This document shows, one piece after another, positions 1-64,000 of a DNA stretch of 64,000 bases; the stretch's first letter is position 1; each line of letters starts with the position of its first letter. A program made the position numbers and the translations under genes. Below the pieces are notes generated by a model. The model worked only from the letters and a program-made list of their open reading frames with translations. It was not told where the DNA came from and ran no database searches. The DNA lies in contig CAWBWI010000004.1 in NCBI GenBank assembly GCA_963792585.1, positions 256,001 to 320,000 of the forward strand, read 5' to 3'. The DNA is from Candidatus Eiseniibacteriota bacterium (GTDB lineage: Bacteria > Eisenbacteria > RBG-16-71-46 > CAIMUX01 > VGJL01).

Positions 1-168
1 GAATCCACAGTCAATCCGCGGACCTTGCGTGCCCCTGCAAAGCTCGCTAAACTGTTTCGTGTTCGTTTGAGTCCACCCGTTCCGTCGGCGGCCGACCCAT
101 TGTTCCGGTGGTTGTCAGGTCCCCTCGGACCGGCGCACATCCAGGAGATCGCAGCAAGGAGCCGCTGC

Positions 169-3071
169 ATGACCCGACTCACCCAGGCGCAACTTAGCCA
201 AGATTCCATCGGCGTTTCTCTTGTCGCGCGCACCCTCGTCGTCCTCCTCGTCCTCCTCGCGCCGCTAGCTCGCGCCGCGTCGCTGAACCCAGCCGAACCC
301 TGCGACCTCACCCCTCCCATCGACTACTACGGCAAGTCGATCAACGTCCTCAGGCTGTTGGGACAGGCGGAGCTCTCTGAGACTGGACGCAATCTGGTCA
401 CCGCGAACGGGATCTATCACGCCCCCGGCGTCGTGGTGGACCGCAACGCTCCCGCCGATCGGCTCTACATCTACGTCGTCGACAGCGGGAACAATCGCAT
501 CCTTGGGTTCGACATCGATTGTCCGACCGGCACCACCTGTCCGCTGGACGGAACGAGGCCCGCCGACATCGTGCTGGGCCAACCGGACATGGAGACAGCT
601 TCCTGCAACGGCGACAACAATCTCGGGTTCACGTTGGCTCCGTCCGCATCCTGCCTGTGTCTGCTCGGCTACCCGTTGGCGAACAACACGGCCGAGTCGT
701 GGATGCGGTTGAACATCGACGTCGACAGCCGAGGGCAATGTCTATGTCCCCGACACCTACAACAACCGAGTGCTCAAGTACAACGCCCCGTTGAGCCCCG
801 ACAAGACCGGCGGCAAGGGCGATGCCGTTGCGGATCGCGTCTGGGGCCAGGACAGCATGACCTCCAACGGCCGCAACCGGGGCAGCAACTATGGACCGCC
901 GGACCCGCCCGATGACCATTCGCTCTGGATCAGCTACGGGAACCCGTACTTCGACCACGTCACGTCGAGAGGCGTCTCCGTGGATCCCGACGGAAACGTG
1001 TGGATCGCCGACACGTTCAACAGCCGCGTGCTTCGCTTCCCGCCCGGTTCGTCCCAGGCCGATCTCGTGCTGGGCCAGCCGGATTTCACTTCCTCGGGCT
1101 GCGTGCCGGATGGGCCGCTCGACCGCATGTGCACGCCGACGCTGGCACGGGTGCATCCGACGACGGGCGAGCTCTACGTTCTGGACGAGTTTCCGGCGCC
1201 GTTCTTCGTGCGGATGCTGGTGTTCACGCCGCCGTTCGCCGATGGGATGGCCGCCTCGCGCACGATCGTGCCGCTCGCAGGATGGCCCGTTCACCAACTG
1301 GGACGCGTGGGACGGGATGGGCACGTACCGGTTTCAGTGCACGGGCTTCATCTTCAACCCGTACAAGGTCGGACCCTACGCGGACGGGGAGATCTGGCTC
1401 AACGAGCATTCGAGCAATCGGGCGCTGTTGATCGCCGACGACGGTGCGATCGTGGCCGTGGTCGGCGCACAGAACCAGTACCTGCGCGGCGGCGACTCGG
1501 TCTACTACGCGGGGTGCGGGATCCATCTACGAGGGGAATCATCTCTGGTGGCCCGGAGGCTCCCTCGGCATAGACCTAGCGTGACAACCTCTACCTCGCA
1601 GACGAGTTCTTCTCGACCGTGTACCGCTACGCCTTGCCGTATCTCACCTACCCGTCGGGGGAGAGCATTTGCCTGCCGGACGCCAACGGGGTGCTCTTTC
1701 CGAAGGGGCCGAACCAACAGTCGAACGACCGCCTTGGCGAGTCCGTCGGACTGGCGGTGCACGGCAACCAGCTCTTCGTGCGCGACGAGGGTATGAGGCT
1801 GAAGGTCTACAACGATTACGAGACGAAGGCGTTCGGCGCCGAGGCCGATTACGTCCTGACGGGCGGTTTTCAGGGGCGCAACTGGTTGAGCGGCGGGATC
1901 GACGAGGCGAGCCGGCTCTGGCTATCGGGCGAGCACGGGCAGATCCGGATCTACCAGCTACCGATCACCTCGAGTGCCACGACCCCGATCGCGGATTTCG
2001 TCAAGCTCTACTGGGCCGACACGCAAGACGGAGATCATGCGGGAGGCCGGCGACGCCTGGGTCCAGGTGGGCGCGATGGCATTCGACACGACGAGCCACG
2101 CGCTGTACATCGCGGACGCGGTGGCTACGCGGATCTTCCGCGTCCGCAACTACGAGGAGTTCGCCGACAGCCTCTTCGTGGACATGGTGATCGGCCAGGT
2201 CGACCGCGACGGAGCTGCGCTGCAATCAAGGGCTCGACGCGCCGACGGCGGCGACCCTGTGCGCTGCCACCATGATCAAGGTGGACCGGCACGGCAATCT
2301 CTTCGTGGTAGACAACGCCTACGAGTGTGCCGGCAACCGCCGTATGGTGGTGTTTCGGGCCGAGGATTTAAACGACGCCACAACGATGTTCCCGAACCTC
2401 GCGGCGTGGAAAGTCTTCAATGCGCCGAGCTTCAACGAGATCGGCGACTGCGCGTACTGGACCGTGGACCGACCCGGCTCCCCGGTAAGCATCGCGTTTG
2501 ACAGCCGCAACCGGATGGTTGTGGGGAACGACGGCTACTACGGCGACAACGAGCAGCGACAGCTCAAGCAGCTCTGGTTCTACGAGGACCCGCTGGCCAA
2601 GCAGACGCCCGACGCGTCTATCGAGATGTACATGGGCACCCCCGGCGATCTGGCGTTCGATGAGCACGACAACCTGCTGGTGCAGGACCACACGTGGTAT
2701 CGGGTCATGATGATCAATCTGGACTGCGATCCGGTCTGGTTGGTTCCGACGGTTTCCGCCGTCGACCCGGATCCCGGGACGCCGACCGAGGGATCCGCTG
2801 TTCTCCTGGGGAACAACCCGAACCCGGTCGTCAAGGGAACCGTCATCGCCTATGAGTTGGGTGCCGCGGCCGAGGTGAGCCTCAGGTTGTTCGACGTGGG
2901 GGGCGACTCGTGCGCCTACTGGAGCCGGCGGGAAGGAAAGCGGCCGGGCGTCATGAGGTCACCTGGGACGCGACGGATCGCTTCGGGCGCGAGGTGAACG
3001 CGGGCGTGTACGTATACCGGCTCGAGGTCAACGGAACGAGGCACTCAGGGCGGCTGATCATCGTTCGGTAG
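169..3071 (+). CDS. Secreted NHL-repeat (beta-propeller) protein with C-terminal FlgD-Ig/T9SS-like tail; split by several frameshifts
   Basis: Signal-like hydrophobic N-terminus; repeated 'ADIVLGQPDM/ADLVLGQPDF' and 'VDPDGNVWIADTFNSRVLRF' NHL motifs across ORFs 25-915, 770-1573, 891-1796, 1619-2275, 1974-2501 and 2272-2997; tail 'NNPNP...GVYVYRLEVNGTRHSGRLIIVR*' ends at TAG 3069-3071. Confidence 0.75.
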
Positions 3072-3105
3072 TATGGAACGACGCTAGGTCAAAACAGCGA
3101 TTCAT

Positions 3106-3152
3106 GGGGGTGGTCCTCATTCTCTCCAGAGAGGAGACCGCCTCCTTTTGTT
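3106..3152 (+). terminator. Putative Rho-independent terminator
   Basis: GGGGGTGGTCCTC...GAGGAGACCGCCTCC imperfect stem followed by TTTTGTT, 35 bp after the stop codon. Confidence 0.5.
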
Positions 3153-3258
3153 ACACCCTCGACTTGGGGGCAAGGAAGGTCGGGCGCTTCGACGATGCGG
3201 TGACAGACGGCCGCCGACCGCATGCAGCAGACCCCGGGACTACCCCGGACGCTGGGGC

Positions 3259-3640
3259 TCATGCTCGCATAGGCTGCGAATGGCCCCCGAGAGCCTCGAG
3301 TTCGACTACCCCGCGGGCCAGGAGCGAGCTCTTATCGGATACCCAAACCCCGGATGAGCCATGGAACCGCTGCCATGCGTCCAACCGCCTTGGGGACTCT
3401 TGCCTTCCCGAGACCTTCGATCGGCTGTTCCACCTCCAGTAGAGCCGGATTCCCTCCCGGTGCCATCGGATGACGGTCTTGGGATGAACGATGGTCAGTG
3501 ACTGCCGCCAGTCAGGCCAGAATCGGGACAGCAGCACCCAGAGGAGGCGCTCTACACTCCTGAGGTGTGGCTTCTCGGCAGGTTGTTGGAAGATAACGAG
3601 TTGATGGCGCAATGCGAGGTTTTCGACGGCCAACGCGCGC
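3259..3640 (-). pseudogene. N-terminal remnant of an rve/integrase-core IS transposase
   Basis: 'ENLALRHQL...LWVLLSRFWPDWRQSLTIVHPKTVIRWHREGIRLYWRWNSR' matches the N-terminus of the IS ORF at 28758. Confidence 0.8.
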
Positions 3641-3841
3641 TAAGACTGATGGACTGAATCAGGGTGTGGAAGCTGATGGGGAGCATGGAAGCGCCGCTAC
3701 CGAGACGATCTGCTACCCGCAACCAGGCCAAGGAGGACAAGGTTTACAGGACTGGCCCGTCTTGAGTCTTGGCACCCTGAAACCAAGAACCCAGTCGTAA
3801 CGTACTGGCAGCGCCACTGATACCCAGAGGAGGGCGTACCC

Positions 3842-4540
3842 ATGCAGTCTGCGATCGAAATCAAACGCGCCGCCAGACAGGCCGGCTTGCTCTATCTCGT
3901 GATGTCCGTCCTGGCGATGATCAGCTACTTCTATCTCCATCGCCTCTTCGTCATCAAGGGGGATCCCGCGGCCACCGCGCGAAGCATCCTCGCGAATGAG
4001 CAGCTCTATCGATTCAGCATCCTGATCGACCTGGTAGGGGAGTGCCTCTTCGTATTGGTCGTGCTCGCGCTGTACCGCCTGTTCAAGGATGTAGATCGGA
4101 ACCAGACGCGAGTCATGGTTGCGTTGGTTGGAACAGGCATTGCCGCGCAATTCGCGGGCTTCATGTTGAATGCCGCGCCCCTAATGCTCCTGAGCGGCGC
4201 AGATTACCTGTCGGTCTTCAGCCGACAGCAGCTCGAGGCGCTCTCGTACGCATCGCTCAGTCTAGCCGGGAAGCAGGGTGAGCTGCTGACGTCGATCTGG
4301 GGGCTGTGGCTGTTCCCATTCGCGGGGTTGACGATCAAGTCCGGCTTCCTGCCGAAGTTCTTGGGCACACTTCTCATCATCACGGGAATCGCCTATGTGG
4401 TCTCCTGTGTCACTTCGGTCGCATTCCCAGACAATGTCGCCGGCATCTCCAAGTTTCTGCTTCCGCTCTACTTCGGGGAGTTCGTCGTCATCTTGTGGCT
4501 GGCCGTCATCGGCGCCAAGCCACGCGCGGCCGAGGCCTAG
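3842..4540 (+). CDS. DUF4386-like multi-pass membrane protein
   Basis: 232 aa with about 6 TM segments; 'ARQAGLLYL', 'GDPAATARSILANEQLYR', 'WGLWLFP', 'KSGFLPKFLG'; RBS GGAGG. Confidence 0.8.
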   Translation: MQSAIEIKRAARQAGLLYLVMSVLAMISYFYLHRLFVIKGDPAATARSILANEQLYRFSILIDLVGECLFVLVVLALYRLFKDVDRNQTRVMVALVGTGIAAQFAGFMLNAAPLMLLSGADYLSVFSRQQLEALSYASLSLAGKQGELLTSIWGLWLFPFAGLTIKSGFLPKFLGTLLIITGIAYVVSCVTSVAFPDNVAGISKFLLPLYFGEFVVILWLAVIGAKPRAAEA

Positions 4541-4765
4541 CATGCGAATGTGAGCATCGGGGAACTTCTGACCGCGGACGAACTCAAGGACAATCCGCAG
4601 CGCGAGGTGAGTGTGACGCTCGCTGGTGGGGCGCGCCCCGCAGCGATTCGGCCTGAGAGGGGTTATCACGATCGAGGTAGACACCTCGGGCACGCACGGA
4701 GTCGGCCAGGCGCGTCTATGGTGGCGCGACGGGCGGATGGCGTAAAGCGGTTCGGCTGGTGCGCC

Positions 4766-4804
4766 AAGGGCGGCGTGGAGAGCCTTAGCCCCACAGCCGC
4801 CCTT
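4766..4804. terminator. Hairpin between convergent genes (possible bidirectional terminator)
   Basis: AAGGGCGGCGTGG...CCACAGCCGCCCTT inverted repeat. Confidence 0.55.
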
Positions 4805-4825
4805 CTTGCCATCGACACACGAGGC

Positions 4826-5524
4826 TCAGCGGTACCGTGCTTTGATGAGGCCCCAGGTGGTCGCGACAATCGGGACAGAACCCGTCTCCGTCACCGATAC
4901 GTCGAAGGAGCCAATGTTGTTATACCACCCGCAGCTGTCCAGCGTACCGAGGAAGAGACGGCGGGCGGCGACCGGAACGACCACCCCCTGGATGGCCCCG
5001 CCCGAAGTGAGCCCGTCCCCGATAAAGAACACCTGCTTGAGAAGGGGAAGAAGTGTGAGGTAGTCACGGCTTGCCGGTGAGCTGAAGTCCAGGTCGGAGG
5101 GAGCCGGACTCGAGTCGGGCTCCTGCTCCGTGAGGAACACGCCCACAAGGCAGTTGGCGGGAGCTCTTACGTTCGAGATGCCGTTCTCCGCGCCCGTGTC
5201 GTGCGACGCAATGTAGGCATTTCCATCGGGCGGATCTAGCGGGAACTGCGGGTCGTTTGCGACGCCGCCGGTCGCAGCGAATGTCAGCACATCCCCAGCG
5301 ACAAGAGCGAGACCATTCACGAGCTGCGGAGATTGTTGGGGCGCGTAGTCGCAGCCGCAAGCGCAACTGGCGCTCGATCCATCCGGCATTCCCGCCAGCC
5401 AGGGATCCGACCACCCCGGGACCGAAAGGTCGATTTGAGCGTGAGCCGCCGGAGAAACCCAGAGCGACAGGACAGCCTGGGCCATGGCGAAACACAAGAA
5501 CGCTGGGATCTTTGCGGTCTGCAT
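4826..5524 (-). CDS. Secreted protein with TTWG-type C-terminal tail
   Basis: Signal peptide (AAHA|Q); 'QVFFIGDG...RLFLG' domain; ends 'VPIVATTWGLIKARYR'. Confidence 0.85.
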   Translation of the reverse strand: MQTAKIPAFLCFAMAQAVLSLWVSPAAHAQIDLSVPGWSDPWLAGMPDGSSASCACGCDYAPQQSPQLVNGLALVAGDVLTFAATGGVANDPQFPLDPPDGNAYIASHDTGAENGISNVRAPANCLVGVFLTEQEPDSSPAPSDLDFSSPASRDYLTLLPLLKQVFFIGDGLTSGGAIQGVVVPVAARRLFLGTLDSCGWYNNIGSFDVSVTETGSVPIVATTWGLIKARYR

Positions 5525-5625
5525 GCTATGCCTCTCCTTTCCAGGGAATCATCCACCGAACCAGAGCACGGAGGCGAGTACTGCGGCGGGTCCGACGAGG
5601 TGCAGTCGCGCTGCGGCGAACCAGA

Positions 5626-6402
5626 TCACCGGTAACTCGCCTTGATCCTCCCCCAGGTGGTCGGCTCCACAGGCGTCGGCTCGCAGGGATTGGGATCGCA
5701 GGCGGTATCGTCACCCGCGTAGGAACCTCCAGCAGTCGCGCAATCGACCTCCGTCCCGAGAAGGCACGCGCCCGAGGCGAAGCAGCAGGCGCCCATCGGA
5801 GGCCCTGCCGTCTCGACGGTGAAGTCCAGCTGGGTGGTGTCGTAGTAATAAGAGATCGGATCGACCGCGCACTCGATCACATCTCCCGCCTGCACGGTCA
5901 GACGGGTGGTGTAGCCCGCAGGCTGCCAGAGGGTACTGAGCGTGGCCGAGAAGAGTTCTGTGCCGTTGGCGTAGACGCGGACGATGTCGGAGCCGAGATC
6001 CCACATCACGAAATGCGCGGTCAGAAGAACCGTCATGTCTTGTGGTGCTGTCCAGCGGACGACGGTTTGCTGGGTCTGGCCAGGGTGGAAATACGTTGTA
6101 TGCGGTGGGAGATCATAGGTCGATACGCAGTGGTAGGGTTCATCGTGGAAGTTGTACCACACACCGGGGTTCATTTCGCCGTCCCACCACCACCAGAGGT
6201 CACAGTCGTTCAGGGGTGAGTTGTCAGTGAAGAGTGCCAATTGCTGTTCCGGGGTATCCCGCCAACCGAACGACCACACTCCGTTTGGATTCTGGGTCGC
6301 CGAGAAGTCATCCCCTAGGTTCCAGACCTCACCATGGCTGATGACCGGGCATAAGACCAACAGCAGGCAGCCGGCAAGCGCGATTCGCATCTTCATGATC
6401 AT
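5626..6402 (-). CDS. Secreted protein with GACC module and TTWG tail (paralog of 33906-34682)
   Basis: Signal peptide; 'DDFSATQNPNGVWSFGW' domain; 'GACCFASGAC...CDPNPC'; ends 'TTWGRIKASYR'. Confidence 0.85.
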   Translation of the reverse strand: MIMKMRIALAGCLLLVLCPVISHGEVWNLGDDFSATQNPNGVWSFGWRDTPEQQLALFTDNSPLNDCDLWWWWDGEMNPGVWYNFHDEPYHCVSTYDLPPHTTYFHPGQTQQTVVRWTAPQDMTVLLTAHFVMWDLGSDIVRVYANGTELFSATLSTLWQPAGYTTRLTVQAGDVIECAVDPISYYYDTTQLDFTVETAGPPMGACCFASGACLLGTEVDCATAGGSYAGDDTACDPNPCEPTPVEPTTWGRIKASYR

Positions 6403-6489
6403 GCTCTCCCCAGAAATACGATGGCATTCCTCGGCGAATGGGAGTGGGGGTGGCCACAAGTTGAATGAGGCGACGTATGGAAAGTAGAT

Positions 6490-6965
6490 GCCCCTCGGAC
6501 CTCTCGGGCAAGGGGCTCATCGTGGGCACTATGTGGAACTGCGACCTGCATGCTTGACTCCAGAACCTCGACCCCACGTGAACTGGCCTGCATTAGTCGT
6601 CGCGATAGGGCGGCGAATGCGTCTGGAGAAGTCGCAACAAGGATACCGCCGTTCCCGCAGGAACTCCAGCGGCATTGCGCGCTTCGAGACGCACCATGTA
6701 CTTCGAGAGGGCGCGACCTCGATCCGAGTTTGAGCAGCTCCCATGGATGCGCGGCGCGCCCCAGAGCGTCTTGGCCTCAACATCTGCCGGATGAGATCAC
6801 GAACTTCCTCGGGACTCCGGTCTACAACGCCTTCGATCGGCTCTTCCACCGCCAGAGAGCCGGAATCCTTCGCGGTGCCATCGGATAACGGCTCGGCTAA
6901 CGATGGCCAGCGACGCCGCCAGCCGGTCCAGAACCTGGAGAGCAGGTCCAGAGGCCCATCGTGGC
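6490..6965 (-). pseudogene. Decayed rve-type IS remnant
   Basis: Frameshifted fragments reading 'LLSRFWTGWRR', 'EEVRDLIRQM...WGAPRIHG..LKLG' and 'GVEVLE', colinear with the transposase at 28758-29856. Confidence 0.7.
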
Positions 6966-7090
6966 TCGCAGCGTGTTTCTGGCTGTCATTGGAGCCAAGG
7001 AGTTGTGGGGAGGCCGATCTCCCGGCGAGGCGCGTGGCTTGCGCAGTCAGAGCGCGGTGTGGTAGTGCGGGCTCGGCGCGGCCGCGGCGT

Positions 7091-7160
7091 GGGCGTTCAC
7101 CACGGAGACGCGATTTCGTGAAGCGCCCTTCCTGGGCATCGCTCATGCTGAGAGCGTACT
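7091..7160 (+). repeat. Intergenic repeat family, copy A (left core only)
   Basis: GGCGTTCACCAC-N7-CGATTTCGTGAAGCGCCCTTCCTGGGCATCGCTCATGCTGAGAGCGTAC. Confidence 0.75.
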
Positions 7161-7232
7161 CATAGGCCACCCCACGTTCGCGAGCCTTGTACTTCTGCGG
7201 CGGCGTCTCCCCGAGGACGTCTGGATCGGGCA

Positions 7233-7979
7233 TCACCGGAACAGCGACTTCACCTCACCCCAGGTCGTGTTCTTTACCGGCGTAGACTCGCACGGATTGG
7301 GATCGCAGGGGGCTTCGTCACCCATATAGCTCCCTCCCGCCTGCTCACAGTCTGCCTCTTGACCCACCAGGCAACCACCCGACGGGAAGCAGCAGGCACC
7401 GACCGTGAATTCGAACATCTCCCACTCCTCGATGATCATCTGCTCGTAGCACCCGCCATAGCCGCCCCAGTTGCTCAGGCCGTAGAGGCGGTAGTAGCGA
7501 TACCCCGTCGTCTTCTGAAAGAAGAACGACTGCCACTCATGCCGATTCGCATACTGCATGAGGCCCTCATGAAGTGGCGTATAGGTGACACCATCGTTTG
7601 AACCTTCAAAACGAAAGTCCTTGAGGCGGAGGTTAGAGTCCCACGTCTCGCTGTAGGCTAGAACCTTAAGTTGCTTCACGGTGCGTGACGCACCGAAATC
7701 GATCTGAACCCAGTGCGGGAAGATCTGGCCAGTCCGCTCGTCCCCAGAGTGCCATGACGCGTATTCCAGACCGAGTTGGTTGTTGGAGACATTCGAAGGA
7801 TCGTACACGCCATACAAGTCGTAGAGCACCGAATCGGCTGTGTGCGGCAGAGATGAATCCGTGATATCTGCCTGGGCCTGCGCCGGTGGGACCGAGGCCA
7901 GCACGAGGGTCATGGCCGTCGCCAAGACGGTCCCAACAAGAGAGAAGCGGGAAATAGAACCAGCGGTTGGGAAGATCAT
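7233..7979 (-). CDS. Secreted discoidin (F5/8 type C-like) domain protein with GACC module and TTWG tail
   Basis: 'PHWVQIDFG...KDFRFEGSNDG...YRYYRL'; GACC module; ends 'TTWGEVKSLFR'. Confidence 0.85.
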   Translation of the reverse strand: MIFPTAGSISRFSLVGTVLATAMTLVLASVPPAQAQADITDSSLPHTADSVLYDLYGVYDPSNVSNNQLGLEYASWHSGDERTGQIFPHWVQIDFGASRTVKQLKVLAYSETWDSNLRLKDFRFEGSNDGVTYTPLHEGLMQYANRHEWQSFFFQKTTGYRYYRLYGLSNWGGYGGCYEQMIIEEWEMFEFTVGACCFPSGGCLVGQEADCEQAGGSYMGDEAPCDPNPCESTPVKNTTWGEVKSLFR

Positions 7980-8310
7980 TGCACCCTCCGAGGTTATCGA
8001 ATCCCTGGCCTCGTTTCCACGGAGCACGACAACTGCGCGTTCTAGGAAGTTCTGATCCGCTCACCAGGACAAGAGTGTTCTTCACCGACGCAGGGCCGCA
8101 GCTTCGCGCGCTCTATGATACGCTTGGGGGACACGAGGAACCAGCAGTTCGTCGTCCAGCGGATCCGCCCTGCGCGACCCTTCAACCTGGAGACGAGTTG
8201 CCAAAGGACAGAACCTCTTGTTACGCGCGCCCTTCGGGTCATCGAGCGGGTGCGGGCACTCGGAGTCTCGGTTTCCGGTGATTCCCTCGCTCGGCCCATC
8301 GCGATCGCGT

Positions 8311-8378
8311 GAGCGTCCACCACGACAACGCAGTTTCGTGAACCGTCCTCAGCGGGCATCGCTCAGGACGAGAGCGTC
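8311..8378 (+). repeat. Intergenic repeat family, copy B (left core)
   Basis: GAGCGTCCACCAC-N7-CAGTTTCGTGAACCGTCCTCAGCGGGCATCGCTCAGGACGAGAGCGTC. Confidence 0.8.
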
Positions 8379-8442
8379 AGAAGGAAGCGTTGTATCGTGG
8401 CCTTCAGGCCTTGGTCGGGCGGCCGCGAGGCAACGTTTTCCC

Positions 8443-10320
8443 TCACTTCAGCATGAGCATCTTCCGCTGCGTCTTGGAGCCGGCCGTCTGCAGTGTATAG
8501 AAGTACACGCCGGCGCCGACGGCCCTTCCAGCGTCGTCACGGCCGTCCCACAGCGCCGAGTGCTCACCTGCCGACTGGTTCCCGGAGACCAGAGAGCGGA
8601 CAAGCCGGCCGACTGGGTCGTAGATCGTGAGAGTTACCGCGTGGTCCCTTCCTAGCCGGAAGCCGATGGAGGTCGCGCGGCTGAACGGATTGGGTCGGTT
8701 CTCGTAGAGGACTGCTGTTCTCGTCGCCGCTGGCGAGGAAACAGAGGAAGATTGCAGACAGCGCAGAACTGACTGATACGCGTCGATGAAGCCCCAGCCA
8801 TAGTCGTTGTCTTCTCCGGCCGCACCCTCATCCCGCGCGGTGTCCAGGATGATCTGCTTGATCGTTTCGACGTCGATGTCGGGATTGGCCGAACGCATGA
8901 GACCGACGACGCCGGCGACGTGAGGGCCTGACGCCGAGGTTCCGCCACCATAGGCGTAGCCGCCGCCCGGCGAGGATGAGTACACCCGAACGCCGGGAGC
9001 ACAGATCTCCGGCTTGATCCGGTTCTCGGGAGGCACGCCGGTGCAGCCGCTCGGACCGCGGCTGGAGAAACCGGCGATCGGGTAGGGCCAGCCATAGTCG
9101 GTGGCGTTGACGGCCCCGACCGATAGGCAGTTGAGGGGAGTCGTGGCGCGGTCGGCAGGAGAGCCGATGGTTTGAGCGCCCGGGCCCTCGTTGCCGGCGG
9201 ACCAGGTCGTGACCACGCTTGCTGCTTCGCAGTTGTCGATGACCGCCCACCAGCGAATATCGCAGTCGGTGTAGTCCCAACCGCTTTCATTGATGCGCCA
9301 CGAGTTCTGGACGACGTCGGGCACGTCGTCGACCGTGTTCGGGTTGCCGTCTGGGTCCGCAAACCACTGGTAGCAGTTGATGATGTCGTTGTCGAACTCC
9401 GGTCCGGCACTCTGGTTGCATGGGTTGGCCGCGATCCACTGTGCGCCCCAGGCGACACCGATCGTATCCTGGGTGGTGCCGGCTACGCCGGTCTCTATTC
9501 CCATGACTGCGGTGCCGTGCCCCGAGCCGTCGTTTGGGTACTGAGTATTACTGCCAAGAACGTCATGCCAGCACTCCTGCCACGGATGCCCGCTGTTGCC
9601 GCGCCAGCGGCTGCTCAGGGCCGGATGGTTGCCGTCGACGCCGGTGTCGCAGTTGGCGACGATCGCTCCGGATCCGTTGATCCCAAGCTGGTACCACACC
9701 TCGGGGGCGCGGATGGCGCGTAGCCCCTCCGTGACCCCGATGCCTCTGGGGTCTTCTCCCTGCTCAGGAGCGGGCGTGTTGTCTACAGGTTCCATGGGCG
9801 CGGCCTTGAAGTTCGGCTCCAGGACGTCCACATCCATTCTGGTGGAAAGTTGCTCCAAGGCACTCCGTGTCCCCCGGACCACGATCAGATTGGCGATCCA
9901 GTAGGGTGTGTATCCCGCGATCTGTCCCGTGGCCTTGAGGGTGGCGATCTCGGCCAGGATGGGGCCCTGGGTCTCCCTCGCAGTCCGCTGCAGTTCCTCG
10001 ACTACACGGCGATGTCGTTCGACGCGGCTCGCATTGCCGGCCCTCAGGGCCTCATTCAGGACGTCGATTCTGGCTTGCTGCTCCAGGATCAGGATCGCCG
10101 AAGCCTGCTGATGTGGGGCCAATCGCGAAAGCTCTCCCCGCAAGGCGGGATGGATCGTGCCGGCTCCGGCCGGGATCGCGGGAAGGACCAGACCCGCGAG
10201 GAAGACCAGTACGAGAACCAATTGAGGGGTGCATCGGCCGCGTGCCAAGAGCCGGTTCCGGCTGCGAAGCGAGCGAGGAGATTGAGCTTGCACTTGGGCG
10301 GGCTGGAGCTGGTCAACCAC
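8443..10320 (-). CDS. Subtilisin-like S8 serine peptidase (bacillopeptidase F-like) with prodomain and FlgD-Ig tail
   Basis: Catalytic triad motifs 'NCDTG', 'GHGTAVMG', 'GGTSASGPHVAG'; oxyanion 'SAGNEG'; tail 'PNPFS...IYDPVGRLVRSL...WDGRDDAG...GVYFY'. Confidence 0.92.
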   Translation of the reverse strand: MVDQLQPAQVQAQSPRSLRSRNRLLARGRCTPQLVLVLVFLAGLVLPAIPAGAGTIHPALRGELSRLAPHQQASAILILEQQARIDVLNEALRAGNASRVERHRRVVEELQRTARETQGPILAEIATLKATGQIAGYTPYWIANLIVVRGTRSALEQLSTRMDVDVLEPNFKAAPMEPVDNTPAPEQGEDPRGIGVTEGLRAIRAPEVWYQLGINGSGAIVANCDTGVDGNHPALSSRWRGNSGHPWQECWHDVLGSNTQYPNDGSGHGTAVMGIETGVAGTTQDTIGVAWGAQWIAANPCNQSAGPEFDNDIINCYQWFADPDGNPNTVDDVPDVVQNSWRINESGWDYTDCDIRWWAVIDNCEAASVVTTWSAGNEGPGAQTIGSPADRATTPLNCLSVGAVNATDYGWPYPIAGFSSRGPSGCTGVPPENRIKPEICAPGVRVYSSSPGGGYAYGGGTSASGPHVAGVVGLMRSANPDIDVETIKQIILDTARDEGAAGEDNDYGWGFIDAYQSVLRCLQSSSVSSPAATRTAVLYENRPNPFSRATSIGFRLGRDHAVTLTIYDPVGRLVRSLVSGNQSAGEHSALWDGRDDAGRAVGAGVYFYTLQTAGSKTQRKMLMLK

Positions 10321-10403
10321 CGGATCCTCCTCACAAGAAGGAGTGGGTTGTCGCTGTCCGCGCAGGGCCGGACGGGGACCGAATCAACGGAAGACCATTG
10401 ATA

Positions 10404-10412
10404 ATTATAGCA
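10404..10412 (-). promoter_or_regulatory. Extended -10 promoter element for the S8 gene
   Basis: Minus strand TGCTATAAT (TGn-TATAAT) about 85 bp upstream of the ORF, in an AT-rich patch. Confidence 0.5.
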
Positions 10413-10626
10413 TAGTCTTGAGGTTGGACGAATGTGGGATGGGGGCCGACTCACCTTCAGGTTGCCGCGACGCCAGTTCCCTCAGATCGAACAGACCCCG
10501 CGTTCTATCGGGCTATAGGCGCTCAGATCACTTGCAGATTCGACCTCATCCGCGCCCAGCGATTCCGCATTCGTGACCGGCTGGGGTGGTCCGTTGCTCC
10601 GTCCCCCGCAATCCCCGCGCTGCGGC

Positions 10627-10978
10627 CCCCACGCCCGGCATGCCCCGCTCTCCTCAGCGTCCACCGCGAGCACGCAGTTACGTGAACCGTCCGCTCTGGG
10701 GTCCGGAGCGGACACCCGCGTCCACCACTCGGCGGTTAGAGAACGGAGAGGCGAGAGTTTCGGCTCATCTGCGGACCTTGCGTCCACCACTTCCCCGGAC
10801 GGCGTTCGACCAGAGAGTCACGCCGCCCGACCCACCTCTGCAAGACCTTCGCATTCCTGCGGATACAACGCGCCTTTTCGCGGGTCAGGGCCATCGCTTC
10901 GTCTACCACTCTCGGTCACGCGAGTTCGTTGCCCGCAGCTCCGGCTCCCCGCTCAGGACTGTTTACTAACGGTTCTCT
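10627..10978 (+). repeat. Intergenic repeat family, copy C (full length, about 350 bp)
   Basis: Left core CAGTTACGTGAACCGTCC; several CGTCCACCAC boxes; right end GGCTCCCCGCTCAGGACTGTTTACTAACGGTTCTC; colinear with copies E and I. Confidence 0.75.
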
Positions 10979-11119
10979 ATTCCAAACTCGGCACGCCCCC
11001 GTGACAACTCCGACGGAACACGGTGATGCTGCTCGGCATGAAGCCAAGGAGCGATCCTCTCTCATGGCAGAAAGAAGATCGCCCCCTGACTCAGAGGCTC
11101 GACTCAGGTTCGTCCCAGG

Positions 11120-14100
11120 TCATTTGGTCAGAACCAGTCGTCCCGTCGTGGTCCCCCGTGCGGTCACAACCCGGGCAAAGTAGACCCCTGTCGGTACCTC
11201 TCGCCCGTTGTCATCTCGCCCGTTCCATTGGGTCGAGAAGGAACCGGCCGGCCGCTCACCGTCCGCTAGCTGCCGCACGAGTGCTCCGGCCGCATTGAAT
11301 ATCTCCAGGGAGATAGCCGTCGCTGCAGGCAGGCGGTACAGGATCGAGACTGCTCCGGAGCTTGGACTCGGAGCCACAGAGAGAGTCAGCGACTCCACGT
11401 TCTGAGAGGTCCCATCAACAGTGGAATTCGGGCATAGGTTGGATTGGCAATCGGTTCCGTCTCCCAGGTAGATGCCTGGAGGTTCGCACCATTCCTGGGT
11501 TGTGAAGGTGCATGCACCGTCCTCGTGGCAGCAAGCACCGCCGGCCAAACGAATCAAGCCCAGGATGCCGCCACCTCCCGCGATGGCGAAGAAGTCGGAA
11601 TTGGGTTCCGGTATGTTACAATGGCCGCTGTCGTTGTACCCCCAAGCTACGATGGATCCATCGGCCCTGAGCCCCAGACTGTGCATCGCGCCTGCCGCGA
11701 CATCGACGAAGTCGGTGTATCCCGGAACATTGCACTGGCCTTGGTGGTTGCCCCCCCAGGCGACGATCTTCCCGTCGCTCTTGAGCCCCAGGTTGTGTTC
11801 GCCGCCTGCCGCAACGGCGACGAAACCGGTGTTGGGTGCTGGAACATCACACTGGCCGCTGGTGTTGAGCCCCCACGCCACGACGGAGCCGTTACCCTTG
11901 AGGCCCAGGCTGTGCCAGTAGCCTGCCGCAACGGCGACGAAACCGGTGTTGGGTGCAGGAACATTGCACTGGCCGCGGTCGTTTCGCTCCCACGCGACGA
12001 TCGACCCGTCAGTCTTGATGCCAAGGCTATGCCAGCGCCCAGCTGTGACGGCAATGAAACCCGTGTTTGGTTCCGGTACATTGCACTGGCCGTAGTAGTT
12101 CCACCCCCAGGCCACGATGGCCCCGTCGGCCTTGAGCCCCAGGCTGTTGTCGTCGCCTGCCGCGATGGCTACGAAGTCGGTGTTGGGGTCCGGTACGCTG
12201 CATTGGCCGAACTGGTCGTCTCCCCAGGCCGCGATGGAGCCGTCGGCCTTGAGTCCAAGGTTGTGCACGTATCCACCCGCGACGGCGACGAAGCCCGTGT
12301 TGGGTGCAGGTGCATTGCACTGGCCGTAGCCGTTGTCCCCCCACATCACGATGGAGCCGTAGGCCTTGAGTCCTAGGCTGTGGTTGGGTCCGGCCGCGAC
12401 AGCGACGAAGCCAGTGTTGGGTGCCGGTAAGGTGCACTGGCCGGAGCCGTTGTCCCCCCACGCCACGATGGAGCCATCGGCCTTGAGACCCAGGCTGTGC
12501 GCCTGCGCTGGCTCAATGCGTCCTCCTGCAGCTACGGCGACGAAGCCGGTGTTGGGTACCGGTACGTCACACTGGCCGTCCTCGTTGCTCCCCCATGCCA
12601 CGATGGAGCCGTCGGCTTTGAGCCCTAGGCTGTGCAAGTAGCCTGCCGCAACGGCGACGAAACCGGTGTTGGGTGCAGGAACATTGCACTGACCGCCCTC
12701 GTTCCACCCCCATGCCACGATGGAGCCGTCGGCCTTGAGGCCAAGGTTGTGATAGACGCCCGCCGCGATCGCCACGAAATCGGCATTGGGCAAGGGAACC
12801 TGATCGGTGGGCCCCCACGCCAGGATCGTCCCGTCGGCCTTGAGGCCTAGGCTGTGATTGCCGCCCGCCGCAACGGCGACGAAGTCGGCATTGGGTACAG
12901 GAACATTGCATTCATCATTGTAGTTGACTCCCCATGCCACAATCGAGCTGTCGGCCTTAAGGCCAAGGCTGTGGCCGGCGCCTGCCGCGACAGCGACGAA
13001 GTCTGCGTTGGGTGCCGGAACATTACACTGGCCGACAAGGTTGCGCCCCCACGCCAGGATCGAGCCGTCCGCCTTGAGGCCAAGGCTGTGCACCGCACCC
13101 GCGGCGATGGCGACGAGATCCTCAAGCGCGGTGGGTTCTACAACAACCATGTTGCCCCATCCCACGATGGTGCCACCGGGCGGCTGAGGACATGGATTCG
13201 GAAGGCAGGCCGTTCCCACACCCATCCAGACGTTCTGAGGAGCGCACAGGTACTCGGCCACGATCATGCACTGTCCGGTTGCTGGACTACAGCATGCACC
13301 CGGTGAGCAGGTTTCCGGTCCGCAAGTGCTGGGGTACCCTTGTGGATTCCCACCTTCGGAGCGGCAAGTGCTCTCGGTGACGAACTCACAGTGCCCGTCC
13401 GGGAAGCAGCATGCCATCGAGGGTTGGGAACACGGGTTGGGGTCGCAGCTCGCGCCCATGCCCGACGATCCCCCTCCTTCATCACAGGCAGCCAGAGACA
13501 ATTGCTCGCAGTGCCCATCGGGGAAGCAGCAGGCCATCGGAACGGATGGACAGGGATTCGGGTCGCATGAGCTCCCGGGCCCCTGAAAGGACCCACCGAG
13601 CTGGTTACAGTCAGCGTGCATCAAGACCTCGCAGTGCAAGTCCGCGAAGCAGCACGCACCGGGAACCGGAGGGGTTCTGTAGAATCTTTGACTCACGTCC
13701 AGGGCTACTCCGAACACCTCCCCACTAGTAGTCCAGTCCGGGTACGAGAAGTATGCGGAACGAAACGTAGCCTGGTGGCCAGTTACCTGTCCCGCTGCTA
13801 CGCGCCCCCATTGCGGTGGGAATACATGGTCGCACGCTTGAACTGAGAACCAGTATGTTCCCTCTCCGATGTTGGCCGCCACGGCCGCATGGTACTCGTA
13901 GACTGGTCCATAGAGGCCCTGACCTACATCAATCACCTCCGTCGGGGTGGATTCGAGATACTCATCCACGATGGAACCCGGAACGCCTCCAGCGTCAGCG
14001 TAGAACCGCAAGTTGAATGCAGTGACGTTGGGTTCGCCAGCTCCGTTGTAGTACTCCCCCCACCAGACAGCTTCATAGATGACCGTCGACGACGAGGAGT

Positions 14101-14356
14101 AGAAGTCGTTTGCGATTTCGGTCTCGAGCCCATACATGGCAATGATCTCTGATGTCAGCGGTTCTCCGTTGAGATCCGGAGGCTCGTCCCACCATCCGTC
14201 CCTGTCCCCGAGCAACACCGCCGGGGGGCCGCTCGCGCGATGAGGGGTCCCAAGCGTCGGCGAGCCAGCAATTCCAATTCCTTGGCAGAGCAGCAGGAAC
14301 ATCAAACAGAGACTCAAACAAAGGTATCCGATCCGCAACGACCCTTGGTCTTTCAT
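11120..14356 (-). CDS. Large secreted protein: N-terminal jelly-roll-like domain, 5 GACC modules, 14 RCC1-like repeats, FlgD-Ig tail
   Basis: 1078 aa intact ORF; 40-aa repeats 'FVAVAAGxxHSLGLKADGSIVAWGxNxxGQCNVPAPN'; tail 'PSPSSG...WNGRDDNG...GVYFARV'. Confidence 0.9.
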   Translation of the reverse strand: MKDQGSLRIGYLCLSLCLMFLLLCQGIGIAGSPTLGTPHRASGPPAVLLGDRDGWWDEPPDLNGEPLTSEIIAMYGLETEIANDFYSSSSTVIYEAVWWGEYYNGAGEPNVTAFNLRFYADAGGVPGSIVDEYLESTPTEVIDVGQGLYGPVYEYHAAVAANIGEGTYWFSVQACDHVFPPQWGRVAAGQVTGHQATFRSAYFSYPDWTTSGEVFGVALDVSQRFYRTPPVPGACCFADLHCEVLMHADCNQLGGSFQGPGSSCDPNPCPSVPMACCFPDGHCEQLSLAACDEGGGSSGMGASCDPNPCSQPSMACCFPDGHCEFVTESTCRSEGGNPQGYPSTCGPETCSPGACCSPATGQCMIVAEYLCAPQNVWMGVGTACLPNPCPQPPGGTIVGWGNMVVVEPTALEDLVAIAAGAVHSLGLKADGSILAWGRNLVGQCNVPAPNADFVAVAAGAGHSLGLKADSSIVAWGVNYNDECNVPVPNADFVAVAAGGNHSLGLKADGTILAWGPTDQVPLPNADFVAIAAGVYHNLGLKADGSIVAWGWNEGGQCNVPAPNTGFVAVAAGYLHSLGLKADGSIVAWGSNEDGQCDVPVPNTGFVAVAAGGRIEPAQAHSLGLKADGSIVAWGDNGSGQCTLPAPNTGFVAVAAGPNHSLGLKAYGSIVMWGDNGYGQCNAPAPNTGFVAVAGGYVHNLGLKADGSIAAWGDDQFGQCSVPDPNTDFVAIAAGDDNSLGLKADGAIVAWGWNYYGQCNVPEPNTGFIAVTAGRWHSLGIKTDGSIVAWERNDRGQCNVPAPNTGFVAVAAGYWHSLGLKGNGSVVAWGLNTSGQCDVPAPNTGFVAVAAGGEHNLGLKSDGKIVAWGGNHQGQCNVPGYTDFVDVAAGAMHSLGLRADGSIVAWGYNDSGHCNIPEPNSDFFAIAGGGGILGLIRLAGGACCHEDGACTFTTQEWCEPPGIYLGDGTDCQSNLCPNSTVDGTSQNVESLTLSVAPSPSSGAVSILYRLPAATAISLEIFNAAGALVRQLADGERPAGSFSTQWNGRDDNGREVPTGVYFARVVTARGTTTGRLVLTK

Positions 14357-14450
14357 CTGGCGGCCCCTTTCCCTTTGTACCAGCTCGGTTCCCGCTCAGT
14401 TGCAGAGCGTCAAACGCTCATCCAATGCTTTGACCTGGCCTCGTTCCTGT

Positions 14451-17400
14451 TCAACGCAGCACGATCAGACGGCTCGATTGCACCTCTCCCCCCATGCGAA
14501 GCCGGCAAACATAAACGCCTGAGGGGAGGATTCGTCCGGCGTCGTCGTTGCGCTTCCAGATCATCTGATGAACTCCGGCCGAATACGGCATTCGCGAAGC
14601 GAGTCGCCGGACGCAGCGGCCACTAACGTCATAGATGGCCAGATCGATCACTGCTTCCTTCGCGAGGCCAAACGCGATCGCCGTCTCGTTGGCGAAGGGG
14701 TTGGGTCTCCCGGGCATCAGTCCCATCGTCACCTGGGCCATGGGATCCTCAGTCCCCGTGGCGGGACAACCGAGACCGAGCGCTCCGATCAAGAGATCGC
14801 ATGGGCTATTCCAGGGCAAACACGGGGAACCGGACAAGAGGGTGTAATCCCCTCCGGGAGGGGGCGCGTCACATGGTTCTGGAGCACAGAACCTGGGATC
14901 CGAGAACACCTGCGGGCCGAGGTAGGTGATGCTGCCGCTCGCTCCCAATCGATCAAGCGCGCAGCAGGTCATCGTTAGGTTCGAACCAATCACTTCGTGG
15001 CCCAGTGGGTTGCTTGGGTTCGTGTTCCCCCAAAGGATGGTCCGGCTCACCTGCGTGTCGGTTCCGTCCAGCCCCCCCGTCCCATTCTCGTTGTCCGAGC
15101 AGTTGCTGCTGATGGTGCAGCTGATAATGCTCGAACTCGCGACCTCAATCCCCCTGCCAATGTTGCCCGTGATGACACAGTCGTTGACTTGGAGATTGCT
15201 TCCCCGGATCCCACCCGGGCTGCCGCGGTTACCGCTGACCGCGCAACCTGCGATCGTCAGGCTGTCCCCCACGACTCCACCGACGTCACCGTGATTGTCG
15301 GCGATCACGCAATCCCGAATCGTCGTATTGGAGCCGGCGTGCACTCCTCCCGCACCCATACCCCCGCTGTTGCCTCGAATGTCGCAACCCGCGATGACTC
15401 CCGCCGCGCAGTAGATCCCACCACCGTAAAGCGCATGGTTGGAGTCGATGGTGCATCCGGAGATATCTCCGTTATAGCAGGCGATGCCACCCCCGATTGC
15501 ACTTGCATTTGAGTACACGTAGTTGCCGGTGACAATGCAGTTCCGCATCGTCAGAATCGACGATTCGTCGCTATAGATCCCCGCCCCGCCAAATCCTGCT
15601 GGATATCTGCTGCTTCCCACGGTGCAGTCCGAGATCGTGCAGTCGGTCAGGAGAGGAGAAGCCGAAGCGCTGCAGTGGACGCCTGCACCCCGACCCCAGT
15701 GGTCGATTTGGAAGTTGATGATCTTGCAGCCCTTGATCCACGGCGAGGATGACAAGATGTGGATTCCGCCACCCCCGAACTCCGAGTATCCGCCGGATAG
15801 CGTTACCGCTTCGAGCACGGCCCGATTGTCTTCCCCGGAATCGAAGGTGAATCCGCCTGCTCCGCCGCATCCGATGACGCACTGGTCGGGGTCCCTGCTC
15901 TGCGAGCGAATCGTCACCAGCCGCCCGTGATAGTCAATCTGGCGATTGCCCGGCCCCGTGAAGGGCGTGCCGATCAGTTCGATCACGTCCCCGTTCGCGA
16001 GGTCCGTGTAGTCGATCGCCGCCTGAATCGTCGGGAAATACGGGGGCGATTCTCCACTCCCGTCGGAGCGGACATAGTAGACCGAGCCGCCGGGTGGCTG
16101 GGCGCACGGGTTCGGAGCGCAGGGCGTACCCACCCCCATCCAGACCTTGGGCAGTATGCACTGCTCCTCAGTCAGCATCGTGCAGCGTCCCGTTGTCGGG
16201 TTGCAGCACGCGCCATGGGGGCCAGTCAGCCCCAGGCCGTGCCAAGCCTCTGCCGCAATGGCCACGAAGCCGTTGTTGGGTTCCGGAACATTGCACTGGC
16301 CGTTGGCGTTGTCCCCCCACGCTACGATGGAGCCATCCGCCTTGAGGCCCAAACTGTGGTTACTCCCTGCCGCGACAGCGACGAAGCCGGTGTTTGGCGC
16401 CGGTACGTCGCGCTGGCCATCGGAGTTGCTCCCCCATGCAACGATGGTGCCGTTGGCCAGAAGTCCCAGACCGTGACTGGTCCCTGCCGCGACAGCGACG
16501 AAGCCGATGTTGGGTGCAGGAACATCGCACTGGCCTCCGGAGTTGCTCCCCCATGCCACGATGGAGCCATTCGCCTTGAGGCCCAGGCTGTGGTGGTGCC
16601 CTGCAGCAACTGCGACGAAATCGGCGTTCGGCGCGGGGACGTCGCACTGGCCGGAGGAGCTGCTCCCCCATGCCACAATGGAGCCGTCTGTCTTGAGCCC
16701 TAGGCTGTGGCTTGCGCCTCCCGCGACAGCGACATAGCCGATGTTGGGTGCAGGGACATCGCACTGACCGTAGCTGTTATACCCCCATGCAACGATCGAG
16801 CCGTCCGTCTTGAGCCCGAGGCTGTGAGTGGTCCCTGCCGCGACGGCGACAAAACCGGTGTTGGGCGCCGGCACATCGCACTGGCCGTATTGGTTATTGC
16901 CCCCCCACGCCACGATTGAGCCGTTAGCTTTCAAACCAAGACTGTGGTTATCTCCTCCGGCGACCGCGACAAACCCGAGGTTGGGTTCCGGCACGTCGCT
17001 GCCGAACTCCCACAACACGATCGACCCGCTGGGCGGCTGAGGGCATGGATTCGGAAAGCAGACTGTTCCCTCACCCATCCAGACGCCGGGGGCCGTGCAC
17101 TGCTCCTCGGCCATCACCATGCAGTTTCCCGTTACTGGACTGCAGCATGCGCCAAACTGTGGGCAGAGTGATTCGTCACAGGTGGTCGGATACCCGAGTG
17201 GAATCCCGCCTTCGAATATGCAGGTCTGTTCCGTGGTGAACTCACAGTGTCCGTCCAAAAGCAGCATGCCATCGAGGGTTGCGGACAGGTGTTCGGGTCG
17301 CAGTTGATACTGACGCCCGACGATCCCCCTCCTTCATCACAGGCAGCCTGAGACAATGGTTCGCAGTGCCCATCGGGGAAGCAGCATGCCATTGGAACGA

Positions 17401-18214
17401 ACGGGCAAGGGTTCGGGTCACAGGTGGTCTCGGGCCCCTGCCACACCCCGCCGAGTTGATCGCAGTTCAGCTCCACCAGAGATTCGCAATGCAGATCGAA
17501 ATAGCAACACGCTCCGACAACCGGCGGAGTTGTATAGAACCTCTGACTCGCGTCGAGGGGGATACCCCAGATTTGCTCAGTAGGAGTCCAGTCTGGGTAC
17601 CCAGCCCATTCAGAACGCAACATGGATTGGTAGCCGGTCACCTGGCCCGCTGAGAGGCGACCCCATTGCGGTGGGTACACATGGTCGCATGCTTGAACTG
17701 AGAACCAGTATGACCCTACTCCGATATCGACCGTCACGGATGCATGGTACTCGTAGATTGGTCCGTCGGGGCCCTGACCTTGAGGAATCGTCTCTGTAGG
17801 GGTAGTTCCGGGATACTCGGCAATGAGGGAACCCGGAACGCCACCCGCGTCATCGTAGAACCGCAGGTTGAATGCAGAGACGTTTGGCCCGGTTCCATCG
17901 TCGTTGAAGTACTCTCCCCACCACACGGCCTCATAGATGATCGTCGGCGCTGAGGAGTAGAAATCGTTTGCAGTTTCAGTCTCGAACCCAAGGATAGAAA
18001 TGATCTCTGAACTCATCACACTTCCGTACAAATCCGGTGGCTCGTCCCACCATCCCTCCCTATCCCCGGGCAACGCCACCGGCGGCCCGCTTGCGCGATG
18101 CGTGGGGCCAAGCGTCGGCGTACCCGCAAGCCCAATTGCCGGACAGAGCATCACGAAGATCAAGCAAAGACCCACGCAAAGGCATCCGATCCGCAACGAC
18201 CCTTGGTATTTCAT
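14451..18214 (-). CDS. Paralogous large secreted protein: GACC modules, 7 RCC1 repeats, right-handed beta-helix (pectin-lyase-like) domain, FlgD-Ig tail; one frameshift near 17258
   Basis: ORFs 17132-18274 and 14451-17267 join inside 'MACCF/LDGHC'; 'PTIQAAID', repeated 'GGGI' PbH1-like turns; tail 'PNPFANET'. Confidence 0.85.
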
Positions 18215-18680
18215 CTGGCGGCCCCTTTCCCTTTGTCCCAGTCGGCTCCGAGCAGCAGGACGCCAAGCGTTCACGTGGATTGGTGACCTCGGATGAACGG
18301 ACGATCACCCGCTCCACCGCTCGTACTCATCGGAAATCAATGGGATCAAGCTCGCGGCTCTCACAGTAAGTGCCCTTCCGGTCGCATCCGCGTAGTTGAA
18401 GGCGGGATAAGTGTACTCCCGTCGAGGGCGAAGGGCGCGGATGTAGTGGAGGAAGCCGTTTCTCTTCCTGGCCGCCGCCCGACAAGGCTACCCCAGGGAT
18501 CTGCCGCCCCAGGCGATGATTACGGGGCTTTGGGCCGGTTGGTCGGTGCGTCGGGGTGGAATACTTCCGATCGTGGCCATGCCCGATCCGAAACCCTCTC
18601 CTCACGACTCCGTCGATCAGTCATCGTGGCGACGACTCGCAATCTCGGGGATGACGCTCCCTATCGGGCCAGGACAACCC
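18215..18680. repeat. Long intergenic block duplicated at 28219-28682 (its first part also at about 14357-14430)
   Basis: Near-identical stretches, e.g. TGAACGGACGATCACC...CTCGTACTCATCGGAAATCAATGGGATCAAG...CTCACAGTAAGTGCCCTTCCGGTCGC. Confidence 0.85.
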
Positions 18681-19647
18681 TTCCCGTTGTTGATCCTTCC
18701 CCCGTCACGATCCGCGCGAAGTACACCCCCGTGGGCAGGTCGCGACCGTTGTCATCGTGGCCGTCCCAGGGCGTGAAGAACGCACCCGCGGGGCGCTGGC
18801 CCTCGTCGACTCTGCGCACCAGGCCACCCGCCGCATCGAACACCTCGATAGTGACTGCCGTGGGTCTAGGCAGGGTGTACCGGATCATGACCTGGCCGGT
18901 GCTCGGATTCGGGGTTGCGGTCAGCCGTAGCTCGCTGACCTGTGTCGCATCCTCCACCCCGGACACGCACGGGTTTGGCTCGCAGAAACTACCGGGCCCC
19001 ATAAAGACCCCGTCATACCCAACGCACTGAGCCTCTGACATCCGTTCGCAGTAGGTGTGGTGGCAGCAGGCTCCTACCAGGCATGGATTCGGGTCGCAGT
19101 CGGTGCCCCAACCCTGCCAGACGCCAGGGGCCGGGCAGTTGGCTTCCGTCGCCATCATGCAGGTGCCGTCAGGCTGGCAACACGCCGCGCCTAGGTCCTC
19201 CCGGTCGAGGTCTTCCCATCTAAAGAGGCCAGTTCCCGACGTCCAAATCCATACCTGCCCATCGTCGTAGGCGAACGGGATCATGTTTCCGTCTTGGCAG
19301 TCCATGTCCACGACGCTCGCCCCTTCCCGATGTGCGTCGACAAAGAACTCAAACCCCGAATACATCCCCGCAAGGTACACTTGATCGTCCGCATAGAGGA
19401 TCAGAAGCCCTGAGTACCTTGCCTGCATCCGCTTGATGGGGACATTCCTGTTCACGTCGGTCAACTGTGTGGGGGGACCACCACCCCTCCAGACCTGGTT
19501 GTCCTCGTAAGCAGCGAATACGACCTGATTGATCCCCGCCACGTCGACGATCTTCAGTAACTCGGCTTGTGACATTGCGGGAAGCAAGAGGAGCAAGGAA
19601 ACGACAGACACCAGCATCGCGGTTCTCACAGTAGGCCTCCCCTTCAT
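18661..19647 (-). CDS. Secreted protein with 2 GACC modules and FlgD-Ig tail
   Basis: Signal peptide (SQA|E); 'GAACCQPDGTC', 'GACCHHTYC'; tail ends 'GRVVLAR'. Confidence 0.85.
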   Translation of the reverse strand: MKGRPTVRTAMLVSVVSLLLLLPAMSQAELLKIVDVAGINQVVFAAYEDNQVWRGGGPPTQLTDVNRNVPIKRMQARYSGLLILYADDQVYLAGMYSGFEFFVDAHREGASVVDMDCQDGNMIPFAYDDGQVWIWTSGTGLFRWEDLDREDLGAACCQPDGTCMMATEANCPAPGVWQGWGTDCDPNPCLVGACCHHTYCERMSEAQCVGYDGVFMGPGSFCEPNPCVSGVEDATQVSELRLTATPNPSTGQVMIRYTLPRPTAVTIEVFDAAGGLVRRVDEGQRPAGAFFTPWDGHDDNGRDLPTGVYFARIVTGEGSTTGRVVLAR

Positions 19648-19849
19648 CGAATCCGCGTGATCGAAGGCGCGTCGAGTGTACCACGGGCGCGGGCCGGGCG
19701 GATAGCATCTGATTCAGCGGGGCTACCTGCACCTGTCTGCACGAGGCAAGGATGGCACGGGGGGGATGACAGCCGTTGACGTAGGGGTGGACGCCTATTC
19801 TTCTCGAAACCCTATCCGAGGAGGACGAACAAGGGACCGATTGTGGCTA

Positions 19850-20113
19850 TCACGGCACCTCGGGGCGCATCGGGAGCGCCACGAGTGTCCCGGCAAGGGC
19901 GCTAAGAGCGGCCTTCCTGGGGCTGTCAGATCGGGTCACGGCGGGGACTGGCTCTCTCTCTGTTTCGTCAACGTGGATGATCTGAACGTGCCCATCGGGG
20001 AGCATGTGGACCCGCGCTACTACGCACCATCTGCTGTCGTTCATGCCGCCCTCCGCTTGTTCCTCTGTGCGCTGTTCCTCGAACTTGGCGATCCGCGTCT
20101 CGAGATCGGCCAA
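19850..20113 (-). CDS. Hypothetical small protein or gene fragment
   Basis: 'ADLETRIAKFEE' coiled-coil-like start; no recognisable family. Confidence 0.25.
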   Translation of the reverse strand: MADLETRIAKFEEQRTEEQAEGGMNDSRWCVVARVHMLPDGHVQIIHVDETEREPVPAVTRSDSPRKAALSALAGTLVALPMRPEVP

Positions 20114-20204
20114 CTCGCGGACCCTCAGGAGCGCATCAACCCATCGCCTCGCCGCCGGTGCCTTGCCCTGCTTGTGGACGTCGCAGCCCCTTGGTCCCGA
20201 TAGT

Positions 20205-20366
20205 TCACTTCTTCTTCGTGGAGACCGCGAAGCTCGTGATCTTCTGCCGTACCTTGGAGGACTTGCACTCCGGACACTTGATCTTGGCTGTGTCGTGCTT
20301 GACCATCCCCATCGTTATCGTGAAGTTCTTCCCGCAAGCCTCGCACTTGTAGGCATACTCGGACAT
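20205..20366 (-). CDS. FmdB-family zinc-ribbon regulatory protein
   Basis: 'MSEYAYKCEACGKNF...IKCPECKSSKVRQKITSF'; RBS AGGAGG; TGCTATGAT extended -10 at 20421-20429. Confidence 0.85.
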   Translation of the reverse strand: MSEYAYKCEACGKNFTITMGMVKHDTAKIKCPECKSSKVRQKITSFAVSTKKK

Positions 20367-20478
20367 GACAAGACCTCCTTGGCAGACGAGAATCGGCGCG
20401 GTGGTCAATGTGGCGACTCGATCATAGCACGGGAGGGGTGTGGCAGGAGCATCGTCGGGCCGGGATCCGCGCGTCGAT

Positions 20479-20601
20479 CTACTCCAGAATCTCCAGGACC
20501 ACCCGCCTGTCCTCCTTCGCCGCGACGCCGCTCAGAATCGTCCGCAGCGCCTTCAGGGTGTGCCCGTGCTTCCCAATGACCTTGCCAAGATCGCCCTGGC
20601 C
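20479..20601 (-). pseudogene. khpA: 5'-truncated KH-domain RNA-binding protein (KhpA/YlqC-like) remnant
   Basis: Minus strand reads [40 protein letters not shown]; an in-frame TGA immediately precedes it and there is no N-terminal half. Confidence 0.7.
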
Positions 20602-21267
20602 TCAGCCGTCATCCCTGTCGCAACCGCAACCAGACCGAGGAATGCGACAGTGATCTGCCCCAGACACCCGCTGACGCGTGTGCGCTCGAAGCGGGGACCG
20701 TCGTCTGGATCTGATTGAGCATCTTCGTGGCCCCGCGCCGTTGACTTCACGCGAGCCAAGTACTCTGATCCGCCTCCGAGCGGCACATCCTCAAGTTTCC
20801 CTGAGGAACGGGCTGCCAGAATGTAGCTGTACTCCGGGTCAGCGAAGAATCTGGGACGAATAGTCCCTGTCGCTTCTATGAGCTCCATCCCGCTTGATGC
20901 GATTGTGGTTACGCCGGTTCGCTGAAGAGGCTGCTCGATCGGGATAGAGGCTCATCGAGCGTCGGTAGACAGCTCCCCTGGCCGTGTCCTGCGTTTCGCC
21001 CTTCCTGACCGGGCGCGGCGGCCCGGCGCTGCTTCAGATGTCGGTGGGTGCGGCTTCCCGGCAGGTGGGAACGAAAATGGCGTCATGGGCTGCCTCCGCA
21101 ACACCCACAACGCCTTCCGCTTTGTGGCCGGGCCGCTGTCTGGTGATATGTACCGATGCGGTGCGTTCACCGCGATGAATCAGTTTCTACGCGGGGAGCG
21201 GGAGCGTGTCAAGGGCGACCCGAGAAGCATCTGCTTCCCAGGCCGCCCCGATTCGCATGCCATCAGT

Positions 21268-22575
21268 CTACCGGTAACTCGCCTTGATCCGACCCCAGGT
21301 AGTCGCCTGGATCGGCGTAGGCTCACACTCATTCGGGTCACAGTTGGTCCCGTTCCCCATGTAGTTCCCGCCCTGGTCGCCGCACGCTGACTGTCCAAGG
21401 ACGAGGCACGGTCCATCCCCGAAGCAGCAAGCACCAGTCGGTAGAGCGCCGCAACCCTGCCCGAGGGCACCTATGAGTTCACCGCAAGGGCTATTCTCGG
21501 CAAGACATGGGGAATCCTCGCGAAGACTATAGTCCGACAAATGAGCTTCATAGCAGTCGAATTCTAAGCAGTACATTGGATCATCCCATACCTGCTCGCC
21601 CACGAATCCGATGCTCCATAAGGTGACACCGGTACTATCAACGGCGCAGCACTCCACCCGGCCAATGGCCCCTTCCCAGACATTGAGATCGAACTGACCG
21701 CATTCAGTGAAGTTATCTCGTACTACCGACCGCTGCGCATCCAGGCTCCCCGATCGCACTTCAACCCCACCTGCATTTCCTGCCAGGGTGCTGCGGATGA
21801 TATGGGCATTAGCTTCTGCGCCATCAATTGCAATCCCGCCGATTCCTCCAGCCTGTCTTCCGAAGTTGTAGGTCACCAGTGACTCCTCGAGCCGCAGCTC
21901 CCCCGCATCCGACACCATTACACCCCCCGCCATCCCTCCATTGCAGTCGCGGATCACGCAACGGTCGATCGTGAGTCGCCCGCGCCCTGTTACCTCAGCG
22001 CCGCCGCCACTTTCACGGATCGTGCAGGTCACCAACCGCACACTGGCCATCCCATGGACGCCAACAGCAGGAATGACGTTCTCCTCGATCAAACAATCCG
22101 TCACGACTACAGAGGCATCTCCACCCGCAAGGATGGCTCCATTCAACGGCGGCGGTGGATCTCCATACGCAAAGGAATAGCCCGTCATATGGCAGCCGTT
22201 GATCCTCAGAGTGCAGTTTCCACTCGCACAAACCGCACAACCAGAACCTGTGTCGAGGGTGAATCCATCGACTAGGGCAACGGCATTGTCCGAACCACCA
22301 ACCCAGACACTCCCACCGACCACTCTCGTGCTGATTGCACCCGACTCACCTAGCAATACAACATCCCAATCAGGGAAGGATATTTCCTGATTCCCCTCAC
22401 CTTGATGGACCCCGCTCCTAACCAGAACAGTGTCCCCCTCTTCCGCCGCCGTCAGCCCTGCCTGGATCGTAGGATACTGGTCGGGCACAATGCGAAGTAC
22501 AGCCTGCGCCGACTGCCCGACGAATAGCACCAGGGGGACCACGCCCCACGAACAAAGACGCTTCCGGCCGCTCAT
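21268..22575 (-). CDS. Secreted right-handed beta-helix protein with GACC module and TTWG tail
   Basis: 'VPDQYPTIQAGL...GDTVLV' start of a PbH1 domain; 'YSLREDSPCL'; ends 'TTWGRIKASYR'; visibly more AT-rich than its neighbours. Confidence 0.85.
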   Translation of the reverse strand: MSGRKRLCSWGVVPLVLFVGQSAQAVLRIVPDQYPTIQAGLTAAEEGDTVLVRSGVHQGEGNQEISFPDWDVVLLGESGAISTRVVGGSVWVGGSDNAVALVDGFTLDTGSGCAVCASGNCTLRINGCHMTGYSFAYGDPPPPLNGAILAGGDASVVVTDCLIEENVIPAVGVHGMASVRLVTCTIRESGGGAEVTGRGRLTIDRCVIRDCNGGMAGGVMVSDAGELRLEESLVTYNFGRQAGGIGGIAIDGAEANAHIIRSTLAGNAGGVEVRSGSLDAQRSVVRDNFTECGQFDLNVWEGAIGRVECCAVDSTGVTLWSIGFVGEQVWDDPMYCLEFDCYEAHLSDYSLREDSPCLAENSPCGELIGALGQGCGALPTGACCFGDGPCLVLGQSACGDQGGNYMGNGTNCDPNECEPTPIQATTWGRIKASYR

Positions 22576-22864
22576 CTGCCCGCTCCTCCTTCAATGACGA
22601 TGGGGACGGTCTTTCTCTTCGTCCCCACCCGAAGCTGAGCGAAGTAGACCCCCCGCAACTCTGATGCCTCCATCGGTCTTTCCGTCCCACGCCACGTCCT
22701 TCACGCCATTAACTATCGCTCCACGCAACAAGGAGGCGAATCTTCGCGGTTCGCACCATCACTGTTATCTCGAGCGCGCGCTTTGGTGTCGGCATATCCG
22801 CTGGAAAGGATGCTGAGGAAGTGTGGTCCAGACCTGGTCGGGGATGGGTGCTAGGGCCTAGAGT

Positions 22865-23230
22865 TGGGGGCCAGGACGCAGATGCCCCTCGGCCCACTCG
22901 GCGGAGGGGCTTCCAGTAGGCGCAATGAGAATCTGCGACCTGCATGCTCGACTCCAGAACCTCGATCCCACGTGAACTGGCCCGCGCAAGTCGTCGCGAT
23001 GAGGCGGCGTATGCGTCTGGAGAAGACGCAACGAGGATACCGCGATCACGGAGGGAGCGCCAGCGGCATTTGATGAGCGTTCGCCACGACCGCACAGTTT
23101 CGTCAACCGTCCTCAGCGGGCATCGCTCATGCTGAGAGCGTCCACCACTCGGCCGCGATCCTCGACGATGAGGGCGCGTTGCGCCTGAAACGAGGAGATC
23201 AGGGCACGGATAATGGTGAAGAGCAAGGCG
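22865..23230 (-). pseudogene. Decayed IS remnants flanking repeat copy D
   Basis: 22865-23075 matches 6488-6680 and 34765-34960 ('GIEVLE'); 23160-23230 reads 'IIRALISSFQAQRALIVE', like the transposase N-terminus. Confidence 0.6.
23075..23158 (+). repeat. Intergenic repeat family, copy D (left core)
   Basis: GAGCGTTCGCCAC-N7-CAGTTTCGTCAACCGTCCTCAGCGGGCATCGCTCATGCTGAGAGCGTCCACCAC. Confidence 0.8.
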
Positions 23231-23430
23231 GGAAGGCTATCGTAGATCTGCGCGTAACTGCAAGCCAAGCGGCGAGGACGGAGTTTTTCAGAAGCCATAG
23301 CTCTTTCATGCCGCAAGTGTGTGCCACGCGCTGCCCTTAGCGCACGGACGGCTCGGGTCTGAAACCACCGACCGACTGGGCTCGCGCTGCGCACCCCGCG
23401 CGTTCGCGCGCGTGTTAGACACCACCTATT

Positions 23431-24270
23431 CTAATTGCGGTATCGCGCCTTTACTGCGCCCCACGTTGTCTCAATGACCGGGACGGGTCCATCCACCTCC
23501 ACCCGGAACTCATCGAGGCTCCACTCTGTCCAGTCGTCGGCCCATAAGTACCAGTAGATCGGGGCATTTCCGAAGAGGACGGCGGTCGGTCTCAATGAAG
23601 TCGTGACCGGACCGTAGATGACCTGACCGTCGACGAGGATCGCGGCCGATGTCCCGACGTACACCACCTTGACCTCATGAGGAGCGGTCGGGTCGACCGG
23701 TACAATCCCCACCAGGTCGAACGAGCCGTCGAGAGCCGTGTTGATCCGGAGCCCCCCTTGCGCAGCGTCGGTCCCCATATGCAGTACGACATCTTCCGGG
23801 TGTCCATGGGGCAGACGGTCCCCGACGGGCTCCGTGTCCTGCGATCGAAAGACTGCGAGGCCACTGCCATATGGCGCGAGGTGGTCGTAGCGCAATCGCA
23901 GCGTGAAAGAGAAATCTCCTGAGGTTGGGAACACCAGCACGGACCCGGGGAGCCTGGAATACAGGATTGGGTATGCTCGTTCATTACTCGAGGAGAAGTG
24001 CATCCATCCATCAGATAGGGTCGCACTGCCGTACGGCGCGTGGATGGCGATATCGTGGCACTCGACTCCCTCATCGACCCAAGACCCGGGCCCCCAATAG
24101 TCGTCCGTCTCCTGACACCAGCGCGGACCGCTGGTCAGGATCTCGGTGCGCCAGACTGAGGGGTCCAGGTTTGGTCCGTTGAACTGCTCCTCGAAGAAGA
24201 TGTCGGCGGCCGCCATCGATGCGATCGACAGCAGGCTGGTGAACACGAATAGGCCGATGATCGGCTTCAA
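23431..24270 (-). CDS. Secreted concanavalin-A/LamG-like beta-sandwich protein with TTWG tail
   Basis: TTG start after GGAGG; signal peptide (AAA|D); 'FFEEQFNGPNLDPSVW'; ends 'VIETTWGAVKARYRN'. Confidence 0.8.
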   Translation of the reverse strand: MKPIIGLFVFTSLLSIASMAAADIFFEEQFNGPNLDPSVWRTEILTSGPRWCQETDDYWGPGSWVDEGVECHDIAIHAPYGSATLSDGWMHFSSSNERAYPILYSRLPGSVLVFPTSGDFSFTLRLRYDHLAPYGSGLAVFRSQDTEPVGDRLPHGHPEDVVLHMGTDAAQGGLRINTALDGSFDLVGIVPVDPTAPHEVKVVYVGTSAAILVDGQVIYGPVTTSLRPTAVLFGNAPIYWYLWADDWTEWSLDEFRVEVDGPVPVIETTWGAVKARYRN

Positions 24271-24522
24271 GAAACACCTCCATATGCTTGGGTGGCAAAG
24301 CCATGGACTGGCACTGTGTCCGGGACCGTTTGTCGCGGAGGGAGGCAAGGCCGAAGGGAAACGTGCGGTTGCGGCCGCATCTCAGCGTCTCCTTTGTCGG
24401 AGCACGGATTCGACGCATCACCGTCTCGACCTGTTTGCGCAAGAGGATTCTACGCCCCGCGAGCACTCATGTCCAAGCAGGAGATCGGGATCTGCTCTCT
24501 CGAAGCCTGGCCGAGCACCAGG

Positions 24523-24887
24523 TATCCCGCCCGGCATGTCCCGACCGCATCGGTGTTCACCACGAGCGCGCAGTTTCGTGAAGCGCCCGCAGCGGGCACC
24601 GCTCATGCCGAGAGCGTCCACCACTCGACCAACAGAGAGAGTGCCACAGAGAGTTACGCCCTCTCACGCCCCAATTTCGCGGCGGTTCACAGCGATCGCG
24701 CTCGACACAGTTCGCAAACAGAGAATCCGCATCGTCGTGCCACGCGCGCAACACGCACGCGTTTCTGCGGATAACAAGGAGCGCCGGAGGCATCAACCAC
24801 CGAGGCTCCGTCCACCACTCTCGCCACGATAAGCTCGTGGCCTGCTTGTCTGGCTCCCCGGAGAGGACAGATTACGAACGGTTCTCT
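24523..24887 (+). repeat. Intergenic repeat family, copy E (full length)
   Basis: Left core CAGTTTCGTGAAGCGCCCGCAGCGGGCACCGCTCATG; right end GGCTCCCCGGAGAGGACAGATTACGAACGGTTCTC. Confidence 0.8.
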
Positions 24888-24917
24888 CCTGTCGCGGCCC
24901 TCGAAGCGCCAGGTCTC

Positions 24918-27900
24918 TCAGTTGATCCGTATCACTCCCCTCCTCCAGCACTTCTCCCCAGCACTCAGGCGCAGGAAATACACACCCGGGGCGACCTGAC
25001 CTCCGCCTGATCCTCGGCCATCCCACGCGAGGGAGTGCGTCCCTGCAGCCACTACCCCAAGATCCAGGGTTCGAATCGTCCGACCGGCGGCATCAAAGAC
25101 ATCCAGACGCGCCGGCCCCGCATTCGATAGGCGATACCATAGTACCGCTGAGGTCGAGGATGGGTTTGGAACCACGCCAAGGATTCCCTCCCCGCCTACT
25201 GCAGCGATGGCAGGAATGCCTGACACCGGACACGGATTCGGATCACAGGTCGTCCATTCAGGATGCCAGACATTGGGGGCAACGCAGGCCGCCTGAGTGG
25301 TCATGGCGCATGTCTCTGCTACCGGATTGCAGCAGGCGCCGACCTGCGGACAGGGGTTCGGGGTGCAGGTCGCCCACTCCCCGTGCCAGACGTTTGGAGC
25401 AACACACTCAAGCGACGTCGTCATTGTACAGGCTCCGGTTGTCGGGTTACAGCACGCACCCTGTGGCTGTGGACAGGGATTCGGCGCACAAGTCGTCCAC
25501 TCCCCGTGCCATACATTCGGAGCGACACACTCAGGTGGCGTTGTGACTGTGCACACCCCAGTCGTCGGGCTACAGCACGCGCCTTGTGGCTGTGGACACG
25601 GGTTCGGCGCACAGGTCGTCCATTCCCCGTGCCAGACGTAGCCGCAGTTCGCCTGGGTCGTAACCGTACATGTGCCCGTGGCCGGATTGCAGCAGGCCCC
25701 AACCGCGGGGACCAAACCCAGACTGCGATAGGCGCCCGCCGCGACCGCTACGAAGCCGGCGTTCGGTGTGGGGACATGGGACTCGCCGTAGTAGTTCGTC
25801 CCCCATGCCACGATCCTTCCATCGGCCTTGAGACCCAGACTGTGACGAAACCCCGCAGTGACTGCGATGAAGCTGGTATTAGGCTCCGGAACGTTACACT
25901 CACCGGAACCGTTGTACCCCCAAGCGATGATCGAGCCATCGGATTTCAGGCCCAAACTGTGATACTGACCCCCAGCGACCGCTACGAAGCCGGTGTTCGG
26001 CGCGGGGACGTAGCACTGGCCAAACCAGTCGAGACCCCATGCCACGATCGTCCCGTTGGACTTCAGGCCCAGACTGTGATAGTTGCCCGCCGCAACTGCC
26101 ACGAATCCGGCGTTTGGCGCGGGGACGTAGCACTCGCCGCTGAAGTTGTTGCCCCATGCCACGATCGTCCCGTTGGACTTCAGGCCCAGACTTTGACTGG
26201 TGCCCGCTGCGACCGCCACGAAGTCGGCGTTCAACGCGGGGACGTTGCACTGGCCGTAGTCGTTGAGCCCCCACGCCACGATGGACCCATCGGCTTTGAG
26301 AGCCAAGCTGTGAGCCCCTCCCCCCGCGATCGCTACGAAGTCCGCGTTCGGCGCGGGGACGTTGCACTGGCCGTAGTCGTTGAGCCCCCATGCCACGATC
26401 GTCCCGTCGGACTTGAGACCAAGACTGTGCTCATTGCATCCATTGATCGCCACGAAGTCGGCGTTGGGCGCCGGCACATCGCACCCGCCGTTGTCGTTCT
26501 TCCCCCATGCCACGATCGAGCTGCCGCCTGGTTGAGGACATGGATTCGGAAGACAGGACGTTCCCGGACCCATCCAGACGCTGGGGAACGTGCATAGATT
26601 CTCGGTCACCACTAGGCAATTCCCCGTCACGGGATTGCAGCAGCCGCCGGGTGGACAGGGGCTTGGGTCGCAGCTCGTCGTTCCGCCCCATCCTCCCCCT
26701 CCTTCGGCGCAGGTTGCCTGAGGTAGTTGCTCGCAGTGTCCATCGGGGAAGCAGCAGGCCATCGGAGTGGACGGGCAGGGATTCGGGTCACAAGTGCTTG
26801 GGTATCCGAGCGGAACCCCTCCTTCGGAGAGGCAAACGCGTTCCGTGACGAACTCACAGTGCTCGTCCGGGAAACAGCAGGCCGACGACTCCGGAAGCGT
26901 GATCGACCAGTCGAGCGTGAAGTCCGCGCCCGCGTCTGGGCCGGTGGCGTCGGCGATCAGGTAGTAGGTCCCGGCGGCTCCCACCGTCCATGTGAACGTC
27001 TCCGGCTCCGGATTGTCCGCGCCGACCACACAACTGGCCATATCACCGCAATCGGAGAGGATGTAGATGGATCCATCATATGCTGGAGTCGCATAGACGA
27101 CGTGGACGATGTCGCCGACGACCACGTTCAGTATGTACACGAGATCCCTGCCGTGTGCAGAGTTGCCGGTGCAACCGTTCGTCGGGTTGTAATCGTTGAA
27201 CGCGCCCGCCAGGTTCGCGGCGATCGAGCCGCTGCCGTAGCGGGGCAACTCGATCGCACCCGAGCACAAGTCGTTCGGCGGTCGCGCGCATGGATTTGGG
27301 TTACAGCTCGTATCGATGCCCGATGATCCCCCTCCTTCATCACAGGCAGCCTGGAGACAATTGCTCGCAACGCCCATCGGGAAAGCAGCAGGCCATCGGA
27401 AGCGACGGGCAGGGATTCGGGTCACAAGTGCTCCCGGGTCCCTGGTATGCCCCCCCGAGTTGGGAGCAGTCCACAGGCATGAGGGACTCGCAATGCAAAT
27501 CGGCAAAGCAGCACGCTCCGGGAACCGGAGGAGTTGTATAGAACCGCTGACTGGCGTCAAAAGGGACGCCAATGAGATCCTCAATCCGAATCCAGTCCGG
27601 GTACCCGTAGGCTTCGGAACGAAACGTAGATTGATAGCCGGTCACCTGCCCCGCCGCGAGATGAAACCAACTCGGCGGGATCGCATGGTCGCACGCTTGG
27701 GCCGAGAACCAGTATGACCCTACCCCAATATCCGCCGACACGGATGCGTGATACTCGTAGACTCTTGCGCCCTCGGGGCCCTGGCCTACATCGATCGTCC
27801 ACGTCGGGGTGGATTCGAGATACTCGGCCACGATGGAACCCGGAACACCACCAGCGTCAGAGTAGAACCGCAAGTTGAATGCAGTGACATTTGGTTCGCC

Positions 27901-28218
27901 TTCTCCGTTTTCGTACACTCCCCACCACACGGCTTCAAGGATGGTCGTTTGCGCCGAAGAGTAGAAGTCGTTTGCGACTTCGGTCTCGGTCCCATAGACA
28001 GCATTGATCTCTGACATCAGCGCCGATCCGTTGAGATCCGGAGGCTCGTCCCACCATCCGTCCCGATCCCCGAGCATCACCGCCGGCGGCCCGCTGCCGC
28101 GATGCGCGAGCCCAAGCGTCGGGGGACCGGCAATTCCAACTGCCGGACAGAGCATCACGAAGATCAAGCAGAGACCCAAACTGAGGAATCCGACCCGCGA
28201 CGACCCTTGGTTCTTCAT
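24918..28218 (-). CDS. Third paralogous large secreted protein: 9 GACC modules, PPC-like insert, 7 RCC1 repeats, FlgD-Ig tail; frameshift near 27350
   Basis: ORFs 27340-28278 and 24918-27584 join at 'CEQLS/QAACDEGGG'; same N-terminal domain as the genes at 11120 and 14451. Confidence 0.85.
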
Positions 28219-28682
28219 CTGACGGCCCCTTTCCCTCTGTCCCAGTCGGTTCCGAGCAGCATGACGCCACGCGTCCAAGTGGATGGATTATCTCGGGTGA
28301 ACGGACGATCACCGGCTCCACTGCTCGTACTCATCGGAAATCAATGGGATCAAGTGCGCGGATCTCACAGTAAGTGCCCTTCCGGTCGCGTCCGCGTAGT
28401 TGAAGGCGGAATAAGTATACTCCCGCATGGGGTGGAAGGCGCATATTGTAGTGGAGGAGGCTTGCTCTATTCCGGACGCCACCCAAGAAGGCTGACCCAG
28501 GGATCTGCCGCCCCAGGCGATGATTGCGGGGTCTCCGGCTGGTTGGTCGGTGCGTCGGGGTGGAATACTTCCGATCGTGGCCACCGCTGTTCCAACACGT
28601 CCCATTCACGCATCCGTGGATCGCTCATCGTGGCGGCGACTCGCAAACTGAGGGGGACGCTCCCTATCGGGCCAAGATCACC

Positions 28683-30056
28683 TGTGCTTCACGAGAATCC
28701 CTGCAGCCGCTCCCCCAGACAGATCTGCCGCCAATCCGTGATACGCTCAGCGACCTCATGGAAACACTTCTATCCGGACTGCTCAGATTCCTCCGCGCGA
28801 TTCTCCAGTCGAGGACAACTCTGGCCTTGGAGAACGCCGCCCTGCGCCAACAACTCACGATCTACGAACGCTCTCAGAGGCATGTTCGGCTCCGAAGTGA
28901 AGATCGACTCTTCTGGATCTTTCTGCGCCGACTCTGGTCGGGCTGGGATCGGACCCTGATCGTCGTCAAGCCCGAGACCGTGATCGCATGGCATCGACGA
29001 GGCTTCAAACTCTTCTGGAGGAGGAAGTCGGGGCCGTCCGTAGGCCGACCGAAGATCCCACGGAGTCACATCCGATACATCCAGCGCATCTCGGGCGACC
29101 ACCCGGAGTGGGGCGAGGACAGGATCGCCGAAGAACTTGTCGCCAAGTTCGGAGTCTCACACTCGTCCAGCACCATCCGTCGGTACATGGTTCCACGCGA
29201 GCGACCGCCCCGCGCAGAAGCAGACCTGGCGCACCTTCATTCAGTAACCATGCCGGGCAGGTGTGGGCCTGCGACTTCCTCACCCAGTACACGGCTTTCT
29301 ATGCCGTCATCCACGTCTTCGTCATCATGGAGGTCGGATCGCGGCGGATCGTCCATGCCAACGTCACGAGCAACCCGACATTGTCATGGGTGAAGCAGCA
29401 GTTCCGGGAGGCGACGGCCGATGGCCAGATGCTCCGCGCTTCCTCGTCCACGACAACGGCGGAATCTACCGGCAGTGGGGGAAGCCCCTGGTCGTGGAGG
29501 AGGAAGGCCGGAGCCGCAGCTACCGATGCCATCTCGATCTCTGGTTGGACCAAGTCATGGGTATCGAGGGGCTGCCGATTCCCTACGGAGCGCCGAACGC
29601 GTCGCCCCACATCGAACGGTTCATGAGGACGCTACGGCAAGAGGCGCTGGACCACTTCATCTTCCTCAGTGCCGATCACATCCGTCGAGTCGTCAGCGAG
29701 TACGTCCGTTACTACAACGGGGCGCGCCCGTCGCAGGCGATTCACGGGATTCCCGATCCATACCCGGAGCTACGGCAGCCACCACCGACCGCGGGACGAT
29801 TGGTTGCCCTCCCCATCCTGGGTGGCGTCCAGCACGACTACCGGTTGGTCGCGTAGCTCTCTTTCGTCCGTTCGGCCACGCTCAATCGCGAGGGATAACT
29901 ACGCCCCGGCCGGTCGGAAATCTCCTCGACGCGCTCGCACTTGCTTTTCGGAGCGCCTCGAGAGCATGGATCGTTGCCCTGCTACGTCCCAAGAACATCC
30001 AAGCCGACGATAATCAGGTTAGTCCGCCAAGGCGCATGGAGTTTTCTCGGAGTACG
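28683..30056 (+). mobile_element. Insertion sequence encoding an rve/integrase-core (DDE) transposase
   Basis: Transposase 28758-29856; imperfect terminal IRs TGTGCTTCACGAGAATCC / GGAGTTTTCTCGGAGTACG. Confidence 0.75.
28758..29856 (+). CDS. Integrase-core domain transposase (2-3 frameshifts)
   Basis: 'ENAALRQQL', 'PETVIAWHRRGF', HTH 'WGEDRIAEEL', 'WACDF' (D1), 'VHDNG' (D2), 'ERFMRTLRQE' (E), 'YYNGARPSQ'. Confidence 0.88.
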
Positions 30057-30057
30057 G

Positions 30058-30197
30058 GTTTCCAAACAGAGAATCGGCCCGGCGGAGGCACGCGCGCAAC
30101 AGGCGCGCAGCTCTGCGGATAACGAAGAGCCCCGATGGCATCAACCACCGAGGCTCCGTTCACCGCTCTGATCACGCGCAGGTCATGCAGCGGGGCC
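30058..30197 (+). repeat. Intergenic repeat family, copy F (right half, left half cut off by the IS)
   Basis: CAAACAGAGAATC...CTGCGGATAAC...GGCATCAACCACCGAGGCTCCG matches 24715-24810 and 35190-35290. Confidence 0.8.
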
Positions 30198-32681
30198 TTA
30201 TCTGGCCAAGATCACCCGTCCCGTCTTGGTCCCCTGTGGCGTTACAACCCGGGCAAAGTAGACTCCTGTCGGCACCTCTCGTCCGTTGTCATCTCGTCCG
30301 TCCCATGGGGTCGAGAAGGAACCGGCCGGCAGCTGGCCCTCCACTAGCTGCCGCACAAGGACTCCGGCCGCGTCGAATATCTCAAGGGTGATAGCCGTCG
30401 CTGTGGGCAAGCCATAAAGGATCGAGACTTCTCGGGAGCTAGGATTAGGAGCGGCCGTGAGAGTCAGCGACTCCGCAGTCCGAGATATCGCCTCGATAGC
30501 GGAAGGCGGACACTGGTTGCCCAGACAGAGTGTTCCATCTCCCTGGTAGTTGTTTGGAGGCTGACATCCTTCCTGGGTTGCCTGCCTGCATGTGCCGTCA
30601 ACATAACAGCATGCTCCCGGCCGTGGACACGGATTCGGCTCGCAGGTCGTCCACTCCCCGTGCCAGACGTTGGGAGCGACACACTCAAGGGACGTCGTGA
30701 TTGTGCAGGTCCCGGTCGTGGGGTTGCAGCACGCACCTTGAGGCTGTGGACTGGACAGCTTGGCGACGAACGCGTCGTGATCGCCCCCGTTATACGATGT
30801 GTCGTAGGCTCCCGGCGTCGTGGGGAATGTCGAAGAGGCCAGTCCCGTCAAGACGGGGCATTCAGAAATATCCAGAGCGAGGGCAACGCCTCCGTCCCCG
30901 CCACTTCCCCCCAGGAAAGTGCTAAAGAGAAGTATCGAACCCGTGCCGGAGAGCCTGGCGACGAATGCGTCACTGTAGCCATCGAGCGAGGCGTCGTACG
31001 CCCCCGGCGTCGTCGGGAAGTCCGAAGATACGGTAGAGCCCGTCAGGATTGGTTCTCCTGCTGCATTCAGAGCAAGGGCCGAGGCCCTATCAAGGTTGTT
31101 TCCCCCCAGGAAGGTGCCCCAAAGAAGGCTCGAACCCGTGCTGGAAAGCTTGGCGACGAAGACGTCATAGCCGCCGCCGTTGAATGAGGTGTCGAACGCC
31201 CCCGGCGTCGTGGGGAAGTCAGAAGACCAGGTCAACCCCGTCAGGACGGAGTTTCCTGAAGTGTCCAGCGCGAGAGCATAGCCCTCCTCAACATCGCTCC
31301 CCCCCAGGAAGGTGCTCCAGAGAAGGCTCGAACCTGTGCTGGAAAGCTTGGTGACGAAGGCATCGACGGAGCCGTTGATCGAGGTGTTGTATGCCCCCGC
31401 CGTCGTAGGAAAGTCCGCAGATAAGGCATACCCCATCACGACGGGATTATCTGACGAGTCCGGAACGATCGCATAACCCCGGTCATAGTCGTTCCCTCCT
31501 AGGAAGGTGCTCCAGAGAAGGCTCGAACCCGTGCCAGAAAGCTTGACGACGAACGCGTCGTACAGGCCACCGTTGAATGAGGTGTCGAACGCCCCCGGCG
31601 TCGTGGGGAAGTCGGATGAGTAGGTGTACCCAGTCAGGACAGGGTTTCCAGAAGCGTCCAGAGCGACGGAAAGGGTACAGTCCATATCGCCCCCCCCTAG
31701 TAGGGTGCTCCAGAGAAGGCGCGAACCCGTGCCAGAAAGCTTGGCGACAAACGCATCACTGTGGCCGGCGAGCGAGGCGTCGTACGCCCCCGGCGTCGTG
31801 GGGAAGTCAGAAGACTCGGTTCTACCCGCTAGGACTGGGTCTCCTGAAGTGTCCAGAACGATAGCATCGCCGTCGTCATCGCTGCTTCCCCCCAGGAATG
31901 TGCCCCAGAGAAGCGCGCTCGGATCGTCCCGATCTCCCAGCCCCACATCCTCACCGTCGATCTCCCCAAGTGCTCTCCCCGCCAAGAATCGTCCTTCCCT
32001 GCTCCCGGCCCCCGGCCGGACCTCCACCAACCACCCCGCCGATGTCTCGAGCCACACCTCCGGGCCCCCGCGATCCATCACCTGCTCGACGCCCTTGTAC
32101 AGGAACCGGGAGGGTTGTGGCGCGGCACCGTTCTGCGCCACCATCTCGTACGTCAACGCACCATCCTGGCTCCGGAATACCAGATCCACGCCGGGCCAGA
32201 GTTCCGGATAGACAACCTCGCCGTAGGAGGGAACGTCCGTCCGCCATCGGGCCGGGTCATTCCCAAGAAAGAAGTTGTACCTGCCAGGTAACTCCTCACG
32301 AGCCTCCACGCGGGGTGCGGAATCCGCTCCGTCAAAGCAGAGCCACACGGCGCAGCCGCGTCTCTGCGATGATCTAGGCTCTCCTGCAAGTTGTACTGCA
32401 CTCGCCGGTCCACGTGAGAACCTCGGATGCCGTCCCGCGCCAGTCTCCCAGGATGCCTCCACTGTTTGCTCCACATCCGCCTGCGTGTCCTCATCGCGCA
32501 GGTCGAAAACCAAAGCATCCCTTGTGAAGTAGACGGTCCCACGCTGCCCCGTGCCGTAGAACAAGACCCGTTCGTCCAACTGGCCGCGGTTCTGGATGAA
32601 CCCGCTGGAGATGGCCTCCGCTCTGGGCACAGTGAGAACACAAGCAGTCAAGATCAGCAAACAGACGCCAAGGAACCTCAC
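30198..32681 (-). CDS. Secreted SBBP-repeat beta-propeller protein with 2 GACC modules and FlgD-Ig tail
   Basis: 'FIQNRGQ...NFFLGNDPARWRTDVP' N-domain; six 'LLWSTFLGG...SSDFPTTPGAYD...DAFVAKLS' repeats; start codon uncertain (GTG 32681 chosen). Confidence 0.88.
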   Translation of the reverse strand: MRFLGVCLLILTACVLTVPRAEAISSGFIQNRGQLDERVLFYGTGQRGTVYFTRDALVFDLRDEDTQADVEQTVEASWETGAGRHPRFSRGPASAVQLAGEPRSSQRRGCAVWLCFDGADSAPRVEAREELPGRYNFFLGNDPARWRTDVPSYGEVVYPELWPGVDLVFRSQDGALTYEMVAQNGAAPQPSRFLYKGVEQVMDRGGPEVWLETSAGWLVEVRPGAGSREGRFLAGRALGEIDGEDVGLGDRDDPSALLWGTFLGGSSDDDGDAIVLDTSGDPVLAGRTESSDFPTTPGAYDASLAGHSDAFVAKLSGTGSRLLWSTLLGGGDMDCTLSVALDASGNPVLTGYTYSSDFPTTPGAFDTSFNGGLYDAFVVKLSGTGSSLLWSTFLGGNDYDRGYAIVPDSSDNPVVMGYALSADFPTTAGAYNTSINGSVDAFVTKLSSTGSSLLWSTFLGGSDVEEGYALALDTSGNSVLTGLTWSSDFPTTPGAFDTSFNGGGYDVFVAKLSSTGSSLLWGTFLGGNNLDRASALALNAAGEPILTGSTVSSDFPTTPGAYDASLDGYSDAFVARLSGTGSILLFSTFLGGSGGDGGVALALDISECPVLTGLASSTFPTTPGAYDTSYNGGDHDAFVAKLSSPQPQGACCNPTTGTCTITTSLECVAPNVWHGEWTTCEPNPCPRPGACCYVDGTCRQATQEGCQPPNNYQGDGTLCLGNQCPPSAIEAISRTAESLTLTAAPNPSSREVSILYGLPTATAITLEIFDAAGVLVRQLVEGQLPAGSFSTPWDGRDDNGREVPTGVYFARVVTPQGTKTGRVILAR

Positions 32682-32967
32682 CGGCACCCCGCCGCGACTC
32701 CATCTTTCGGACCAGGAGTCGACGGAGCATCGGACCTTGCCAACATGAGGACGAAAGAAGCTCCCATACAAGCCAGCCATGGCGAATCCCCCGTTCGTAA
32801 TTGCACCTGTGGAATGATCCGCTGTTGTGACCGGGAAGTATCCTACGCTTCTCCGAGCCCACAAGCAATGTGGACTCTACGGCGGGTGATGTACGAGGTT
32901 GTGTGCCAGGCCGGTCTCAGGAAGTGCTTGAGACGGGCGGGAGATAGCTCCGTGTACCGCGCCCCGG

Positions 32968-33068
32968 CCCCATGCCGCCCTGTCCCGCTCGCATCCGCGT
33001 TCACCACGAGATCGCAGTTTCGTGAAGCGTCCTCAGCGGGCATCGCTCATGACGGGAGCGTCCCGCAC
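32968..33068 (+). repeat. Intergenic repeat family, copy G (left core)
   Basis: GCGTTCACCAC-N7-CAGTTTCGTGAAGCGTCCTCAGCGGGCATCGCTCATGACGGGAGCGTC. Confidence 0.8.
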
Positions 33069-33139
33069 ACATGCCACGCCAGATTCGCGAGTCTTGTCCC
33101 TCTGCGGCCAAGTTTTTCCGCGACCATCTCGATCGTGCA

Positions 33140-33872
33140 TTACCGAAACAGCGACTTCACCTCACCCCAGGTCGTGTTCTTTACCGGCGTCGATTCGCAT
33201 GGATTCGGATCGCACGGAATCCCGTCGCCCACGTACGCCCCTCCGGCCACTTCGCAATCCTCCACGGTTCCCTCCAGGCAAGCACCCGATGGGAAGCAGC
33301 AGGCTCCAGTTCCGGTACTGGTGACTGACACGGCATCGAGCGCCAGTCCTTGCCCGAAATGGGGACTCCAGACGTGTGTGAACTGCAGCGTGGTCAGTTG
33401 GGAATCCGCCGTGAACCGCCTGGCGTAGGTCAGGTAGTTCATGTTGTCGCGCGTCGATCCGGAATGCGTGAGGGTCGTGTCGACCAGGTGTTGTGGTGCC
33501 CAGCACCTGCACCCTGCCGGTGGCCGTAGACGCATCTATGTTGTTCGCATATGCAAACGAGAGTGAGTACGCTTGCCCGGGTACGGTCGCGAAGGACTGC
33601 AGAATCGTGGTTCCGATGCCACTGTCACCGTCCAGATCGATCGACTGCGAGCCCTGGAAGGCAGGCCAGTAATCACGGACCAGATCGATGGTCCAGCCAT
33701 CCGGGATCGTCCAGCCTGTGATGAAGTCGCCCGTTACGTCGACGAAATCCGTGCCAGCGGGTAACGGTGGCAGTTCAAACCCGCCGTTCACGATCTGCTC
33801 TGCCATGGCCGTGGTCGCGCCGCCCAGGATGATGATGACCGCGACCATCCACGAACAAGACCTGTTCATCAT
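33140..33872 (-). CDS. Secreted DUF642/choice-of-anchor-C-like domain protein with GACC module and TTWG tail; frameshift near 33490
   Basis: 'IVNGGFE...WPAFQGSQSIDLDG...QSFATVPGQAYSLSF' joins 'LVDTTLTH...GLALDAVSV'; ends 'TTWGEVKSLFR'. Confidence 0.8.
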
Positions 33873-33905
33873 GTTGAGTCTCCCCTCTCGCGCGGGGCAC
33901 TCCGC

Positions 33906-34682
33906 CTAACGGTAGATCGCCTTGACCCGCCCCCAAGTGGTGGTCTCAATGGGTGTCGACTCGCAGGGGTTGGGATCACAGGGAACCTCGTCGCCCAGGT
34001 AGGTTCCTCCCGCCCCCTCGCAGCCCGCCTCCGTCCCCAGCAGGCAATCGCCGGAGGCGAAGCAACACGCGCCGACCGGAGGCTCGGTGGTCTCCAGTAC
34101 GAAGTCGATCTGGGTGCTGTCGTAGTAGAAGGAGATGGGGCTCACCGCGCATTCCACCGTGGATCCCGCGTGCACGGAAATCGTCCCGCTGTAGTCCGCC
34201 GTCGTGCCGAGCCCATCGAGCGTCGCCTCGTAGAGCTCTATACCGTCGGCGAGGATGAATACAATCTTCGAGCCGATGTCGATGGACAGAAAGTGTGCGG
34301 TCACCGTCACACTGTCAGCGCTCGGCGCCGTCCACCGAACCACGCTCTGCTGAGCGGGCCCAGGATGAAAGAGGGCCTTATGCGGCTGGATGACAAAGGT
34401 CTGGCAGGTGATCGGGTAGTCGTGGGGGTTCCGGATCACATTGGGGCACCAGACCTCGAAGTACTTCACCCACGGTTCGAGATCGGGACAGAAGTAGTTG
34501 TGGTCGGTGTAGAGAGTCAGCGGCTCTTCCGCGGAGGGCCGCCACCCGTACGACCACGCCCCGTTCGGGTTCTGAGTTGCCGAGAAGTCATCGGCCAGGT
34601 TCCAGACTTCTCCCTGACTCACGACCGGGCACAGCAGCAGGAGCGTGCACACCACGCCCGCGATTCGCATCTTCATGGTCAT
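33906..34682 (-). CDS. Secreted protein with GACC module and TTWG tail (paralog of 5626-6402)
   Basis: 'EVWNLADDFSATQNPNGAWSYGW'; ends 'TTWGRVKAIYR'. Confidence 0.85.
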   Translation of the reverse strand: MTMKMRIAGVVCTLLLLCPVVSQGEVWNLADDFSATQNPNGAWSYGWRPSAEEPLTLYTDHNYFCPDLEPWVKYFEVWCPNVIRNPHDYPITCQTFVIQPHKALFHPGPAQQSVVRWTAPSADSVTVTAHFLSIDIGSKIVFILADGIELYEATLDGLGTTADYSGTISVHAGSTVECAVSPISFYYDSTQIDFVLETTEPPVGACCFASGDCLLGTEAGCEGAGGTYLGDEVPCDPNPCESTPIETTTWGRVKAIYR

Positions 34683-34764
34683 TTTCTCCTCTGAAATACG
34701 ACGGCATTCCTCGACGAACGGGAGTGGGGGTGGTCGCAAGTCGAATGAGGCGGAGTATGGAATG

Positions 34765-34960
34765 TGGCTGCCCTTCGGACCTCTCGGCGGAGGGGCTTCC
34801 CACGAGCACGCTGTGGACTTACGGCCTGCATACTCGGCTCCAGAACCTCGATCCCGTGTGCACCGGAGTGGCGCTCATCGTCGCGGTCGGGCGGCGAAGG
34901 CGTCTGGAGAAGTCGCAACGAGGGTACCGCCATCACGGCTGAGACTCCAGCGGCATTTGC
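34765..34960 (-). pseudogene. Decayed IS remnant
   Basis: Homologous to 6488-6680 and 22865-23075 (CTCCAGAACCTCGA...GCGTCTGGAGAAG.CGCAAC). Confidence 0.6.
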
Positions 34961-34961
34961 T

Positions 34962-35325
34962 GGGCGTTCACCGAGAGGCGGCGCAGCACTACCGGTCAGA
35001 AAGCGGTCCTTGTTGCTGCGGTAGCGGTTACGAGGATCACCAGCGAGGCTGGTCGGAAACCGTATCGAGCGGTACCGCTCATGCCGAGAGCGTCCACCAC
35101 ATCGTCGGAGAGAACCGAGAGGAAGAGAGTTTCGCCCCCTCGCGCCCCAATTCGTGACGGTTCACACCGCTCGCGCTCGATACACTTCGCAAACAGAGAA
35201 TCCGCACCGCCGAATTCACCCCCGCAACACGCAAGCGTTTCTGCGGATATAGACGAGCCTTGGCGGCATGCACCACCGAGGCTCCGTCCACCGCTCTGAT
35301 CACGCGCAGGTCATGCAGCGCGGCC
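34962..35325 (+). repeat. Intergenic repeat family, copy H (internally disrupted)
   Basis: GGCGTTCACC...ACCGCTCATGCCGAGAGCGTCCACCAC...CGCAAACAGAGAATCCGCA...CCGCTCTGATCACGCGCAGGTCATGCAGCG. Confidence 0.75.
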
Positions 35326-37497
35326 TTATCTTCAAGAGCACGACTCGCGCGGTCCTCGTCCCCGCGTTCGTCGAAACGCGTGCCAGATAGATCCCCGGCA
35401 CGACCTCGCGGCCCGCATCGTCACGTCCATCCCAGACCACGTCGTGAACGCCGACGCTCATGATCTCGTCCTGTAAACATCGTACCAAGCGCCCCGCAAC
35501 ATCGTGGATGGTCGTCCGCACGGAGCCTGCGGTCGGCAACTCGAAGCGAATCGCCGCCTGCCGCCACGCCGGATTCGGGACCGTACGCAGACGAAACGTC
35601 GCGGCGATGTCCGTGTTCTCGGCGTTTCCTACCGGCTCGCACTGGACCGGCAGAATCTGGAGACCGGAATCGTAGTCTGCGACGTAGGCGTGGGTGCCCG
35701 AGACGGCCACGCCACGGGCACTCCCCGGCGTGTCCACGCTGCCCACGATCTGCGGGCTCGCGGGATTCGTGATGTCGATCACCTGGAGACCGGGATCCCA
35801 GTCCGCGACGTAGGCGTAGGTGCCCGAGACGGCCACGCCATAGGCAGTCGTCCGGCGTGTTCACGCTGCCCACGATCTGGGGGCTCGCGGGATTCGTGAT
35901 GTCGATCACCTGGAGACCGGATCCACTGTCCGCGACGTAGGCGTGGGTGCCCGAGACGGCCACGACCATAGGCAGTCCCCGGCGTGTCCACGCTGCCCAC
36001 GATCTGGGGGCTCGCGGGATTCGTGATGTCGATCACCTGGAGACCGGAATACCTATCCGCGACGTAGGCGTGGGTGCCCGAGACGGCCACACCATGGGCA
36101 TCGCCCGGCGTGTCCACGCTGCCCACGATCTGTGGGCTCGCGGGATTCGTGATGTCGATCACCTGGAGACCGGAATCGTACGTCCGCGACGTAGGCGTAG
36201 GTGCCCGAGACGGCCACACCATAGGCACTCCCCGGCGTGTCCACGCTGCCCACGATCTGGGGGCTCGCGGGATTCGCGATGTCGATCACCTGGAGACCGG
36301 ACGTCCGCCGTCCGCGACGTAGGCGTGGGTGCCCGAGACGGCCACGCCATGACGCGCACTCCGGCGTGTCCACGCTGCCCACGATCTGAGGGCTCGCGGG
36401 ATTCGTGATGTCGATCACCTGGAGACCGGAATCCCCGTCCGCGACGTAGGCGTGAGTGCCCGAGACGGCCACGCCTTGGGCACGTCCCGGCGTGTCCACG
36501 CTGCCCACGATCTGGGGCTCGGGGATTCGTGATGTCGATCACCGAAGACCGGATGCTCAGTCCGCGACGTAGGCATAGGTGCCCGAGACGGCCACGCCCA
36601 CGGCACGTCCGTGTCCACGCTGCCCACGATCTGGGGCTCTGGGATTGTGATGTCGATCACCTGGAGACCGGAATCCGTCCGCGACGTAGGCGTAGGTGCC
36701 CCGAGACGGCCACGCCAACGGCAGTCGCCCGGCGTGTCCACGCTGCCCACGATCTGGGGGCTCGCGGGATTCGTGATGTCGATCACCTGGAGACCGGACT
36801 ACCCAGTCCGCGACGTAGGCGTAGGTGCCCGAGACGGCCACGCCCATGGCATAGCCCGGCGTGTCCACGCTGCCCACGATCTGGGGGCTCGCGGGATTCG
36901 TGATGTCGATCACCTGGAGACCGGACGCGCCGTCCGCGACGTAGGCGTAGGTGCCCGAGACGGCCACGTCCATAGGCATCGCCCGGCGTGTCCACGCTGC
37001 CCACGATCTGGGGGCTCGCCGGATTCGTGATGTCGATCACCTGGAGACCGGACTCGGCCGTCCGCGACGTAGGCGTAGGTGCCCGAGACGGCAACGTCCA
37101 TAGGCATCGCCCGGCGTGTCCACGCTGCCCACGATCTGGGGGCTCGTCGGGATTCGTGATGTCGATCACCTGGAGACCGGAGCTGCCGTCCGCGACGTAG
37201 GCGTAGCTGCCCGAGACGGCCACGCCCAAGGCATCGCCCGGCGTGTCCACGCTGCCCACGATCTGGGGGCTCGCGGGATTCGTGATGTCGATCACCTGGA
37301 GACCGGAGCCCCAGCCGTCGGCGACGTAGGCGTGGGTGCCCGAGACGGCCACGTCCATAAGCCCAAGTCCCGGCGTGATCCACGCTGCCCACCCAGTGGA
37401 GGTAGTCTCCGTAGTCGATGCACTCAGCAGAGGCAGGGCACGAAACTACGAGCACCCCAAGGAATGCCAGACCGATGACAACCACGGGAACTCTCAT
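35326..37497 (-). CDS. Secreted LVIVD-repeat beta-propeller protein (14 repeats) with FlgD-Ig tail; many apparent frameshifts
   Basis: Signal peptide (ASA|E); repeats '[42 protein letters not shown]'; tail 'PNPAW...WDGRDDAG...GIYLARV'. Confidence 0.85.
35650..37395. repeat. Coding tandem repeat, about 126 bp x 14
   Basis: CGAGACGGC recurs at about 35700, 35825, 35952, 36079, 36206, 36334, 36461, 36584, 36702, 36830, 36956, 37084, 37212 and 37341. Confidence 0.9.
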
Positions 37498-37637
37498 GGC
37501 CAGTCCCTCCCTTCGATCTGCCACCGAAAGCACAGTCAATTCAGCACGGAGAGATGCGGCGGGATGAGTTTAGGGGATCCTGACGCTCGGATCCATGGCG
37601 GATTTCGTAAACCCTTGCTCTGCACGCCACGCTCGCG

Positions 37638-37945
37638 TGAGCATCCACCAGGAGAACTCAGTTTCGTATGCGGTTCGCTGTGGGGTTCGCTCATGTTGAG
37701 AGCGTCCACCACCGGGGGGATAGAGAATGGAGAGGCGAGAGTTCCGCCCCATTTTCGGCCCGTGCGTTCACCACTTCCGCGGACGCCAATCACGCAGAGA
37801 GCACGCCCCCGGGACCCGCCCGCGCAACACCCTCGCATTTCTGCGGATACAACGCACCTTTTCGGCATCGTCGCACCGACGCTCCGCTCACCACTCTCCG
37901 CCGCTAAGTTCGTACCCTGCATCGTCCGGCTCCCCGCTCCTACCG
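37638..37945 (+). repeat. Intergenic repeat family, copy I (near full length, at the edge of the accessory region)
   Basis: GAGCATCCACCAGGAGAACTCAGTTTCGTA...GCTCATGTTGAGAGCGTCCACCAC...GGAGAGGCGAGAGTT...CTGCGGATACAACGC...CCGGCTCCCCGCTC; closest to copy C. Confidence 0.75.
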
Positions 37946-38445
37946 CGAACCAGCACACCAGCGGTTGACGCCCCACGCCCCCATCCATATGACGAGGCGA
38001 GCCATCTCACCCGATCGAATTCCGCGCCCCGCTCGCGGCATCCCTCTCGCGCCGGCTCACCAACCGGCCGCCCCGAGCGGCCTTCCCGCCACTCGCACGC
38101 CGCCCACAACCCCATCCGGCGTGCTCGGCATTCTTCGCCCGTGACCTCACGATCCTTCTGCAGGGATTTTCGGGTTACGGCCGTAACCGGTCGCACGCGG
38201 GTCCAAGTGCATCAAGTTGAGGTTCGATTTTGCGGCCGGATCCGCCAGCCCCGTCGGCAGGAGCCATCAACTTCGAGAATCGTGAAGTTGGGTCGACAGG
38301 TTACGCGTCAGAAACGATCTGCATGCGCCCGCGGGTGGGATTCCGAACAATTAGAGAGGGATCCGGCCCGCCGGACCTCACATTTCCCCGTGCAGACCTG
38401 GCCCTACCCGCCAAACAGGCGGTGCACCACCCCGTCGACCTAGCC

Positions 38446-39279
38446 TCACCGCTCCGGATGCGCGCGCAGCGTCATCAGCGACTTCCACGTTTCCTTCTCG
38501 AGGAAGCTGCCGGCCACGTTTCCCTCCATCTCCTCGTACATCGCCAGCGGCACTGTGAAGGTCATCATGTCGGGATCGATCAGGTGGGCGACGTTTCGCC
38601 TCGCCGAGATGTCGAAAAGTCCCATCACGGCGCGGGGGTGATCCCGCTCCGACTCGCTGTAGGAGAGGATGCCGACGGCATGGCAGCCGGCGCCGAAGGG
38701 CGCGATCACGTTGTCGTTCGTCGGCCGTCCGTAATTGGCCAGGACGACGAGCGCCGAGAGCTGGTCGGGGTTGGCCAGGAAACTTATCGTCACCGGCCGC
38801 TCGCCATCCCCATTGATCTGCTCCAGCGGCTTGAAGACCACATAACGCGCGGGGATGTCCCGCATTGGGAGGGAATCCACGAAGGTCTTGGCCACTTCCG
38901 GGGATCGAAAGTACCCCTCCCCTTCGAGGAAGCTCTCGCGGGCCTGCGGGCTCATTCTCCCTTCCAAGGTCGCCGCGACGGTTCGGCCCCCTTCATCGAG
39001 CGCGTTTCCGCTCGAGAGGAACCGATAGAAGCAATCGATCCCACCGGGCGTTTCTGCGTAAACGTCGCCGAACCCGACCCCGACGCCCCCGCCGCGGCAG
39101 CCCATCGCCTCGCGCGAAAGCGCGGTGGTCCTCCCCAGCGCGGCCTGCACGAACATGACGATTGCGCATCCCCACTTCCCCGGCGTGAATTGACGCGCAT
39201 CCGGCGGCTTCTCGTCGGCCCAGAGCAAAGCCACCGGCTGGTACTTGAGGCCCAGCGCCTCCCGAATCCGACTCTTCAT
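38446..39279 (-). CDS. DUF169 (ArCR) family protein
   Basis: 'LGLKYQPVA', 'GCRGGGVGVGFG', 'FLANPDQLSALVVLANY', 'PFGAGC', 'GLFDISAR'. Confidence 0.85.
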   Translation of the reverse strand: MKSRIREALGLKYQPVALLWADEKPPDARQFTPGKWGCAIVMFVQAALGRTTALSREAMGCRGGGVGVGFGDVYAETPGGIDCFYRFLSSGNALDEGGRTVAATLEGRMSPQARESFLEGEGYFRSPEVAKTFVDSLPMRDIPARYVVFKPLEQINGDGERPVTISFLANPDQLSALVVLANYGRPTNDNVIAPFGAGCHAVGILSYSESERDHPRAVMGLFDISARRNVAHLIDPDMMTFTVPLAMYEEMEGNVAGSFLEKETWKSLMTLRAHPER

Positions 39280-39298
39280 CGATCGGCTCCTAACGCGG

Positions 39299-40282
39299 CT
39301 AAACGATAACCTCGGTGCCTACACCGGAAGCGCGCGCAAGTTCGAAGACGCGCACGGCGGTTGCGGCGTCCTGGACGGCCAGCCCGACCGACTTGAAGAA
39401 GGTGATCTCGTCGTCGGAGGTGCGCCCCGGCTTCGAGCCGGCGACGATTTCGCCAAGCGAGGCGTGTATGCGGCCCTCGTCGTACTTCCCATCCTTGATG
39501 GCGAGGATCAGTTCCCCGGCTTCGGCCATGCAGGCGGGCAGGTAATCGGTCACCACCGTCGCGCGCCCGAGCAACTCGGCCCCGATCTCGCGGGCGTCGG
39601 CGGAATGGGCGCCGACCCCGTTGATGTGGGTCCCGGCGGCGATCCAGCCGTTCTCCAGAACCGGGGTCTTGCTGGAGGTCGCGAGGCAGAGGATCTCGTT
39701 CGCCGCGCAGGCGCGGGGATCCTCGGTGGCGCGGACCGGAATCCCGAGCTGTGCCGCCATGTCGGTCGCGAACCGCTCCCGCGCCTCCGGCAGCGGGTCG
39801 TAGACGAGCGCCTCGCGGATCGAACGGACATCGCAGACCGCGGCGAGCTGGGTCCGCGCCATGGCCCCCGCACCGAATATCCCCACGGTGGATGCCCCGG
39901 CCCGTGCCAGGTGCCGGGTCGCGACCCCGGAGACGGCCCCCGTGCGCATCGCGGTCAGGAACCCCGCATCCATGATGGCCACCAGGGCTCCGGTCCGCGG
40001 ATCGTTGAGCAAGAGGGTCCCGATGGTCGTCGGAAGACCGTGTTTGGCGGGATTCTCGGGGTAGACGGTCACGACCTTGAGCGCGAGGGCCCCCTGCTGG
40101 CCACCGATGTGGGCGGGCATTCCGAGGTGGAGCCCCTTGTGATCCGGCACGCGGATCGCGGTCCGCTGGGGCATCGTGACATTCCCGAGGGCCAGCTGTT
40201 TGAACCCTTCGGCGACCGCGGCGATCGTCTCCTTCATGGTGAGCACGGACTCGACATTCTTGCGGGTCAGCAATAGCGGCAT
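39299..40282 (-). CDS. Ornithine cyclodeaminase / mu-crystallin family protein (archaeal-type alanine dehydrogenase-like)
   Basis: 'LKVVTVYPEN', 'LTAMRTGA', 'GIFGAGAMA', 'HINGVG', 'FKSVGLAVQD'. Confidence 0.92.
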   Translation of the reverse strand: MPLLLTRKNVESVLTMKETIAAVAEGFKQLALGNVTMPQRTAIRVPDHKGLHLGMPAHIGGQQGALALKVVTVYPENPAKHGLPTTIGTLLLNDPRTGALVAIMDAGFLTAMRTGAVSGVATRHLARAGASTVGIFGAGAMARTQLAAVCDVRSIREALVYDPLPEARERFATDMAAQLGIPVRATEDPRACAANEILCLATSSKTPVLENGWIAAGTHINGVGAHSADAREIGAELLGRATVVTDYLPACMAEAGELILAIKDGKYDEGRIHASLGEIVAGSKPGRTSDDEITFFKSVGLAVQDAATAVRVFELARASGVGTEVIV

Positions 40283-40504
40283 GGCGGCATCCTCCCCTTC
40301 ACCCGCGCGGAGTCTAGGCGCAGGGGCCCGATCGATCAACCCGATGTACGGCCGGTGCGACGGACGGCCGGCACCCCGCGGGCGGCGCGGGAACGCAACG
40401 GGTCGCTGACGGTTGAAAACTCCTGGCGAGCCGATTCGGCCGCCGATATGATGCGGGCGCGTACGGTTTCACAACGAGGACGCAGGCAGGGAGCGACGAT
40501 TCGG

Positions 40505-41743
40505 ATGACCGAAGCCGGCTTCACGATCCCGCGGGTCGTAGCGATGATCCTCGCCGGAGGGCGGGTCAACGAGCTGTCCGTCCTCACCCTCGTCCGGCCG
40601 AAATCCGCGATGCCCTTCGCGGGCCACTACCGGATCATCGACTTCGCCCTTTCGAACCTGATGCACGCGGGCATCAACCACGTCGGGCTCCTTTCCCAGT
40701 ACCGCCCGGCGAGTCTCATCGACCATGTCCGCGTGGGCGAGAGCTGGGATTTCGTGGGACTCGAGCGCGGCGCGAAGATCCTGCCCCCCTTCCGCGGGGC
40801 GGAGGCATCCGACTGGTACCGCGGCAACGCCGACGCCGTATACCGCAACCTGAACTACATCACCGACCACAAGGCCGAGCTGGTGCTGATCCTCTCCGGG
40901 GACCACATCTACCGGATGGACTATCGCAAGCTCCTCCGCTACCACATCGAGCGCGAGTCCGACTTCACGATCGCCTTCAAGAGGATGGGGAAACGGACGA
41001 GCCAGCGGTTCGGCTACGGCACGATCGACGACGACGGACGGGTCACATCATACGAAGAGAAGCCGGCCGTCCCCGCATCGGACCTCGCGTCCCTGACGAT
41101 CTACGTGGCCAACGTGAAGCCGCTGCTCCACATTCTCGAGCAATGCGTCGGGCTGGAGTCGTACGAGTTCGGGCGCGACGTCATCCCCCGGATGCTGGCC
41201 CACCACAAGGTCTTCGGCTACGAGTTCGACGGATACTGGGCTTACGCTCGGACGATCGACTCCTACTACCAGGCGACCCAGGACCTGATCCTCGGCCGCA
41301 TCGACATGGACGACTGGCAGGTGCGCACGAACCTGGTCGACGGCGGCGTAGCCGTCTCGCCCCCGGCGCGCCTCCGCGCGGGCGCGGAGGTCCGCAACAG
41401 CCTGATCAGCGCCGGTTGCGATATCGCGGGCACGGTCCGCGGCAGCGTCCTCTCGCCTGGGGTACGGGTCGAGCAGGGCGCCATCGTGGAGAGTTCGGTC
41501 GTGTTTCAGAGGACCGTGATCGGTGCGGGGGCGCACGTCGAACGCACGATCTTCGACAAAGATGTCCGGGTCGGCGCCGACAGCCACGTGGGCGGGCCGG
41601 CGATGGTGGGATCCGATCCCGCGGGCGGCGCCCCGGGCGACCTGGGCCTCACCGTCGTGGGAAAGGGCGCGCTGATCGCCGCTCGGTCGATTCTCCCTCC
41701 CGGAGAAACGGTCCAGCCGGGCGCGATCTGGGATCGGACATGA
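40505..41743 (+). CDS. glgD: ADP-glucose pyrophosphorylase family, GlgD-like subunit
   Basis: 'ILAGGRVNEL...KSAMPFAGHYRIIDFALSN', 'WYRGNADA', 'LSGDHIY'; the glycine-rich loop is non-canonical. Confidence 0.7.
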   Translation: MTEAGFTIPRVVAMILAGGRVNELSVLTLVRPKSAMPFAGHYRIIDFALSNLMHAGINHVGLLSQYRPASLIDHVRVGESWDFVGLERGAKILPPFRGAEASDWYRGNADAVYRNLNYITDHKAELVLILSGDHIYRMDYRKLLRYHIERESDFTIAFKRMGKRTSQRFGYGTIDDDGRVTSYEEKPAVPASDLASLTIYVANVKPLLHILEQCVGLESYEFGRDVIPRMLAHHKVFGYEFDGYWAYARTIDSYYQATQDLILGRIDMDDWQVRTNLVDGGVAVSPPARLRAGAEVRNSLISAGCDIAGTVRGSVLSPGVRVEQGAIVESSVVFQRTVIGAGAHVERTIFDKDVRVGADSHVGGPAMVGSDPAGGAPGDLGLTVVGKGALIAARSILPPGETVQPGAIWDRT

Positions 41744-43044
41744 GCGCGATCGCACCATCGATCGATATGCGCCGCACCCTCGCCATCTTGCTGGCGGGGG
41801 GTGAGGGAAGTCGGCTGAACGTGCTGGTCCACCGGCGGGCGAAGCCGGCCGTCCCATTCGGCGGGATCTATCGGATCATCGACTTCGCCATGAGCAACGT
41901 CATGCACTCGGGCCTCGAGAAGATCGGGATCCTCACCCAGTACATGCCCTACAGCCTCACGGACCACATCGAGATCGGGCAAAGCTGGGGAATGCTCGGG
42001 CGCAGCCGTGAAGTCCGGATTCTCCCCCCGCACACGGGGCAGCGGGCATCCGACTGGTATCGCGGGACCGCCGACGCCGTCTACCGCAACATGAGCTACG
42101 TCGAGCGCCATCATCCCGCATCGGTCCTGATCCTCTCGGGCGATCATGTCTACCGGATGGACTACGCCCGGATGGTCGGCGAGCACTTGAACACGGGCGC
42201 CGACGTCACGATCGCCGTGCGCGAGGTTCCGATCGAGGAGGCGCACCAGTTCGGCACCGTCCTGACCGATGCCACGGGGCGAATCACCGGCTTCGAGGAG
42301 AAGCCGGAGCATCCCCGATCGAACCTGATCTCGATGGGAATCTACGTCTTCGCCCGCAAGACACTGTGCGACGAACTCGAGGAGGTGGTCGCCCATCAAG
42401 GTCTCTCCGACTTCGGAAAGCACATCTTCCCTCACATGCTCGCCGCCGGGTGCCATCTCCAGGCCTTCCGTTTCGCCGGGTACTGGCAGGACGTCGGCAC
42501 GATTCGCGCGTACTTCGATGCGCATATGGAGATGTTGCGCTCCAACGGCCCGATCGATCTCGCGGCCTGGGACGTTCGCACCAACTGGGACGAAGGGCGC
42601 CCGGGCGATCGCCCTCCGGCGCAGTTCGCGCCGAGCGCGCACATGGAGTCCTCGATCGTCGGCGACGGTTGCCGGATCGCCGGGGAGGTGCGGGACAGCA
42701 TCCTCTCCCCCGGTGTCGTCGTCGAGCAGGGGGCCACGGTCGAGCGATCGATTCTGATGCACGACGTCTGGATCGGGCCCGGCGCGCGGGTCCGCGAGGC
42801 GATCCTCGACAAAGGGGCCTCGGTCGGCGAGGCCGCCGTCGTGGGGGGCGTGGGCGCGATGGTCCCCAACCGGAGATACCCGACCCATGTCGACGGGGGG
42901 CACGTGCTGATCGGCAAGAGGGCCCGCGTCCCCGCCGGAGCGACCGTCGAGCGCAACGCGATCCTCTTTCCCTTCGTGACCGTGCCCCGGGGAGATCAAG
43001 CGCACGTCTTGGCGGGAGAGACGATCGGCGACATGGATCACTGA
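41740..43044 (+). CDS. glgC: Glucose-1-phosphate adenylyltransferase
   Basis: 'LAGGEGSRL...RAKPAVPFGGIYRIIDF', 'WYRGTADA', 'FEEKP', 'SMGIYVF', 'DFGK', 'YWQDVGT'; ATGA overlap with the upstream gene. Confidence 0.92.
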   Translation: MSAIAPSIDMRRTLAILLAGGEGSRLNVLVHRRAKPAVPFGGIYRIIDFAMSNVMHSGLEKIGILTQYMPYSLTDHIEIGQSWGMLGRSREVRILPPHTGQRASDWYRGTADAVYRNMSYVERHHPASVLILSGDHVYRMDYARMVGEHLNTGADVTIAVREVPIEEAHQFGTVLTDATGRITGFEEKPEHPRSNLISMGIYVFARKTLCDELEEVVAHQGLSDFGKHIFPHMLAAGCHLQAFRFAGYWQDVGTIRAYFDAHMEMLRSNGPIDLAAWDVRTNWDEGRPGDRPPAQFAPSAHMESSIVGDGCRIAGEVRDSILSPGVVVEQGATVERSILMHDVWIGPGARVREAILDKGASVGEAAVVGGVGAMVPNRRYPTHVDGGHVLIGKRARVPAGATVERNAILFPFVTVPRGDQAHVLAGETIGDMDH

Positions 43045-43133
43045 CCGTCTGGACGCGAAGCCCCGCGCCGCCCCTCTTCCCTGCAACCCCCACCTTCGCT
43101 AGTCTTCCCCCTTCCCGAGGAATGGAGGATCCC

Positions 43134-44009
43134 ATGAACTGGCCCGCCATAAGCGCGATTGCGACCGTCGTCTCGATGCTCGCCTTCGTCGCCACCGCCT
43201 TCTTCGTCTGGCTCGAACTCCGATCGTTCGGCAAGAGCCGTTACCTGCAGGTATCGAGCGAGCTGTTCTCGGTGTGGCAGGGGCGGGACTTCATGCAGGC
43301 GCAACTATGGCTGATCCACACGCTCGAGGAGACCTCCTGGGAGGATTTCATCGCGGCCCACCGCGCTGACTATGGCGAGCAGTCGTTCCACAGGGTCGGC
43401 TCTTTCTATGATCGCGTCGGCACGTTGGTCCGCCTCGGCCTGATCGAGGACAAGGAGATCCTCTCCACGATGGGGCCCTATGCGATCGCCGTCTGGAACA
43501 AGATCCGGCCGCTCGTCGAGGAAGCCCGCCGGCTCGAGAACTCGATCCTCTTCGACGACTTCGAGCGGCTCCTCCCGGCCTGCTACGAGTGCTACGTGCC
43601 CAACCTCAGGCTCGGAGAGGCGCGCACGCACTTCGCCCCCGAGGCGGCGAAGATTTCCGTGCGGGATCTTCGCAAGCGGATCGCGGAGGTGACCCTACTC
43701 GACGTGCGGCGTACCGCCGCGAGCGGCGAGGAGCCGGATCAGATACCGGGCGCGATCGTCGTCCACCCGGATCGGATCGAGTCGCGGCTCGACGAGATCC
43801 CCCACGATCGGGACGTGGTCGTCTACTGTTCCTGACCGGATGAGGCGACGAGCGCCCGGGTGGCGCTCTTCATGACGGAGCGGGGATTCAAGGCGGCCGC
43901 GTTGATCGGCGGGATCGCGGCGTGGAGGGCGGCGGGTCACCCGGTCGAACGTCTCCTGCCCGCTTCCGGCGACAAGGTCACCGACCCACGCGCCCGCACG
44001 ACAACCTAG
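43134..44009 (+). CDS. Membrane-anchored DUF4760-like domain fused to a rhodanese; probable selenocysteine at TGA 43833-43835
   Basis: 'DVVVYCS-TGA-PDEATSARVALFMTERGFKAAALIGGIAAWRAAGHPVE' continues in frame past the TGA and completes the rhodanese fold; stop TAG at 44007-44009. Confidence 0.8.
43836..43860 (+). promoter_or_regulatory. Candidate bacterial SECIS hairpin
   Basis: CCGG-ATGA-GGCG-ACGAG-CGCC-CGG directly 3' of the UGA. Confidence 0.45.
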
Positions 44010-44025
44010 TTCAGGGCGCGCCCAC

Positions 44026-46740
44026 TCAGTTCACGCGCACGACCTGCACGGTCCGCGTCTCGGCCGGAGTGCGCAGCCGAACCCAGTAGTGCCCGTTGGG
44101 CACGGGGCGGCCCGACGCATCCCGGCCATCCCACTCGATATCCCTCCAGCCCGAGGCCGAGGGAACCACTTCGAGATTGCGCAGAAGTCGCCCCTGCGGG
44201 TCGTAGACCGCAAGGGAGGATGTAGCCGCCGGGGGCGCCGCGTAGCGGATTCGGATCGATCCCTTCATCGGATTCGGACCGACCGACAGGAGCGCCGCGG
44301 GGGGAGGCGCGACTGAGCTGTCGCCGACGCTGAAGGTCAGCATGTCGCTGAAGAGCCCACGCTGGGCCGGATCGGCCGCGAACGCCCTCCAGGAGTAGGT
44401 CCCCGGATCGAGGAACGACAATACCTCCCAGGACGTGAGACCTGCGCCCGCGGGAATCCCATCGGCGGAGGCGACGACGCGGGTTGGATCGTTGTCCTCG
44501 AAGACGCGGAATCCATAGGTGAGAGGATCCCCCTCCGCGTCGCCCACGTTCTCCACGACCAGTACGGGCCTCGCCGGCAGGTCCCCAGCGCCGTCGAGGG
44601 GCGTCATCGGCGCGGGCGCCGGGGGCGCTTGATTCGCAATGTCTCGGGGCACGATTCGCACATCGTCGATCCCGCCTTCGATCAGATCCCCGTCGGTGAG
44701 CCCGTCCGCCACCTGGATCCTCATGCAGACGCGGTCCGTCAGCTCGATCACGCTTCCCAGATCGATCGCCAGCGTGCGCCAGGACCCGGCGGTCGCCTGA
44801 TCTCCGATCGCGACGAGGTTCCCCCACGTCTCCCCACCGTCGGAGGAGATGTCGATGCGGAAGAAGTCCCCGTCCGGGTCGTCCCCGCCATCCCGCTGGC
44901 CGTGGAAGTAGTTCATCGTGAGGTGCGCGCCACCCGCGTTGGACAGGTCGATGAGCGGCGAGCGCGCGGCGGCGATCCCGCCGTCCACATCCCCGTCGCC
45001 GTCGCTCGTGTTCTGGCCCGTCACCCACGCGCTCACTCCGGGCGCCGGCGTCGTATCTCCGCCCGGTTGGAAGGCGCTCGGATTCGGATCGATCCTCTCG
45101 AAGAACCCGGCCGATGCGGTGGTGGAAGGATCGGGGTCCCAGGCGCTCCCGGCGATCTCGAAATCATCCGCGTAGATCGCGGAGGATTCCCCGATGCCGA
45201 GCTCGAGCGGCGTTTCGATGCGCAGGCCGCCCTCGCTGGTGATGGTGAGGGTGAACGGCGACCGCCGGCCCCGCGGGCATCCGTCTTCCACGCGGAACGC
45301 CAGCGGCGCGGACTCGAGGGTGGCGGTCTCTCCGGGGCCGATCGAACCGATCTCCGCCGAGGCGTGGATCATCTCCACGTATGGATCATCGCAGCGCAAC
45401 CGCACGGCGACCCCCCGGGCCGCCGCGAGCACACCCTCGTTGCGGAGAACCGGCGCGAGCGTGCAGCTCTCTCCCGGCTCGATCTGCCGATCGCCGTCGT
45501 CATCGTTGACCACGATGTCGTCCGCGCGCAGGGCGGGCCCCGCGATCTGCGCCAGATAGAGCATCGAGGGGAGGTTCTCCTGGATCAGCTCGTCCTTCTC
45601 GGAGGGGTCGGGCCAGAATCCCGTCCCGCCGATCTCGGTCGTGAAGGAGTAGACGGCGGGCCGCTCTGTCGTCTGCCCGTAGGTCCAGTCGATGAAGTCG
45701 CCGCTGGTCGAGTAGAGCAGTTCCGGGCACTGTCCGGTCCGGTACCCGCTCGCCCGCGCCATCTCCCTCACGATGAGACGGAGGATCGCGTCATCCGGTG
45801 TGGGGGCCTCCGTATAGCACCAAGGCAAGAGGACCATCCCGGCGACCGAGTGGAACGAGTTGTGCGTGACGAACCGGTGCGTGTCGACGAAAGCCATCAT
45901 CGCCTGTGTCTCCGGCTCGCTTCCGGCAGCGGGACCGCGGTAGTCCTCGGCACAGGGCGCGCCTGAGGAGCCGTCGTCTCGCCCCCATTGGAACGGGTAG
46001 TTCCGGTTGATGTCCACGCCGAAGCAGGGGCCACCGGTGGGCCTGCGGTTCTTCCGCCACATGCCGCCGCCGCCGGGCGCGATCACCTCGTTGTAGGCGA
46101 ACCCATCCGGGTTGACGATCGGCGCGAGATAGACCTGGCGGTGTTCGACGATGTCGCGGACCACGGGATCGCCCGGGTAGTGGTCGCACAGGTAGTTCGC
46201 GAATGCGAGGAGCAGTTCCACGCTCATGATCTCGCGCGCGTGGTGAACGCTATCGAAGAGGACCTCCGGTTCGTCCTCGAGCGAGTCGGGGTTGTCGGAG
46301 ATCCGCACGACCCAGAGATCGCGTCCCTCCTGCGATTGGCCGATCGAGAACGGGGCGCTCACGATGCCCGGGTGATCCGCACGCAGGCGGGTGAGTTCCG
46401 TAACGACCTCGTCATAGGTGTGCCACACCCCGGGGACGCCGAGCGCCTTCTGCCGGGCGGAGTAGAAGGACTGCAGGTCCTCGTGCAGGACGTCGACGCG
46501 GAAGCCGCGGGCGATCAGATCTCGGGTCCTCGAGGGTCTCGAGAGCAGGCGGACGTCCCCATCGCCAAGACCCATCACCTCGAGATCCGGGATCTCCCGC
46601 AGGTCGGTGAGGGATCTTTCGGGGCTCAACGAAACGCGGATCTCCTGAAATGCTTCATCCGGCGAGACGCCGGCGGCGGGCGCGGCGAAGACCAGGCAAA
46701 GGAGCATGGCACTCAGGGCACCGCGCATCAAGCGCATCAA
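44026..46740 (-). CDS. M14 zinc carboxypeptidase (carboxypeptidase T-like) with Ig-like domains and FlgD-Ig tail
   Basis: 'HHARE', 'WRKNR', 'DINRNY', 'SFHS', 'FTTEIG'. Confidence 0.92.
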   Translation of the reverse strand: MMRLMRGALSAMLLCLVFAAPAAGVSPDEAFQEIRVSLSPERSLTDLREIPDLEVMGLGDGDVRLLSRPSRTRDLIARGFRVDVLHEDLQSFYSARQKALGVPGVWHTYDEVVTELTRLRADHPGIVSAPFSIGQSQEGRDLWVVRISDNPDSLEDEPEVLFDSVHHAREIMSVELLLAFANYLCDHYPGDPVVRDIVEHRQVYLAPIVNPDGFAYNEVIAPGGGGMWRKNRRPTGGPCFGVDINRNYPFQWGRDDGSSGAPCAEDYRGPAAGSEPETQAMMAFVDTHRFVTHNSFHSVAGMVLLPWCYTEAPTPDDAILRLIVREMARASGYRTGQCPELLYSTSGDFIDWTYGQTTERPAVYSFTTEIGGTGFWPDPSEKDELIQENLPSMLYLAQIAGPALRADDIVVNDDDGDRQIEPGESCTLAPVLRNEGVLAAARGVAVRLRCDDPYVEMIHASAEIGSIGPGETATLESAPLAFRVEDGCPRGRRSPFTLTITSEGGLRIETPLELGIGESSAIYADDFEIAGSAWDPDPSTTASAGFFERIDPNPSAFQPGGDTTPAPGVSAWVTGQNTSDGDGDVDGGIAAARSPLIDLSNAGGAHLTMNYFHGQRDGGDDPDGDFFRIDISSDGGETWGNLVAIGDQATAGSWRTLAIDLGSVIELTDRVCMRIQVADGLTDGDLIEGGIDDVRIVPRDIANQAPPAPAPMTPLDGAGDLPARPVLVVENVGDAEGDPLTYGFRVFEDNDPTRVVASADGIPAGAGLTSWEVLSFLDPGTYSWRAFAADPAQRGLFSDMLTFSVGDSSVAPPPAALLSVGPNPMKGSIRIRYAAPPAATSSLAVYDPQGRLLRNLEVVPSASGWRDIEWDGRDASGRPVPNGHYWVRLRTPAETRTVQVVRVN

Positions 46741-46886
46741 GACCTCTCTCTAACCCCGGCCGCCTCGGACCCCGGCCGAAGCTGGTGAGAGCGTACCGGC
46801 TCCGCGGAGGGCCCACAAGCGGAGCGGCCGCGGGGAGCCCGAAGGCTTCCCGCGGCCGCTCGAGGCGAAGGATCCGGTCGCGCGGC

Positions 46887-49599
46887 CTAGTCGATGTGAA
46901 CGACCCGAATCGTCCGGGTCTCTCCGGGCGTCCAGAGGCGGACCCAGTAGCTGCCGCTCGAAACGGAGCGTCCCGCATCGTCCTTGCCGTCCCAGAGAAT
47001 CTCGTGCCAGCCGCTGGCGGAGGGCACGGTCTTCAGGCTGCGGACGAGCCTCCCCTGAGGATCGTAGATCGCGAGGCTGCTCGTGGGGGTCGCCGGCAGC
47101 ATGTAGCGGATCAGGGTGCCCGCCTGCGTTGGGTTCGGCTCGGCGTGGAGGGACGTCAGGCCGCCGGCGGACAGATCGCCCGCATCGCCCACGGTGGTGA
47201 CCGTGAAGCGTGAGGTCGTGGAGAAGACGCTTCGTTGGTTCGCGTCTGCGGCGAACGCGCGCCAGTAGTAGGTGCCCAGCCCGATGGCGGGCGTCTGCCA
47301 GCTCGTGGTCGTCGCACCCGGCGCGACATCATTGACCGATGCCACGAGGATGGTCAGGTCCGCATCGCTGTAGACCCGGAACCCGTAGGTGAGCGGATCT
47401 CCCTCGGGATCGGTGGCGTTGGCGACGGTGAGGGTGACCGGCGAACCGACGTTCCCCCCGTTGGGCGGGGAGAGAAGCGTCGGCGCGTTCGGCGCCAGAT
47501 TGCCAGAACCCCCGTCGTAGAGGTAGAAGTCGTCGATTCCACCCTCGACGATGTCGTTCAGGGGCGCCGCGTCCGCCGCCTGAACTCGGAACCGGACCTG
47601 ATTGCTCAGCGTGATGTAGTCGGATACGTCGACCGTCAGGTTCCGCCAGGTCCCGACAACGGCAACATCGCCCATCGTCAGCAGGTTCACCCACGAAGCG
47701 CCCGCGTCCGGGGAGATATCGATCTTGAAGAAGTCGCCCGTGGGATCGTCGCCGGTGTCGCGCTGGCCGTGAAAGTAGTTCACCGACAGCCGCACGCTCG
47801 CATACCCCGAGAGATCGAAGTCCGGGGAGCGCGTGGCGGCGGTTCCGCTGTCCACGTCATCCGTCCCCTCGACGCCGTTCGGATTCTGCGCCGTGATCCA
47901 AGCGTTCACGCCCGGCGCCGGGGTGGTGTCATCGCCCGGCTGATAGAGCGGCGTGGCGACCGGGTCGACCCGCACGAAGGCGCCGGTGGTCGCGGTGTGC
48001 GTCGCGTCCTGCGTCCATTCCGTTCCCGTGCCCTCGAACGTGTTCGCCGCGATGGCAGGGAGTTCCCCGATCGTGATCAGGAAGGGGACCTCGATGTGCA
48101 CGCCGCCGGCGGCATCGGCCACGACGGTGAAGGTCGCCTGGCGCCCCGGAGGGCAACCCGCGTCGGCGGTCACGTTGAACGGGTCGAGCGTGTTCGTCCA
48201 GGTCTGTCCCGCGCCCAGGATGCCGACCACGTTCGAGGCATCGTTGAGGGCGATGTACGGGTCATTGCACCGCAGATGGATGGAGAGGTTGGTCAGGGCG
48301 GAAAGCACGCCGTCGTTCTTCAGCGTGGCCAGGAGATCGACCGTCTCGCCGGGTTCGATCTTGCCGTTCCCGTTGCCGCCCGACACCACGAGGCTCTGCA
48401 CGGTCACCGACGGCCCGGCCACCTGGGCGAGGTAGATGATCGAGTGCATGTTCTCCGCGATCAGACCATCACGCTCTGCGGGCTGCGGCCAGAAGTCGCT
48501 CCCCCCGATCTCGCTGGAGAAGTCGAAGCACTTGGGCTTCAGGGTTTGCTCGCCGTACCACCAGTCGAGCGATCCGCCGTTGACGGCGTACAGGAGTCTC
48601 CTCCGGCTGCCCGACGGCGTACCCGTTGGCGCTGGCCCGCTCATGGGCGATGGCGCGGAGGGTGGCGTCGTCGGCCGTATGGGCGGTCGTGTAACCCCAT
48701 GGGATCAAGACCATGCCCGCCACCGAGTGCCACGAGTCGTGGGTCACGAAGCTATGGGCAAGGCCGAGGTTCATGAGGGCCTGGTTTTCGGGCTCGCTGC
48801 CCGCAGACGGGCCGCGGTAGGTGTCATCGCACGGGTTGGTCGAGGATCCGCCGCCGACCCACTCGTACGGGTAGTTCCGGTTGTTGTCGACGCCGTAGCA
48901 GCCGCCGTTGTTGCGGCGGTTCTTCCGCCACATCCCGCCGCCGTTCGGGTTGGTCACCTCGTTGTATACGAAGCCGTCGATGTTCACGAGCGGGACGAAC
49001 CAGATCTGCCGGTTGTCGACGAGGAAGGTCGCCACCGGGTCGGTCCCGTAGTTCTCGCAGAGATAGCGCATGAAATAGAGGTTCAACTCAACCGTCATGA
49101 TCTCGCGGGCGTGATGCATGGCATCGTTGAGGACCTCGGGTTCGTCTTCCTGAACGTTGGGGTTGTCGGAGATCTTCATCGCCCAGATGTCGCGGTTCTC
49201 GCCGGTGCGTCCGAGCGAGACCGGGGCGGTCGTGAGGTTCGGGTACTGCGAGTGCAGCAGATTCATCTCGGCCACTGTCTCCGCATAGGTGTGCCAAATC
49301 CCGTAGTCGAGGACCGCCATCTGCCGCGATGCGTAGAACGCCTCGAGGTCGGAATGGATGATGTCGACCTTCCAACCATTGCGGATCAGCTCGCTCGTCA
49401 GAGACGGACGCGAGAGGAACACGGCGTCCCCGTCCCCAAGTCCCATCACCTCGAGATCCGGGTGAATGAAGAGCTTGGACAGATCGGCATTTGCCGGCAG
49501 GTAGACCCGGATCTGCTCATACGGCTCGTCCGCGGCCAGGGCCGGAATCGCGCCGGCCAAGAGGACCACGCCGAGGAGCAACCCCAAGAAGTTACGCAT
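46887..49599 (-). CDS. Second M14 zinc carboxypeptidase paralog with FlgD-Ig tail; frameshift near 48600
   Basis: 'MHHARE', 'WRKNR', 'DNNRNY', 'SWHS', 'FSSEIG'; ORFs 48469-49626 and 46887-48644. Confidence 0.9.
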
Positions 49600-49758
49600 C
49601 GTTCCCTCCAGAGATGATGCCGCCAAGATTGAAAAGACCCTTATATACTTTACAGGATTCGAGATAGAGGATCAAGGAGGACTCGGGGGCACATCTCGGA
49701 CGGCGTTGCGCGAGGAGCCGGGACCACCTTAGCTAATGGCTCGATCGGGGGGCGGGGT

Positions 49759-50130
49759 TCAGGGTCCCGCGCGACGGGTGCGGGGCAGACGTGGTCTCCA
49801 TTGGTAGCGGGTGAGGTCCAATCGTCCGGGCGACAGAAACCGGACACCCTCCCGCTCGAGCAGCACCTGTTGGATCATCTCTTCCCCGGTAACGATCGCG
49901 GTCGCGCGGGTCGAGATCTCCCCCTTGGCATTGATCACGCGGTGCCACGGGACGTTGACTCCCTCGGGCAGGCTGTGGAGGGCATAGCCTACGAGCCGAG
50001 GCTGCCCCGGACGCCCGGCGAGCATGGCGACCTGGCCATAGGTGGCGACACGCCCACGAGGGATCCTGCGGACCGTCTCCCAGATCCGCTGGTAGAGGGG
50101 CGAATAGGCGCGCGGCCGGGGTCGCTCCAT
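49759..50130 (-). CDS. Alkyltransferase-like (ATL/YbaZ) MGMT-family DNA-binding protein
   Basis: 'IPRGRVATYGQVA', 'VPWHRV' (Trp replaces the catalytic Cys), 'LLEREGV'. Confidence 0.9.
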   Translation of the reverse strand: MERPRPRAYSPLYQRIWETVRRIPRGRVATYGQVAMLAGRPGQPRLVGYALHSLPEGVNVPWHRVINAKGEISTRATAIVTGEEMIQQVLLEREGVRFLSPGRLDLTRYQWRPRLPRTRRAGP

Positions 50131-50197
50131 TCCTGGAATCCCCTTCGAACAACGATGCCCCGCAACCTAATCCGTTGCGAGGCAACCCGTTGATACA

Positions 50198-50275
50198 TGG
50201 CGGGGTCGACGGGGCTCGAACCCGCGACCTCCGGCTTGACAGGCCGGCGTTCTAACCAAACTGAACTACGACCCC
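50198..50275 (-). tRNA. tRNA-Asp (GTC)
   Basis: GGGGTCG...TAGTTCAGTTTGGTTAGAACGCCGGCCT-GTC-AAGCCGGAGGTCGCGGGTTCGAGCCCCGT-CGACCCC-GCCA; cloverleaf with encoded CCA. Confidence 0.97.
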
Positions 50276-50318
50276 GCGAAAAACGGTAGGGCCGACCGAT
50301 CGGCCGGCACGAAGACTG

Positions 50319-50348
50319 AGGCTATCGAACGGGCCGTCGGGCTGTCAA
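50319..50348 (-). promoter_or_regulatory. Sigma70-type promoter of tRNA-Asp
   Basis: TTGACA-N18-TAGCCT on the minus strand. Confidence 0.6.
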
Positions 50349-50355
50349 CGGACAT

Positions 50356-51765
50356 TTAGAACACAGGATGCGCGCTCCAGCGTCGCGCGAGAGAAGCGAT
50401 CTCCCCTTCGCCGAAACCGCAGGTTTCGACCGTCCATGCGCCGCTCGGGAGCGCTCCCGAGGGACCATCGAGCAGGTGGGCGATCGCGCGGACGCGAGAT
50501 CCGTGACGCTCGAGTTGGGCCCGCGTCGCGTCATCCTCCGGACCCCGATGGATCCAACCCACGAGGCTGGGCGCGTCGCTCGAGCCCAACGCGCGTTCGA
50601 GGGTGGACGGCTCGTCGGTCCTGTAGCGGAGGAGGCGGCCGATCCGGCGCTCCGCGGGGAGATCCATGGGAGGGGTCGCTACGGCGCCATACGCGCCCCA
50701 ACGCTCGGGGAGGATCCAGTCCCAGGCGCCCGGGGGCGTCCCGCCGCCGGCATGGGAACGGAATCCGGAGTCCGCGGCACGATCGAGGTCCGCGCGAGCC
50801 CATGGCTGTGGAATTTCCGGCGGCGGTGCGGCAACCCGCCACGCATCGAGGCGCGCGGATCGCGCACCGGCGAACATGCGGGCAAGTTCGAGCCCCCCGG
50901 AGACGTCGAGACCGACCAGCAACAGATCGCTGCCGGCAGCGAGCGCGGCGCGGCCGCGCGCTTCCAGATCCCCTACCGTCGCCAGCGCGCCCATGTCGAG
51001 CGAATCGGTCACGATCGGGCCGAGCCCGCCCGGAATCGCCGTCAGCGCCGCGGCGTCGAGCGAGGCGGGGAGATGCCCCTTCCCGCAAACGATGTGCGCC
51101 GTCAGAACAGCCGGCGACGGGCCGTCGGCCGCCTGCCACGTGCGGGCGATCCGCGCATATGGCTCGCGGTGCGGGTTCAGGTCGACTCCCGGGGCGATCC
51201 GCGGGAGATCGACGTGCGAATCGGTCGCGGTCGCGCCATGTCCGGGATAGTGCTTGAGACAACCCCGGACACCGGCCGAGGCCAGACCGCGCAGCCACGC
51301 CGATGCCATTTCGGTGACGCAATCGGGAGCATCCCCGAAACAGCGGGTGCCCAGCACCGAACTCTGGGGACCCGGATCCAGATCGACCGCGGGCGCAAGG
51401 GCGACATCGAGGCCGAGCCGACGCATGCGTCTTCCGATCTCGCGACCGTGGGCGCGCGCGAGCCCAACATCGCCCGACCGCCCGAGCGCGCGCGGCGAGG
51501 GCAGGCGCGGCCAGCATTCGCCCGACGGCTCCCGAAGCCCGCTCAGTTGCTGGATCAGTCCACCCTCTTCATCGATCGCGAAGATGCAGGGAACCGACGG
51601 AGGCCACACCGCCCGAACCTCCGCGACGCGCGACGCGGCCTCTTCGACCGTCTCCCCGAACGCATCGCGAAACCAGAGCAGACCCGCGAGCTGCCCCTCG
51701 CGCGCCGCGTCCAGGAGCGCGGGAGCGGGGGGATGGCCTCGAAGACCGACGATCACCCGGGCCAT
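50356..51765 (-). CDS. nagZ: GH3 beta-N-acetylhexosaminidase
   Basis: 'AIDEEGG', 'LAPAVDL', 'KHYPGHG...DSH', 'TDSLDMGA'. Confidence 0.85.
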   Translation of the reverse strand: MARVIVGLRGHPPAPALLDAAREGQLAGLLWFRDAFGETVEEAASRVAEVRAVWPPSVPCIFAIDEEGGLIQQLSGLREPSGECWPRLPSPRALGRSGDVGLARAHGREIGRRMRRLGLDVALAPAVDLDPGPQSSVLGTRCFGDAPDCVTEMASAWLRGLASAGVRGCLKHYPGHGATATDSHVDLPRIAPGVDLNPHREPYARIARTWQAADGPSPAVLTAHIVCGKGHLPASLDAAALTAIPGGLGPIVTDSLDMGALATVGDLEARGRAALAAGSDLLLVGLDVSGGLELARMFAGARSARLDAWRVAAPPPEIPQPWARADLDRAADSGFRSHAGGGTPPGAWDWILPERWGAYGAVATPPMDLPAERRIGRLLRYRTDEPSTLERALGSSDAPSLVGWIHRGPEDDATRAQLERHGSRVRAIAHLLDGPSGALPSGAWTVETCGFGEGEIASLARRWSAHPVF

Positions 51766-53021
51766 TGGTCGTAGGCCCTCACGATCTGCGCATCGGGTAG
51801 TAGAACGCGACGATCTTGCGGAAGTCGTAGCCGGCGCGCGCCATGTCGATCGCGCCGATCTGGCAGAGACCGATGCCGTGCCCGTACCCGGCGCCGTCGA
51901 TCGTGAGGGCGCTCAGCCGTCCCTTGCGCGTCGTCGCGTGAACCTTGAGGATCAACGCGCTGCGTAGCGATCCGCCGTCGGGCTGCGCAGGATCCAGCGG
52001 ACCTGGTCGCCGCCGACCACGAAGCTCTTCTTCTCGAAGACGATCTCCAGATCCTTCGCCCTCTCCGATTCGGAGCGGCTCTTGAGCTTCAGATCGCGCA
52101 GCCTGCCCCAGCGTTCCGGGTTCTTGGCCCCGAGAACGGCGGGAAGACTTTTCTTGAGGATCTTCTCGAGGGCCTGGCCGTCCCAGCGCTCGGTCCAGCG
52201 ATGTTGCGGAGAGATGGAGCAGAAGGACTTGGCTCCCCTCGAGGGGGCGTCCCGGCGGGATTTCAGATAGGAGCGCGCGGGGCGCGACCAGACTTCTTCG
52301 GGGGCCGCCGTCATTCCGCCGCACGTGGAGCTGTAGTAGGCCTCGATCGGCCGCCCGTTGCTCATGGCGATCATCCCGCACGTGTCCCGCAGCGCCGCAT
52401 CGGTGTCCGCCCGCTCTCCCGCGACGCCGCGGTAGACCTGATCCTCGACGGTGCGAGAGCAGATCGAAGCCCCGCGCGCGCCATCGGTTCAGGTAGGCGA
52501 GGGTGTAGGAGCGCGCGGCGACGGCCTGCGCCTTGACCGCCTCGATCCCGTCGGGTCCTCCCGCCACCGATCTCCGCGGGCAGGACCCCGCGCAGGTACG
52601 ACTCGAGGTCGAGAACGTCGACGACCGTCACGCGCCCGCCTCCGGAGGCGAAGACGAGCATCTCGCCGCGATAGGGCCGGCCGTCGACTCGAATTGGAAT
52701 CCGTTCCACGCGACGCGGGGAAGAAGAAGAGGGTATCCGCCGCCCCCCCGCGCATGCGCGCCGTTGTGATCGCGGATGCCGAGCCGATCACCCTCCGCCG
52801 TGGCGACCCACGTTGCGCCGCTCGGGATCTCCTCAACCGCGCCCCGCCTCCGATCACGCCGACGCTCCAGGCGCCGCCGCAACGAAGGAGAAGCGCTCAC
52901 CACTTCCGGTGACGATGCCGATGCGGATCAGCGGGATCCTGCTTCGCGCCCGCGATGCCCGGCAGGAGAAGCGGGATCAGGAGCGCGATGAAGAGAGCGG
53001 CTGCCGCCGCGCGCATCTCAT
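51753..53021 (-). CDS. SpoIID/LytB-domain lytic transglycosylase-like protein (frameshifted)
   Basis: '[12 protein letters not shown]', '[13 protein letters not shown]', 'YYSSTCGG', '[13 protein letters not shown]' across several frames. Confidence 0.8.
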
Positions 53022-54203
53022 GCGGGTCGTGGCGTCCATCGACCCAGAAGGACCGGCGTCGGAGCGCCCGTCACCGTGGTCAGATCGGTCGGGCGTCCCG
53101 CGACGAATTCGCGCGCGAGAAAGGCGAAGAGGACGCACTCGCGGTTGGCGGCCGTCACGCCTCCTCGTTGAAGCGCTTCGACCCGGTATCCGCGCGGCTC
53201 GAAGCGCTCCCGTAGTTCCGCGATGACCGCGCGGTTGTGGATCCCTCCCCCGCAGATCCAGAGCGTTCTCGCCCAGTCGCCGGGACCGACGTCGCGGCGG
53301 AACGAGCTCCAGGCCGCCTCCGCGGTCAACGGTCGGCGGCGGTCGCGAGAAGGTCCTCGATGCCGAGGCGCATGCCGCGCGCGCCGTCGAGGAAATGACT
53401 GAGGAACGCATCGCCGAACTCCTCGCGGCCGGTCGAGCGCGCGCGCCGCCGCGCGAGGAACGGATGTTCGAACGCGTGCACGAGAAGCGAGGGACTCGAT
53501 TCGCCCGCGAGCGCGGACCTGCCCCCCGTGTCGCGGAACAACCGCCCTCCGCCGATTTCCGCCGGATCGATCCCGTCGAGGAGCATGTTGCCCGGTCCCA
53601 CGTCGAATCCGACGACGTGTCGGATCCCCCCGCATCGGAGATCGCGGTCAGGTTCGCGATGCCGCCGAGATTCAGGACGAGGGCGCCCTTCCCGCACCGA
53701 AAAGCGCGAGATCGAGGATGGGGCTCAACGGCGCCCCTTCCCCGCCGGCCGCCGTGTCGCCCTGCCGGAAGTGGCTCACGACCGGAACGCGCGCGATCGC
53801 GGCGACCGCCTCGGGCAATCCGATCTGAAGAGTCGTAGAGCGTCCGCGCGGAGCGGGCAGGTGGCAGACCGTTTGCCCATGCAGTCCCGCCGCGCGCACC
53901 CGCGCGGGGGACGAGACCGGCGCTCTTCGATCGCGCGCCGGGCGGCGAGTCCGAAGATCTCCCCCAGCCTGCGCATCGAGGAGGCAGAGGTCGCGGATCC
54001 CGATGCCGTCGGGCGCGTCGAGCAGCCTCGAGCGCAATGCTCGTGGGATCGCTAGAGAAACGGAGGCGAGGACGCGCGCATGGAACGGCGCATCACCTGC
54101 GGGTAGGTCGACCAGAATGGCGTCGACGTGATCGGCTGATGTCCCCGAGTTGAGGCCGAGGTAGGAACCACGCGTCGGTCCCGGTCGCGCGCCGGCTCTT
54201 CAT
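53018..54203 (-). CDS. anmK: Anhydro-N-acetylmuramic acid kinase (heavily frameshifted)
   Basis: 'YLGLNSGTSAD', 'LHGQTVCH', 'TLQIG', 'GGEGAPL', 'FDVGPGNMLLD', 'STGREEFG', 'CGGGIHN', 'FAFLA'. Confidence 0.8.
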
Positions 54204-54218
54204 GTCGCCCCGCGCGGG

Positions 54219-54845
54219 CTAGGGACCGATTTCCACCCCCATCAGGAAGGTGCCGTCATACGCGACGGTCCATTCCCGAGGGGTGTCGATGCCGTGAATC
54301 GTCGCCTCGATCGAGAAGAAAACGCCCGAGGTCCGATAGAAACGGATGCCGGCCAGCCCGAGGACTCCGCTGTCCCACCCGGTTGCCGCGCGACGGGCGG
54401 CAATCGGCGTCGTATCGAAGTGACCCGCCGTTCGTAGCGGCCCACGCCCGCGCCGACGTACGGAGCCACGTAGTTCCGGCGGCGCCGTTGAATCGATCCG
54501 GTAGATGAGGGACGCCGTGATCGACGTGCGACGGTAGGACCGAGCGAGATCGCCTGCGTGCGCGCCGAGGTCGGGCAAGTCCGCCGCGGGATCCTGCTCT
54601 CGGAGATCTCCGTCGCTCCAGCTGCATCGCGCCGCTCAAACGCGCTTCGAAGGTGCAGCCGACGGGCGCCTGCGCGAACAGCGTCCCGCCGGGGCCCACA
54701 TTCCACTGGTGCGAGAGATCACCGAGATATCCCCCGACCGTGAACCCTCCCCCCAACGCCATCGGCACGGCCGCCGACGCGCACGCCGGAAGCCCGAGCG
54801 AGAAGGCAAAGCGATGGCTGCGAAGGTAGATCGAGACGATCGCAT
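54219..54845 (-). CDS. Small outer-membrane beta-barrel protein (frameshifted)
   Basis: Signal peptide; 'PYVGAGVG'; alternating amphipathic strands; C-terminal 'FLMGVEIGP'. Confidence 0.6.
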
Positions 54846-54880
54846 CGAATCACCTCCTGGTCGCGCGACCCGGCCGGACG

Positions 54881-55888
<1,008 letters not shown>

Positions 55889-55985
55889 TCAAGGCGCCCG
55901 AGGTGGCCCGGGACGATCCGTCCGCCCCCGCAACCCGCTCGAACGCAGAGGCTAACAGCCCGTCCCCCGGCGCGAAAGCGGCGGC

Positions 55986-56042
55986 TTGACCATCGAGCCG
56001 CCGAAATCCGTACGCTTCCGGGTTCGCTGAAACTGAGTCTCA
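55986..56042 (+). promoter_or_regulatory. Promoter with a 7-1-7 Fur-type operator upstream of fur-feoB
   Basis: TTGACC (55986) ... TACGCT (56011); TGAAACT-G-AGTCTCA palindrome at 56028-56042. Confidence 0.55.
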
Positions 56043-56068
56043 ATAAGCTACATCCGGAGGACGGAACC

Positions 56069-56563
56069 ATGGCCGCCACTGTGGCGATCATCAACGAGGC
56101 GACCGAGCGGCTGCGCGACTTCCTTCGCGGCCAGAAACTCCGGCTCACTCCGGAGCGAATCGCCCTTCTGCGCGCGGCCCTGGGCTACCCGGGCCACTTC
56201 GACGCCGATGAGATGGTGGCCCACCTGCGGCGGCGGCGCAGCCGGGTCAGCAGGGCCACGATTTATCGCACCCTGTCGATCCTCGAGCAGTGCGGGATCC
56301 TTCGCAAATCGCTCCTCGGCCAGGGGCGCGGCGTTTACGAGCGGGCGCTGGGGCGCGGCCACCACGATCACATCGTCTGCGCGGCCTGCGGCAAGATCGA
56401 GGAGTTCTACGACGAGCGCATCGAGAAGCTGCAGGACGAGGTCGCGGAGGGACTCCGCTACCGGATCCTCGATCACGTTCACGAGTTGTTCGGCCTCTGC
56501 GGTGACTGCGGGAAGATCGCTCCAGACGGTATCAAGGGCGGGGCGAAGTTGAGGAAGGGATAG
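56069..56563 (+). CDS. fur: Fur-family transcriptional regulator
   Basis: 'RLTPER', 'SRATIYRTL', 'HHDHIVCAACG', 'LFGLCGDC'. Confidence 0.92.
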   Translation: MAATVAIINEATERLRDFLRGQKLRLTPERIALLRAALGYPGHFDADEMVAHLRRRRSRVSRATIYRTLSILEQCGILRKSLLGQGRGVYERALGRGHHDHIVCAACGKIEEFYDERIEKLQDEVAEGLRYRILDHVHELFGLCGDCGKIAPDGIKGGAKLRKG

Positions 56564-56565
56564 CA

Positions 56566-58704
56566 TTGCACACGCACACTGCGGAGAGGCTCGAACGCCC
56601 CGACACGCCCCCCCTGCTGCTCGTCGGCAACCCGAATGTCGGCAAGAGCGTCATCTTCGGCGCGCTGACGGGGCGCTACGTGAACGTCTCGAACTACCCG
56701 GGCACCACGATCGAGGTGACCCGCGGCCGCCTCGCGCGTGCGGGCGCGCGCGTCGAGGTGATCGATACCCCGGGCACGAACCACCTGATCCCGATGTCGG
56801 AAGACGAGCGGGTCACCCGCGACATCCTCATCAACGAGCCTGACTCGACGGTGGTTCAGGTCGGCGACGCCAAGAACCTCCGACGGGCGCTGACCTTGAC
56901 CCTCGAACTCTCGCTCCTCGGCCGTCCGGTGATCCTCGCCCTGAACATGATGGACGAGGCCAAGACCCTCGGCATTCGGATCGATCGCGCGCGGCTCGAG
57001 TCGATGCTCGGCGTGCCGGTCGTCGAAACGGTGGCCATCCGCAAGAGCGGGCTGAAGAAGCTCTACGACCTGTCCATCCGGGCCGGACTTCCCAAGCTTC
57101 GCGCGCAGTACCCCCCGATCGTGGAGGGTGCGATCGCGAGGGCGGCATCCGTTCTCGAAGCCGCCGGCGTGGCCGTCTCGACCCGCTTCCTGGCGGTCCT
57201 CTTCCTTGCCGGCGATCGGACGATCGTCCCGTGGCTGCGCGCACGCGTCGATGCGCGCGCGCTGGAGGCCTGCGAGCAGATCCGGGCCGAGGCAGGGCGC
57301 CATGCGAACGAACCGCTGTCCACCATCATCCAGAAGTGCCACCTCGACGCGATCGACGCAATCATCGACGCCTGCTACATCCCCGCGACCACCGGACGCG
57401 GGGGATTGCGCCACAAGGTAGGCCGCTGGTCGATCCATCCCTTGAAGGGCGTCGGGGTGCTCGCCATCGTGCTGATCACGACGTTCTGGTTCGTGGGCCT
57501 GCTCGGGGCCGGGACACTGGTCGACCTGATGGAGACCGGTCTCTTCGGCCAGGCCCTCAGTCCGGCGGCGATCCGCGCGGCCGACGCGGTCCTGCCATTC
57601 CCACACGTCCACCCGCCGGCGGACATCGAGGTGAATCTGCAGATCCCGCTGACCCCGACCCACGGGATCGACACGGGACTCGACTGGACTCGCCACGTGG
57701 TGACGCCGCAATACGAGCTCACGGGCAACCTCACGGGCGGACAGAAGGTCCTCCGCTTCGTCCACGATCTGTTCGTCGGTCCCTATGGCGCTTTCACGAT
57801 GGCGCTCGCCTACGGGTTTGCCATCGTGCTGCCGATCGTGGCGACCTTCTTTCTCCTCTTCAGCCTCCTCGAGGACAGCGGCTATCTCCCCCGCCTGGCC
57901 GTGATGGTCAATGACATCTTCCGCATGATGGGACTCAACGGCCGGGCCGTCCTCCCGATGGTTCTGGGTCTGGGATGCGACACGATGGCCACCCTGACCA
58001 CCAGGATTCTCGACACCCGAAAACAGCGATTGATCGTCACCCTCCTTCTCGCGCTGGGGGTTCCCTGCTCCGCCCAGCTCGGGGTGATCCTCGCCATGAT
58101 GAGCGCGATCTCGCCGCTGGGCACGGCCATCTGGCTCCTGATCATCCTGGGGGTCATGGTCCTCGTCGGCTGGCTTGCCGCGCGCGTATTCCGCGGCCGC
58201 TCGTCCGACTTCCTGCTCGAGCTGCCGCCGATTCGCCGACCGGTCGTGAGCAACATCATCGTCAAGACGATGGCGCGGCTCGAGTGGTACCTGAAGGAGG
58301 TCCTTCCCCTCTTCATTCTGGGGACCTTGATTCTCTTCACCCTGGACCGGACCGGTGTGCTGCCGAGCATCCGCGATTTCGCCGCGCCGCTCGTCAAAGG
58401 CTGGCTCGGCTTGCCGCCGCAGACCGCGGATGCGTTCCTGATCGGTTTTCTCCGCCGCGACTACGGGGCCGTCTTCCTGCTCCAGGCCGCGACGGGGGCT
58501 CACCCGATCCTGAGCGGGAACCAGATCCTGGTCAGCATGACCGTGATCACGCTCTTCGTTCCGTGCATCGCAAACGTCTTCATCATCGCCAAGGAGCACG
58601 GCATGAGGGTCGCTGTGGGGATGACGGCGTTCATCTTCCCCTTCGCCTTCTTCGTGGGCGGGATCCTCTGGCGCATGCTCACCCTCTTCGGGGTGCAGGT
58701 ATGA
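56566..58704 (+). CDS. feoB: Ferrous iron transporter FeoB
   Basis: G1 'GNPNVGKS', 'NYPGTT', G3 'DTPG', G4 'NMMD'; membrane part 'LEDSGYLPRLA', 'LGLGC', 'PCSAQLG', 'LFVPC'. Confidence 0.95.
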   Translation: MHTHTAERLERPDTPPLLLVGNPNVGKSVIFGALTGRYVNVSNYPGTTIEVTRGRLARAGARVEVIDTPGTNHLIPMSEDERVTRDILINEPDSTVVQVGDAKNLRRALTLTLELSLLGRPVILALNMMDEAKTLGIRIDRARLESMLGVPVVETVAIRKSGLKKLYDLSIRAGLPKLRAQYPPIVEGAIARAASVLEAAGVAVSTRFLAVLFLAGDRTIVPWLRARVDARALEACEQIRAEAGRHANEPLSTIIQKCHLDAIDAIIDACYIPATTGRGGLRHKVGRWSIHPLKGVGVLAIVLITTFWFVGLLGAGTLVDLMETGLFGQALSPAAIRAADAVLPFPHVHPPADIEVNLQIPLTPTHGIDTGLDWTRHVVTPQYELTGNLTGGQKVLRFVHDLFVGPYGAFTMALAYGFAIVLPIVATFFLLFSLLEDSGYLPRLAVMVNDIFRMMGLNGRAVLPMVLGLGCDTMATLTTRILDTRKQRLIVTLLLALGVPCSAQLGVILAMMSAISPLGTAIWLLIILGVMVLVGWLAARVFRGRSSDFLLELPPIRRPVVSNIIVKTMARLEWYLKEVLPLFILGTLILFTLDRTGVLPSIRDFAAPLVKGWLGLPPQTADAFLIGFLRRDYGAVFLLQAATGAHPILSGNQILVSMTVITLFVPCIANVFIIAKEHGMRVAVGMTAFIFPFAFFVGGILWRMLTLFGVQV

Positions 58705-58919
58705 CGGACCGCGAGCCGGCGACGGCCCAAGACGTTCGCGCCTGTCCGCTCTGCGGGGGACGGGTCTCCGCGGACGCCGATTCCTGCCCCAGCGGCTGCC
58801 CGATGGCGAAGAAGTGCAAGTTGATCTGCTGCCCGAATTGCGGCTACGAATTCGTGGAGGACTCGGCCGTCGTCTCGGGACTCGGCCGCCTCTGGAAGCG
58901 CATCCGGAGGAAACCATGA
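58701..58919 (+). CDS. Small Cys-rich FeoB-associated protein
   Basis: 'CPLC...CPSGCPMAKKCKLICCPNCGYEF'; overlaps both neighbours (translational coupling). Confidence 0.75.
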   Translation: MTDREPATAQDVRACPLCGGRVSADADSCPSGCPMAKKCKLICCPNCGYEFVEDSAVVSGLGRLWKRIRRKP

Positions 58920-59566
58920 CCGATCCGCATCGACTCGATGAGGGCCTCGAACTCCTCTACACCCTGCGCGAACGCGGGATGAGCGACGTCGCTTCGTTCC
59001 TCCGCGTCTGCACGGAGCCCCATCCCGACTCGCTCCTGCGCGAGGTGCTCGCCGCCGGTCTCGTCGCGCGCGAGGCGGAGGCGCTGTCCCTTACGCAGGC
59101 CGGCATGGAACGCGCGGCCGGCATCATCCGCCGCCATCGTCTGGCCGAGGTGCTGATGCGCTCGGTCCTCGAGGTCGAGGAGCCGGAGATGGAGCAGACC
59201 GCCTGCGCCTTCGAGCACGTTCTGGGCGAAGGCGCGGTCGATCGGGTTTGCGCGTTCCTCGGGCATCCGACCCACTGCCCCCACGGCCGTCCCATCCCTC
59301 CGGGCCGATGCTGCAGCATGATCGCAGAGGCCGGCGAGAACATCCAACCGCTCTCCGAGATGCAGGTGGGCGATTTGTGCGAGGTCGTCCACATCCGGCC
59401 CAAGCACCACGCCCGTCTCGATCGCCTGGGAGCCTACGGGCTCGTGCCGCGCTCGGTGATCCGGCTGCACCAGAAGCGCCCCAGTTTCGTGGTGCAGATC
59501 GACGAGACGGATCTCGCGATCGACATCGACGTCGCCAAGGACATCTACGTCCGCATCAAGGTCTGA
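58916..59566 (+). CDS. DtxR/MntR-family metal-dependent regulator with C-terminal FeoA domain
   Basis: 'IIRRHRLAE', 'ACAFEH', 'HPTHCPHGRPIP', FeoA-like 'RLGAYGLVP'. Confidence 0.9.
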   Translation: MTDPHRLDEGLELLYTLRERGMSDVASFLRVCTEPHPDSLLREVLAAGLVAREAEALSLTQAGMERAAGIIRRHRLAEVLMRSVLEVEEPEMEQTACAFEHVLGEGAVDRVCAFLGHPTHCPHGRPIPPGRCCSMIAEAGENIQPLSEMQVGDLCEVVHIRPKHHARLDRLGAYGLVPRSVIRLHQKRPSFVVQIDETDLAIDIDVAKDIYVRIKV

Positions 59567-59572
59567 CGGCCT

Positions 59573-61687
59573 CTACGGGCGCATCGAGATTTGCCGCGTA
59601 CGGTGGAAGTAGACGTCGATGGAGCTGATGTAGCCGTTCGAGTGATCCGGCAGGCAATCGTAACCGGTCATGCTCATCCACACCTCCGGTCCCGATCCGC
59701 TCCATGTGTAGCGCGCGATCTTCGAACAGGTCTCCTCCCCGTCCGTGCCGCACTGCATCGTCAACAGAGGAGGATGCTCCCAGACGCTGATCATCGGGAC
59801 ATGCTGGAGCTCGAGGGTGCGCGTCTCCGTCCAGCCGTCCGGCCCGCTCAAGGTCTTCGTTAGATCCAGCGTGACGACCTCGCCCGAATGCGAATCGACC
59901 GTCGCACCCATGCTGATGACCGTGCGATATCCGTTCGTGTCCGTCGTGTCCCGCCCGCCGGTGAACCGGTTGCCCGCAAAGCTCCCCACGATCCCCTCGA
60001 ACTCTTGGCCGTCGTACCAGTCGCTGACGCCCGAGTTCGATTCGTACGTGGCATGCGTGAACAGGTCGACCGTGCAGTAGCGCATGCGATCGAGGGGGAG
60101 CTCGCGGCGAACCGTCAAGTCTCCGAGGTCATGGGTCTCGTCCGTCCGCTGCTCCCAGGGGATCGTGATCGGAACGTCGGCCGAGTCCCCGGCGATCGCC
60201 ACGCGGATCGCGCTCTCTCCGGGGAACACGCCGCCCGTGATCTGGAAGTGCCCGGAGCCGTCGGTCGGAATCGACGAGTCGCCGCCCCGGTAGACCCGCT
60301 CGCCGACGATGCTCACCGCGCTGACGAAGGCGCCCGCGAGCGGCGCCCCGGATTCGTCGAACAGACGACCCCGAACGGCGTGCCGCCAGCCCGACCGCTG
60401 GAAGATCGCGGGGAGCTTGTCCGCCTGCGCGCCCGCGGCATTCACGATCTCCACCCGCAGTCCCTCGGTCGTGACCGCGCGGCGCGCGACGATGCTGTAG
60501 AGATCGCCGGTCCCCAGCCCGATCACCGGCACGTCGGTCGTGCGCCCGTTCTGGATGTCCCGCATCGACGGGGTCGTCCGGGTGAGACCTGCCAGCAGGA
60601 CGGCGGAGAATCCCTCGAGGCCGGGGAAATCCGCTGTGAGCGGGGTCAGGCCGTTGAAGATCACGTACGGATCGTGGAGGTCATAGCCCTTGACCGATCC
60701 CATCGCGATCCACTCGGTCAGATAGGCGTAGTCCTCCAGAAGGACGTCGCGCCCGACGGCGTCGCGGATCCCGTGTCCGGTGTCCCACAACGGCGCCTGT
60801 CCCTCCAGGATCGACCAGGCGTCGTCCCCGACCAGGACGTGGGTCAGGTAGTGCCCCGTTTCATGGGCGACATTGCCCGCGTTCGCATCGAGCCTCAGGT
60901 GAATCGTCGGGCGCACGAGCCGGCCCAACGAACCGAGACTGCGCCACCAGAAACCGCAGTAGTAGAAACCATCCCACTCGGTGTTCCGGCGCAGCCGTCC
61001 GTCCACCTCCGCACGTGCCGACGCCTGCAGGGCCGGCGGCATGAGGGCGATGGCTTCGTCGATGACGCTCGCAATCTGCAGATTGACATGAACCCGCTGC
61101 GTCGCCTCGTCGCTTCCCGCGGGGATCGCGGAGATCCAGTAGTTGCTGAACCCGCCCGTCTGCGCGAGCGATCGTCGCAGGCCGGCGGGCTCCGCCCCGA
61201 ACGGCAGCGTGAGTTGGAAAACGCGGCCTTCCGGAAGCGAGTCGACCTGGGGGACGGCGATCCAGCGGGTGCCGGGGCCCGGCAGGTCGTCGTACGCTCC
61301 GGGCGCCGAGCCGTAACCGTACACGGTGACGTCGGCGCTGCCGGGCAGGCCGACGAGCACCTGAAGCGGAGTCTCCCGATCGAATGAAACCGAGAACCCC
61401 TGCCCCGCCTCGGGAGGCGCGGGGCCGTCGAGGATCCGGGCTACGACCAGGGTTCCGGCGCCGCCTTCGGGGAATCGGAAGGAATGGCCCGTGAGGCTGT
61501 CCCCAACCGAGGTCCCCGCGCCCCCCTCCACGGGGTATCCGGTCGCGGGTCCAAGCGTCCAGCCCTCTCCCCCATCCGCCGGATCGTTCAGACGATCCCG
61601 TTGGCCGCAACCGACCACGGCAAAGGCCATGATGACGCCCAGAACAGAGATCGACGGAAACACGTGCGGTCGCGGCGTGAAGACCAA
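59573..61687 (-). CDS. Putative lipoprotein with an HExxH zinc-metallopeptidase-like motif
   Basis: TTG start after AGGAGG; lipobox 'VVG-C'; 'VAHETGHYLTH...LEDYA'; carboxypeptidase-regulatory-like 'VRGRLFDESGAPLAGAFV'. Confidence 0.65.
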   Translation of the reverse strand: MVFTPRPHVFPSISVLGVIMAFAVVGCGQRDRLNDPADGGEGWTLGPATGYPVEGGAGTSVGDSLTGHSFRFPEGGAGTLVVARILDGPAPPEAGQGFSVSFDRETPLQVLVGLPGSADVTVYGYGSAPGAYDDLPGPGTRWIAVPQVDSLPEGRVFQLTLPFGAEPAGLRRSLAQTGGFSNYWISAIPAGSDEATQRVHVNLQIASVIDEAIALMPPALQASARAEVDGRLRRNTEWDGFYYCGFWWRSLGSLGRLVRPTIHLRLDANAGNVAHETGHYLTHVLVGDDAWSILEGQAPLWDTGHGIRDAVGRDVLLEDYAYLTEWIAMGSVKGYDLHDPYVIFNGLTPLTADFPGLEGFSAVLLAGLTRTTPSMRDIQNGRTTDVPVIGLGTGDLYSIVARRAVTTEGLRVEIVNAAGAQADKLPAIFQRSGWRHAVRGRLFDESGAPLAGAFVSAVSIVGERVYRGGDSSIPTDGSGHFQITGGVFPGESAIRVAIAGDSADVPITIPWEQRTDETHDLGDLTVRRELPLDRMRYCTVDLFTHATYESNSGVSDWYDGQEFEGIVGSFAGNRFTGGRDTTDTNGYRTVISMGATVDSHSGEVVTLDLTKTLSGPDGWTETRTLELQHVPMISVWEHPPLLTMQCGTDGEETCSKIARYTWSGSGPEVWMSMTGYDCLPDHSNGYISSIDVYFHRTRQISMRP

Positions 61688-61908
61688 GCTGGCTCCTCCT
61701 TCGATCGGGTATTGCGGATCCGGGCCCTCCGGGGACCGTGACGGGTCCCAGATCGCCCCACATATGGATATCGGCCGCCCCGATGGTCCTGATGAGGCTT
61801 GCGCGGCGCGGTGGATCCAAGACCGTGGGCAGCAACAAACCGTGGCGCATTCGGAGGAGGTCGGGCTAGACTCCCTTCGTCCGGGGTAGGACACGTGGAG
61901 GAACACGG

Positions 61909-63124
61909 TTGGAGCATCGCAAGGGGGGCGCGGCTGGCGGGGCGATCGTCGCCCTCATCTTCGCGATCTTCCTTCCCCTCCCCGCCGCGGCCGCCGTGTC
62001 CCCTGTGACCGACTTGTCGGTCGTCGACAAGCCCCTCGATGCCGGTCGCTCGCTGCGGATCACCTTCGGCCGTTCCATCGGCGACTCCATTGGCCGGGGT
62101 GACGTCGCCCGCTACGAGTTGCTCCGCCGCGGTCCCAAGGACTCCGCCTTCGTCTCCGTAAAGACCTTCCTCGCCAACCAGCGAGGGGAACGATTTGCGT
62201 TCGAAGACATGAACGTTCGTCCAAACGGCGGATACCGCTACTTCGTCCGCGCCCTCGCGAAGGACGGAATTCATGCCGACGGCGCCGAGGTCGGCCCGGT
62301 GATTCCGACCCGCGCGTGGTTCAACAACGTCAGGACCAACACCCTGATCGCGACGCTCTGCTTCTTCGGATTGGTTCTAGGCTTCATCCGCGCCGCCCGC
62401 GGAGGAGCGAACCTCTTCATCCGCCGCATCGCGGGACTCGATGCGATCGACGAGGCGGTCGGCCGATGCACCGAGATGGGGAAGGCGGTTCTCTACATCC
62501 CCGGGATCAGCACGATCCAGGACGTCGCCACGATCGCCTCCTTGAACATCCTCGGACAGGTCGCCAAGAAGATCGCGAGCTACCAGAGCCGGATCATCGT
62601 GCCCAACCGCGATCCGATCGTCTACCCGGTCACCCAGGACGTCGTAAAGCTCGCCTTCACGCGAGGCCGGCTACCCGCAGGACTATCGTGACGATGACGT
62701 CTACTTCGTGACGCAACGACCAGTTCGCCTATGCCGCGGCCGTCTGCGGGACGATGGTCCGCGAGAAGCCGGGCGCGAACCTGTTGCTCGGTATGTTCTA
62801 CGCCGAATCCCTCGTGCTGGCCGAGACCGGCTCCTCGGTTGGAGCGATCCAGATCGCCGGCACCGACGCAGTTGCGCAACTCCCCTTCTTCGTCACCGCC
62901 TGCGACTACACGATCATCGGCGAGGAGCTCTACGCGGCCAGCGCCTACATCGGGCGCGAACCCACCCTGCTCGGAAGCCTCAAGGGGCAGGACGTCTTCA
63001 AGGCGATCTGCATCGTCCTCATCGTCGCTCGGGGTAGCCTCGACGACCATCGGAGTGCTGACGGGCAGGATCCCCGATCACCTTCATCAATGACCTCTTA
63101 CGCGTGAGGGGCGGGAGCGGATGA
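61909..63124 (+). CDS. Fn3-like plus DUF6754-type membrane protein (frameshifted)
   Basis: 'IRRIAGLDAIDEAVGRCTEMGK', 'FYAESLVLAETG', 'QLPFFVTACDYTIIGEELYAASAY', 'GSLKGQD'. Confidence 0.75.
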
Positions 63125-63743
63125 AGACTCCAGCTTCCCCTCTTCATCTGCCGGTCGCCGGTCTCTTCATGGCGGTCGCAGTACTTCATGCCGGCCGCGC
63201 TCCCCATCTACGACCGGATCAACGACTACCTGCAGATCGTCATATGCATTCTCCATCGTCTTGGGCGTGGTGAGCGTCATCCACCGCCACGGAGGAAAAG
63301 TCGCAGCGACGCGCAAGAAGGACTGGCCCTACAGCGCTGGCCGCCCTCGCCGCCATGGTCCTGATGCTCTTGGCGGGTTTCATCGGCGGCCGCGGCTCCC
63401 GGATTCGCTCTTCCAGTCGCTTTTCAGGCGGTGCTTCTCCCCGTCCAGGCGACGATGTTCGCGCTGCTGGCCTTCTATCTGGCGTCGGCGGCCTTCCGGC
63501 CGTTCCGCACCCGCAGCACCGACGCGACCGTTCTGCTCATCGCTGCGGTGATCGTGATGATCGGGCGACTCGACGACGGGCAGTCGCTGCGGATTCCGGA
63601 CATCTCCCGCTGGATCCTGAACTGCCCCGAACCTCGTGGCGAAGCGGGCGATCCTGATCGGAGTAGGCCTGGGCATGACCTCGACCGCGCTCAAGGTCAT
63701 TCTGGGAATCGAACGCTCCTACCTCGGGTCGGGAAAGGAGTAG
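63121..63743 (+). CDS. Conserved membrane protein of the DUF6754-associated operon (frameshifted)
   Basis: Fragments '[20 protein letters not shown]' and '[12 protein letters not shown]...[13 protein letters not shown]'. Confidence 0.7.
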
Positions 63744-63746
63744 GCG

Positions 63747-64000
63747 TTGAATCTGCGCGACCTGCTCCTGAAGACCCAGAAGATCGACCGGCGGATCATC
63801 TACACCGTCCTCTTCGTAGCTGTCATCCTCCCCTTCTACATCTCCTGGCCATCCGTGCGGATCGATGTCTCCCGGGAAGTCGAGGACACGTACAAGACGA
63901 TCGATGCCATACCGCCGCACGACAATCCGCTGTTGCTCTCGTTCGATTACGACCCGGCCTCCGCCGCCGAACTGACGCCGATGGCCGAGGCGGTCCTCCG
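63747..64000 (+). CDS. Conserved membrane protein (runs off the window end)
   Basis: 'KIDRRIIYTVLF...LLLSFDYDPASAAELTPMAEAVL'. Confidence 0.7.
   Translation, partial: MNLRDLLLKTQKIDRRIIYTVLFVAVILPFYISWPSVRIDVSREVEDTYKTIDAIPPHDNPLLLSFDYDPASAAELTPMAEAVL

Follow-up and report, generated by a model that had tools for sequence, protein, structure and literature searches.

In the cited literature, the closest described systems are tandem or stacked integrative elements. The ssrA genomic islands of Dehalococcoides, with the serine integrase DsiB, lie in tandem at a t(m)RNA 3' end, use a Ccr-like large serine recombinase (LSR) module that many islands lack while keeping their att sites, and carry one expanded gene family as cargo (PMC3146451). 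In SCC/SCCmec, LSR-type att sites delimit tandem cassettes, some without a recombinase of their own (PMC11470126, PMC12286644), that are excisable singly or together (PMC11470126). In CIMEs and ICE-IME accretion, an element integrates, decays to an att-retaining remnant and is followed by the next element into the att site; tRNA ends are targeted mostly by tyrosine integrases and gene-disrupting sites by serine ones (PMC5704250). In the tycheposons of Prochlorococcus, cargo elements and PICI-like relatives stack at tRNAs and leave partial tRNAs, mostly with tyrosine recombinases (474/501; bioRxiv 10.1101/2020.12.28.424599).

The locus examined here lies in a 64,000-nucleotide stretch of contig C4 of a Candidatus Eiseniibacteriota genome (the window), in which secreted-protein genes alternate with copies of a co-oriented repeat (Table 1). 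Comparison with related genomes makes it likely that this repeat serves a family of integrative elements as their attachment arm, that the LSR of a DUF2924-LSR-HTH operon would cut in the core of the arm, and that the array arose by tandem accretion and decayed to recombinase-less units. Such a system fits what is already described and is not new in kind, having LSR attachment-site marks at tRNA-Asn and a known mode of tandem accretion; what is distinctive is the long arm, the ectopic tRNA-like anchors, the ~3-kb units and the secreted cargo. Relative to the Dehalococcoides islands, the target is tRNA-Asn rather than ssrA, a 300-bp non-coding arm takes the place of a 20-bp repeat, arrays also sit on ectopic tRNA-like half-sites, and the partner genes are DUF2924 and a ParB-like HTH; whereas dsiB overlaps attL, the LSR gene here lies 0.3-13 kb inside, mostly reading away, with the non-coding arm between core and operon. 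The LSR scores 162, 123 and 109 bits against CcrB, CcrC and CcrA, far under the NCBIfam cut-offs of 900, 900 and 700, the arm joins tRNA-Asn rather than the rlmH 3' end, and excision has been shown for SCC (PMC11470126) whereas our evidence is sequence. As in CIMEs, att sites are kept and integration genes lost: three cores remain in the window, with no recombinase and an orphan family C region. Tycheposons differ in recombinase class and in that tRNA-Asn lies outside their seven targets; elements on another contig of this genome, C1, resemble them in carrying DUF3854 primase-like, D12 methylase and gpA ATPase domains. Integrons (IntI/attC) likewise end as co-oriented single-gene units with a repeat between, but have a different site and enzyme class; the units here are larger (median 2.9 kb), include long upstream regions and lack attC fold and cores. 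TWG-tailed genes also occur in this genome's true integron cassettes.

The array and its repeat copies

All 14 FlgD-tailed or TWG-tailed secreted-type genes between positions 4826 and 37539 are on the minus strand, as the original prediction held; no other run on one strand is as long among the genome's 381 such markers. Three of the 14 are split by frameshifts, possibly read errors, and signal peptides were judged by eye only. The array has a GC content of 62.2%, against 67.3% to its right.

The nine predicted repeat copies were all recovered, at or close to the positions first given, every one on the plus strand, with E values of 3.5e-48 to 0.036 against a 40-sequence profile that gave 2 matches in total at E <= 0.1 in 20 shuffled windows; the weakest copy (7087-7159) reaches 1.5e-9 with a profile built from this genome. 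The copies are pieces of one ~300-bp non-coding arm terminating in the core GGCTCCCC, and they are unequal: three are full, four are left pieces and two lack the core end, so that six are truncated and the core is absent from 6/9. What is retained most often is the leftmost 60-80 bp, the part next to the gene start. Taking the copies in order, the next stop codon is 73, 64, 125, 277, 26, 27, 76, 1 and 466 bp away, in agreement with the claim that eight lie 0-280 bp from a stop. The predicted tie to gene 3' ends survives for the right-hand gene, but the arm is tied equally to the start of the left-hand gene, and outside the window a gene start may instead lie on the core side (C1:264 kb). The absence from the window of any recombinase besides rve-type IS remnants was also borne out, and DUF2924, LSR and HTH gave no tblastn match there.

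Table 1. Features of the array (positions in the window).
Feature	Position	Strand	Remark
Small cargo gene, TWG tail	4826-5524	-	
Small cargo gene, TWG tail	5626-6459	-	
Small cargo gene, TWG tail + F5/8 type C domain	7233-8027	-	
Cargo, subtilase S8 + FlgD_ig tail	8443-10320	-	
Cargo, RCC1-repeat protein	11120-14356	-	
Cargo, RCC1-repeat protein	14451-18274	-	frameshifted
Cargo, FlgD_ig protein	18661-19647	-	
Cargo, beta-helix TWG protein	21268-22575	-	
Cargo, TWG protein	23431-24348	-	
Cargo, RCC1-repeat FlgD_ig protein	24918-28278	-	frameshifted
Cargo, SBBP/DUF7948 FlgD_ig protein	30198-32864	-	
Cargo, DUF642 TWG protein	33140-33872	-	frameshifted
Cargo, TWG protein	33906-34739	-	
Cargo, LVIVD-repeat FlgD_ig gene	35300-37539	-	many frameshifts
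Left piece of arm	7087-7159	+	terminates in GTTCACC-type motif
Left piece of arm	8280-8378	+	
Full arm	10608-10994	+	arm 10667-10950; core GGCTCCCC 10943-10950; long-spacing (P'-type) half-site 10951-10980
Left piece of arm	23073-23155	+	adjoins rve-IS remnant
Full arm	24511-24891	+	arm 24563-24859; core 24852-24859; long-spacing (P'-type) half-site to 24889; hairpin ~24778-24809
Middle piece of arm	30057-30174	+	left part lost beside IS remnant; core end lost
Left piece of arm	32969-33063	+	
Arm without core end	35053-35301	+	altered left part from ~34962
Full arm at array edge	37599-37979	+	core 37928-37935, then degenerate tRNA-Asn-like short-spacing (B'-type) half-site to 37973
rve-type IS remnant	28746-29727	+	not recombinase of arm
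Further rve-type IS remnants	3391-3657, 6689-6913, 23158-23289	-	
Family C non-coding region	21020-21213	+	elsewhere upstream of DUF2924-LSR operons; operon absent here

The arm, tRNA-Asn and the DUF2924 operon in relatives

Within the order, 26 of 35 genomes carry the arm, and within the class 64 of 151 do; in 15 of 25 arm-bearing relatives it continues into the 3' end of an ARAGORN-called tRNA-Asn(GTT). To the right of the core lies either this tRNA or a look-alike arm with its CGAAC motif 5 bp further out: among 61 distinct cores, CGAAC (>= 4/5) stands 10 nt past the core in 32 and 15 nt past it in 19, a GGAC-like motif is constant at +5 in 43, and 28 have GTTCG 14 nt ahead of the core. The same left arms occur with different right arms, the switch falling within or just after the core (L044/L097/L062, L050/L046), and to either side of the presumed crossover the half-sites are unequal in length by 1 bp. 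According to PMC3783163, attP and attB of LSRs differ by a 5-bp shift of the ZD motif, with RD contacts fixed. A short core at which arms switch, with the distal motif displaced by 5 bp and the inner motif fixed, thus bears the attB/attP signature of LSRs. Adjacent arms less than 20 kb apart are co-oriented in 40/40 pairs from 13 genomes (25/25 without this genome; median spacing 2.9 kb), so that the orientation predicted for the window recurs elsewhere. LSRs need only about 50 bp, and ~250 bp of conserved arm motifs are in excess of this requirement.

An arm lies within 15 kb of 16/21 DUF2924-linked LSRs and of 2/60 other LSRs, counts that overstate independence because the genomes are kin and the elements move as blocks. 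Where a DUF2924 gene has a nearby arm, the arm is upstream and antiparallel in 18/19 cases, in three at only 301-366 bp, and the geometry of the DUF2924-LSR-ParB-like-HTH operon relative to the arm is fixed, in four other phyla as well; 12 of 31 DUF2924 matches, many near contig ends, have no arm within 15 kb. Across GTDB the arm is found at 19/80 loci of this LSR, 15 of them outside Eisenbacteria (Planctomycetota, Acidobacteriota, Verrucomicrobia, Zixibacteria and one unclassified), and no arm lies within 10 kb at 61/80. At 34 loci some t(m)RNA is present, most frequently tRNA-Asn (15/80); distant LSR relatives adjoin tmRNA at 8/80, and 46/80 loci have no t(m)RNA; at several of the 80 the LSR reads toward arm or tRNA. 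The protein has Resolvase, Recombinase and Zn-ribbon domains with the invariant catalytic-motif residues RKS. In this genome both DUF2924-LSR copies carry frameshifts in the assembly and are found on a contig other than the window's, one (C1:274 kb) oriented the opposite way. The search for a recombinase near a repeat copy succeeded in relatives, where an LSR lies within 15 kb of the arm, and not in the window. DUF2924-LSR-HTH at tRNA-Asn is apparently a so far undescribed cross-phylum LSR family; in the literature searched, DUF2924 is mentioned by three papers, a single time in each, all on Wolbachia. A role as accessory factor is weakly predicted for the ParB-like HTH protein.

A proposed origin by stacked integration

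Because the arm joins the end of tRNA-Asn and adjoins a serine-integrase operon in relatives, the array is likely a pile of serially integrated elements. Each new element would recombine into the core left by its predecessor, which would give all elements the same orientation and make every internal junction arm-core-P'. Cargo would be placed between arm and operon, reading away from the site as the operon does, which would set it antiparallel to the arm. Mobility genes and many cores were then probably lost through deletions, IS insertions and homologous recombination, for which the arms and the shared C-terminal coding tails may have served as substrates. The outcome would be a recombinase-less stack of cis-mobilisable remnants on the tRNA-Asn-like half-site at 37928-37973; the array would be anchored there and not at the genome's own tRNA-Asn. 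Stacking by repeated integration needs attP x attR recombination, and strict phage LSRs are not known to perform it. SCCmec LSRs are reported to accept many pairings (PMC12286644). The reads of relatives, fragmentary contigs only, yielded no recombination event, circle or empty site.

If stacked integration is correct, it offers a mechanism for the hundreds of FlgD- and TWG-tailed secreted proteins of an uncultured lineage. Since target and att sites are named, a ready-to-test integrase is on offer, with predicted attP and attB and a candidate accessory factor, and LSR acceptance of attP x attR and the role of the extra 250 bp of conserved motifs become testable questions. A further possibility, which we regard as rather doubtful, is a serine-recombinase counterpart of the integron: Eisenbacteria would have made a gene-capture platform out of a widespread integrative element of tRNA-Asn, in which recombinase-less units of 1.7-3 kb, each with one secreted-protein gene, would be inserted, excised and reordered in trans by DUF2924-LSR-HTH at portable tRNA-like sites remote from the tRNA gene, arms and C-terminal tails would act as homology joints swapping N-terminal domains, and a surface-protein repertoire would be built alongside the true integron. 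Were small units still moving in trans, this would be an integron-like system run by a serine recombinase.

Competing origins of the repeat

The best-surviving alternative, in itself improbable, sees in the arm chiefly a promoter or regulatory module that was copied together with paralogous secreted-protein genes through tandem amplification and gene conversion, with the att-like end incidental. Retention of the left 60-80 bp beside gene starts agrees with it, as do the 3' tails and UTRs common to the window genes and the orientation of secreted-type markers within 5 kb of an arm in this genome (34 antiparallel, 5 parallel). A 1.45-kb tract comprising promoter, N-terminal part of a TWG gene and left arm is also ~99.6% identical between two C1 islands with flanks at ~78%, with one boundary in the arm and the other in the C-terminal coding tail. 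However, a promoter module leaves the tRNA-Asn join in 15 genomes, the 5-bp shift and the cross-phylum LSR linkage unaccounted for, and arms also adjoin non-secreted cargo. Window copies are not mutual closest relatives in most segments: segment by segment, the three full ones are 49-78% alike, and the nearest match is often a copy from another island. The tandem-amplification hot spot of the original prediction is thereby largely refuted as the primary origin, and amplification and gene conversion were probably a secondary process on the array.

Ranking next, and equally hard to credit, is a tyrosine recombinase (a 211-aa one or the host integron integrase) acting at GTTAAC/GTTCACC motifs that copy the tRNA-Asn anticodon loop, so that tRNA-like fragments would be displaced tRNA halves and truncated arms products of the recombinase. 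The tRNA-like half-sites do reach the anticodon arm, many truncations and the 99.6% tract end at or just after a GTTCACC-type motif, and the 211-aa enzyme is encoded in both C1 islands and near an arm in two relatives. Yet it is at the core, and not at the loop, that the right arms change, and the clustering of truncations is weak because alignments often break off behind conserved blocks, the segment after the motif is the arm's most variable part and several truncations share one ancestor. No common half-site was seen by eye past the truncation points, and the small enzyme falls below all NCBIfam cut-offs, that for integron integrase included.

Less probable still is a MITE made of arm and P' half-site, bounded by ~35-bp inverted repeats and inserted between genes. 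In its favour, 8 copies give weak inverted profile matches (E 0.04-0.5) that liken the left end of the arm to an inverted P' half-site, and there are 28 arm matches in this genome, but copies are only 55-67% alike, the tRNA replaces the right end in many genomes, and the genome (84% complete) has no Y1 transposase. Uniform orientation in every cluster examined and the absence of target-site duplications (longest common word of own flanks 5.5 nt, against 5.6 for non-cognate flanks, in 10 full copies) refute it, upholding the view that the repeat is no ordinary MITE. Least probable of all, and refuted, is the view of the locus as an integron cassette array (CALIN) whose attC sites are atypical: despite the gene-repeat-gene rhythm and the TWG-tailed genes in true cassettes, the genome's own attC (127 bp, 61 profile matches) is absent from the window's contig, 10 full arms hold no RYYYAAC...GTTRRRY pair, the arm has no consensus fold, and IntI is on contig C6 (431 bits, cut-off 265), with no tyrosine recombinase match on C4. 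The claim that the repeats are not attC stands, and their reading as the recombination joint of a non-integron system is probably right; the original interpretation is supported in part.

REP/RAYT was rejected (no PF01797 match in the 84% complete genome, no palindromic unit), as were a decayed protein-coding gene (in 11 copies the synonymous fraction is 0.26-0.33 whichever of the six frames is read) and a structured RNA, only a tRNA being matched in the window by Rfam. RNAalifold found no consensus pairs on the plus strand with 32 or 40 sequences and one hairpin on the other strand, where 389/437 cells are paired against a shuffle maximum of 373, with 102 G-U pairs on the tRNA-sense strand and 13 on the other; this hairpin may terminate the restored tRNA transcript.

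Repeat copies and cargo genes in the window and source genome

The array is a real feature of this genome. As the original prediction had it, all 14 secreted-type genes that end in either a FlgD_ig or a TWGxIKxxY/F tail (TWG tail, our own label) lie on the minus strand, and they form the longest single-strand run among 381 FlgD/TWG-type markers genome-wide, with RCC1, LVIVD, SBBP, beta-helix, S8, F5/8C and DUF642 among their cargo domains. Between the cargo genes lie nine pieces of one non-coding repeat of ~300 bp, here called the arm, all on the + strand (9/9; a profile control gave 2 matches across 20 shuffled windows), and their predicted proximity to stop codons was also borne out, at 1-277 bp for eight copies and 466 bp for the ninth. 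Three of the nine are full copies, four are left pieces and two lack the core end.

The predicted co-orientation extends beyond the window, since a profile built from copies within this genome gave 28 matches that are clustered, with one strand per large cluster (Table). The source assembly, in which the window spans C4:256001-320000, comprises 5.4 Mb in 7 contigs and is 84% complete; its frequent frameshifts may be read errors. Secreted-type markers within 5 kb of an arm copy occur at 2.24 per 10 kb, compared with 0.71 genome-wide, and 34 are antiparallel and 5 parallel to the arm. In the fetched loci of relatives, where cargo is mixed and not solely secreted proteins, 34 markers are antiparallel and 13 parallel, at 1.0 per 10 kb in partly overlapping loci that have no baseline.

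Other sequences recur in or near the array. Family B, a repeat of 110 bp that includes a short hairpin and has 7 genome copies, shares the orientation of the arm and sits just beyond gene stops. Family F is an upstream region common to TWG genes. The LVIVD-repeat gene contains ~14 repeat units, each 127 bp long and about 90% identical, and many frameshifts, and its paralogue on contig C1 has a near-identical promoter region. A group of small genes or remnants, presumably zinc-ribbon-like and KH-domain-like, has a 92% duplicate on C1. Outside the arm array lie two tandem GlgC-like nucleotidyltransferase genes and three FlgD-tailed genes, of which two have M14 peptidase domains.

Coordinates of features in the window and elsewhere (C1, C3 and C6, contigs of the source genome G000; L-numbers, fetched loci)
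Feature	Location	Remark
Secreted-type gene block	window 4826-37539	
Arm cluster	window	9 copies, all +; own-genome profile
Arm cluster	C1 204-312 kb	7 copies, all -; own-genome profile
Arm cluster	C1 1.77-1.95 Mb	7 copies, all +; own-genome profile
Arm copies	C3	5 copies; own-genome profile
Cores with long-spacing right half-site	window 10943, 24852	
Edge copy, tRNA-like half-site	window 37928	
Family C region	window 21020-21213	
Family B repeat	window 4642-4754	
Family F region	window 6460-6676, 22746-23070, 34740-34957; C1:204.7-205.0 kb	
LVIVD-repeat gene	window 35300-37539	paralogue C1:1.900-1.901 Mb
Small genes or remnants	window 19766-20900	duplicate C1:1915928-1916750
GlgC-like genes	window 40355-43044	
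FlgD-tailed genes	window 44026-49626	
tRNA-Asp	window 50198-50275	
Chromosomal integron	G000:C6:618821-667775	L199, L200
Degenerate attC sites	C1:267245-269291, 1880074-1881474, 1934613-1941677	
Near-identical tract	C1:302630-304085, C1:1944455-1945910	
Related elements	C1:271-287 kb, 1919-1933 kb	
Own tRNA-Asn	G000:C3:1225623-1227194	L201
Inverted arm-core-P' sites	L148:8735-18705	
Multi-copy element	G000:C1:115609-118091	at least 5 other places

Core sequence, half-sites and the linked serine recombinase operon

Every full arm ends in the core GGCTCCCC or a near variant in which TCCCC is retained, and the motifs GTTAAC/GTTCACC, GAGAG and CGCAA are conserved within the arm. A sequence-only model found the arm in 26 of 35 genomes of the order (full-length matches, ~320 bp) and a broader model in 64 of the 151 genomes of the class; these profile searches replaced BLAST over 206 phylum genomes, which found 7 with 3 candidates scored per genome. 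In 15 of 25 arm-bearing relatives the arm leads directly into the 3' end of an opposite-strand tRNA-Asn(GTT). Where the same left arm is joined to different right arms, the switch falls within or directly after the core.

Beyond the core there are two classes of half-site. Of 61 distinct cores, 26 are long-spacing (P'), 32 short-spacing and tRNA-like (B') and 3 unclassed; the 32 comprise 16 real tRNA ends, including that of the source genome's own tRNA-Asn, which lacks a directly adjacent arm, plus 16 degenerate tRNA-Asn-like fragments (17/15 by script, before locus L078 was moved by eye). In a class-free count over the 61 cores, CGAAC (at least 4/5) stood at +10 in 32 and +15 in 19, other offsets occurring in at most 3 rows each except +4 (10) and +29 (7); a GGAC-like motif was constant at +5 in 43, and in 28 the inverted motif GTTCG preceded the core by 14 nt. 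A study of large serine recombinases (LSRs) reports the ZD motif to lie 5 bp nearer the centre in attB half-sites than in attP, with the RD contact place unchanged (PMC3783163). The tRNA T-loop would act as the B-type ZD motif. The left end of the arm weakly resembles an inverted P' half-site, and an 11-pair hairpin in the arm has 102 G-U pairs on the tRNA-sense strand versus 13 on the other, a bias such as a tRNA terminator would show; the shuffle control for the hairpin ignores kinship among copies.

Like the edge copy of the window, those of two C1 clusters have a tRNA-like half-site, and such halves are found inside clusters too (C1:1888 kb, L108, L203). Next to the source genome's tRNA-Asn there is a plain terminator instead of an arm; 1.4 kb downstream, an incomplete arm retains both core and P' half-site. 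As anchors, the nearby tRNA-Asp, tRNA-Gln and tRNA-Glu were rejected, having 3' ends without core and no arm.

The arm is linked to an operon encoding DUF2924, an LSR and a ParB-like downstream protein (HTH). DUF2924 adjoins 21 of the 81 LSR matches in the order, and an arm lies within 15 kb of 16 of these 21 versus 2 of the 60 other LSRs. Among 31 DUF2924 matches, an arm lies within 15 kb of 19 and is absent from that range in 12, many of them near contig ends. In 18 of the 19 the arm lies upstream in antiparallel orientation, at a distance of 301-366 bp in three; the sole exception is the copy at C1:275 kb in the source genome. The recurring layout is tRNA or P' half, core, arm, 0.3-13 kb of cargo, family C (a non-coding region upstream of the operon), DUF2924, LSR and HTH. 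Family C is present in the window, where there is no trace of the operon; both C1 islands have the operon, with frameshifts in the assembled sequence, as well as a 211-aa tyrosine recombinase. The two related C1 elements with both also encode a DUF3854/DUF927 primase-like protein, a D12 methylase and a gpA ATPase domain, and in one of them the LSR module has the reverse orientation with respect to the remaining genes. One further locus has two arm-core-P' sites in inverted orientation around a single operon, possibly an invertible segment or head-to-head elements.

In a GTDB survey of this LSR, the best 80 of 466 loci had an arm in 19, tRNA-Asn in 15 and both in 10; 15 of these 19 arm-bearing loci lie outside Eisenbacteria, 4 of the 80 are Eisenbacteria records that may repeat genomes already counted, and the nearest matches to the LSR are records of that phylum. 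Among the same best 80, more distant members lie beside tRNA-Arg, tRNA-Met, tRNA-Pro or tmRNA, and in some loci the LSR reads toward the site. The arm was present in 29 of 35 genomes picked from the GTDB loci; a planctomycete and an acidobacterium among them contain co-oriented groups. The LSR scores far under Ccr cut-offs. Foldseek returned nothing at E <= 0.001 for the predicted folds of DUF2924 (pLDDT 74, pTM 0.36) or HTH (pLDDT 83.5); the top rows for HTH were Noc, Spo0J and ParB DNA-binding domains (E 0.04-0.3, TM about 0.5), a lead, not significant by E-value, that HTH may fold like a ParB/Noc DNA-binding domain. A predicted complex of HTH with LSR residues 150-515 scored 0.52 versus 0.00 for the best control (≥83% of contacts shared between runs; partner pLDDT ≥73). 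Of 157 solved complexes, 116 attained the score mark, as did 2 of 215 mismatches; since only 18 of the 157 but both mismatches did so at 0.60 or under, the model hints weakly at pairing.

Probable island accretion and its alternatives

We consider it likely that the window array is the product of LSR-driven island accretion, in a new form. The LSR would recombine the core, each incoming element would use the site that its predecessors had left, and mobility genes and many cores would be deleted afterwards. The window stack may be anchored on a tRNA-like half-site that was displaced or came with an element. Site-specific stacking predicts co-orientation of adjacent arms, and all 40 pairs of adjacent arms less than 20 kb apart, from 13 genomes, have both members in the same orientation (25/25 in 12 without the source genome), with a median spacing of 2.9 kb. 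Two relatives (L074, L069) carry a further arm, at 1.8 and 3 kb inward from the tRNA-anchored one. Dehalococcoides ssrA islands (PMC3146451), tandem SCC cassettes (PMC11470126), CIME accretion (PMC5704250) and tycheposon islands (bioRxiv 2020.12.28.424599) work similarly, but their enzyme or target sets the array apart. No earlier account of this system was listed in the open-access literature searched, supplements aside; TIGER/Islander-type databases may already contain these islands.

A bolder reading, in which the LSR runs the array as an analogue of an integron, seems unlikely.

The genome has a true chromosomal integron on C6, with IntI (TIGR02249, 431 bits, cut-off 265) on the same strand as ~45 attC sites of 127 bp, and its cassettes include several TWG-tailed secreted-protein ones and also duplicated cassettes. 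Its attC profile gave 61 matches (45 on C6, 15 in the two C1 islands, 1 on C3) and zero on C4, the window's contig, and attC cores are absent from the arm, which had been called not attC-like. The 15 degenerate C1 attC sites have no integrase, lie within arm-bearing islands and are oriented like the remaining cargo; these are runs of integron cassettes that the islands hold as cargo. An ordinary MITE, doubted from the outset, does not fit either, as arm copies are without target-site duplication. No Y1 transposase for a RAYT/REP route was found in the 84% complete genome. The arm as LSR coding end (frame WLPGEDxLRT spanning the core) was rejected on the lack of codon signal and an in-frame stop in most copies. 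A plasmid collection gave a single 31-bp match, taken as chance.

Rfam holds no family for the repeat, tRNA being its only match in the window, and RNAalifold gave no consensus structure on the + strand of the arm. Viral contigs contained no relative of a cargo protein; exact patterns, which are insensitive, gave no arm-core match there and no core-P' match in metagenome contigs. A sequencing-run search listed no RNA run, and the best DNA runs contained 0.18 of the words; four runs yielded short contigs of relatives only, and joints at 88% likeness were left out.

Later remodelling of the islands

Remnants of rve-type insertion sequences abut truncated arms. Truncations often end near GTTCACC motifs, a link weakened by alignment bias and shared ancestry, and nearest neighbours differ from one arm segment to another. 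A 1.45-kb tract is ~99.6% identical between the C1 islands with flanks at ~78%, and ends just past a GTTCACC motif and within a C-terminal coding tail. Through this tract a TWG gene exchanges its promoter and N-terminal domain from island to island, the C-terminal tail staying ~78% alike, which amounts to domain shuffling by conversion. Elsewhere in the genome, a multi-copy element of 2.2-2.7 kb (93-96% identity) encodes a 600-660-aa protein with what we take to be a C-terminal HNH-like motif.
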